DNA of 41,415 nt from Thermoproteota archaeon (lineage in GTDB: Archaea > Asgardarchaeota > Jordiarchaeia > Jordiarchaeales > Freyrarchaeaceae): NCBI GenBank assembly GCA_029258835.1, contig JAPDJY010000022.1, forward strand, positions 1 to 41,415, written 5' to 3'. The position numbers and the translations under genes are program-made. Within the stretch, counting starts at the first letter, position 1. Every line of letters begins with the position of its first letter. The notes beneath the pieces were generated by a model. The model was not told where the DNA came from and ran no database searches. It saw only the letters and a program-made list of their open reading frames with translations. Shown piece by piece: positions 1-41,415 of the stretch.

Positions 1-168
1 GCTGAGAGGATCGTTGGCAGGACTGTTGAGGCTGCAGGGGGGGTTGAGGGGAGGATAGTTGGGGCGTTCGGCGGCAGGGGGGACGTGGTGGTCGCCTTCA
101 GGGGGGAGGTGAGGGAGGGGGAGGAGGTTTACCTGAGGCTTCTCAGGGTGAGGAGGAGGCTATGTTGA
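1..168 (+). CDS. selB: Selenocysteine-specific elongation factor SelB, C-terminal fragment (truncated by window start)
   Basis: Frame 1 reads AERIVGRTVEAAGGVEGRIVGAFGGRGDVVVAFRGEVREGEEVYLRLLRVRRRLC*. This fits the archaeal SelB domain IV pattern (G-x-I-x-G-x-FG-x-x-G...F). Its TGA overlaps an ATG of SepSecS (TGATG, 166-170). Confidence 0.72.
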   Translation, partial: AERIVGRTVEAAGGVEGRIVGAFGGRGDVVVAFRGEVREGEEVYLRLLRVRRRLC

Positions 169-1481
169 TGGACTTGGAGAAGTATGTTTCGGACATTCTG
201 CCTAGAAGCATGGCGCTGAGGGGTTTAACGGTCTACAGGGCTTTAGTGAAGCCTGTTAGGGTTCTCTTCGAGCAGAGGAGGATTCCCGATGAGGGGTGGA
301 GCGACGACGAGGTTAGGATCCTGCTGAGGGTTCTCTCCATGATGGACACTGATAAGGATCCCGGCGCTGCGAGGGTTGGGGAGAGGGAGGGTAGGGTTGC
401 CTCCCCGCTCGTCGCCGAGCTCGCCGCCGGGTTCTGCCATGGTGTCGGGCGCAGCGGCGTCGTTGCAGCCCCCCAACCAAAGGCGCCAGGTGCGTCGGTC
501 ATGTACGCCTTGGCGAACATGCTGGCGTCCGACGCCATGAGGAGGTTCGGCGCCCCAAACCTCCGCCACGCGGTGGTGCTTCCAGCCTCAACCGGGTTGA
601 GCCTGGCTCTCGCCCTCTCAGCCCTTAAGAGGGAGGGGGGAAGGTACGTTGTGTATCCTCGCGTGGATCACAGGTCCCCTCTTAAAGGGATAGAGCTTGC
701 AGGGCTTAAGCCGAGGGTTGTTGAGGGGGTTGTTGAGGGGGATGCCGTGAGGGTTCCGGTCGACGACGTCGTGGAGGCTGTCGACGGGGAGACGGCAGCC
801 ATAGTTTCAACGACAACCTTTTTCCCTCCAAGGGAGCCGGATGACGTTAAGGGGATCGCTAAGGCTGCAAGGGACCTCGGCGTCCCCCACATAGTGAACA
901 ATGCTTACGGGGTTCAGAGCAGGGAGATAATGAGGATGGTTGGTGGGGCCGTTGACGCCGGGAGGGTTGACGCCGTGGTTCAGAGCACGGACAAGAACTT
1001 CCTCACGCCGGTTGGGGGGGCCATAGTTGCATCTGGCGACGAGGAAGCTGTTATGAGGGTTAGCGGCATGTACCCTGGAAGGGCCACCGCCGCCCCGATC
1101 GTCCAGTTTCTGGCGGCCATACTTTCCCTTGGCGTTAAGGGGTATGAGAGGCTTCGAAGCGAGCAGGAGGAGAACAGGAGGCTGCTGGAGAGGCTTATGG
1201 GGGAGCTGGCGGAGAGGCATGGTGAGAGGATTCTGAGGGTTTTTAACCCTGTGGCATGTGCGATGACGCTTACAGGTAGGGACCCGTTGAGGGTTGGAGC
1301 GGCACTCTACAACTTGAGGGTGAACGGCCCTCGAGCCCTAGGCCCAAGGGACTGGGGAACCTGCTGCAGGGAGTACAGGACGGCTTACATCACGATGAAC
1401 GCGGCGATAGGCTCTAAGAGGAGGGACGTGGAGGAGGCTGTGAGGAGGCTTGACCAGGCGTTGAGGCAGACGGGTAAGTGA
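162..1481 (+). CDS. spcS: O-phosphoseryl-tRNA(Sec) selenium transferase (SepSecS); start probably ATG 168
   Basis: SepSecS signatures: GEREGRV, HGVGRSG...QPKAPG, HIVNNAYG, PLP-lysine motif QSTDKNF, YPGRA. Confidence 0.93.
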   Translation: MLMDLEKYVSDILPRSMALRGLTVYRALVKPVRVLFEQRRIPDEGWSDDEVRILLRVLSMMDTDKDPGAARVGEREGRVASPLVAELAAGFCHGVGRSGVVAAPQPKAPGASVMYALANMLASDAMRRFGAPNLRHAVVLPASTGLSLALALSALKREGGRYVVYPRVDHRSPLKGIELAGLKPRVVEGVVEGDAVRVPVDDVVEAVDGETAAIVSTTTFFPPREPDDVKGIAKAARDLGVPHIVNNAYGVQSREIMRMVGGAVDAGRVDAVVQSTDKNFLTPVGGAIVASGDEEAVMRVSGMYPGRATAAPIVQFLAAILSLGVKGYERLRSEQEENRRLLERLMGELAERHGERILRVFNPVACAMTLTGRDPLRVGAALYNLRVNGPRALGPRDWGTCCREYRTAYITMNAAIGSKRRDVEEAVRRLDQALRQTGK

Positions 1482-1493
1482 CTGCCGCAGCCA

Positions 1494-2846
1494 TCACCCC
1501 ATGTTTCTCTCGAGTGTTTCCATTGCTAGCTTTACGAGGTCTTTCAGCTTCTGCTCCGTCTTCGCCTCGGCGGTCACCCTTATGAGGGGCTGGGTGTTTG
1601 AAGGCCTCACTATGAACCATCCATCCTCCAAGTCTACTCTCACTCCGTCCATCGTGTTGAGGGTGTACCCTGACCTTTCCAGCTCCTCCTTAACCCGGTC
1701 GACCACCTGGAACTTTTCCTCGTCCGGGCACTTCACGGTCTTCTCAACTATCGGGTATTGGGGGATCTCGTCCGCTATCTGGGATAGGGGGCGTCCCTCC
1801 CTGGCAACTATTTCAGCCATTAGGAGGCTTGCCTGTATTCCGTCGTCGAAGGGGTAGAGGAAGCTTGAGTAGTAGTGTCCGGATGCCTCCACCCCGAAGA
1901 CGGCTCCGTGCCTCTTTATCGCTTCGGTCATGAAGACGTCTCCCACCCGCTCCCAGACGAGCTCCCCTCCAAGGGACTCCACCTGCTCCTTGACTATCAT
2001 GGAGCACGAGATGTTCGCCACGACCTTCCCCTTCCTGCGTGAGAGGGCCTCCCTGGCGAGTATTACGCCCGCTGTTTCAGCCCTGAGGACGCGGCCTTTA
2101 TCGTCGACGAAGACCGCTCTGTCAGCGTCTCCGTCGTATGCCACCCCCATGTCTGCTCCAACGGAGAGGGTGAGGGACTGCAGCTCGTTCACGGTTCCCT
2201 CCTTGGGATGAGGATCCCTCCCGGGGAAGGAGCCGTCAGGCTGAGCGTTGATCGTGTAAACCTTCACTCCCGCCCGCCTGAAGAGTTCCGGGGCGACCGT
2301 TGATGCTGCACCGCACCCCGGGTCGAGGACGACCTTTAACGGCCGCTCTATAACCGTTCTTTCGAGGAGGAATTCTTGGTAGGATGCTACGACCACTTCG
2401 GTGTTTATGCTTCTCGGAGATCCGATCTTGTCCCATGGCTTCTTAAGGAAGGAGCCCTTAAGGAATATGTTTTTTACTTCGGCGTTCTCCCTTGAGAAGC
2501 CTGTTCCGTCCGGGTGCCTGAACCTTATGCCCGTGAATGGGGGAGGGTTATGGGACGCTGTGACCATGACTCCAGCTTTGTAGTCGCCCGTCCAGAGGTG
2601 GAAGTTGAATACTGGTATTGGAACCATCCCCACGGAGACTGCGTCGCACCCGGAGGAGCATAGCCCCGCTGTTAGGGCTTGCTCGACGAGGCGTGAGCTT
2701 GCCCGGACGTCCCTCCCCGTCGCAACGACGCCTGACCCGTTAAGGTATGTTCCTAAGGCTAAGCCCACTTTCACGCTGAACTCGGCGTCTAGGTCCTCGT
2801 TAAACACGCCTCTAATGTCGTACGCTCTAAAAACGTGCTCCTGCAA
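1494..2846 (-). CDS. Alpha-D-phosphohexomutase (PMM/PGM or phosphoglucosamine mutase)
   Basis: FRAYDIRG, catalytic TASHNP, metal-binding DGDADR, sugar-binding GVEASGH, C-terminal RPSNTQP. Confidence 0.92.
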   Translation of the reverse strand: MQEHVFRAYDIRGVFNEDLDAEFSVKVGLALGTYLNGSGVVATGRDVRASSRLVEQALTAGLCSSGCDAVSVGMVPIPVFNFHLWTGDYKAGVMVTASHNPPPFTGIRFRHPDGTGFSRENAEVKNIFLKGSFLKKPWDKIGSPRSINTEVVVASYQEFLLERTVIERPLKVVLDPGCGAASTVAPELFRRAGVKVYTINAQPDGSFPGRDPHPKEGTVNELQSLTLSVGADMGVAYDGDADRAVFVDDKGRVLRAETAGVILAREALSRRKGKVVANISCSMIVKEQVESLGGELVWERVGDVFMTEAIKRHGAVFGVEASGHYYSSFLYPFDDGIQASLLMAEIVAREGRPLSQIADEIPQYPIVEKTVKCPDEEKFQVVDRVKEELERSGYTLNTMDGVRVDLEDGWFIVRPSNTQPLIRVTAEAKTEQKLKDLVKLAMETLERNMG

Positions 2847-2961
2847 GGATAACCCTCCTAGACATGCAAATTATTTTCTTAGCTTCCTTTTCTCTTTTTT
2901 GACTGGGGGCAAAAACCTTTAAATATAGCGAAGTGTAACTTTTTGTAGTGAAGTGTAGTAT

Positions 2962-3633
2962 ATGAATGAGAGGTTATTACCGCTTAGGGAAGCTTGTAGA
3001 AGGCTTGGGATTCACTTTGTCACTTTGAAGAGGTGGATTTATTCTGGTAAGATTAGGGCTGTTAAGACTCCTACTGGTAGGTGGATGATTCCAGAAAGCG
3101 AGATAGAGGGAATAATAGGTGGTAAAGGAGAAGTCAGAGAGGTTAGAGCTGTTATTTATGCTCGTGTAAGTTCTTCGGACCAGAAGAGTGATTTAGAGAG
3201 ACAGGTAGAGTACCTCACACAGTACTGTACTGCTAAAGGCTACAGAGTAGTTGATGTCTTAAGCGATGTAGCTAGTGGACTTAAGGCTAATCGTAGAGGA
3301 TTAATGAAGCTCTTCAACTACGTGGTGAACAAGCAAGTAGACGTAGTAGTAATTACCTATAAGGATAGACTAACCAGATTTGGTTTTGAGTATTTAGAGT
3401 TTTTCTTCAAGCAGTACGGTGTACGTATAGAGGCTGTCTATGGCGAAGAGCCAAAAGATGCATATCAAGAACTTGTAGAGGATTTGTTAGCAATTGTTAC
3501 CTTCTTCGCTGGTAAGCTCTATGGTGTGAGGAGCCATAAGAAGAAAAGGCTTGTCGAAGGCTTCAAGAAGCTCCTAGAAGAGGTTGAGAAAAATGGCTGG
3601 AGTAATGAGAACAGTTATTGTGAAGAGTGTTAG
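2962..3633 (+). CDS. tnpA: IS607 transposase TnpA (N-terminal HTH + serine recombinase)
   Basis: N-terminal HTH (LREACRRLGIHFVTLKRWI), catalytic YARVSS, DRLTRFGF, ELVEDLLAIV..FAGKLYG.RS. Confidence 0.93.
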   Translation: MNERLLPLREACRRLGIHFVTLKRWIYSGKIRAVKTPTGRWMIPESEIEGIIGGKGEVREVRAVIYARVSSSDQKSDLERQVEYLTQYCTAKGYRVVDVLSDVASGLKANRRGLMKLFNYVVNKQVDVVVITYKDRLTRFGFEYLEFFFKQYGVRIEAVYGEEPKDAYQELVEDLLAIVTFFAGKLYGVRSHKKKRLVEGFKKLLEEVEKNGWSNENSYCEEC

Positions 3634-4890
3634 GCTACCGAGAAAGTTGTTCAGGATTTTCGTTGAGCTTGAAGGTATGTACCGTAACATGGTTGAACAG
3701 CTAGTAATCTATGCTGTTAGGAACAGCATTAAGAGCTTCACTAAGCTCAAAGCGTTAAAGTACCGAGAGTTGAGGAGCCTCTATCCACATCTACCATCAC
3801 ACTACGTCTATACCGCTGGTCAAGACGCCTCTACTAGGGCTAAAAGCCTCCTAAGGCTGAAGAAGCTTGGCTTAGCTGAGAGGGAGTATCCAGAGGTTAG
3901 GGGTGTCAGCATATGGCTCGACGATCACCTGTGGAGACCAAACAGGCTAACGTCTATTAGGATAGCTACCCATAGAGGATGGATAACGATAGAATTTGAG
4001 TCCCATAAACAGTACTGGAAGTATGTTAATCGTGGATGGAAACTGGCTTCTGAAGCTAAAATAAAACTCGACAAGAAGAGTAGGCAACTCGTAATCTACT
4101 TAACATTTGTTAAGGAAGTTCAAGAGTATAAGCTTAGAGGCTATTTATCTGTTGATGTTAACGAGAACAATGTAACCACGCTAGTTAATGGGATTGCTTA
4201 TCTCTTTGAAATCAATACCGAGAAGCTTGTTCTTGGCTACTATTACCGTAGGATGAGAATGCAGGAGAGGTACGATAAACTCTATGGTGTAAGGTGTAGG
4301 GTTAAGAGGAAGGTTTTGAGGAAGCTTAGGGAGAGGGAGAAGAAGCGAGACATTAGGTGGAAGATAGCAAACATAATCGTTAGAGTAGCATATGAGAAAC
4401 AATATGCTATTGTTCTCGAGAAGCTCGGTAAAATGCCTACCAGCAACATGATAGCGAGGATCAAAGATAAACAGCTAAGACATAGGATATTCCAAGCCTC
4501 TTTCAAAGGTATTCAAAAAACTATAGAAGAGAAGGCTAGGACGGTGTACCAGTAATCCACGTTAACCCGAAGAACACCTCTAAGTTGTGCCCGGTTCACA
4601 ATACACCCATAGTCTACAATAATGGTTTAAGAGTCGGAAAATGTAGTAAGGGTGGAGAGCAATGGCATAGAGACGTTGCTGCCTGCTGGAACCTTCTCCT
4701 CAGAACCCTGTGGGGCGATGGGAGCCATGCTCCAAGCCCCATAGGGTCTATGCTCGTAGATGGGAGCCGCATTCCGTTCGGCTCGACAGCCACCCATGAC
4801 CCCGTAGGGTTAAGCAAGTCCCTATGGGCGAGGTGGAAGTCCACACCGCAGATACAATATGCTACAAATCTAAATAGAATGAAGCGGTAG
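3584..4890 (+). pseudogene. tnpB: TnpB RNA-guided nuclease with a frameshift near 4540
   Basis: RuvC-I SVDVNE and RuvC-II VLEKL lie in 3584..4555. The continuation (GVPVIHVNPKNTSKLCP...HRDVAACWNL) is in another frame, consistent with a small deletion at ..GCTAGG^ACGGTG.. Confidence 0.85.
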
Positions 4891-4942
4891 GGACAAACGG
4901 CAGGCGTACGGGAAGGTTTAATATTGGTTTCTATTTTAAAAT

Positions 4943-5680
4943 GTGTGGGGAGACCTTAGGGGGACGCACGTCATGGAGGATGCTGAGAGGCTGCTGTTGG
5001 AGATTGAGGAGAGAATCGGGGTGGAGGCGGCCGCCATTCTGAACCCTGACGGAAACGTGTTCGTCTCCCACATACCCGAGGAGGAACAGGATGTTATCCA
5101 GTCTCTCCTCTTCTCCCTTGGAGGGGTCGCCGTGTCCAGCTTCGTAGCCGAGCTGGGAAGCAAGGTGATAGGGTTGAAGAAGACTGATAAGTTTATCCTC
5201 GCGGTGGTTTGCGGGGGGGAGGCTGAGAGGGTTCACTCGAAGCTGAACATGGGGGTTGCCATGTTCAGGGAGGCCTTCGAGGAGGAGGGGATCAGGGAGG
5301 GTGTTTCAGGGGTTTCTAAGCCGGCGCTTATGCCGCGGCTGACCCCTGCCATAAGACGGTTTGCCATGGAGATGAGGGTTCCAGCCGAGTTCATAGCGTT
5401 CTCCGTTCCCACAAAGAAAATATTCACCTTAGAGTTCATGAATAGTAGCGTGTCTAAGGAGTTATCCGAGAGGTTTGGCGGGTGGGTTGTGGAGTTCTTT
5501 ACGATGATAGATGGTGAGAAGAACATTAAGACGTTGGCCGACATGCTTGGCAGGGACGTGAACGAGGTGATAATGGTTGTGGCGGAGCTTGTTAAGAGCA
5601 AGGCTGTCACCGTTAAAAGGATAGATATATCGTCGATGTCGGGGGAGATACTGGAAAAGTTAAGGTCGATGGAGGAGTAG
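4943..5680 (+). CDS. Roadblock/longin-like N-terminal domain + C-terminal winged-helix protein; start probably ATG 4973
   Basis: The N-terminal pattern GVEAAAILNPDGNVFVS ... KKTDKFILAVVC is roadblock/profilin-like. The C-terminal IDGEKNIKTLADMLGRDVNEVIMVVAELVK is wHTH-like. Confidence 0.6.
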   Translation: MWGDLRGTHVMEDAERLLLEIEERIGVEAAAILNPDGNVFVSHIPEEEQDVIQSLLFSLGGVAVSSFVAELGSKVIGLKKTDKFILAVVCGGEAERVHSKLNMGVAMFREAFEEEGIREGVSGVSKPALMPRLTPAIRRFAMEMRVPAEFIAFSVPTKKIFTLEFMNSSVSKELSERFGGWVVEFFTMIDGEKNIKTLADMLGRDVNEVIMVVAELVKSKAVTVKRIDISSMSGEILEKLRSMEE

Positions 5681-5753
5681 CCTACGTTGGATGGAAGGGT
5701 TTATGTGGGATAAGCCCGCTTTCTCTCTATGAAGTAGTGAGGGAGAGTGCTTA

Positions 5754-6176
5754 TTGGTGTCAGCTGAGGTTGAAAATATCCTTTACAAGTTTAAGAGCTT
5801 GTCGGCGAAGCTTGACGAGTCGCTTAAGGTTATGGAGAGAAACTTCGAGCTTTTGTCGAGGCTTATGGAGAGGGTTGAGCAAAGTATTAGGGAGCTGAAC
5901 GCAACGTTCGAAAACCTGACCAATACGATCAGGGAGCAGGAGGAGCTGTTCGCCGAGCAGGTCGAGACGCTTCTCAACTCCTTCAACTTCGAGGTTCGAG
6001 GGATCAGGGACATGCTTAAACTTGAAACGTTCACCGAAACGAAGGAGCTCTTGGATAGCGTGCTTGAAACCGTCCAGGGCGAGGTTGACCCCCAGAAGAT
6101 CAAGCCCATGATGGCTGAGCTCGTCCAGGCATCATTAAAAATACTTTCCCAGGCGGGGAGGGGGACGGCGAGGTAG
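5754..6176 (+). CDS. Hypothetical coiled-coil protein
   Basis: 140 aa with continuous heptad periodicity and no TM segment. Confidence 0.7.
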   Translation: MVSAEVENILYKFKSLSAKLDESLKVMERNFELLSRLMERVEQSIRELNATFENLTNTIREQEELFAEQVETLLNSFNFEVRGIRDMLKLETFTETKELLDSVLETVQGEVDPQKIKPMMAELVQASLKILSQAGRGTAR

Positions 6177-6185
6177 GAGGGCTAG

Positions 6186-6635
6186 GTGATGGCGGCCCCG
6201 GAAGCCATAATACCCCTAATAACCCAAGCCCTAAGTGACATATACAGTAAAATAGAGGAGTTGAGTGATAGGGTTGAGGACTACACTAGGAAGATGGAAA
6301 AGTTCACCGACTTCTTCACGAAGAACATTCACACGTTGATGAGGGGGGTGCAGGACCTAGCGAACGTGGTTAGGGAGGAGAGGACCAAGACCATACGCCA
6401 CCTAAACGAGTCAACCGTTAATATAGTGGAGGAGCTGAAGAAACTGCAGTCTGTTAACGTGGAATCCATGAGGAAGGAGACCGTAGAGATACACAGGAAA
6501 ACCCTTGAAAGCGTCAGGGAGGCCATATGGATACTTCAAACACTAATACTGATAAGAAGGTTCCTCCTGACGATAGGTGAGCTGCAGAAGGAAATGGGGG
6601 AGGCTCGGCAAGCACCCAGCCAGCCGAAGCCCTAA
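6186..6635 (+). CDS. Hypothetical coiled-coil protein
   Basis: 149 aa, heptad-rich, 9 nt downstream of the previous gene and preceded by GGAGG. Confidence 0.7.
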   Translation: MMAAPEAIIPLITQALSDIYSKIEELSDRVEDYTRKMEKFTDFFTKNIHTLMRGVQDLANVVREERTKTIRHLNESTVNIVEELKKLQSVNVESMRKETVEIHRKTLESVREAIWILQTLILIRRFLLTIGELQKEMGEARQAPSQPKP

Positions 6636-6654
6636 GGTAGTGCCGCGTAATCTT

Positions 6655-7383
6655 TCAGTATCCTCGCCTGAAGAGGTCCGAGGGCCTTATCAGGCGTTCC
6701 TCCTCTTCCTCCCGTGGCTCCTCGTAGGCGGGGGCTGGAGGCCGACCAGGAGCCCTAGCCTCCCTTCTGGTCCCCCTCCTCGCTACGACGGGCGGGACAG
6801 GCTCCTCCCTCCTTTCCTCTCTGGCGGCTCCTCTTTCAGGCCTTACGGCCTTCCCCTCTCTCACCTGAACGGCTAAATCCTCTACTTTTTTAACGAGGTC
6901 GTTTAGGGTTAGAATTTCCATTCCCTTCTGAAGGTTGCTCACCGTCTTCTCTAGGGTTTCCTCGAGCCTTGCGACACCCTTCAACTCGACGCCTTCGATC
7001 CTCTCAGCTAGCTCGTCCTTTATCTCTTCAAGCCTCCTTTCAAGCATGGAAACCCTATCGTTTAAGAGTTTTTCAAGCCTCAAGACGGTTTTAGCCACGT
7101 CCTCCATGATGCTGATCATGACCCTAAGGAGGGCTAGGTCTTCTCGTTCTGCTCCCTGCGCCGTGGGAGCCTTCGACTCGGGTTTCCCGGGCTCGGCTGG
7201 CTTCACCTCTTTCCCGGCTTCCACAACCTCTTTACCGTGACGTGGTGAGGCGGCTTCTGAAGGAAGCGGTGAGGGAGCACCTTTTTGAGGCGCATCATTC
7301 TTCTCCTTGGACAAGCCGCACATCTCCTTTAATATTCCCTCTTTATGAAAATGGGGCTTAACCCTATTAAACCTTCTGACCAA
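6655..7383 (-). CDS. Hypothetical coiled-coil protein with disordered P/E/K-rich termini (true start probably downstream of 7383)
   Basis: Central helical coiled coil flanked by low-complexity arms; it ends RLIRPSDLFRRGY. Confidence 0.65.
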   Translation of the reverse strand: MVRRFNRVKPHFHKEGILKEMCGLSKEKNDAPQKGAPSPLPSEAASPRHGKEVVEAGKEVKPAEPGKPESKAPTAQGAEREDLALLRVMISIMEDVAKTVLRLEKLLNDRVSMLERRLEEIKDELAERIEGVELKGVARLEETLEKTVSNLQKGMEILTLNDLVKKVEDLAVQVREGKAVRPERGAAREERREEPVPPVVARRGTRREARAPGRPPAPAYEEPREEEEERLIRPSDLFRRGY

Positions 7384-7392
7384 CCCTAACTT

Positions 7393-7869
7393 TCATTTAA
7401 GATGCCAGTATTTGTCTCCAACCCAGTGCAGGTTTTTAACGGCTCTCCCCTTCCCTCCAGCCAGTATTTCGTCCGCGTCGAGAAGCGACTCGCCAACAGC
7501 TAAAGGTTTACCGTGAGTTTCATCGACGACCACCACTATGGAGCCCCTCCTAACGGTTTCGTCTACAGACCTTATCCCGGGGAGCATGACGTCCGCCCCT
7601 CTGGTAACGTAGGGTACAGCACCCATGTCCACAACCACTCTGGGGAGGCTGAATAAGCCGTTAAGAAGGGCTTTAACCGTGGGGAAAAGGCGGCCGCCCT
7701 CACGGATCAGCACCGGCTGACCCGAACGGAAGAAAACCTCGGTCCTCCCCTCCGTGACGGCTACTTCCAAGCCTTCTAGGGGGGGATGGGTGCCGAACAG
7801 TTCACTAAGCCTTCGACCCAGCTCCTTAACCTCCGACCTCTTCAGGAAGTGCCTTCGCTTGAGCTTCAA
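7393..7869 (-). CDS. PUA-domain RNA-binding protein (MCT-1/Tma20-like)
   Basis: VVVDMGAVPYVTRGADVMLPGI, GKGRAVKNLHWVGD. Confidence 0.9.
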   Translation of the reverse strand: MKLKRRHFLKRSEVKELGRRLSELFGTHPPLEGLEVAVTEGRTEVFFRSGQPVLIREGGRLFPTVKALLNGLFSLPRVVVDMGAVPYVTRGADVMLPGIRSVDETVRRGSIVVVVDETHGKPLAVGESLLDADEILAGGKGRAVKNLHWVGDKYWHLK

Positions 7870-7885
7870 ACCCGCACCAGCCCCC

Positions 7886-8626
7886 TTAATAGGGGGAAGG
7901 CCCTATTTGCTGGGAGAACTGCCTTAGGGATTTAACAAGCTCTTCCACCGTCACGTTTCTCAGGACGGCGAGCGGGAACCCCTCCTCCTTAGCTAGATTC
8001 AGCGTTAATGGGTCCGGCTCGGATACGCCGTGGAGCACCAGTAGGCCAGGCATGTACTCGTTCTCTTTAAGGGTTACAGTGAGCGACCTCCCAGTGCTCA
8101 GGTTGGCGAGGACGAGGCCTCTCCCAGCAGCAGCCTTGTAGAGCTTCTTGAAGCCTTCGCTCGACAACTCCTTGAGCATCGCTCTGCTGTCAACCGCGAT
8201 GTAGCCTAGAAGTGGGGAGTCGAGAAGGTCCTCGTTCGCGACGCATGACGCGCCTATAGCTGAGCAGAACGACGACGCGTTAACCGGGGAGACAAACTCC
8301 CTAGTGTCGAGGAGGATGCTTGACGGGATCTCAACGTCCATTAGCCGTCCGAAAGCCGAGATCACCGGTTCACCCCTCCTACTGTCTATGTCTAGGAGGG
8401 CTTCGATGAAGCGTTTAATGGTCTTTGTCCCCGGCGACTTCCTCCTGTTACCCTCGTAATCGCTTATCACCGAGGGGGACACCTCAAGGTACTCTGCCAG
8501 GGTTATCTGGCTAATGTGGAAAAGCTCCCTCCACCTGCGCATCATCTTCCCCGGGTCGTCGGCGAGCACTATCTCGCCGGCAACTCGGCGGGCAAGCCTT
8601 TCCTTGACGTCGACGGAGACGGTCAA
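7886..8626 (-). CDS. Archaeal XRE-family HTH transcriptional regulator (COG1709-like)
   Basis: AGEIVLADDPG..MRRWRELF.ISQ..LAEYLEVSPSVISDYEGNRRKSPG, followed by a C-terminal domain with STGRS. Confidence 0.85.
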   Translation of the reverse strand: MTVSVDVKERLARRVAGEIVLADDPGKMMRRWRELFHISQITLAEYLEVSPSVISDYEGNRRKSPGTKTIKRFIEALLDIDSRRGEPVISAFGRLMDVEIPSSILLDTREFVSPVNASSFCSAIGASCVANEDLLDSPLLGYIAVDSRAMLKELSSEGFKKLYKAAAGRGLVLANLSTGRSLTVTLKENEYMPGLLVLHGVSEPDPLTLNLAKEEGFPLAVLRNVTVEELVKSLRQFSQQIGPSPY

Positions 8627-8763
8627 CTTAAACCAGCCCCCAAGCCTAGATGGACTCTTCCCAGACTTAAATATGATATAAAAAATAGGCTAAAACACCA
8701 TTAATTAACTTATTGTCTGTGGAGGCGGTGAGGGATGGCACTCCTGGAAAGACCGCGGCTTTT

Positions 8764-10017
8764 TCATGCTTCCAGCACCCCCGCCGTTTCCACCATTAGC
8801 TCGGGTAGCTTTCGCCCAGCTACATACCGGATTAAGGGAATGGTCACTAGGAGGAGTAGCAGGCTTACGATGGTAACAGCATTCAGCCCTGACGAGAACC
8901 CTGTGAGAAGCCATCCTTCATACACGGGCGTGAGAAGGTACGGGGCTATGGCGTAGCCGAAGAAGCGTATACTGTTGAAGACCGACGAGGTAGCCCCCCT
9001 CTGCCTGGGTGAGAGCTCAACCGAGAGAGCCACCAAGGGGAGCCAGAAGAGGTTTCTTCCAACACCAAATAGGGCCATTGAAAGCATGAAGCTTGGGAAG
9101 TCGCGCGAGATAAGTAGGAGGATGAGGGAGGCAAAGCTCAGAGCAACTCCGAGGTACGCCACCTTCCCCCGCCCCAGCTTATCGGCCAGGTGACCGGCTG
9201 CTGGGGAGACGAATATTCCGACGGCGCCGCCGACCGAGAGGATCAAGCCTATGGCGTCTGGTTGCATGTAGTAAGGGTGCAGGGACAGGGCGTCCGAGAG
9301 AAAGGACTGGACGCCCATGAAGCTGAGGAAACCTAGGAAGCCGGCGGCGCTGAGAGCCATCACACCTCCCATTGAGCATGCGTCCTTCAGGTCGTTGGCT
9401 ACTTGGCTTGCAACCTGCACATCCGCCTTTCTGGGTTCTATTATTTTCCCGAGGATAAACCAGATGAGAATCATCGAAGTATACGCCATGCCGCTGAGCA
9501 TGAAGTAGACATACCACCATGAGTAGGCGAAGAAGCCGGCTAGTAGGGGGCCTAGGGCGACTGCGAGGGTGGCTACTGACGAGTATATGCCCATCACTTT
9601 CCCACGGTAGCTTATTTCTGTGAGGTCGCCTATGGCTGCGGGTAGGACGGGGCCGATGAACGCGTACCCTACGCCGCATACGAAGCGTGCCCCCAGAAAA
9701 ACCCATATGTTAAAGTTCGGGCTGAAGCCGATTACCAGCAGTCCCGTGCCATAGATTAGGAAGCCCAGCACCAAAATGTTCCGCCTACCGTACATGTCCG
9801 ACAGGGGCCCCGAGAAGAGCTGGAAGAAGGCGAATGGAAGCATTAGAACCGTTATGGAAAGGAGGACGGTGCCTACGTCAACGTTAAACGTCGACTTTAA
9901 AATCGGGATTAAAGCCAGTACGGTGTTCGCGGATAAAGGGCCGACAAACCCTGCGAAGTATAGTGTTAAGAGCTTGGAGTTGAGGTATCGGAGCCATCCC
10001 TCGGCCATCCACGACAT
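8764..10017 (-). CDS. MFS transporter (DHA1-like)
   Basis: About 12 hydrophobic segments; motif A GPLSDMYGRR and its repeat GHLADKLGRG. Confidence 0.9.
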   Translation of the reverse strand: MSWMAEGWLRYLNSKLLTLYFAGFVGPLSANTVLALIPILKSTFNVDVGTVLLSITVLMLPFAFFQLFSGPLSDMYGRRNILVLGFLIYGTGLLVIGFSPNFNIWVFLGARFVCGVGYAFIGPVLPAAIGDLTEISYRGKVMGIYSSVATLAVALGPLLAGFFAYSWWYVYFMLSGMAYTSMILIWFILGKIIEPRKADVQVASQVANDLKDACSMGGVMALSAAGFLGFLSFMGVQSFLSDALSLHPYYMQPDAIGLILSVGGAVGIFVSPAAGHLADKLGRGKVAYLGVALSFASLILLLISRDFPSFMLSMALFGVGRNLFWLPLVALSVELSPRQRGATSSVFNSIRFFGYAIAPYLLTPVYEGWLLTGFSSGLNAVTIVSLLLLLVTIPLIRYVAGRKLPELMVETAGVLEA

Positions 10018-10224
10018 CTCTCATTGTTGTATCCTCACTGAGGGAGGAGAGATGAAATTAAGTTTTTCGCTTTTCCTGAAGGAGACGTGTCCGCTACGCT
10101 CTAACGTTAAACCGTTACGGTCAGAGGTGATAAAAGGGATGACGGAAACACCCATAAAACGTTTATACTAGTATGGACAGAGCCGAACAGGAAAACACGC
10201 CTCCTTGAAGCGGAGGGGACAGCG

Positions 10225-10827
10225 TTGAGCAGCGGAGGAGAAGCAAGGGAAGCCCTGAAGTTTATCTTCCTGCTTGCGGTACTCATCTTGTGCATCGTGG
10301 GCGGCTTCCAAGTTTTAAAGTTATACTTGGGTACTCCTGCTCCGTTCCGTGTCGTGTCCACCGCGCCATCAAGCATGGAGCCAACCCTCTACTATGGCGA
10401 CATGGCTGTGATACAGCACGTCCCATGGTATGAGATAGGAATAGGGGACATAATAGTTTTCGACGCTTACAGCTGGTACTTCTACGCGCATGAAGCGCCG
10501 CCACCGGTTCCCGTAATCCACAGGGTAGTGGGAGTAACCGTGATGGACGGGCAGATATGCTACTACACGTGGGGGGACAACAGGGTCACAAACCCTCAGC
10601 CGGACCCGGCGCCTACCCCCTACTGGCTAGTCCACGGGAAGGTGATATTCACAATACCAAAGGTCGGACTGCTGATCATCTTCTTTTACCAGGGAGGCTA
10701 CATACTCGTAATACTTCTGACGGTGCTCCTCACGGTAGCCCTAGTGGTGAAAGGAATGAAGGAGCTGGAGGAAGAGGAAGAGGAAGGCGAAGACGAGTAC
10801 TACCCAGATTTCCACCAGCCAAGATGA
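10225..10827 (+). CDS. sec11: Signal peptidase I, archaeal/ER (Sec11) type
   Basis: N-terminal TM, SSMEPTL (catalytic Ser), VIHRV (His), TWGDN, C-terminal TM. Confidence 0.9.
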   Translation: MSSGGEAREALKFIFLLAVLILCIVGGFQVLKLYLGTPAPFRVVSTAPSSMEPTLYYGDMAVIQHVPWYEIGIGDIIVFDAYSWYFYAHEAPPPVPVIHRVVGVTVMDGQICYYTWGDNRVTNPQPDPAPTPYWLVHGKVIFTIPKVGLLIIFFYQGGYILVILLTVLLTVALVVKGMKELEEEEEEGEDEYYPDFHQPR

Positions 10828-10847
10828 AAACTAGGGAGGATTGACTC

Positions 10848-10862
10848 GAAAACTATATAAAA
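10848..10862 (+). promoter_or_regulatory. BRE/TATA promoter of tRNA-Gln
   Basis: GAAAACTATATAAAA ends about 25 nt upstream of the tRNA 5' end. Confidence 0.65.
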
Positions 10863-10887
10863 TTCCGGGTTTAAACCTTGAAACTGG

Positions 10888-11004
10888 AGCCCGGTGGTGT
10901 AGAGCGTGTAGGCGCAGAGTGGCCAAACACGTGGGCTCAGCATACGGGGCTTTGGACCCCGTGACCCCAGACGCCGGGGACTTCGAATCTGGGCCGGGCT
11001 ACCA
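10888..11004 (+). tRNA. tRNA-Gln(UUG) with three non-canonical introns and encoded CCA
   Basis: Removing about 10903-10919, 10927-10939 and 10971-10981 gives AGCCCGG TG GTGT AGTGGCCAA GCAT A CGGGG CT-TTG-GA CCCCG TGAC CCCAG TTCGAAT CTGGG CCGGGCT A CCA. All four stems pair. Confidence 0.9.
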
Positions 11005-11069
11005 CCCATCCTCTACATTCCTCGTCCTGGTTTTGCAGGCCTTAAGGAGGGAGCTTATGGTCTTGGCTT

Positions 11070-12836
11070 TCATCCATATAACGCCTTGCGTCTAAGGTCT
11101 TGAAGTTTCCTGTCAACCTTTGAGATCGCTTTATCTCTCTTCTTTTCCTGCTCCCTCTTCAGCTTCTCGTATACTTCCTTCCCTATTTTCCCCGTCATGT
11201 ATCTTCTCCTCACGAAGTCTAGGGCTGCTCCCGCCTGCTCCACCTGCGTTTCAGCCGTTTCGAGCTCGTCTATTTCTGGCTCGTACCGCTTGTCGATGGA
11301 GAGGAGGCGGCTCTTAGCGTCACCTATGCGTTTCTCCAGCTCCTTAAGTTGCTTTTCGATGTCGCTCCTCCTCTTGGTGAACTCAAACTTCTTAACCTTA
11401 CCCGCGCTATACCTTCTTTTAAGCTCGTCCTTCTCAAGTATGAGGAGGTGTCTCTCCTCGTAGAGGTCGCAGAGTTCTTCGAGTAGCCCGGATACCTCAA
11501 CCTCAACCTTAACCTCCTCCGCTGGTGGCGGGGCGGCCTTAACGCGGGCTCTCACGGCGATCATGACGACCATTAGGGCTGAAAAGATGATCAGGGTGAA
11601 GGATGCTGGTCGAAGGTAGAGGGCGAGCATGGGTGAAGTGTAGTAGATGTACGCCATACGCTGTGTTCCGGGCGAAACGTTCCCGGTGCTGAAGAAGAGC
11701 AGTGTTTGGACGTTCAGCATGGTGCCCGATTGAAGGAAGGGCGACGGAGGCTGCATGGCTTCAACCGTTAACTCCCCACTTAGCGATATGACAGTCACGG
11801 TGGCTGGGATTACCGTGTCGTAGCTCTGCGTGACAGGGAACGCGAAAAGGTATTTTCCGTATGCTCCAACGTGGTAGGCGGGCATAGGGATCAGGTACTT
11901 CACGTAGTAAGCGTAAGTGTAGTTCTGCTTTAGGGGGAAGCGGGGGTACACGTATATTTTTCCTCCTTCAGGCCACGCCCCTATAACGTTGAGCGCGTCG
12001 TACGCCAGCAACTGGACCGGGACGGGGGCAACCATGCACTCCAGCCTGCTAACCTGCTGGGGGCCATCGTTCCTAACACGGTAGAAGTCGAACACCTCCA
12101 CCCCCCTCCACGGGTCGAGCGAGACGTATCTGAAGTGCCACTCTATCCTGACCAATGGGCCATAGTAGTTCACGTCCATCGCCGTGTTGTTGAATGGCCC
12201 TATGTTTGAGTCGTTCATTATTAGGGAGCCGTTCTGGAACGTTGCACCTTCAGGGTAGGGGTACTGGGGGGTTGCGTTCTCGGGGAGCGAAACAAGTATT
12301 GTGCAGTTCGAAACCGGGTGGGCTATTAAGGGGTACCTGCACATTGACGCCACCAGCGATGAGCCATTGGGATGAACTAAGCCGTTGAACGTCTGGGTCA
12401 GCGTGAAGACGTATGTTCCCCCTGGGGGGACAGGGTAGTTGAAGACTACACGTTTCCCCTCGTAGGGTGACGAAACGTTCTCGATCGTTAGGGTGCTGCC
12501 TGACCGGTCCCTTGCGGATGCTTGAAGCAGGTGGGTGTAGAGGTTGGACGGGTAGAATACGTCAATGCACCAGGCGTTTTCGACTCCCGTGTTCACTACG
12601 GTGAAGTTGTCCTTTATGGTTACTAGGCCATAGCCGTTTATGCTAACCGTCCTGTTAAGTGCTTGAACCGTTAGTGATGGGCTGCTGTCAGCCGCGCTCA
12701 CGGGGCGAGAGGGTGAGCAAGCGTAACCGATGCTACCTGGTTGTGCGGCTACCTGAGGCGGGTGAGTTAGGGAGGGAAACGTGAAGAGAATTATGAGAAA
12801 GAGGGCCGTTAAAAGGAGCAGCTTCCTAGCGTTCAA
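11070..12836 (-). CDS. Ribophorin I (oligosaccharyltransferase RPN1/Ost1)-like protein
   Basis: Signal peptide, two beta-rich repeats (RTVSINGYGLVTIKDNFTVVN; RYVSLDPWRGVEVFDFYRVRNDG), PRFPL motif, many N-x-S/T sequons, one TM and a cytosolic helical tail. Confidence 0.75.
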   Translation of the reverse strand: MNARKLLLLTALFLIILFTFPSLTHPPQVAAQPGSIGYACSPSRPVSAADSSPSLTVQALNRTVSINGYGLVTIKDNFTVVNTGVENAWCIDVFYPSNLYTHLLQASARDRSGSTLTIENVSSPYEGKRVVFNYPVPPGGTYVFTLTQTFNGLVHPNGSSLVASMCRYPLIAHPVSNCTILVSLPENATPQYPYPEGATFQNGSLIMNDSNIGPFNNTAMDVNYYGPLVRIEWHFRYVSLDPWRGVEVFDFYRVRNDGPQQVSRLECMVAPVPVQLLAYDALNVIGAWPEGGKIYVYPRFPLKQNYTYAYYVKYLIPMPAYHVGAYGKYLFAFPVTQSYDTVIPATVTVISLSGELTVEAMQPPSPFLQSGTMLNVQTLLFFSTGNVSPGTQRMAYIYYTSPMLALYLRPASFTLIIFSALMVVMIAVRARVKAAPPPAEEVKVEVEVSGLLEELCDLYEERHLLILEKDELKRRYSAGKVKKFEFTKRRSDIEKQLKELEKRIGDAKSRLLSIDKRYEPEIDELETAETQVEQAGAALDFVRRRYMTGKIGKEVYEKLKREQEKKRDKAISKVDRKLQDLRRKALYG

Positions 12837-13214
12837 CTACCGCTTCCTCCTTCATCCCCGAGTGGGCGCCCATCCCTTTAAGGACGGGTTCGACATGCAT
12901 TGTTCCACGTGGGCGGGGCTAGATGGGCGTAAGGAAAGCTTAACGGGGGCTCACCGCTACCAGCAACGGACGGGTTGAAGTGTGCATCTAAGCTTAACGA
13001 GATGCTTTCAAGCGGCGGTGCGGTGATGGAGTCCATGCCAGACACCATGACGCCGTCAGGTAGCCCACGTGTAAACTGATCGTAGTTGTAAAGGAAAGAG
13101 TTAGCTTTAAGTTTTACTTTAATCGGGCTTCCCGGGTTTCTAGCGTTGTGTTTCTCGGGTTCCTCGGCGGGGCGCTACGTTCCCCGTCCGTTCCACAACA
13201 TGGTTTGGTGGACG

Positions 13215-13262
13215 GGGTGGAAGCTGAGCGTGGAGGTTGAGGGTGGAAGCTGAGCGTGGAGG
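13215..13262 (+). repeat. 22-bp direct repeat, two copies
   Basis: GGGTGGAAGCTGAGCGTGGAGG at 13215-13236 and 13241-13262. Confidence 0.9.
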
Positions 13263-13294
13263 CGAAAGCGTTTTAGGGATGAAGCTTCCTTCAC

Positions 13295-13741
13295 GTGTTT
13301 GGGGGGTGGACCGTGGCTAGGGAGTATCCTGAGCGTCCCCTGGTTGGAGTGGGAGGGGTCGTCTTCGATGGTGGCAGGGTTCTGCTCGTTAAGAGGGGGA
13401 GCCAGCCGTCCTATGGTAAGTGGTCTATTCCTGGTGGCTTGGTTGAGCTTGGCGAGACCGTGGCTGACGCTTGCGTCAGGGAGGTTTACGAGGAGACGGG
13501 GTTGATCGTGAAGGTTAAGAGGCTCATAGACGTGGTTGACTACATAGATTACGATGAGGAGGGGGAGGTGAGGTTCCACTATGTTATAGTTGACTTTCTG
13601 GTGGAGCCCGTTGGAGGAGTGCTCAGGGCTGGCACCGACGCGCTAGACGCCAGGTTCGTGAGGCTGGATGACCTGGGAAGGTACGAGTTGACGGGGACCG
13701 CACGCAGGTTGTTCATCAAGCTCGGGTGGATGAAGGGTTAA
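13295..13741 (+). CDS. Nudix hydrolase (ADP-ribose pyrophosphatase-like)
   Basis: Nudix box GGLVELGETVADACVREVYEETGL, plus HYVIVDF. Confidence 0.92.
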   Translation: MFGGWTVAREYPERPLVGVGGVVFDGGRVLLVKRGSQPSYGKWSIPGGLVELGETVADACVREVYEETGLIVKVKRLIDVVDYIDYDEEGEVRFHYVIVDFLVEPVGGVLRAGTDALDARFVRLDDLGRYELTGTARRLFIKLGWMKG

Positions 13742-14145
13742 TCTTCCTTCCTGAGTGCTTCGGTTAGGTCTAATGGTTTCTCCTCGCCCCGCCTTTTAAT
13801 CATGATCCTCGGCTCCACCCCCTCGATCTTCCTCTCCATTCTCATTATGTCGATCTCCGTCAGCTTCCTGTTAACCAGCTTGTTGGCGAAAACGTATATT
13901 ACCGCGCTTTCTATCTTCTCGGCTACTTTCGGCTTCCTCTCCCTGAGGTTTTCGAGGCGGCGCTTCGCCTCGGGGGTCAGCACCATGGTGAAGAAGCGTT
14001 CCTTCTCCTTCTCAGCCTCGCTCTGCTTCGCTCTACCTTCCTCTTCAGCCCTTTTGGCAGCAGCCATCTTCATCAGCTGGATGAGCTTGCGCCTCTTGAT
14101 CATTTCTAGCTCTTCATCGGACATTTCCGTCACGCTCAGAGGCAC
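13738..14145 (-). CDS. PDCD5-like dsDNA-binding protein
   Basis: DEELEMIKRRKL...LTPEAKRRLENLR..KPKVAEKIE pattern. Confidence 0.75.
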   Translation of the reverse strand: MPLSVTEMSDEELEMIKRRKLIQLMKMAAAKRAEEEGRAKQSEAEKEKERFFTMVLTPEAKRRLENLRERKPKVAEKIESAVIYVFANKLVNRKLTEIDIMRMERKIEGVEPRIMIKRRGEEKPLDLTEALRKED

Positions 14146-14229
14146 AATATGGGGGGTTCTACTTAAACTTTTTGAGTTTAATCCGGGAAAGGTTCAGTAT
14201 ATGTTTACATAAAAGGGCATAAAAAGTAA

Positions 14230-15078
14230 ATGCAAATCGTTTTTCTTAAACCAGCTGGAAACCATCCAGTAAGGGGGCAGCTTCGATTGGAGAGGGAAGA
14301 AGGCAGGGTCATCATCAGGAAAAGGGAGGACCTGGAAAACGTAGTTCACCTGATAGAGTCGTACTACATGAGAGGGGTGAGGTCGCTTAGGATAGAGCTA
14401 AGCGAGCCCTTAACCGTGGAGGATCTGGAAAGGATCAACGCGCTGCTATACAGGCTGCCAGGGTTTGAAGTCTCGTTCTACACGCCTAGAAGCATAGTTC
14501 TCCAGGACGTGATGGAGGCAAGCTTGGAAGACATATTGGAAGTAATATATGAGTCCACCCTGAAGCTTTTCGACAACGTTATAGAGGCCGTGGAGAGGGA
14601 GGATGCCCTGATAGCGGAGGCCGTTGAGGAGGCACACGACAACGTCCACAGGTACGCTCAAAGGTATAGGAGGCAGGTGTTCCAGGAGCCAAGGAGGAAG
14701 CTTAAGAGGCTGATGGAGAAGGCGAGCTACGTTTCGCTCCTTGAAAACGTCGCGGACTACCTCTCCCACACGGCCCACGCCGTAGCCAGGAGAAGCATAA
14801 CAGGGAAAATAAAGTGGGAGGTCTTGAGGGTTATGAGGATGGTCAGGGACCTCCTCGAAGCAGCCGCCAAGAACGTTAAGGGGGAGGAAGGGAAAGCCTA
14901 CGCGGTCCTCAGGGCAGAAGAGTTCCTGCAGAAGGAGGTTAGAAGGCTGATGGAGAAGGCGACTGAAATACCCGACCGGCTAGCCAAGCTCTCAGCCGAG
15001 GCGGTGCTGATACACATGAGAGAAATACTAAGGAGCATTCACCAGATGGCTATAGACAGGGTTAAGGAGGAAGCCTAA
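14230..15078 (+). CDS. PhoU-domain regulatory protein
   Basis: Archaeal PhoU pattern (SYYMRG...LPGFEV) and helical repeats with LENVADY. Confidence 0.7.
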   Translation: MQIVFLKPAGNHPVRGQLRLEREEGRVIIRKREDLENVVHLIESYYMRGVRSLRIELSEPLTVEDLERINALLYRLPGFEVSFYTPRSIVLQDVMEASLEDILEVIYESTLKLFDNVIEAVEREDALIAEAVEEAHDNVHRYAQRYRRQVFQEPRRKLKRLMEKASYVSLLENVADYLSHTAHAVARRSITGKIKWEVLRVMRMVRDLLEAAAKNVKGEEGKAYAVLRAEEFLQKEVRRLMEKATEIPDRLAKLSAEAVLIHMREILRSIHQMAIDRVKEEA

Positions 15079-15146
15079 GCGCCCTTCAACATCCTTCAAG
15101 GAACATTCACTTTTACCCGCTTACCTCCACTGCTTTAAATTTTGTA

Positions 15147-16560
15147 GCCTTGTGTAGCTGTTGCGTTTTAGATAAGTTTATATACTTGTTTGTTTATTTT
15201 GGTGTTTGTGGTGTGTATGGATAGAAGGGAGGGAATGCTGAGGAGTGGTGGGGTCGCCGGGCTCCTAGGAGTTGGCGGGCACACCGTTGCCAGGTGGGTT
15301 AAGGGGGGTGGGGTCAGGGCGGTGAGCCCCAAGCGGAAGACACAGGACCCGGGGAGCGAGGTGAAAAACACTGGATGGGGGAGCGGCCGCGATTAAATCG
15401 TATAGGGTTCCTGTGGAGGCGCCGGGAGACCTGATGGAAGCATACCTTGAGGCGAAGAACGAAGAAGAAAGCGCTAGAAGAAATCATGAAACACGTCACC
15501 AATCAGAAAGCGGAAAGGCCACCTAAGCTTCAAAGCCGGGGATAGGAGGAGGCTGAGGAACAACCTCCTGGAGGGCTGGAAGTACTCCAGGCACTACGTT
15601 GACTCAGCGATAAACTCGGCCATAGGGCTGGTTAAGGGGTGGGTAAAGCTGTACAACAGGGGGAGGGCAAAATCCAAACCAAAAATAACAGGGAAAACGG
15701 TGTACGTGAAGGCGACACTCTTCACGTTCAGGGATGGAAAGCTAAAAATTAGCATTGAACCAAACAAGCGATACCTTGAAGTGGACCTGGCAGGGTATGG
15801 CTACCTGCCAAGGGACTTCGACTCCATCGGAGGACTACTACTAACAGAGAACGGGCTCATAATCAACTTCAAGAAGAAAGTGGAAAGCATTGAGCCGAGG
15901 GGCTGGGCCTCGTTCGACGTGAACCTAACCAACGTGACCGCCCTGATCAACGGGAGAATAGTTAGGTACGACCTCAGGCAGCTGTACCACGTCCACAGGG
16001 TCTACGAGGAGAAGAGAAGGAGAATACAAAAGCTTTCTAAACGCAAGCCCAGGACGGCTGAGAGGCTCATGCGGAAGTACTCCAGGAGGGAGAGGGACAG
16101 GGACAGGGATTTCATGCATAAGCTGACGGCCAGGATTGCCGGGGAGCTGGAGGAGCTACGTAGCGGGGCGATACTCGAAGACCTGAAAGGCGTCAAGGCC
16201 AGGGTTCTCAACGGGGGCAAAGGAATCAACCGCAGGATTTCGAAGTGGAACGCAAGAACATTCCAGCTCATGCTAGGGTACAAGCTGGGGTGGGCTGCCT
16301 GTGAAGTACGTTAACCCGTCCTATTCTTTCAAGACCTGTCCTCTCTGTTCTGGCCGCATGGCGGCCTATGAGGGCAGACTAATGCGATGCAAAGAGTGTT
16401 GTTTGGTCCTGGATAGGGATGTTGTTGCCGTCCTGAACCTTCGGATGCGGGGCGCCGGGGTTCCCCCGAAAGCCCTAATAGAGGCGTATGCCTCGATGAT
16501 GGGGAAACGCCTGACAGGCAAAAACCGTTTACCCATAAAAGCCTATCAAGCGTGAACCCC
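15147..16560 (+). mobile_element. Decayed IS607-like element (HTH-only tnpA remnant + tnpB pseudogene)
   Basis: Left end GCCTTGTGTAGCTGTT and right end ...CCCATAAAAGCCTATCAAGCGTGAACCCC resemble the ends of the two smaller copies. An HTH remnant (VAGLLGVGGHTVARWVKGG) starts at about 15235. Confidence 0.8.
15390..16555 (+). pseudogene. tnpB: TnpB pseudogene with multiple frameshifts
   Basis: Fragments in shifting frames: IKSYRVPVEAP, WKYSRHYVDSAI, RuvC-I SFDVN, RuvC-II ILEDL, zinc finger CPLC...CKEC, RuvC-III DRDVVAVLNL. Confidence 0.85.
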
Positions 16561-16719
16561 GCCCTTTGGGGTGCTAGGGGGTGACGGCTTAAGGAGCTGG
16601 ATTGGAGGCTCGGCGGCGAAGGGAGGTAGGACGAATTTTTAGTATTTTTCCCGAAAGATCCGTGGAACATTAATTGTTATAGGTGGACTGCAGCCTCCCT
16701 CCAGTAGGGAGGGAGTCCC

Positions 16720-17211
16720 ATGGGTATAATCGAGCTCTTTAAGAGGAAAGGTAGAGGGCATGGCAGCCTTCAGGAGGCTGGCCCGCATGGCGGAGTTTGC
16801 TCGGGGATAGAGCCTGAAACGTTTAACCTTTGCATGCCTGAGGAGGTTTACATTAAGTCCATCCCATTGATAATGCTTTCCGACGTCCAAAGGGCGGCAG
16901 GGGAGCTTAGGGCGGGTAACATAGTGATACTTCACATCAAGCCCATGCTTCAAAGGGACAGGACGAGGAACGAGCTTAAAAGGGCCGTCGACCAGCTTAG
17001 GGGGATATGCCGCCAGCTTGACGGGGACATAGCACAGCTCGGGAGGGAGTACATAATAGTGACGCCTGGCCCGTTCATAAAGATATATAAGCCTGAGCCT
17101 AAGCCTCCCAGCGAGGAGAAGGAGGGAGAAGAGGAAAGGAAGGCTGATGGCCACCACGCTCAGGCACCACCCCATCCCCGCCCTCACGTTCAAACCGCCA
17201 TGGTCAGATAG
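16720..17211 (+). CDS. sepF: Cell division protein SepF
   Basis: Amphipathic N-terminus MGIIELFKRK; core ELRAGNIVILHI...LKRAVDQL...LDGDIAQLG..YIIVTP. Confidence 0.85.
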   Translation: MGIIELFKRKGRGHGSLQEAGPHGGVCSGIEPETFNLCMPEEVYIKSIPLIMLSDVQRAAGELRAGNIVILHIKPMLQRDRTRNELKRAVDQLRGICRQLDGDIAQLGREYIIVTPGPFIKIYKPEPKPPSEEKEGEEERKADGHHAQAPPHPRPHVQTAMVR

Positions 17212-17263
17212 GTTGACGAGTTAACAGGCAGGGTGATGCTTTCTGGTTTCGTCTGCCCGCTTT

Positions 17264-17281
17264 CTACTCAAAAACGGGTAG
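17264..17281. promoter_or_regulatory. 18-bp imperfect palindrome upstream of the rib operon promoter (candidate RbkR operator)
   Basis: CTACTC-AAAAAC-GGGTAG directly precedes the BRE/TATA-like CAACAAATATATTT. Confidence 0.5.
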
Positions 17282-17293
17282 CAACAAATATAT

Positions 17294-18040
17294 TTGAGAT
17301 CTTCTTATTGTGAGGAACGGTGTCCACGCATGCGGCGGGCAGAGGTTAGAAGGGTTGCTAGGAGCCTCCTGAAGGGAGACTTTGTGCTGGTATACGACGA
17401 GGACGGGAGAGAGGAAGAAGTCGACATGGTGATGCTGGCTGAGAAGGCTACCCCAAGACATGTTTACAGGCTTAGAAGGGATGCCGGAGGACTCATCTGC
17501 GTAGCCCTCCACCCTAAAATATGGGAGAGGTGGGGTCTCCCCTTCCTCCACGACGTCTTCAGCTTTTCAAGCATGAAGTATGGTGTGCTGTCAAGCCTGG
17601 CGCCAAACGACATACCCTACGATTCCAGGTCTGCCTTCTCGATCACCGTCAACCATAGGAAGACGTACACTGGAATCACGGATGCTGATAGGGCTTTAAC
17701 CATAGGCGAGGTAGGGAGAATGGGGAGGGAGACCATCGAGGATCCCGGCTTAGACTGGCGGAGGAGGGTTGGGGAGGCGTTCAGGTCTCCTGGACACGTC
17801 CACCTCCTCCTTGCTGCAAGGGAGCTGCTCCATGAGAGGCACGGGCACACCGAGCTCACGGTGTCGCTTGCAGAGGTGACGGGGGTTCCACCGGTGATGG
17901 TGCTCTGCGAGATGCTCGACGGCGAAACGGGGGGAGCCCTCTCGGTAAGGGACGCTAAAAGGTATGCTGAGAGGTACGGGTTCAACTTCCTGCGGGGCGA
18001 GGACATAGTTGAGCTGTGGGAGAGGAGCCATGAAGGTTAA
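17294..18040 (+). CDS. ribB: 3,4-dihydroxy-2-butanone-4-phosphate synthase; start probably ATG 17330
   Basis: YDEDGREEEVD, DAGGLIC, TYTGITDADRALT, FRSPGHV, RHGHTE, CEMLD. Confidence 0.95.
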   Translation: MRSSYCEERCPRMRRAEVRRVARSLLKGDFVLVYDEDGREEEVDMVMLAEKATPRHVYRLRRDAGGLICVALHPKIWERWGLPFLHDVFSFSSMKYGVLSSLAPNDIPYDSRSAFSITVNHRKTYTGITDADRALTIGEVGRMGRETIEDPGLDWRRRVGEAFRSPGHVHLLLAARELLHERHGHTELTVSLAEVTGVPPVMVLCEMLDGETGGALSVRDAKRYAERYGFNFLRGEDIVELWERSHEG

Positions 18041-18500
18041 GATAGGCATAGCGGACACGACGTTTGCAAGGTACGACATGGCTAGGGTTGCAGTGGAGGA
18101 GATCGAGAGCATGACGAGCAAGGTGGAGATAGTGAGGTACACGGTTCCAGGGGTGAAGGACCTGCCGGTTGCCGCCAAGAAGCTCATAGAGGAGGAGGGG
18201 TGCGAGGTGGTTATAGCGTTCGGCATGCCTGGCCCTGAACCCATAGACAAGCTGTGCGCCCACGAGGCTTCGATGGGGATAATCCAAGCCCAGCTGATGA
18301 CCAACAAGCACATAATAGAGTGCTTCGTGCACGAGGACGAGGGGGGGAGCGTTGAGGAGCTCATCTCGATATGTGAGGACAGGGCGAGGAAGCACGCTAG
18401 GAACGCTGTGAGGCTCATATTTGACAGGGAGTGGCTTACCAGGCATGCCGGGCAGGGTCTCAGGCAGGGGCACCCGGACGCAGGACCCCTAAAGCCTTAA
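18009..18500 (+). CDS. ribC: Archaeal riboflavin synthase; start probably ATG 18030
   Basis: KIGIADTTFARYDM, RYTVPGVKDLPVA, HIIECFVHEDE, AGQGLRQG. Confidence 0.95.
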   Translation: MSCGRGAMKVKIGIADTTFARYDMARVAVEEIESMTSKVEIVRYTVPGVKDLPVAAKKLIEEEGCEVVIAFGMPGPEPIDKLCAHEASMGIIQAQLMTNKHIIECFVHEDEGGSVEELISICEDRARKHARNAVRLIFDREWLTRHAGQGLRQGHPDAGPLKP

Positions 18501-18530
18501 AAGGCTGAGGGTGGGAAGGTAGGCTGAAGG

Positions 18531-18971
18531 GTGGTGAAGGTGGCTGGTGAGGGCGTGAACCTTGGCATAGTAGTTTCCGAGTTCAACTACGATATAACGT
18601 ACCTCATGCTGCAGAGGGCGGTGGACCACGCCGAGTTTCTGGGCGCGAAGGTTGTTAAGGTGGTGAAGGTTCCCGGGGCGTTCGACATGCCTCTCGCCGT
18701 TAAGAAGCTTCTCGAGAGAGGCGACGTCGACGCCGTCGTCACCATAGGGGCGATCGTAAAGGGCGACACCGACCACGACCAGGTGGTTGCACAGCACGCG
18801 GCGCGTAAAATGGTTGACCTAGCGCTGGAGTATGGTAAGCCCGTGACCTTGGGGGTTTCAGGTCCAGGTATGACTAGGATGGAGGCCATGGAGAGGATTG
18901 AGGAGTTCGCCAGGAGGGCGGTTGAGGCGGCTGTTAAGATGGTTAAGAGGATGAGGGAGGTTTCAACCTAA
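18531..18971 (+). CDS. ribH: 6,7-dimethyl-8-ribityllumazine synthase
   Basis: [43 protein letters not shown]. Confidence 0.96.
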
Positions 18972-18985
18972 GGGAGCTGAACGCC

Positions 18986-19765
18986 TTGATAAAGATGACG
19001 CTTGTTCAGCTTGACAATTACGGTCCCTGGACGGAGTTCCTTGGGGATGACAGGGAGGCTGACCTGCAGGTTTTACAGTCCGAGCTCTACGCCGACCTGC
19101 AGAGGATGTTCTCCTCGAAGGGTGGACTTCTCTTCTTCTCCAGGTTTGACAACATGCTCGCTGTATCGAACGGGGTGACGGTGGAGGATCACAGGGCCAT
19201 CCTGAAAAGCATCGCTAGGAGGTACCCTGTGACCGTCAGCATGGGGATCGGGGTTGGGGAGACACCCTACGAGGCGCAGCGCATGGCTACGAGGATGCTT
19301 CAGAGGAGCGGGAGCGCCCAGTCGCCTGAAAGGAGAAGCGTACTGGCCCATAACCTTGACGGGCCTGTCAGGGGGGGATACGTCCAGATAGCCCACATAG
19401 ACGTTAACAGCTTCACGGAGCAGGTGACCGACAGGGAGGACGCCTACAAGGCAATGTACCTGGTCTCAAACCTGTCCACCGTCCTGATGAAGCTGTCGAT
19501 GAGTAAGGGCGTATTAACGTTCTTCAACGGCGGGGATAACTTCATATCTGTTTGCAATGGTTTGAGCGAGGACGACTTTAGGGAGATCCTTTACAGGCTT
19601 GAGGTGAGCACCGGGCTGAAGCTTAAGGCAGGCGTAGGGTTCGGGAGGAACGCTGTTGAAGCCCTAACAGAAGCCAACAAGGCTCTTTCGATGATAAGGA
19701 GGGGTAAAACGGGGGAGCCCGTGGTTTTCCTGGGAGGGCCACCACGTGAAGACTATCTACTGTGA
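18986..19765 (+). CDS. gch3: GTP cyclohydrolase III (ArfA)
   Basis: QLDNYGPWT..LG.DRE..LQ.LQ, RFDNM, AHIDVN, GGDNF. Confidence 0.93.
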   Translation: MIKMTLVQLDNYGPWTEFLGDDREADLQVLQSELYADLQRMFSSKGGLLFFSRFDNMLAVSNGVTVEDHRAILKSIARRYPVTVSMGIGVGETPYEAQRMATRMLQRSGSAQSPERRSVLAHNLDGPVRGGYVQIAHIDVNSFTEQVTDREDAYKAMYLVSNLSTVLMKLSMSKGVLTFFNGGDNFISVCNGLSEDDFREILYRLEVSTGLKLKAGVGFGRNAVEALTEANKALSMIRRGKTGEPVVFLGGPPREDYLL

Positions 19766-20882
19766 GTACGCCCTCCTAGGCAGAGAGTTAAGGTTTGAGG
19801 AGAGGGTTTACGTCACGATCTCGAGCAGCGGATTCATAAAGAGGGTTTCACCCTCCCCGCCTAGGAGGGTGGATGAGGAGTATGATTCATGCCTCCTCAC
19901 CCCGGGGTTCATCAACGCTCACACGCACGTAGGAGACTCCTTCTTTAAGGAGGTCGGGTTTAACGTTCCCGTGGAGGAGCTGGTTGCGCCTCCAGACGGG
20001 CTTAAACACAGGCTTTTAAGGAATGCAGGGGAGGACGACGTTAAGGAGGGGATTAGGTGCGCGGCGGAGGAGATGCTGTCCTCCGGAACCACGGCCTTCG
20101 CGGACTTCAGGGAGGGAGGCGTCAGGGGGGCGCTGATCCTTAGGAGGGCGCTTGAGGGCACGCCTATACGCTACATAATACTGGGAAGGAATGATGGGTT
20201 GGAGGAGCTGCTCCGCGTGTGCGATGGCGTAGGGCTCCCCTCAACCAACCTTTACAGCGACGAGGAGTTGAGGAGGATCTCTGAGGCATGCAGGTTGAAC
20301 GGGCTTCTAGTGGCGGCTCACGCCTCCGAAACAGTGAGGGAGAGGGAGCTGGCCGTCAAGATGTATGGTGTGTCGGATGCTGTGAGGGCTGTTAAGGTGC
20401 TTAACGCCGACCTCCTAGTCCACTTAACGCACGTTGACGAGGAGGAGCTACCCCTCTTATCGGGGAGGGGGGTTGCATGCTGCCCGAGGGCTAACGCGTA
20501 CCTTGGCGTCGGGCTCCCCCCCGTCGAGAAGATGGTTAGGGCGGGAGTCAGGGTTTGCCTTGGAACGGACAACGTGATGGTGAACAGCCCCGACCTCCTA
20601 AGAGAAATGGACTTTCTGGGGAAGATGGTTAGGGCTAGGTCCGGCCCAGCATGCCTCGAGGCCAGGGAGATAGTTAAGATGGTGACGGTTAACCCGGCTG
20701 AGGTTTTGAGGCTGAACTCGGGGTGGATTGAGGGGGGGAGGTACGCCGACCTTGCGGTCATAGACCTTGACGCCGCCAACGTTAAGCCGGTTCACCACCC
20801 TTACCAGGCGCTTGTCCACAGGGTTAAGTCCGAGAACGTGCTGTGCGTCTACGTTGGGGGTGTTAAAGCCTATGAAAGGTAA
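19746..20882 (+). CDS. Metal-dependent amidohydrolase (deaminase-like) within the riboflavin operon
   Basis: PGFINAHTH, GTTAFADFREGG, HASE, VHLTH, CPRAN, LGTDN; it overlaps both neighbours. Confidence 0.85.
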   Translation: MKTIYCEYALLGRELRFEERVYVTISSSGFIKRVSPSPPRRVDEEYDSCLLTPGFINAHTHVGDSFFKEVGFNVPVEELVAPPDGLKHRLLRNAGEDDVKEGIRCAAEEMLSSGTTAFADFREGGVRGALILRRALEGTPIRYIILGRNDGLEELLRVCDGVGLPSTNLYSDEELRRISEACRLNGLLVAAHASETVRERELAVKMYGVSDAVRAVKVLNADLLVHLTHVDEEELPLLSGRGVACCPRANAYLGVGLPPVEKMVRAGVRVCLGTDNVMVNSPDLLREMDFLGKMVRARSGPACLEAREIVKMVTVNPAEVLRLNSGWIEGGRYADLAVIDLDAANVKPVHHPYQALVHRVKSENVLCVYVGGVKAYER

Positions 20883-21534
20883 ACCCTACGTTATACTTAA
20901 CGCCGCCATGAGCCTTGATGGCAAAATAGCGACTGTAGGGGGGGACTCGGAGTTCTCGGACGAGGAGGACTGGAGGAGAGTGCACAGGCTCAGGGCCGAG
21001 GTCGACGCGATAATGGTTGGGGTTAACACCGTGCTAGCCGACGACCCTAAGCTGACTTCCAAGGTAGGGAGGAGCCCTTTAAGGGTTGTCGTCGACAGCA
21101 TGGCCAGGACCCCTCCCACGGCGAGGGTTCTCACCTACAGGAGGGATGTGCCAACCGTGATAGCCGTGACGGGTAGGGCTCCAGCTGAAAGGGTTGAGAA
21201 GCTGAGGGAGGCAGGGGCGAGGATCCTATTGTGCGGCGAGGGGAGGAGGGTGGACTTGGAGGTTCTCATGGAGAAGCTCTTCGAGATGGGGGTTAGAAGG
21301 CTCCTCCTTGAAGGGGGAGGAAACCTTAACTGGGGCATGTTCGAGAAGGGGCTAGTGGACGAGGTGAGGGTTGCCGTGGCCCCGGTGATAGTTGGCGGAA
21401 GCAGGGCGGTGACGCTCGTTGAGGGGGAGGGGTTCGGCAGGGTGAGCCGGGCGGTGAAGCTTAAAATTCTAAACGCTGAGAGGGTGGGGGGATGCTTGCT
21501 AATAACGTGCAAGGTGGAGAAAAAAGGGATTTAA
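20872..21534 (+). CDS. arfC: 2,5-diamino-6-ribosylamino-4(3H)-pyrimidinone 5'-phosphate reductase
   Basis: MKGKPYVILNAAMSLDGKIA, VHRLRA..DAIMVG..TV..DDP, LLEGGG; there is no deaminase domain. Confidence 0.92.
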   Translation: MKGKPYVILNAAMSLDGKIATVGGDSEFSDEEDWRRVHRLRAEVDAIMVGVNTVLADDPKLTSKVGRSPLRVVVDSMARTPPTARVLTYRRDVPTVIAVTGRAPAERVEKLREAGARILLCGEGRRVDLEVLMEKLFEMGVRRLLLEGGGNLNWGMFEKGLVDEVRVAVAPVIVGGSRAVTLVEGEGFGRVSRAVKLKILNAERVGGCLLITCKVEKKGI

Positions 21535-21563
21535 AAAAGGGGGAAGGAAGGAGAACGTGTGGC

Positions 21564-22025
21564 TTAGAGTAGGCGTTCTATATCCTGTTTTAGCTCCTTG
21601 AAGGCCTCGTTTTCCGGGTCGAGCGCTATGGCCTTATCTATCGTTTCCACTGCCTTCCTTTTCTCGCCTTTATCGGCGTAGCAGGCGCTTAGAACGTAGT
21701 AGAAGACTGGTATGTCGGGACGTATGGAGATCGCTTTCTCCAGGCTGTCTATTGCCTCGTCGTACCTTTTCAGCCTCATGTACGAGAAGCCCATGTAGTA
21801 GTATGCGTCCTCCGGGCCTGGAACTCCGAGCTCAATCGACTTCTTCATGGACGATGCGGCAGCCTCAAAGTTGTGCATTCTAAACTGAACCACTCCGTCA
21901 TAATACCAGACGAGAGGGTGGTTAGGCGCCATTCCCTTAGCGGACTTTAGGTCCAGTTCAGCTAGGTCAAGGCGTCCCTCTCTTATGTTTCTCACGGCAC
22001 TCTTCAAAACGTTTTCCAGCGACAT
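21564..22025 (-). CDS. Tetratricopeptide-repeat protein
   Basis: Repeated TPR consensus (AYYYMG..Y...KRYDEAI..LEKAI...P). Confidence 0.85.
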   Translation of the reverse strand: MSLENVLKSAVRNIREGRLDLAELDLKSAKGMAPNHPLVWYYDGVVQFRMHNFEAAASSMKKSIELGVPGPEDAYYYMGFSYMRLKRYDEAIDSLEKAISIRPDIPVFYYVLSACYADKGEKRKAVETIDKAIALDPENEAFKELKQDIERLL

Positions 22026-22200
22026 TAAACCAACACTTGGAATGTTGCTAGGTTGCGATAAAAAGGAGGAACCTTTCCATCACACCCGCAACTCAACATA
22101 ACCGAAAAGCAGTATAAATAAATTTCTAAGAAAGGCGGGAGGCGACCTAAAACCTAGACGGTGAAGGCGACATTCTAATTAGAACACATTTCTACTGTAA

Positions 22201-22528
22201 GCCTTGCGAAACTGTTAAATGTTTGGTGGACATGTATGGGCGTTTTGATAGATGTGTCCCAGATGCGGTGGGAGGATGGAGCACCGAAAGGGACAGGTTC
22301 TGGAGTGTAAATAGACAGTTGAACGCTTCAGTAAACCTATACCTAAGGATGAGAGGCTTCCCTCCTTCAATGAGGGTTTGGGAGGAAATTGTTCCCCAGA
22401 CCCGAGGAGGGGTGGGCCCCCTCGATAGGGGCGAGACCGATGACACGCCCCCAATGAATCCAGAGGGAGACGAGGCTGACGCCCCTAAAGCGGACACGCA
22501 CCTATAAAGACCACGTCCGCTGAACCCC
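22201..22528 (+). mobile_element. Non-autonomous IS607-like derivative (left end + tnpB 3' remnant/right end)
   Basis: Left end GCCTTGCGAAACTGTT, TnpB RuvC-III remnant VNRQLNASVNLYLRM, right end CCTATAAAGACCACGTCCGCTGAACCCC. Confidence 0.7.
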
Positions 22529-22533
22529 GCATG

Positions 22534-22953
22534 CTAAATTCGGTATGAGACTATTCCCGCAGCTATTAGGGCGATTCCCCCTGTTATGCTGCCGGCAACA
22601 GGCAACCATATTTCCAAGATGGAGAGGGCCGTGAGCGTGGCTCCCGTGGCTAGAAACACTGCTGCCGCTCGTTTAACCTCACCTTGACCCACGTACCTGC
22701 ATCCTAACAGTGAAATGGCGCCTAGCACTATGGGAATTAGGCTTTCAAGGGCTGTGAATGGTGCCAACGCGTAGATGAAGAATGCACCTATCGACGCGAA
22801 GGGCATATATGAGAGGATGGATGCGATGATGAGGGGGGCTACGATGTTTTCGATGGCTCCAGCGATGGCTAACACGGCTCCGAGAACGCCAACAACGTAG
22901 GCAACATTCTCGTAGTCAACCATAAAGGACACCTTAGGTTGGTTGTGGTTCAC
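22534..22953 (-). CDS. Small integral membrane protein (about 4 TM)
   Basis: Four hydrophobic segments; the start may be ATG 22923. Confidence 0.7.
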   Translation of the reverse strand: MNHNQPKVSFMVDYENVAYVVGVLGAVLAIAGAIENIVAPLIIASILSYMPFASIGAFFIYALAPFTALESLIPIVLGAISLLGCRYVGQGEVKRAAAVFLATGATLTALSILEIWLPVAGSITGGIALIAAGIVSYRI

Positions 22954-23095
22954 GCTTTTTCCACCAGTCTCTATTTTTTTAAATTTATATGCGTTTCGGA
23001 GTGATGGTTCCCCTTAAAATGCCTTCCTTCTTTTGCTTGAATCGTTTCTTTCGGAGGCGAAAAGCTTCTAACGTAACGTTACCTATTTCTTACGG

Positions 23096-24361
23096 GTGGA
23101 TGCTGTGAGGGTTGGCTTACCCCAGATGCCATGGTTTGGTGACGTGGTTTTAGAGCTGGAGTTCCCCGAGGAATGGGACGTGCATGTCTGCGGTATGGCG
23201 GGCGACGGGAAAAAGCCTCTAAGCACGGAGCAGATTCTGTCAGCGTTGAGGAACCCTATTGGAGTGAAGGCTTTGGACAGGCTGGCGGAGGGAAAGGAGG
23301 AGGCAGTAATAGTATTCGATGACATGACGAGGCCTACGAGGGTGTACGAGATAGCCCCCCTAGTTCTTGAGGAGATGAGGAAGGGGGGGATAAGGGAGGA
23401 TCATGTGAGGTTCATCTGTGCGAACGGGGCGCACGGCACGTTTGACAGGGAGGACTTCGCTAAGAAGCTTGGGGAGGAAGTAGTTGAAGGGTACCCCGTC
23501 TTCAATCATAACCCGTACAGCAACGTAGACTACTTGGGGCACACCAAGCACGGGACTCCGGTGGAGGTAAACGCCGAGGTTATGAGCTGCGACTTGAAGG
23601 TTGCCATCGGATGCATAGTCCCCCACCCGCAGTTTGGCTTCGGAGGGGGGGCGAAGATTGTTCTGCCGGGTATATCAAGCGTGAGAACCATATCGTTTAA
23701 CCACGGGGACCTAGGCGGATGGTCTGCAGCCTCGGACTACAGGGAGATGCACCCCAGCTGCCAGCTGGCTTACGGGAGGGTTAACGAGGAGAACATTATG
23801 AGGCAGGACGCTGAGGAGGCAGCCAGAATGGTTGGATTGGACATGGTGGTGAACGTCCTGGTGGACTTCAGGAGGAACTCGACGGACGTCTTCGCGGGCG
23901 ACGTTGTGGGGGCGCAGAGGGAAGGGGTGAGGGAGGCGATGACGCATTACAGGGCGCAGCTCGTCCAGAACCCGGACATAGTAGTCTCTAACGCTTACTC
24001 TAAAGCCAGCGAGGCGACCATAGCGGCGTGGCCAGCGGTCATAATGAGGGAGGGAGGAACGCTCGTGATAGTGTGCAACACCCCAACGGGGCAAGTTTCA
24101 CACTACGTCCATGGTAGGTGGGGTGTTAAAAGGGTCGGTGGAAACCTCTGGCTTCCACCTACAAGAATACTGGACAGGGCGGGGAAGATAATAATCTTGT
24201 CCAAGTACCCTGAGAAGCAGCACTGGCTGGAGATGGCTCCACCGGAGAAAACAGTTAAGCTGAAAACATGGGAGGAAGTTCTCGAGGAGTTAAAGAACAC
24301 GCATAAGGGGAGGCCTAGGGTAGCCGTTTTCCCCGACGCAACGATCCAGAAGCCATTCTAG
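23096..24361 (+). CDS. larA: LarA-family (nickel-pincer) racemase/epimerase
   Basis: DDMTRPT, ANGAHG, HNPY, GTPVEVN, PHPQFGFGGGAK...PG. Substrate unknown. Confidence 0.85.
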   Translation: MDAVRVGLPQMPWFGDVVLELEFPEEWDVHVCGMAGDGKKPLSTEQILSALRNPIGVKALDRLAEGKEEAVIVFDDMTRPTRVYEIAPLVLEEMRKGGIREDHVRFICANGAHGTFDREDFAKKLGEEVVEGYPVFNHNPYSNVDYLGHTKHGTPVEVNAEVMSCDLKVAIGCIVPHPQFGFGGGAKIVLPGISSVRTISFNHGDLGGWSAASDYREMHPSCQLAYGRVNEENIMRQDAEEAARMVGLDMVVNVLVDFRRNSTDVFAGDVVGAQREGVREAMTHYRAQLVQNPDIVVSNAYSKASEATIAAWPAVIMREGGTLVIVCNTPTGQVSHYVHGRWGVKRVGGNLWLPPTRILDRAGKIIILSKYPEKQHWLEMAPPEKTVKLKTWEEVLEELKNTHKGRPRVAVFPDATIQKPF

Positions 24362-24576
24362 AAGCGGCTTAGAGCAGCTACCCACCCTACTTTTTCATGG
24401 GGATGAGGGAGGGTTGAAGCGTTAAACACCCCATTCCCATCGACCCCTAGGATTCGACTCGACGTTTACGCCTCTGACACGCAAACCCCCGTAGCAACAA
24501 ACTACATGGAAGGATGTTCTGCAACTCTCCGGTAACGTCGCGCCCAGCGTTGAAGCCCCTTTCCACTTTTAGCTTA

Positions 24577-25701
24577 CTATTTGACGGGTGGAAGGGTGGA
24601 GGGTTTAAGAACCTGGTCGTAGTATTTCTCTCCAGGCACGTAGGAGAGGGTTATCTGGTGGAAGGTTCTTTTCGGCGTTTGAACTTCCTCAAGCATTCCT
24701 TCGATTAGCACCCTGTCCCCCTCCCTAGCCATCATCCTGAACTCCTCAACGTACGTCACTGCCCGTACGGCGTCGTCCGCCCTCGCCCCGCTGACTGTTT
24801 CAACGTCCTCTAGGAGGTATACTGCGGGTGTGAAGTAGGAGTCCTCGTCCCCCGCCACCGTGGCTTCAACCCTAGTCCACCCCTTAAATGTTATCCTGCT
24901 TCTCGGGTCATACTCGTTCCTTATCTCACTCCAGTCCTTCACCGGCTCGAACTCGACCTTAACCTTCCGTCCAAGCTCGGGTGAGTCGTAGACGGCGTAT
25001 ATCATCTTCCGCTCCTCGTAGAAGAGGTACTCTTGAAGGGTGTAGTTTTTGAAGCGCCAGTTCTTGCCGAGGTGCTGGCTTGGCTGGGAGAACTCGTTAG
25101 CGAGGGGGCCGCCCTCCTCGTAGAGGCATTTGAGAGCCTCAATCAGGTCTAGGAGGTTCCTCCTCCCGTAGACGACGAGGTCTATGTCGCTGAAGTACTC
25201 GTTGTAGAAGTCGTGGAGGATCGAGCCGAAGACGCCGAAGTCCCCGTAGCTTAGCCCGGAGACCTCCATGACCATCTCGACGACGCTTATCGCCGCGTCT
25301 ATCATCCTGTCAGGCTCCTCGCTGAAGAGAAGCTGAAACCTGTGGTCGGGCCTCCTCACCTCGGAGAGCTGCCCCTCCCTAACCCCAACCATCCTGCGCT
25401 GAAGAGGCTCATGGAAAAAAGTGTACTGGGGGTATTTCTCCATGACAAACCTTAACCCTTCATCACCGTAGAACTTGTAGTAGACTATGGGGAGGCCGTC
25501 CCTGACCGCTCTAGGATCCGAACTCTGGTAGATGGTTTCGGGGGCGTACTCAACGTCGCACACGCAAGCCTTCGGAGGGTGATCGTAACCATAAACCCTG
25601 AAGATCAGACCCTCCTGCGTTACGGGGGCGTCCCTATCCCTAACCTTCAACACTGAGCGATCACCCCTCAGCGGGCCATATGTACTCCTCCTCCCCCACA
25701 C
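24577..25701 (-). CDS. Pol-beta-superfamily nucleotidyltransferase (COG1665-like), paralog 2; start probably about 25653
   Basis: FGVFGSILH...SDIDLVVYG; N-terminal RDRD..VT.EGLIF.VYGY.HP; C-terminal OB-like strand pattern. Confidence 0.8.
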   Translation of the reverse strand: MWGRRSTYGPLRGDRSVLKVRDRDAPVTQEGLIFRVYGYDHPPKACVCDVEYAPETIYQSSDPRAVRDGLPIVYYKFYGDEGLRFVMEKYPQYTFFHEPLQRRMVGVREGQLSEVRRPDHRFQLLFSEEPDRMIDAAISVVEMVMEVSGLSYGDFGVFGSILHDFYNEYFSDIDLVVYGRRNLLDLIEALKCLYEEGGPLANEFSQPSQHLGKNWRFKNYTLQEYLFYEERKMIYAVYDSPELGRKVKVEFEPVKDWSEIRNEYDPRSRITFKGWTRVEATVAGDEDSYFTPAVYLLEDVETVSGARADDAVRAVTYVEEFRMMAREGDRVLIEGMLEEVQTPKRTFHQITLSYVPGEKYYDQVLKPSTLPPVK

Positions 25702-26644
25702 CCGACCCGACGACTATTCGAAGCCAACCGCCCTCCTCCCCTTCAACCCTCTCCAGCATGCCCTTCGCCACGACCCTCACCCCCCTCCGCGCCACATCCC
25801 TAAACTGGCCTATCATGCTGACAACCTGCTTGACGCGTTCATCCTCGCACTCCACGCCGTAGACCGCAGGCCTGAAGACTGCCTCCCAGTCCTCCGTTAC
25901 GGTGCACTCTGCCTCGACGGGCCTCAGCGCCCTGTACCTGTACTGGCCGTACCTCTCCCTTATCTCCTCGATCTTCCTCGTCGCGTTTACCACGACGCGC
26001 ACCCCCTCAAACAGCACCCTGTTCCTTCTAAGCTCGTCGAAGCGGTCTGCTAGGATGGGCTGGACGACGCCCTCGTCCGCAAGCAGGAGTAGAGCCTTTT
26101 TAACCCTCCTGAAGTTTTCCGACCCGTAGACGGACACGTCCACGTCGCTTCCCTCACCGTGCATTTGGAGGGATATGGAGCCGTGGACGCCGAAGTCGCC
26201 CAGTGGAACCCCTGACTTCTCCGAGAGAAGCCTTATTATCTTCACCGCCTTCTCCTCCAGCCGGTCGAGGCTTTCCTTGCGTAGGAGGAGCCTCAGCTGT
26301 TCACATGGAACGTAGACCCTTCTTATCTTGCTCCTGGGAACCGTGACCAGCTCTTTCCCGTCGCACGGAGAGTAGTAGACGTAGTCTTCCGAGATCCTTC
26401 TTAGAGCTGACAGGACGTTACGGTAGATCTTAGGGGAGTAAAGCTTTGCTGGCCTGACGAGGGTGACCCCTTCGAGGCGCCAGGTGTAGGGTAGCCACGG
26501 AACGTCGAAGAGGTCTTTAAGGCTTGACGGAACGTACTTTAAGTATGCGACCACCCTGTCCTCGGGGTGAGCGTACCCCATCGTGTAGAACACGAGGCCG
26601 TCCTCTGTTAGTATGGCGTCACCGTCCCTTGGAGTCCAGTTCAT
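25661..26644 (-). CDS. Pol-beta-superfamily nucleotidyltransferase (COG1665-like), paralog 1
   Basis: FGVHGSIS...SDVDVSVYG; N-terminal RDGD..LTEDGLVF..MGY.HP; C-terminal GMLERV. Confidence 0.8.
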   Translation of the reverse strand: MNWTPRDGDAILTEDGLVFYTMGYAHPEDRVVAYLKYVPSSLKDLFDVPWLPYTWRLEGVTLVRPAKLYSPKIYRNVLSALRRISEDYVYYSPCDGKELVTVPRSKIRRVYVPCEQLRLLLRKESLDRLEEKAVKIIRLLSEKSGVPLGDFGVHGSISLQMHGEGSDVDVSVYGSENFRRVKKALLLLADEGVVQPILADRFDELRRNRVLFEGVRVVVNATRKIEEIRERYGQYRYRALRPVEAECTVTEDWEAVFRPAVYGVECEDERVKQVVSMIGQFRDVARRGVRVVAKGMLERVEGEEGGWLRIVVGSGVGEEEYIWPAEG

Positions 26645-27431
26645 TTAAAGCCTCCTCAACCTTTCTTCTGAAGGCTGCTTCAGCCTCTTCAAGGGTGAGA
26701 CCTGCTTTTAAGGCTTCCCTGACGAAGCTTCTTCGAACGTTGCTGAGCGCGACCGCTGATCTTGGAGCGGACTTCACGGCTTCGGACACCACCCTCCGTG
26801 TTACCTTGTCGATTTCCTCCGCCAATCCGGGGGGCCGTCTCTCGGCCTCCCCATCCTCCGGCTTCAACGCGAGGATGCGGCTCAGCGCCTCCCTCGCAGC
26901 GTGCTCTAGGGGTGTCCTAGACAGGTTAAAGCGGGCTAGGCTTCTATCCCAGCGGTAGCGTTTCCCGGGCTCCTCGAACTTCTCGTTGACGGACGCTATG
27001 ACCTCGGGGGGGATGGGTGACCCTCTAGCCTCATTCCACTTTAAAGCGTCCTCTAAGGATGCCTCAACGTGGATTATAGCGTGGATGGCGCCTGTCCTCC
27101 TAGCTAACTCGACCATGTCGTGGCGCATCGAAGAGTAGTAGTTCATGTCGTCGTTGACCACGCTTACACCCCTCCTCAGAAAGTACTCTGCTAGGTGTAG
27201 TGTGGCGTCCCTGACGAGGGGCTCCCTGGCAGGGTCAAACTTCTCCCTGTAAATAGGCATCATACTCCTCACGTTGTCTGATCCGAGCACGACCGTGGGG
27301 ATCCCTGCCTCCTCCATTAGGAGGGCGATGCGTGTTGCGAGGGTTGTCTTCCCGCTTGCGGGGAGGCCGCACATGACCACAAGAAACTTCCTTGGCTGAC
27401 CGGCAACCTTACAGCTGGAAATCCGAGCCAC
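26619..27431 (-). CDS. pstK: L-seryl-tRNA(Sec) kinase (PSTK)
   Basis: P-loop GLPASGKT, VVLGSDNVR, DDMNYYSSMRHD, WN..RG..IP, PG.RYRWD, C-terminal IDKVTRRVVSE domain. Confidence 0.88.
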   Translation of the reverse strand: MARISSCKVAGQPRKFLVVMCGLPASGKTTLATRIALLMEEAGIPTVVLGSDNVRSMMPIYREKFDPAREPLVRDATLHLAEYFLRRGVSVVNDDMNYYSSMRHDMVELARRTGAIHAIIHVEASLEDALKWNEARGSPIPPEVIASVNEKFEEPGKRYRWDRSLARFNLSRTPLEHAAREALSRILALKPEDGEAERRPPGLAEEIDKVTRRVVSEAVKSAPRSAVALSNVRRSFVREALKAGLTLEEAEAAFRRKVEEALNELDSKGR

Positions 27432-27513
27432 CCTCCATTCCTGTGAAGTCTTCTGTGGAGAAATTTGTGAAATGCTTTAATTATGGTTTTTGACTCCCTT
27501 TTAGCTAGGGAGG

Positions 27514-28875
27514 GTGAACGGCGTGGTTCCAGTAGCTTTGACGATAGCCGGCTCGGACCCGCTCGGAGGGGCAGGGGTGCAGATGGACCTGAAAACCTTC
27601 GCCGCCCTAGGCGTCCACGGGGTGTGCGCCATAACCGCCGTGACAGCTCAGAACACTGTCTATGTTAGGGATATACACGTTGTTCCGCCCGAGATCATAA
27701 TGGCCCAAGTTGACCTTCTCATGGAGGACTTGGAGGTTAAGGCCGCTAAGACGGGTATGCTCAGGGACAAGGAGACCGTGGAGGTTGTCTGCCACATAGA
27801 GGACGAGTATGGCTTCCCCCTGGTGGTTGACCCCATAGTCTGGGCTGGGTCTGGGGAGAGGCTGGCGTCGCCCTCGGCTGAGAGGGCGATAATAAACCAG
27901 CTTATCCCCAAGGCTACGGTCGTCACCCCGAACATAGCGGAGGCATCCCTCATAGCGGACATGCAGATAAAGAGCGTTAGGGACATGGAGGAGGCCGCTA
28001 AGGCTATAGCGTCTAGGGGTGCCGAAGCCGTCGTAGTTAAGGGTGGCCACTTGGACGAGGAGAGAGACGTCGTCGTCGACGTCCTGTACGCTGACGGGGA
28101 GATTTCAAGGTTTGAGAAGGAGAGAGTGAAGGACTGCGCGAGCCATGGAAGGGGGTGCTGCTTCTCGGCTGCGATAACGGCGTTCCTCGCCATGGGTGAG
28201 GCTCCGGCGGCAGCCGTCGAGAAGGCTGAGAGGTACGTTGAGAAGGTTTTCCGCCACCCTGTTGACATAGGTAGGGGGAGGAAGCCTGCAAACCCCCTGA
28301 TACTGCTCTACCACGACGCTGAGAGGTGGAACGTTATAAGCGACGTGGCGGAGGCTGTGAGCATGATAGAGTCTGAAAGGAACGTTGACGCGTTGATACC
28401 TGAGGTTAGGATGAACGTTGGCATGGCGACGAGCTTCGCGAGGGGGGTCGAAGACGTGGCGGCTGTGGAGGGGAGGATCGCAAGCTTCAGGGGGCGCGCC
28501 AGAGCTATTGGATGCCCAAGGTTTGGGGCGTCAAGCCACATCGCAAGGGTCATCTTGAAGGTGATGGAGTACGACCCGAACATGAGGGCTGCGGTCAACA
28601 TAAAGTATTCGCCCGACATACTTGAGGCGTGCAGGAAGAGCGGGCTCACCGTCGCGGGGTTCGACAGGAGGGAGGAGCCAGAGGAGGTTAGGTTGGTGGA
28701 GGGTAGGAGCCTTCAGTGGGGGGTGGAGCAGGCGATCCAGAAGGCTAAGGGGGTTCCCGACGTCATATACGATGAGGGAGGGTACGGGAAGGAGGCCATG
28801 ATAAGGGTTCTGGCTCAAACAGCCACCGAGGCCGTGGGGAAGGTCATCCAGATAAAGAACAACCTTAAGCTGTGA
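27514..28875 (+). CDS. thiD: Bifunctional HMP(-P) kinase / thiamine-phosphate synthase ThiDN
   Basis: [34 protein letters not shown]; C-terminal ThiN domain ([24 protein letters not shown]). Confidence 0.93.
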
Positions 28876-28950
28876 TGGGCGGATGGGAGGGCGGGAGGGG
28901 CGGTGGAACACAACATTATTTAAAGCTCTTCCTTTCCTTTAGTTAGTGGA

Positions 28951-30966
28951 GTGGGTTTCAGAGGGGTTTCTTTGAGGGAGGCTGACGCTAGGGAGGAACG
29001 GTTCAGAGGCTTTTTCCCCTATAAGCCGTACCCAGCCCAGCTTGAGTATGCTAGGGATGTAGCTAGGCTGGTTGAGGAGGGAGGTGTGGGCTTCCTCGAG
29101 GCCCCGACGGGCTTCGGCAAGACGGTCTCGATACTTTCAGCCGTTTTACCCTACCCCTACAGGGTTTTCTACTATTCGAGAACCCACACCCAGATGAGGC
29201 AGGTCGCCTACGAGCTTGAAAGGATCAACTCTTTAGGCTACGGCTTCACCGGGGTCGTTAGGGGGTCTAGGCTTCAGCTCTGCCTTGACAGGGACGTTAG
29301 GGAAATGGACGACTACTTGAGGGCGGACGAAGTTTGCCTTTCAAGGATTAGGAGCGAGGAGGATGGGAGGAGCCTCGCCGAGCTCTCCCTGTACAGGAGC
29401 GACGTGAGCCTGGCGAGCCAGGACAGGCTTCCATCCGACGTGCGCCTCTACTGCGAGTTTGAGGGGAGGAGGGTTGAGATACCAGGATACATGCCCCATG
29501 GGGTTCCAACCGTTGCAAGCGTGGAGAGGCTTCTGGAGTATGGGGATGAAAGGGACGTTTGCCCCTACTACCTGGCTAAGGTTCTCTCGCAGGTTTACAG
29601 GGTCGTCATAGGAGCGTACAACTACCTTTTCCTCGACCCCGGCTTTAAGGGTCAAGTGATAGTTATGGATGAAGCGCACAACGTAGAGGACTTCTGTAAG
29701 GAGAGCAAGTCCTACGCCCTTTCGAGGAGAACCGTTGAAAGAGCGATAGACGAGGTTAAGGAGGTTGACAGGCCTTGGGCATCCGACGTGGAGGAGTTCC
29801 TCGCCTTTCTCTCAAGGTTCTTCAGCCACGCCGATTTTAAGGAGGACGAGCTTTTAACTAGGAGGATGATCCTTAAGGAGATGGAGGAGTGCGGGGTTAC
29901 AAGGGAGAGGATAGAGGAGTTTCTTGAAGGGTGGCCTCTGATAATAAACATCCAGAGGGAGCTCATAGCGAGGAGGGGGAGGGTTGTAATCCTTGACAGG
30001 CTGAGGGTCGCCCAAGTCTACGCTTTCATCGAAACCTTCATGTCGAGTGGGGAGGAGGAGTACGTGGGGTTCTGGAACGCCGAGGACGAGAAGAACCCTG
30101 TGCTTGAGTGGCTCTGCCTAGACCCTAGGGTCGCGTTCAGCGAGATCCTATCCGAGAAGCCGAGGGCGGTCATACTGACCAGCGGAACCCTGTCGCCGGT
30201 GGAGGGTATGGCGGCACGGTTGGGGGTCCCGGAAGCCTTCAAGAGGAGCTACCCTTCAGTCATACCTAAGGACAACATAATGATTCTGGCTGTGGGCAGG
30301 GGGCCAAGCGGCAAACCCCTCACAACCAAGTACGAGATGAGGGGCGACGAGGAGACGGTGCTCGAGTACGGGGAGGCGGTCGCTAGGATAGTTAGAAACG
30401 TCCCTAACGGAACCATAGTGTTCTTTCCAGCCTACCAGGTGATGAATAGGATGTTGAACACGTGGAACACTTACGGTGTCCTCGGCGAGATCGACGCAGC
30501 CGTCTTCATAGAGTCTCCGGGTAGCACGGCGTCGCTGGTCGACGCCTACAGGAAGGCGGCCAGGGAGGACAAGGCTGTGCTCTTCGCCGTCGTCAGGGGG
30601 AAGCTCAGTGAGGGGGCGAACTTCCCCGACGAGTCGGGGCGAGCCGTAGTTATAGTCGGCATACCATACCCTAACATTTCCGACCCCAGAGTTATGGCTC
30701 AGAGAGAGTACTACGACAGGGTGGAGGAGAGCATGGGGAGAAGGTGGTACCTTGACCAGTCCTTTAACGCTGTGAACCAATCTCTCGGCAGGGTTTGGAG
30801 GCACAAGGAGGACTACGCGGTTGGGGTGCTGCTTGACACGAGGTACGCTTGGAGGGAGAGCAGGAGGAGGCTTTCGCCGTGGCTGGCGGAGAGGACCACG
30901 CACGTGGACCCTAGGACGCCGTTTCAGACGGTGGAGAGGATGATCAGGGCATTCTTTAAAGGGTAG
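28951..30966 (+). CDS. XPD/Rad3/DinG-family Fe-S DNA helicase
   Basis: EAPTGFGKT, SRTHTQ, Fe-S cysteines (LC...C...C...CPYY), DEAHN, TSGTL, GKLSEG, QSLGRVWRH. Confidence 0.92.
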   Translation: MGFRGVSLREADAREERFRGFFPYKPYPAQLEYARDVARLVEEGGVGFLEAPTGFGKTVSILSAVLPYPYRVFYYSRTHTQMRQVAYELERINSLGYGFTGVVRGSRLQLCLDRDVREMDDYLRADEVCLSRIRSEEDGRSLAELSLYRSDVSLASQDRLPSDVRLYCEFEGRRVEIPGYMPHGVPTVASVERLLEYGDERDVCPYYLAKVLSQVYRVVIGAYNYLFLDPGFKGQVIVMDEAHNVEDFCKESKSYALSRRTVERAIDEVKEVDRPWASDVEEFLAFLSRFFSHADFKEDELLTRRMILKEMEECGVTRERIEEFLEGWPLIINIQRELIARRGRVVILDRLRVAQVYAFIETFMSSGEEEYVGFWNAEDEKNPVLEWLCLDPRVAFSEILSEKPRAVILTSGTLSPVEGMAARLGVPEAFKRSYPSVIPKDNIMILAVGRGPSGKPLTTKYEMRGDEETVLEYGEAVARIVRNVPNGTIVFFPAYQVMNRMLNTWNTYGVLGEIDAAVFIESPGSTASLVDAYRKAAREDKAVLFAVVRGKLSEGANFPDESGRAVVIVGIPYPNISDPRVMAQREYYDRVEESMGRRWYLDQSFNAVNQSLGRVWRHKEDYAVGVLLDTRYAWRESRRRLSPWLAERTTHVDPRTPFQTVERMIRAFFKG

Positions 30967-30974
30967 GTGGAAGG

Positions 30975-31826
30975 ATGGGGAGGCTGGCTGAGGAGATAGT
31001 CAGGAAGCCGCAGCTTGCATCTAAGCTCGACGGCGAAGCAGTCAAGAGGATCATCTACGATGCGGGGGAGGTTCTCGAGGGTGAAACCTACTTTGAGGTT
31101 GAGGGTGGGAGGGTCCTCTTCGTAGGTGACACGCACGGTGACCTCTACTCAACCATGGCTGTGGCAAGGAGGTTTCTCAGGGAGGGCTACGACCTGGCGG
31201 TTTTCCTAGGGGACTACGTTGACAGGGGGGCTGAGCAGGTTGGAAACATGAACTTCGTCCTCTCGCTTAAAACCGTGTACCCTGACAGGGTGATACTTCT
31301 CAGAGGCAACCACGAGACCCCCCTCGCCAACAGGTACTACGGATTCATGGATGCTGTCTCGAGGAGGTTCTCCTTCAGCTTCTACAGGGTTTACGCCTCC
31401 CTCTTCGCATCCCTGCCATACGCTTGCCTAGTTAACGGGTCGGTGCTGTGCCTTCACGGGGGGATAGCTAAGGGGCTTGAAAGGCTGAGCCAGCTCAGGG
31501 AGATTCCCAGGGAGGTGGAGGTCGAGGACCCCATAGGGTTCCAAGTGCTGTGGAACGACCCTCATGAGGGGGTGAGGGGGTTCAAGCCAAGCCCCAGAGG
31601 GCCGGGAATATACGTGTTTGGAGAGGACGTTTTCACGGAGTTCGCCGAGGAGAATGGGGTTGAGGTTATGGTGAGAGCTCACGAGGTGTTCCCTCAGGGG
31701 TTCAAGTGGTACTTTCGAGGGAGAATTTTGAGCTTGTTTTCCGCCGCGCAGTACACCATCCCGGTTAATGCCAAGGTGGGCGAGATGGAGGGAGGAGATC
31801 TCCGGGTAGTGGACGTCTTCAGCTGA
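30975..31826 (+). CDS. PPP-family serine/threonine protein phosphatase
   Basis: GDTHG, GDYVDRG, LRGNHE, LHGG, LWNDP, RAHE, LFSA. Confidence 0.93.
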   Translation: MGRLAEEIVRKPQLASKLDGEAVKRIIYDAGEVLEGETYFEVEGGRVLFVGDTHGDLYSTMAVARRFLREGYDLAVFLGDYVDRGAEQVGNMNFVLSLKTVYPDRVILLRGNHETPLANRYYGFMDAVSRRFSFSFYRVYASLFASLPYACLVNGSVLCLHGGIAKGLERLSQLREIPREVEVEDPIGFQVLWNDPHEGVRGFKPSPRGPGIYVFGEDVFTEFAEENGVEVMVRAHEVFPQGFKWYFRGRILSLFSAAQYTIPVNAKVGEMEGGDLRVVDVFS

Positions 31827-31925
31827 GAGGGCAGCGTGGATGGTTAACTTGCCTCCTAGTGTGGTTGACGTTTGAGGCGGCTGCTAAGCCGTTAAGTGTG
31901 CTGCGGATCGCTGAGGGTTCCGAGT

Positions 31926-32666
31926 TTACGTTAGGAGGGCTGAGTTGAGGAATTCCTGCAGGTCTTTAGGTTTTATCGTTCCCGTGTGGAGGGCTGTCGC
32001 AACCAGCGCGCCCTTCACTCCTATGCTTCGCAGAGCCTTTAAGTCTTCGACGCTTCTCACCCCTCCGCCGGCTATCACCGGGATTGAGAGGTGGGACGCA
32101 AGCTTCTCGAGGAGGGTGATGGGGGGGCCGCTGCGCATTCCGACACGGGATAGGTCCACCACGAGGAGGGAGGACACGCCGGAATCCTCGAACATCGCCG
32201 CTGCTTCAAGAGGGGTCATTGACGCTACCTCCCGGCTCCTAGAGACGACGGAGACGCCTCTCAGGTCGAGGCTTCCAACTATTCTTTCGCCGTAAAGCCT
32301 AGTGCACTCTGAGAGGAAGGCTGGGGTTGGGATGGTCTCGGTTGCAACGACGACGCCTGATACTCCGGCTCTGACCAGGCTCTCGACGGACTCGACGCTT
32401 CTCACCCCGGCGTCGGCCGTGATCCTCATGGAGGAGCGTCTAACGAGAGACCTTATGGCTCCCAGGTTCGGCGCCCTCCCCTCTATAGCGTCCAGGTCTG
32501 CGATGTAGAGTTCGGTGAAGCCGAGGCATTTAAACGCGTACATGACGTTCATGGGGTCTGGCGAGGAGGTGAGAACCGACTTGACGGGCTCATACTCTCT
32601 TCTAACGCCTCCCTTAGCGTGCACGACGATGCCGTTCATCAGGTCCATGACAGGTATTACACGCAT
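31926..32666 (-). CDS. HisA/HisF-related TIM-barrel protein of C1-cofactor gene clusters
   Basis: MRVIPVMDL..G.VVHA..G.R..Y.PV, LYIADLDAI, AGGGVR; it neighbours mfnD and mfnF. Confidence 0.8.
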   Translation of the reverse strand: MRVIPVMDLMNGIVVHAKGGVRREYEPVKSVLTSSPDPMNVMYAFKCLGFTELYIADLDAIEGRAPNLGAIRSLVRRSSMRITADAGVRSVESVESLVRAGVSGVVVATETIPTPAFLSECTRLYGERIVGSLDLRGVSVVSRSREVASMTPLEAAAMFEDSGVSSLLVVDLSRVGMRSGPPITLLEKLASHLSIPVIAGGGVRSVEDLKALRSIGVKGALVATALHTGTIKPKDLQEFLNSALLT

Positions 32667-32908
32667 ACCCCTTGCTCCCCTTCATGGTGCAGGCGAAAAG
32701 GAGAAGCTTAAAAAGAATAGTGTAGCTACAAATAAAAAACTTTCCAACCTCTAATTGATCGTCCATCCCCTTCAGGGTGGAAGTGGCGGGAAAGGGGCTC
32801 AGCCCTGAGGCATCGTGTAGAGGCTGCGGGCAGCAGGTGGTTGGGGTAGGGTGCAACGGGTGGATTCTTGGGTTGGCGCGGGAGGCTGCCTTCCTGGCTG
32901 GTGGTGGG

Positions 32909-34045
32909 ATGAAGGGAAGGGTCTTCGTGTACGAGTTTATGTGTGGAGGCGGGATGGCTGGTGAGGAGTTGCACGTGGACGTTGCAGTGGAGGGGCTCGC
33001 CATGCTTCTCGCATCCGCCGAGGACTTCTCCTCCGCAGGGTTCCACACGTTCACGACTCTAGACCCCAGACTTCTCTATTTGAAGAGGATTTTTGAAGCT
33101 AGGAGTGTCGCCGTGGTGGAGAGGGGCCTCCTTGAAGGGGTGGAGGAGGCTGACTGGGTTCTTTTAATTGCCCCGGAGACGGGGGGGACGCTCTGCGAGT
33201 TAACGCGAACCCTTGAAAGGAGCGGATGCAGTGTTTTGGGCTCCTCCTCCAATGGGGTAGCCTTGGCTACGGATAAGGGGAGAACATTGGAGTTGGCTGG
33301 TGAGGCAGGGCTAAGCGTTCCCCTGACCTTAACCGCCAAGAGCGTGGAGGAGGCTGTTGGGAGGGCGTGGGAGGTCGGGTTTCCAGCCGTGTTTAAGCCG
33401 GTTGACGGTGTGGGATGTGAGGGGGTCAGCGTAGCTAGGGGCGAGGATGATGTTAGGGGGGCGGCTGAGCTCGCCTCGGCTGCTTCAGGAACCGGGGAGA
33501 TCCTCGTTCAGGAGTATGTGAAAGGGGTGGATGCGAGTGCAAGCTTGATAGTTGGCGATGACGAGGCAACGCCCTTAACGCTAAACGCTCAAATGATTCT
33601 AATCGGCGAGGACGGAAGGATACGTTATGAGGGGGGCTACCTCCCCCTCAAGCACAGCTTGGAGAAGGAAGCCTTAAAGGCAGCTGAGAAGGCGGCGCTG
33701 CAGATTCCGGGCTTGAAGGGGTACGTTGGGGTGGACTTGGTCCTGTCTCGCAGGGGGGTGTTCATAATGGAGGTTAACCCCCGCCTGACAACCTCGTACC
33801 TAGGTGTCAGGGAAGTTGTAGAAGGTAACATTGCAGGGTTTATCTTCGACTCGTGTCTGAGAGGGGTGACACCGGGAAGAGTGGTGGTTAGGGGAGGCGC
33901 AGCGTTCAGGAAAACGTCTACGCGTGAAGTGTGTGATTGGGAGGTTTCAATAAATGAGAGGCACAGGTTTATAGTTTGCCGCGGAGGAAGCATAGATGAA
34001 GCGCTGGTGAAGGCGGGAATCCGCCCTCGGAGGGCTAACCTCTAG
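32909..34045 (+). CDS. mfnD: ATP-grasp ligase, MfnD (tyramine--L-glutamate ligase)-like
   Basis: VFVYEF..GG, EG.AML, LIAPE, KPVDGVGCEG, LTLNAQ, GYVGVD, EVNPRLTTSY. The ORF-track start at 32777 is probably too far upstream. Confidence 0.75.
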   Translation: MKGRVFVYEFMCGGGMAGEELHVDVAVEGLAMLLASAEDFSSAGFHTFTTLDPRLLYLKRIFEARSVAVVERGLLEGVEEADWVLLIAPETGGTLCELTRTLERSGCSVLGSSSNGVALATDKGRTLELAGEAGLSVPLTLTAKSVEEAVGRAWEVGFPAVFKPVDGVGCEGVSVARGEDDVRGAAELASAASGTGEILVQEYVKGVDASASLIVGDDEATPLTLNAQMILIGEDGRIRYEGGYLPLKHSLEKEALKAAEKAALQIPGLKGYVGVDLVLSRRGVFIMEVNPRLTTSYLGVREVVEGNIAGFIFDSCLRGVTPGRVVVRGGAAFRKTSTREVCDWEVSINERHRFIVCRGGSIDEALVKAGIRPRRANL

Positions 34046-34451
34046 TATGGTTTCCATGGGCAATTTCAGAGAAGGGTCTAAGCGTGCAACATCGGCGTGT
34101 AGGGTGGGGGTACCTAGTCGTTCGCTCTCGTGTTTGCCTTCCTTAGTTCTGGAACACGTTGAATAGGGGTGTTCCCGTAGGGGTCGACAAGGTAATCGCC
34201 AGCTTTCTTTTCCGATAGGGCCGGTAGATCAAGCTGTCCATTTCCGTTTGCGGTTGTTAGGTCCCGCCTCACAGTTGCAGGCAATATTGATGGTATTCCC
34301 GCATATCATATAGGTTAGCCTTCTGATTGATTGCTGTCTTCATTGTTACGATTCGTTAAAGATAGAATCTTATAGGGAGAGACCTTATAGGATCTGAATG
34401 TGATGGATCCCGCTCTATGGTTGGAAGTGGGGCCTTCTGGGTGAAAGAGAA

Positions 34452-35522
34452 ATGATTTTTGTTGGATTGGACGTGGGGGGCGCTAATACTAAGGCTGCTA
34501 GGGTGGATGTTGGATCTGGGAGAGTTAGGGTTAAAGTGGTTAGGGAGTACTTTCCCGTGTGGGCTAGGTCGAGGGGTGAGCTTCCAGAGCTCATATCTAG
34601 GATAGGGCGGGGGCTTTGTGGCGGGGAGGAACCTGACTGCGTCTGTTTGACGATGACCGCCGAGCTCTCCGACGCTTACGAGACCAAAAGGGAGGGGGTT
34701 AACCATGTTCTTTCTTCGGTTGAGTACGCTTTTAAAGGGGTTGAGGTGCTTGTCGTGAACTGCATGGCGGAGCTTTTAAGCGTCGGCGAGGCGAGGAGGC
34801 GCCCCTTGGAGGTTGCAGCGGCGAACTGGCCGGCTACGGGGTGGATGGTTGGAAGGGTCTTCAGAAACTGCATCTTCATGGATGTGGGGAGCACAACCAC
34901 CGACATAATACCCGTTAGGGATGGGGTGCCCTGCCCTGAGGGGAGAAGCGACACCGAGAGGCTGATGAGCGGAGAGCTAGTCTTCACGGGGGTTCTCAGG
35001 ACGAACATTTCGGCTATAGTGGGGTGGGTCCCCCTGTGGGGGCGCATGTGTAGGGTGTCTCCGGAGAAGTTTGCGTTAACCGCCGACGTACACCTCATCC
35101 TGGGGAACATTTCGGAGGAGGATTACACCTGCGAGAGCGCTGATGGGAGGGGGAAGGACGTGGAGCACTCGATGGCTCGCTTGGCGAGGGTTGTGTGCGG
35201 CGACCTTGAAACCCTAACCGCCGAGGACGTCCTCGGGATCGCGAGGTACGTGTATGTTAGGCAGGTGGAGCAGGTGGTGGAGGGGCTTGAGCAGGTTTCC
35301 TCCAGAAACCCGGACTTAAAGACGGTTGTAGTTGCTGGTCTGGGAGGGAGGTTCCTAGCTTGGAGGGCGGCAGAGGCTGCAGGCTTCAGGAAAATACACG
35401 GTTTAGACGATGTGTTTGGGAGGATGGTTTCCGAGAATGCACCCGCCGTTGCTGCGGCTCTGATGGCTGCTGGAAGGAGGGGGGTGGACGTGGACGAAGT
35501 GCTTAGGAGGATGAGGGGGTAG
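34452..35522 (+). CDS. mfnF: MfnF (hydantoinase A-like, methanofuran biosynthesis)
   Basis: GLDVGGANTK, TMTAELSDAY..KREGV, AAANW, DVGSTTTDIIP, GELVFTGVLRT, RLARVVCGD. Confidence 0.85.
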   Translation: MIFVGLDVGGANTKAARVDVGSGRVRVKVVREYFPVWARSRGELPELISRIGRGLCGGEEPDCVCLTMTAELSDAYETKREGVNHVLSSVEYAFKGVEVLVVNCMAELLSVGEARRRPLEVAAANWPATGWMVGRVFRNCIFMDVGSTTTDIIPVRDGVPCPEGRSDTERLMSGELVFTGVLRTNISAIVGWVPLWGRMCRVSPEKFALTADVHLILGNISEEDYTCESADGRGKDVEHSMARLARVVCGDLETLTAEDVLGIARYVYVRQVEQVVEGLEQVSSRNPDLKTVVVAGLGGRFLAWRAAEAAGFRKIHGLDDVFGRMVSENAPAVAAALMAAGRRGVDVDEVLRRMRG

Positions 35523-35644
35523 CATGGTTCGCCGGGCTTTTTCTTTGTGTTTAGCAATGAAATGTTTTACTTAAGTAAAAATTCGCGTCCATCACATTTA
35601 ATTATAGAAAAAAATAAATACCAGAAAATTGATAGAAGTTCCTC

Positions 35645-35742
35645 AGGTTTAGGAGGAATCTCGGTGAGAGGGGGTAGGCCAACCCCTGAAGGGGAACACT
35701 GATCCAATGAAGGGCCTGTAACCCCCCGAGCCTCAAACCTCC
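35645..35742 (+). ncRNA. Candidate small structured non-coding RNA
   Basis: A TATA-like GAAAAAAATAAATA lies about 25 nt upstream. Nested helices: AGGTTT/AAACCT, GAGG/CCTC, CTCG/CGAG, GGGGGT/ACCCCC, AGGCC/GGCCT, CCCC-TGAA-GGGG. Confidence 0.45.
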
Positions 35743-35744
35743 TT

Positions 35745-36227
35745 TCAGAAAAGTGTTGTCTGCCTGTATCCCTTCTTCCCCTCCTCCTCGACGGCTTCCC
35801 TGGGCTTCCTTGAGCGCTTAGCCTTCCGCCCAGCCTGCATTTTGGCGGCTGCCTCGCGGGCTGCTTCGCGGGCTGCTTCACGCTCCCTCTGGGCGAGAGC
35901 CCTTATTCTTTCGCGGTCCACTTCAACGGTGAAGTCGAGGGGGTATGGTTCGACCTCGTCTAGGCCGCTGAAGTCGAACTTCTTTCCGAGGAAGATGAGG
36001 GGTGGGGTGTCAACGTCCCTTGCCATGGAGAGGAGGCCGCCGTCCATCCTCAGTACGCCGTTGTCCAGGGCTAGCTTGAGAAGTTTAAGGGCTCTTGTAG
36101 GGGAGAAGTTGAAGGGGAGCCCCCAGTCGAACGAGAGGATGAAGCACCATTCTTTAGGGGTAAGCTTGGATTTGCCTGAGAGAATGAATGGTATCTTTGA
36201 TAGGGCCTCCACGGCGTCTAGGCTCAT
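35745..36227 (-). CDS. DUF2240-like archaeal protein
   Basis: PF...GKSKLTPKEWCFILSFDWG....SP..A..L...A...G.L pattern. Confidence 0.65.
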   Translation of the reverse strand: MSLDAVEALSKIPFILSGKSKLTPKEWCFILSFDWGLPFNFSPTRALKLLKLALDNGVLRMDGGLLSMARDVDTPPLIFLGKKFDFSGLDEVEPYPLDFTVEVDRERIRALAQREREAAREAAREAAAKMQAGRKAKRSRKPREAVEEEGKKGYRQTTLF

Positions 36228-37210
36228 GCTTGACCACCGTTGCCTCTCTGTTCTTTCTCCTTGGGTGGAGCGGGGGGAGCCCCCTCGGCTCTTCTGACGG
36301 GGGGTTGGGGGAGTATCAGCATCGACGCGTCGATCTCCTCGATTATAGGCTTAGTTTCCGGTCTTAGGGTGGCTTTCACGGGTATTACGAGGAGTTCCGC
36401 GTGCGTCTTCCTCATTCCGGCGACGGCGGTCACGTCTATTGTTCCGGCCTCTATGAAGTGGGCTACCTTGAAGCCTCGCTCCACCAGAGCTGGCTCAACC
36501 TCCTTGAAGGACTTCTCCATTATGTTGCATGCCGACGACAACACCTTCTCCTTTTCAAGGGTTGTCAGCTCCGACAGGGCGTCGCTGACCATTTCGACCG
36601 ACTTCAGGAACGACTCGTCTATGTAGGTGAGGAAAGTTATCTTAGCGTTGGGTCTGCACATGGTTATGAGGGTTGGGAGGCATGCCTTTATCTCCCCCGG
36701 CTCCCTGACGAGGACCAGCACGCGGCTGAGAAGCCTTTGAGGCGTAACCTCGGACTTCTTAATGACGAGGATCGGAAAGCCTACCTTTTGAACCAGGAGT
36801 TCAACCAGCTTCACCATGGAGGCGGCGGCCTCAACCGTTTCTGAGGGGGAGGGGACGACCAGGAGGCTGGGCTGGCCGCCCCTCGTTAACTCCACTATGA
36901 GGTTTACCAGGCTGTCTTCTGGAACGTGCTCCTCCACGTCGTGAACCCCTCTCCTTTCCAGTTCCTTCCTGACGGATTTGAAGGTATCCCTGCAGTTCTG
37001 CTTCATGCACACCAGCTTAACACTGCACGAGCACTTCTTGGAGAGGAACGCCGCGGCCCCCACCGTCGGCTCAAGGGGGATCGAGGTGTCTGGCAGCAGC
37101 AGGAGTATGGAGGCGAACGGTGACGGTTCAACCCCCCTCACCGGTATTATTAGGTGTTGCTTAAGTCTGCTTTCAAGCCGGGCAATCTTCTCTAAATCCT
37201 CCTTGCTCAA
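36224..37210 (-). CDS. Universal-stress-protein (USP)-like tandem-domain protein
   Basis: Two alpha/beta repeats (FASILLLL...SLLVVP...LVQKVGFPILVIK; RVLVLV...AELLVIP...SMLILP). Its stop overlaps the next ATG. Confidence 0.55.
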   Translation of the reverse strand: MSKEDLEKIARLESRLKQHLIIPVRGVEPSPFASILLLLPDTSIPLEPTVGAAAFLSKKCSCSVKLVCMKQNCRDTFKSVRKELERRGVHDVEEHVPEDSLVNLIVELTRGGQPSLLVVPSPSETVEAAASMVKLVELLVQKVGFPILVIKKSEVTPQRLLSRVLVLVREPGEIKACLPTLITMCRPNAKITFLTYIDESFLKSVEMVSDALSELTTLEKEKVLSSACNIMEKSFKEVEPALVERGFKVAHFIEAGTIDVTAVAGMRKTHAELLVIPVKATLRPETKPIIEEIDASMLILPQPPVRRAEGAPPAPPKEKEQRGNGGQA

Positions 37211-37556
37211 TTGGAACCCTCCCGTGGGAGAACGAAGCTAACCTAACCTTCAGCACCCTCCTTTTAGAATAAAAGCTGACGAGTATAAGTAGAAGGCGAA
37301 GAGGGGTGAAGACGCAACCCGGGGCGGGATTCGGAGGGGACGCGTGAACCGCTCAGGGTGAAACTACACGTCTTGGGAGAGGCTGCCGGAAACTTCACCC
37401 CGTAAACCCCGTCAGGACTTAAGTTACCATTTATGCTCCCAGAACATTTAAACATTCACTCATCCCTCTTCTAAAAGACAATTACCTTCGGATTTAAAAA
37501 TATTGGTAAGTTCCTCTACTTTCTCAGAGGCAGCACATAAAAAGTTTTTGCCCCTA

Positions 37557-37586
37557 TTTATAAAGGGAATCTTTATAAAGGGAATC
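37557..37586 (+). repeat. 15-bp perfect tandem repeat containing a TATA-like core
   Basis: TTTATAAAGGGAATC occurs twice. Confidence 0.9.
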
Positions 37587-37687
37587 GGGGGTGCGGAGGG
37601 GTTGAAGGAGAAGACGCTTGATGGTTTGAGGGGTGCTCCGCCGCGCCGCCCCTCCAGGAACGAATGGAGGGTTTCCACCGTTAAGGC

Positions 37688-39023
37688 TTAGTAGTAGTCG
37701 GGGTATAGCTTCGGGGAGGGGTTGACCGTGCTCTGAGGCTGGAAGCTTCCCTTCAAGGTGGTCTTTAACCGTTTTGAAGTCGTTAAGGTGAGGTCGTTAA
37801 GGCCTGACCCGGTGAGGATGCACACCACCCTTCCATCGAAGAGCTCCCAGTTGCTTCTGATGGCTGCTATGGGGGTTCACGGTTGGTAGGCTTTTATGGG
37901 TAGTGTGGGCTGGTCTGTCAGGCGTTTCCCCGTCATCGAGGCATGCGCCTCTGATGGGGCTTTCGGGGTGGCCCCGGAGCCCCACGTCCGAACGTTCCGT
38001 CCTCATAGGCCACCCTGTGGCCAGACAGCACTTACAAACACTTACCAAATATTTTAACTGTTTCGCAAGGCGTCCACTATCTCCCTGTCCGAGACCGTTA
38101 GTATTCTCCCTCCGCTCTCCCTCGCAGCCTTCACTGCAAGGGGGGCATCGTAGGGGCGTTCAACCCTTATAGCGCTTGCAATAGTGCTTGGCTTGCTCCA
38201 CCTCGCCATTAAGCCTTCCTTCCACGCCCTAGCTACCGGGCTGCACCCCTCCGCCTAGACGCCGACGACCCTTGGGATACGGTCGAGTAGTTTAAGCTTT
38301 CTTTAACTCCAGAATCCCTTGTAGATAGCCGACATGAGCACTCCCGACCCGGCAGGGCAGACGACCCAGCCTATTGATGACGGCTACCCCCCAGAGCTTG
38401 AAGCCAATCGTTTTCTGCCCCTTCCTCCTCCAGTAGTATTCGCCGACGAACATTACGTCCTCGTCCTTTGGGAGGGAGGGGGCGATGTTCACCGCTCGTC
38501 AAAGCCCCCGTCAACGAACTCTATTTCCGCCCCGTAGAGCTTCACCATTGTAACCTTTCCAACGGGGGATTCACGGGGCATAACTATCCTGCACTTAACC
38601 CCCGCCTTGGCCGAGTAGGCTGCGACGCTTGAAGCCATGTTACCCGTTGAGGCGCAGACAACGCTTGAGGCGCCCATCTCCAGCGCCTTGGTCGGCTCCA
38701 CGGCGCTCCCCCTATCCTTGAGCGACCCCGTCGGGTTGTGGGTTTCCAGCTTAAACCACAGGTCTAGGGCGTACTCCCCCTATGACCTCGCTCCTCCGAG
38801 TCGGAGTCCACCCCTCGTTGAGGCTGATGAGCCTTGGAGGGTGTTCGACGGGTAGCAGCTCCCTGTACCTCCATACTGTTCTGCCGTGGAAGTCTTCCCG
38901 GCTGAGCTTAAGCTGGTCGTAGTCGTGGTAGACTTGGATTGGGCCTCCACGGTCGGGGCAGAGGATGGGGAGTTCCTCGATCCTCGCGCCGCACAATCCG
39001 CATTCCAGGTACACTTCAACCAC
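37688..39023 (-). pseudogene. thrC: Threonine synthase pseudogene
   Basis: Fragments WRYRELLP..SLNEGWTP, NPTGSLKDRG, CASTGNMASS..AYSA, GQKTIGF, GV*AEGCSP, TIASAIRV, VVCILTGSGL. It has several frameshifts, stops and an inserted element. Confidence 0.9.
37872..38071 (-). mobile_element. About 200-bp miniature IS607-like element inserted in thrC
   Basis: Left end GCCTTGCGAAACAGTT. The last 120 nt or so align colinearly with 16441-16560, ending GTGAACCCC. Confidence 0.85.
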
Positions 39024-40419
39024 CCTGCTGCTCGAGCTTTCTCCTGAGCTTCCAGTACTTGAGGTAGTTTGCCGCCGCCTTAGCCGCCCTGTCAGGCGTC
39101 GAGTATACTGGTATTCCGGCCTCCTCCAGCCTGCTCCTCTCCTCGGGCCAGAGGAGGGTTGGGGCTAGGAGGGCTGCAACTACCGCTTTCCCGGTCTCCT
39201 TGGCTGCGTCTATGATTTCCCGGTATGGGAATTGCATTTCAGGCTGGAAGGAGGGGGTGAATATTGGTATGAAGACGCTTACGTCCGGGTCTTCCAGTAT
39301 TGCCCTCGACGCTGCCGCGTATATTTGAGGGTACGCGTACCCTATGCCTGTGATGTCGCATGGGTTCTGGAGGTAGACTGGGAAGGGGAACTGGCTTGAT
39401 ATCCTCTCTTTCGTCCTCTCCGAGAGGCTTGCCAGGGGGGCCTCCTCCTTCTCAAGGGTCTCGGTTGCTATTATGCTTGGGCCGGCTGTGTGGGTTAGCA
39501 CGGCCACTCCCCCGCTCCTCGGGGGTGGCAGCATGGAGAGGGCCTTCGCCGCGTCTATGAGCTCTGACGACCCGTCTACTTCTAGGATCCCCGCCTGCTT
39601 GAAGGCTGCCTTGTAGAGGGTGTAGCTACCAGCGAGGCTTCCGGTGTGGGATGGGGCCAGCTTGGCGGCTCTCTCGGTCTTCCCAGCCTTGTAGCATAGG
39701 ACCGGTTTAACCTTGGACGTCTCCTTGGCTGCCTCGAGGAGCTCCCTAGCCTTGTCGACGCCCTCCATGAATACGCAGATCACCCTTGTTTCCTCGTCGT
39801 CTTTCAGGTACAGGAGGAGGTCTGCTATTTCGACGTTGGCCCTGTTTCCGACCGTTATGAACTTGCTGAAGCCCAGCCTCTCGTCGAAGAGGTGGTAGAG
39901 GAGGAGCATCCCCGCTCCGCCGCTCTGGCTTATCAGGGATATGCTGCCCTTCTTGAGGGGGCCTATGGGCGAGAAGCTTGCGTTGAGTTTGGCGTGCGAG
40001 TTCATTATTCCAAGGCAGTTTGGACCTATTATCTTGATTCCCGCCCTGTTGCACGTCTCAACTATCCTGGACTCCAGCTCCGCCCCCTCGCCGCCTATCT
40101 CCCTGAAGCCTGAGGCGAGTATTATGACGCCCTTGACGCCCTTCTCGGCGCACTCCTCCACGGCTTCTAGGACCCCTCTCCCCGGGATGGCGACGACTAC
40201 TAGGTCTACTTCTCCGGGTACGTCTAGGAGGCTGGGGTAAGCCTTGTAGCCTAGGACCTCGCTCGCTCTTGGGTTTATCGGGTAAACCCTCCCCTCAAAG
40301 CCGGCCGTGTGGAGGGACATGACCGTCTGGTACCCGAGCTTGTTGGGAGACCTCGACGCGCCCACCACGGCCACCGAGCGCGGGTAGAATATGTCGTTGA
40401 AAGAGTTGGACTCCTTCAA
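39016..40419 (-). CDS. acdA: ADP-forming acetate/acyl-CoA ligase alpha subunit
   Basis: PRSVAVVGAS, GPNCLG, SQSGG, GNRA, phospho-His SHTGSLAG, NPCD. Confidence 0.9.
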   Translation of the reverse strand: MKESNSFNDIFYPRSVAVVGASRSPNKLGYQTVMSLHTAGFEGRVYPINPRASEVLGYKAYPSLLDVPGEVDLVVVAIPGRGVLEAVEECAEKGVKGVIILASGFREIGGEGAELESRIVETCNRAGIKIIGPNCLGIMNSHAKLNASFSPIGPLKKGSISLISQSGGAGMLLLYHLFDERLGFSKFITVGNRANVEIADLLLYLKDDEETRVICVFMEGVDKARELLEAAKETSKVKPVLCYKAGKTERAAKLAPSHTGSLAGSYTLYKAAFKQAGILEVDGSSELIDAAKALSMLPPPRSGGVAVLTHTAGPSIIATETLEKEEAPLASLSERTKERISSQFPFPVYLQNPCDITGIGYAYPQIYAAASRAILEDPDVSVFIPIFTPSFQPEMQFPYREIIDAAKETGKAVVAALLAPTLLWPEERSRLEEAGIPVYSTPDRAAKAAANYLKYWKLRRKLEQQGG

Positions 40420-40528
40420 GCGGGATCACCCTTCGAATACTTAATACTCGCGTGTGACTTATAACGTTTTTAAGGGTTGAAGTGGTTAATTAGAGGGGAA
40501 AGAGGGAGGAATGCTGGAGGGCTGATGG

Positions 40529-40942
40529 TTGGCTGGCTTTAAGGATTTGAGCTTCGAGGAGGTGATGGAGGTGGTCGGCGGGAACATGGGGTTGCTCGTG
40601 AAGCTCATGGAGGAGGGGAGGATTGGCAGGGTGGAGGCTGAGATACTCAGGGCCTGTTATGGTGCCTCGTCGGGTGACGAGGCTGCGAGGGAGAGGCTTA
40701 GGGAGCTGGCTGAGAAGTACCTTGACCCCGGAGGGTACGAGCAGCTGGTCAGGTTCGTCGAGTCTAGGAGTAGGGTTTCATGGATGGTTTTCGCCAGGAA
40801 CTACGAGGTTAAAGGGGGGTACGTTGAGGAGGGGGAGGAGGCTGCGTGGAGCTTGGAGGAGCACAGGTCGAAGCTTGAAATAGTTAAGGTTTCCTATGTT
40901 GAGTATGTTGATAGGGTTGCGAGGAGGAAGGAGGAGGAATAA
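40529..40942 (+). CDS. Hypothetical acidic protein
   Basis: 137 aa with host-like codon usage and an upstream GGAGG. Confidence 0.65.
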   Translation: MAGFKDLSFEEVMEVVGGNMGLLVKLMEEGRIGRVEAEILRACYGASSGDEAARERLRELAEKYLDPGGYEQLVRFVESRSRVSWMVFARNYEVKGGYVEEGEEAAWSLEEHRSKLEIVKVSYVEYVDRVARRKEEE

Positions 40943-40943
40943 G

Positions 40944-41415
40944 TTGGGGTGCGAGGAGGTCTTAAGGGAGGCTGAAAGGCTCCTAGCTGAGGGGGAGACG
41001 CTGAGGGCGGCGGAGAAGTACGTTGAGGGCGCCGAGTGCCTCGACTCCCAGGGGGAGTACGAGGAGGCTGCAAGGGCTTTCCTCAAGGCTGCGGAGATAT
41101 ACAGGGGGAGAGGGGATTACTATAGTGCCGCCAACGCGTTCAAGGACGCCATGATAAGGTATCTTGTTTCTGGCAAGCCGGAGGAGGCGTTGAGGATCGC
41201 TGAGGGGGTGGAGGAGGAGGTTAAGGCTTCCCCCACCTTCGCCTTCGCCCTGTCAATGCTTGAGGAGAGGGTGAGGGCTGTGGAGGAGGCGGAGGGAGGA
41301 GGGGAGGGTGTTCCGGGGGAGGTTCACTTCGAGGAGGCTGAGCCGTTAACGGGCGAGGATGTAGCGCGGGTGGTGGGCGGCGAGGTCGGGGTTGCCGCGT
41401 CGAGGAGTCTTAGGG
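40944..41415 (+). CDS. TPR/alpha-SNAP-like helical repeat protein (truncated by window end)
   Basis: TTG 40944 opens a frame that stays open to the edge: MGCEEVLREAERLLAEGETLRAAEKYVEGAECLDSQGEYEEAARAFLKAAEIYRGRGDYYSAANAFKDA... Confidence 0.65.
   Translation, partial: MGCEEVLREAERLLAEGETLRAAEKYVEGAECLDSQGEYEEAARAFLKAAEIYRGRGDYYSAANAFKDAMIRYLVSGKPEEALRIAEGVEEEVKASPTFAFALSMLEERVRAVEEAEGGGEGVPGEVHFEEAEPLTGEDVARVVGGEVGVAASRSLR

Follow-up and report, generated by a model that had tools for sequence, protein, structure and literature searches.

The Three Elements

The window analyzed here is a 41,415-nt stretch of the genome of an uncultured Asgard archaeon (Jordarchaeia) that occurs in hydrothermal sediments (assembly GCA_029258835.1, contig JAPDJY010000022.1). 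Three insertions in it have a left end, GCCTTGYG.., and a right end, ..GAACCCC, in common: A (15147-16560), B (22201-22528), and C (38071-37872, minus strand). A first-pass annotation had placed three loci with common ends at these positions. It had also described hairpins with identical stems and differing loops (CGGGG-ttc-CCCCG versus CGGGG-cca-CCCCG; GAGGC-gtat-GCCTC versus GAGGC-gcat-GCCTC) and an AT-rich box after every left end. All of these are present in the sequence, the boxes at 15177-15184 (A), 22215-22224 (B), and 38048-38056 (C). The features are as follows.

15147-16560, plus strand: element A, 1414 bp, a decayed, non-autonomous IS607-type element (HTH ORF and tnpB) with 82% full-length identity to an intact copy at C9:45666-47085
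15147-15162, plus strand: left-end terminal motif of A, GCCTTGTGTAGCTGTT (G, CC core, and a motif resembling a TnpA site), common to A, B, and C
15177-15184, plus strand: TATA-like box TTTATATA 5' of the HTH ORF in A, a putative promoter read from the sequence
15190-15396, plus strand: remnant of a small MerR/HTH_17-type ORF (the N-terminal domain only of IS607 TnpA), identified from its intact counterpart on C9
15401-16555, plus strand: frameshifted tnpB pseudogene (ORF pieces 15700-16314 and 16301-16555)
16352-16366, plus strand: hairpin H0 of A (GGCCGC-atg-GCGGCC), within the zinc-finger coding region, with stem variants in relatives
16430-16560, plus strand: predicted omegaRNA-type scaffold of A, helices S1-S4, terminating at the right end GAACC-CC (143.9 bits with covariance model R1)
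22201-22528, plus strand: element B, 328 bp, a protein-less derivative of a sister IS607 family; its positions 55-328 have 75% identity to the 3' end of a tnpB at C56:926-1224
22215-22224, plus strand: AT-rich, TATA-like box in the left end of B, positioned like that of the complete IS607 copies of C56 and L128
37872-38071, minus strand: element C, a 200-bp protein-less mini-transposon, one of 23 copies (blastn and alignment)
38048-38056, minus strand: TATA-like box in the left end of C, nearly invariant in 22 aligned copies
38008-38022, minus strand: hairpin H0 of C (GGCCAC-agg-GTGGCC), compensated relative to A by sequence comparison
37872-38002, minus strand: predicted omegaRNA-type scaffold of C (R1, 139.1 bits)

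The resemblance of A, B, and C is far beyond chance. A repeat finder aligns A with C over 126 nt (16435-16560 and 37872-37997, 82%) and over 30 nt (16349-16378 and 37996-38025, 83%), and it aligns the shared left ends of B and C over 27 nt (22193-22219 and 38053-38079, 85%). The motif GCCTTGTGTAGCTGTT is common to A, B, C, and approximately 48 left ends across the genome. Where the first-pass annotation counted three copies, blastn of the assembly reveals dozens. The 200-bp C-type unit is present in 23 full copies with pairwise identities of 82-97% (median 89%), the 1.4-kb A-type unit, consisting of the HTH ORF and tnpB, in seven copies or fragments, exactly one of them intact (on contig C9), and several further mini-families accompany them. 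The assembly is a 91-contig metagenome-assembled genome (MAG) of 95% completeness with an estimated contamination of 6%, properties that could lend weight to the idea that the similarities reflect chance or misassembly. Against that idea, R1 yields 30 strong matches spread over 25 contigs, independent metagenome contigs match the same copies and their flanks at 97-100% identity, and several sequencing runs contain them too. Chance and artefact are thereby refuted, and we assign them a negligible probability.

The HTH ORF and tnpB of A are broken into pieces of 68, 204, and 84 aa, and a Cas12f1-like_TNB motif lies at 16286-16441. In the intact C9 copy, the small ORF encodes 73 aa that match HTH_17 (9e-16), with no resolvase domain. 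The adjoining TnpB is an uninterrupted 394-aa protein with OrfB_IS605 and TNB domains that matches ISDra2 TnpB structures and appears to retain the RuvC-like D/E/D motifs. The cognate intact TnpB on which the earlier reading depended is thus present. The C9 TnpB domains, together with the covarying scaffold at the 3' end, constitute the accessory tnpB with an overlapping omegaRNA found in IS607 elements. The IS607 serine-recombinase TnpA is absent from A, which has the HTH ORF only, and from B and C, neither of which has any part of it. A, B, and C consequently belong to the IS607-type (serine-recombinase) transposon superfamily as non-autonomous derivatives rather than as full members.

The three sizes had been taken for one shrinking lineage, and that interpretation does not hold. 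B resembles A and C only in its first ~29 nt and last ~25 nt, and its interior derives from another tnpB; relatives of B are shorter (265-270 bp) and reside on C6, C9, and C33. C, by sequence, is a chimera whose left end is that of an autonomous IS607 family and whose right end is of the A type. B and C each retain ~45 nt of left end, the TATA-like box included, and the terminal 150-270 nt of a tnpB element, which is the omegaRNA scaffold ending exactly at the right end. B (328 bp) and C (200 bp in 23 copies) are small, non-coding, and multicopy and carry the ends of longer parents, as MITE- and PATE-like elements do; ORFs within the mini-elements are frame remnants only. Both blastn and R1 agree with the first-pass description of non-autonomous IS607-type derivatives that retain the left end and the omegaRNA region. 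The elements possess neither terminal inverted repeats nor a target-site duplication. C itself lies within a thrC-like pseudogene in which, compared with intact homologues, 18 aa are missing exactly at the insertion point.

An intact autonomous IS607 element is found outside the assembly, in metagenome contigs. This element (L128) spans 1983 bp, begins with an identical left end of 27 nt, and encodes a serine TnpA of 204 aa and a TnpB of 447 aa; a second locus, L136, combines that left end with a TnpA. Among all PF00239 matches and all left-end matches of the MAG itself, no TnpA is both intact and bounded by matching ends. No copy is present in the four other genomes of the GTDB family, and in species-representative genomes a 19-nt left-end pattern returns only chance bacterial matches and one archaeal MAG contig. 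At the level of exact words, the C family is absent from the representatives of other species.

An omegaRNA-Type Scaffold

By sequence, the 3' part that the mini-elements keep is an omegaRNA-type scaffold. R1, whose structure was drawn by hand from distant relatives, recovers the 3' end in every TnpB relative tested and scores 139-168 bits on the mini-copies. The first-pass annotation had proposed building such a model and asking whether substitutions respect the stems. Across TnpB relatives from many archaeal phyla, compensatory changes on both sides occur in 24 of 26 base pairs; in the relatives' alignment, paired cells amount to 91.6%, versus 63.5% when shuffled and 32-53% when slid, although pair counts in the A3 alignment are inflated by its having been fitted to the model. 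A K-turn-like GAUGA motif sits next to helix S3. Helix S2 switches from CCCC/GGGG to GGGAC/GUCCC among relatives, and the H0 stem takes nine different forms in relatives, complementary every time.

The single-sequence folding energy of C is ordinary (z = -0.8) and hence uninformative, and an Rfam scan of the window returns no family at gathering score. Helix S2 faces a competing pairing between the first G run and the GCCCC run, and RNAalifold, applied to a 29-sequence alignment, gives a poor consensus dominated by such G-run/C-run alternatives. An excess of structure-preserving C>T changes over G>A changes was set aside, since unpaired columns show the same asymmetry and it says nothing on structure.

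Is the scaffold used? A competing explanation is that these are plain mini-transposons whose long right end is kept by TnpA sites or by chance breakpoints, with the omegaRNA region an untranscribed or unused relic. Comparison of the mini-copies shows clearly raised conservation in the first 16 nt only, and helix S4 in the window copy of C has lost two of its nine pairs. Because of these two observations, individual copies may be decaying relics. Moreover, the S4 loop contains motifs rich in GT/CA that resemble the left end in inverse orientation and could be TnpA sites, and one derivative of 59 bp (L139) has no scaffold, showing that the scaffold is unnecessary for element persistence. Against this explanation, the whole scaffold, from the H0/zinc-finger region through the right end, is kept in each of at least five independent mini-families, and double-change cells within the genome exceed shuffled expectation (9 observed versus 3.0). 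The left-end box points the same way. It occupies a fixed position in all families; in full copies, the tnpA ATG follows ~25-35 nt later (~25-30 nt in those of C56 and L128), and in the C family the box is joined directly 5' of H0, with transcription of C predicted to start ~25 nt 3' of the box, just 5' of H0. Finally, according to PMC10691335, stand-alone omegaRNAs act in trans in other systems. On balance, we find the relic explanation unlikely, albeit the most serious competitor. On the whole, B and C are probably IS607-type mini-elements that are moved in trans and whose scaffold serves as a TnpB guide RNA.

Movement at a CC Core

Three sites that are empty in the genome (on C55, C67, and C17) are occupied in the metagenome. 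Empty sites read GAY-GCC|flank, and occupied sites read GAY-GCC-TTGCG..GTGAACC-CC-flank. A metagenome contig carries an adjacent deletion of 793 nt, running from a right end to a CATGCC site. CC is present at both junctions, with a single GCC at the three empty sites and at the adjacent deletion. In addition, a DNA contig of run X1 lacks 195 nt of the C sequence, with an ambiguity of 2 nt (CC), a joint that fits a CC core; in metagenome contigs, the predicted empty site of C, sought as an exact 28-mer, has no match. The flank logo has Y at -1, then G, then CC. Relatives from other phyla likewise start with GCC and finish with GAACCC, and the same genome holds a GG-core IS607 element that ends ..CAGAAC-GG. 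In total, presence/absence polymorphism exists between closely related strains at four sites, in addition to one adjacent deletion. We conclude that recombination takes place at the CC of both ends and that insertion follows a GAY-GCC motif. A CC crossover and a target ending in GCC had been proposed from the window, and the comparison with empty sites bears both out.

Predicted Guides and Their Targets

The mechanism that we favor would operate as follows. A serine TnpA provided in trans would mobilize the mini-elements. The left-end promoter would drive a transcript of the scaffold that continues into the flank, and the TnpB of the intact A-type copy would load that guide RNA. TnpB could then cleave the empty site (GAY-GCC plus flank), and repair would restore the element. 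Cutting of the empty site followed by restoring repair matches the published role of TnpB in homing and retention.

RNA data come from one small metatranscriptome kept as contigs, which cannot reveal RNA ends. RNA-library contigs, which may be DNA-derived, cover B at 22278-22511, and others, with the same caveat, extend 24 nt and 211 nt beyond the right ends of other copies; such contigs are at most weak hints of transcription. Stretches lacking RNA-contig cover in run X19 and low-share runs are left out as evidence.

For each 20-nt flank guide, the sole full match adjacent to a predicted TAM is its own flank, as the published homing/retention model predicts. No off-site target with a GCC-type motif exists; matches elsewhere are partial and have no such motif, and one match of 18 of 20 nt on C8 is unrelated sequence. 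These results count against the suggestion, made in the first-pass annotation, of a dispersed guide repertoire directed at host loci. In such a repertoire, cassettes would program TnpB, or an inactivated relative, for regulation or defense. The ratio of 23 cassettes to one intact nuclease gene would suit it, and TnpB-derived RNA-guided regulators have been reported (10.1101/2023.11.30.569447). However, the guides are whatever adjoins each insertion, and the RuvC-like motifs of the intact TnpB would speak for a nuclease rather than an inactivated relative. We consider a host-directed repertoire very improbable.

Does the homing reading extend to a drive guided by RNA and active in an Asgard population in the wild, with one TnpB, more than 20 protein-less cassettes, and empty alleles that bear its marks? 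Between empty and occupied alleles, 8 of 81 positions differ in the predicted TAM and first 20 nt, versus 20 of 632 elsewhere (Fisher p = 0.009, three pairs). At two independent sites, the empty allele has GAT-GCC and the occupied allele GAC-GCC, and at one site the difference falls on positions 1-2 of the target. In copy C, the empty allele has a 2-nt CC footprint, which shifts the predicted TAM. We regard such a drive as doubtful. If it were true, these alleles would be population-genomic evidence that TnpB cleavage selects resistant sites in nature.

Relation to Known Elements

Unlike classical MITEs, which end in terminal inverted repeats and are flanked by target-site duplications, the elements described here have neither feature. 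The Sulfolobus SM-type elements are archaeal MITEs that reportedly arose from IS elements (Redder and colleagues, 2001). Like those, the present elements are small, multicopy, protein-less derivatives of resident archaeal IS elements.

Stand-alone mobilized omegaRNAs of OMEGA systems have been described (Altae-Tran et al. 2021), with action in trans, as the summary in PMC10691335 has it. Ours are similar in that the scaffold lies at the right end, there is no nuclease or transposase gene, and effector loci exist in the same genome. They are unlike them in their IS607 type, CC core, Asgard host, and TATA box fused to the scaffold; here, the cassettes are known from sequence. PATE-like minimal IS200/IS605 elements with omegaRNAs exist in Geobacillus stearothermophilus (Meers et al. 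2023; PMC10055086), where they are mobilized in trans and their omegaRNAs require TnpB encoded elsewhere. The Asgard mini-elements are likewise protein-less and have both ends as in tnpB elements. The Geobacillus elements, however, move as single strands with a Y1 HUH transposase and end hairpins, whereas no such partner occurs at ends matching ours, and our junctions fit a dinucleotide crossover by a serine recombinase.

A characterized relative is the IS607-family CboIStron, which has TnpA(S), TnpB, and an omegaRNA (Zedaveinyte et al.; 10.1101/2023.11.20.567912). Both have the core dinucleotide at each end, a transposase target motif that ends in it, and a right end with two adjacent core dinucleotides that makes the boundary ambiguous. 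In CboIStron, the target motif doubles as the TnpB TAM (TGGG), and we infer the same dual role for GAY-GCC. Short ends suffice for excision in that system: the Clostridium IStron is excised with 40 bp from its left end and 60 bp from its right (10.1101/2023.11.20.567912). Characterized IS607 elements have a GG core (10.1101/2023.11.20.567912). The present elements differ in that the core is CC, there is no group I intron, the host is archaeal, the A type has only the TnpA HTH domain, and the TAM is deduced.

Stand-alone mobilized omegaRNAs and omegaRNA-bearing PATEs are already published, and the principle is known. The present elements carry the known range of stand-alone omegaRNA cassettes into the IS607 (serine-recombinase) branch and into Asgard archaea. 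They also supply a defined system with a CC core and a GAY-GCC target that lends itself directly to tests in vitro, with C9 TnpB as candidate nuclease, L128 TnpA as candidate transposase, and 23 natural guide cassettes. Finally, the analysis accounts for a class of "orphan structured RNAs" and for several interrupted genes that recur in this genome.

Three loci of one window and their copies across the genome

The first-pass annotation, which read three loci of the window as one IS607-like family shrinking to guide-RNA cassettes, was largely right about their architecture and CC/GCC chemistry. On reading the sequence, the loci stand where it placed them:

15147-16560, + strand: element A, 1414 bp
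22201-22528, + strand: element B, 328 bp
38071-37872, - strand: element C, 200 bp

Independently, a repeat finder recovers three matches: 16435-16560 with 37872-37997 (126 nt, 82%), 16349-16378 with 37996-38025 (30 nt), and the left end common to B and C. The sequence also contains both quoted hairpins, whose stems are identical and whose loops differ, and an AT-rich box behind the left end at each locus. The window is contig C20 of a metagenome-assembled genome (MAG) of 2.72 Mb in 91 contigs (numbered C handles denote its contigs, L handles comparison sequences), whose organism is present in hydrothermal-vent and sediment metagenomes. The genome-wide count that the annotation had proposed, run with blastn, gives 23 copies of the 200-bp unit (pairwise identity 82-97%, median 89%), 7 copies or fragments of the 1.4-kb unit, and a separate set of B relatives.

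Copy C interrupts a threonine-synthase-like pseudogene (37780-39023, - strand) with in-frame stops and frameshifts. Compared with an intact 473-aa paralogue on contig C3 and sister-genus orthologues of 467-479 aa, the pseudogene lacks 18 aa exactly at the insertion point.

A CC core and a GCC-ending target

Aligned with their flanks, the copies start G-CC-TTGCG and end GTGAACC-CC; a pyrimidine precedes the G at the left junction, and the flanks beyond are unconserved. The 27-nt left end, searched against metagenome contigs, yielded 27 of them; many represent insertions that this genome also has (flank identity 97-100%). Three carry a copy at sites that are empty here:

C55:~9802, empty; L116, occupied
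C67:~6612, empty; L134, occupied
C17:~43540, empty; L117, occupied

In all three pairs, the right flank of the empty site directly follows GAY-GCC, and the occupied site reads GAY-GCC-TTGCG...GTGAACC-CC-flank. In a fourth case, a metagenome strain is without the 793 nt that separate the C12 copy's right end from a CATGCC site:

C12:5582-6374, deleted in L131 and L120: removes part of a prolidase-like gene

It looks like a transposase-mediated adjacent deletion, the product expected from intramolecular recombination between the right end and a nearby target. For window copy C, one contig from DNA run X1 joins 37873 to 38069, omitting 195 nt at a junction that is ambiguous over 2 nt (CC) and retaining two extra C relative to the other junctions. 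This single contig, with a 27-nt side, would fit excision through the inner of the right end's two adjacent CC pairs. TnpB relatives in other phyla likewise start GCC and end GAACCC. Together, the three pairs (the comparison with empty sites that had been proposed), the 793-nt deletion, the X1 joint, and the relatives' ends support the suggested CC core and GCC-ending target, and the strain polymorphisms show recent activity of the elements.

Another IS607 in the assembly ends in ..CAGAAC-GG, and TGG-GG precedes its start. The CC/GCC arrangement parallels the TGGG/GG arrangement measured for a Clostridium IStron, in which the transposase target is the TnpB TAM (10.1101/2023.11.20.567912). By analogy, the TAM of the present system would follow from its GCC-ending target.

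TnpB, an HTH-only protein, and a plausible transposase source

Of the A copies, only the one at C9:45666-47085 is intact; its products are a 73-aa HTH_17/MerR-type protein and a 394-aa TnpB. The latter has OrfB_IS605 and Cas12f1-like TNB domains and matches solved ISDra2 TnpB structures. In window copy A, both genes are frameshifted, and a resolvase domain is absent from every A copy (7 copies or fragments). TnpB relatives at 60-74% aa identity keep the HTH-only ORF directly 5' of tnpB; the MAGs that encode them are labelled Desulfurococcaceae, Baldrarchaeota, Archaeoglobaceae, Nitrososphaeria, Brockarchaeota, Bathyarchaeia, and Jordarchaeia. Such conservation across archaeal phyla argues for a stable architecture and against a chance remnant. 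This protein, 60-75 aa long and conserved immediately 5' of the tnpB clade in several archaeal phyla, is the DNA-binding part of IS607 TnpA minus the recombinase:

L030:144-362 (contig C9): HTH-only protein
L070, L071, L078, L080, L081, L085, L090, L091: HTH-only protein

It may bind the ends, act in regulation, or recruit TnpA in trans.

Of the intact tnpB/tnpA that the first-pass annotation proposed to look for, the assembly has the cognate tnpB, on C9. No intact TnpA with matching ends occurs among the assembly's 12 resolvase-domain matches, which include an intact IS607 tnpA at window 3148-3543. An IS607 of 1983 bp on metagenome contig L128 shares the 27-nt left end exactly, encodes a 204-aa serine TnpA and a 447-aa TnpB, and has the right end ..CTGAACCCC; on another contig, L136, the same left end is followed by a TnpA. 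With these two, a transposase source in the community is plausible.

The window also holds another, apparently intact IS607, with ends unrelated to GCCTTG../..GAACCCC; contig C12 has a near-identical tnpA:

~3000-4800, + strand: different IS607, serine tnpA then tnpB
3148-3543, + strand: resolvase domain of its serine tnpA (223-aa ORF)
4540-4695, + strand: TNB motif of its tnpB

RNA scaffold and expression

Single-sequence folding gave no information on the scaffold, and RNAalifold was misled by the three runs of G and four of C; the fold was resolved through comparison with distant relatives. It comprises S1, a GGGG/CCCC hairpin; S2, a helix around hairpin S3 whose CCCC...GGGG is flipped to GGGAC...GUCCC elsewhere among the subfamilies; and S4, a terminal long-range helix that is wholly different in sequence per subfamily and stops a few nt 5' of GAACCC. 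A covariance model, likewise proposed earlier and built from this hand-compared structure, matches the 3' end of every TnpB relative tested. Both sides change in 24 of 26 pairs, and 91.6% of cells are paired, versus 63.5% when shuffled and 32-53% with partners slid, in an alignment of relatives that was fitted to the model and whose counts lean in the structure's favour. H0, a hairpin in the zinc-finger coding region of tnpB, has nine different stems, complementary in every case despite their coding location.

Within the genome, covariation is modest (9 double-change cells observed versus 3.0 expected). Five copies repair a C.A mismatch of the S4 consensus to U-A, and two repair it to C-G; window copy C has two S4 positions unpaired. 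The model finds 30 strong matches (23 mini-copies and 7 A-type copies) and 7 weaker ones in other mini-families. A GAUGA motif directly 3' of S3 (window 37930-37945, - strand, and its equivalent in all copies), which distant relatives also have next to S2, looks like a K-turn's bulged strand.

In all families, the AT-rich box occupies left-end positions ~15-24. The start codon of tnpA in full IS607 copies is ~25-35 nt 3' of it, a spacing that suggests an archaeal TATA box followed by a leader that is short or missing; applied to C, this spacing would put the predicted start just 5' of H0. The one RNA library available, a metatranscriptome (30 Mb, as contigs), speaks for presence in that library and for neither transcription nor RNA ends: one contig spans 22278-22511 of B, and others run 24 nt beyond a B-type right end and 211 nt beyond that of the C21 copy. 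Expression of the mini-elements and their use by TnpB in trans are predicted and unproven.

Origin of the mini-elements

The proposed single lineage shrinking from A through B to C does not hold. The interior of B is the 3' end of another tnpB (C56:926-1224, 75%), whose parent element is a decayed IS607 with serine tnpA and tnpB frameshifted; B is no intermediate between A and C. Element C is a chimera. It opens with ~45 nt matching the left end of the B-type, autonomous IS607, continues with the 21-nt H0 from the A-type tnpB, lacks the ~58 nt of A type beyond H0, and closes with the final ~132 nt of A type. At least four more mini-families share the left-end motif; in each, the retained stretch of a further, different tnpB runs from its zinc finger to the right end.

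Certain mini-copies and full-length A copies share compensated stem variants in the within-genome alignment, namely S3 form GGGC/GCCC and S4 form CGGCTGG/CCAACCG (copies C2c, C38, A_C22; C21b, A_C29). This sharing suggests that mini-copies arose repeatedly or that copies exchanged sequence. Metagenome contig L139 (Ga0190310_1030489) carries a 59-bp micro-derivative without the RNA scaffold, ~40 nt of left end fused to the final ~19 nt of a right end.

Guides and wider standing

The 20 nt 3' of each right end have a TAM-adjacent match at their own locus only, and a guide repertoire against other host loci, as first envisaged, is not borne out. Own-locus matches agree with the published role of TnpB, in which its cut at an empty or vacated site leads repair to restore the element (PMC10055086). 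Differences between empty and occupied alleles concentrate in the predicted TAM and the target's first 20 nt (8/81 versus 20/632 positions, Fisher p = 0.009, a post hoc, exploratory comparison of three sites). T replaces C just 5' of GCC at two independent sites, and the third differs at target positions 1-2.

Mobilised, stand-alone omegaRNAs acting in trans have been reported for OMEGA systems (PMC10691335), and for IS200/IS605, PATE-like elements "often encode omegaRNAs" and are acted on in trans (PMC10055086). Our literature search found no description of IS607-type mini-elements with an omegaRNA in Asgard archaea. The elements belong to an already known kind, here well characterised, and the clustering of empty-allele differences is the one lead that could raise their interest.
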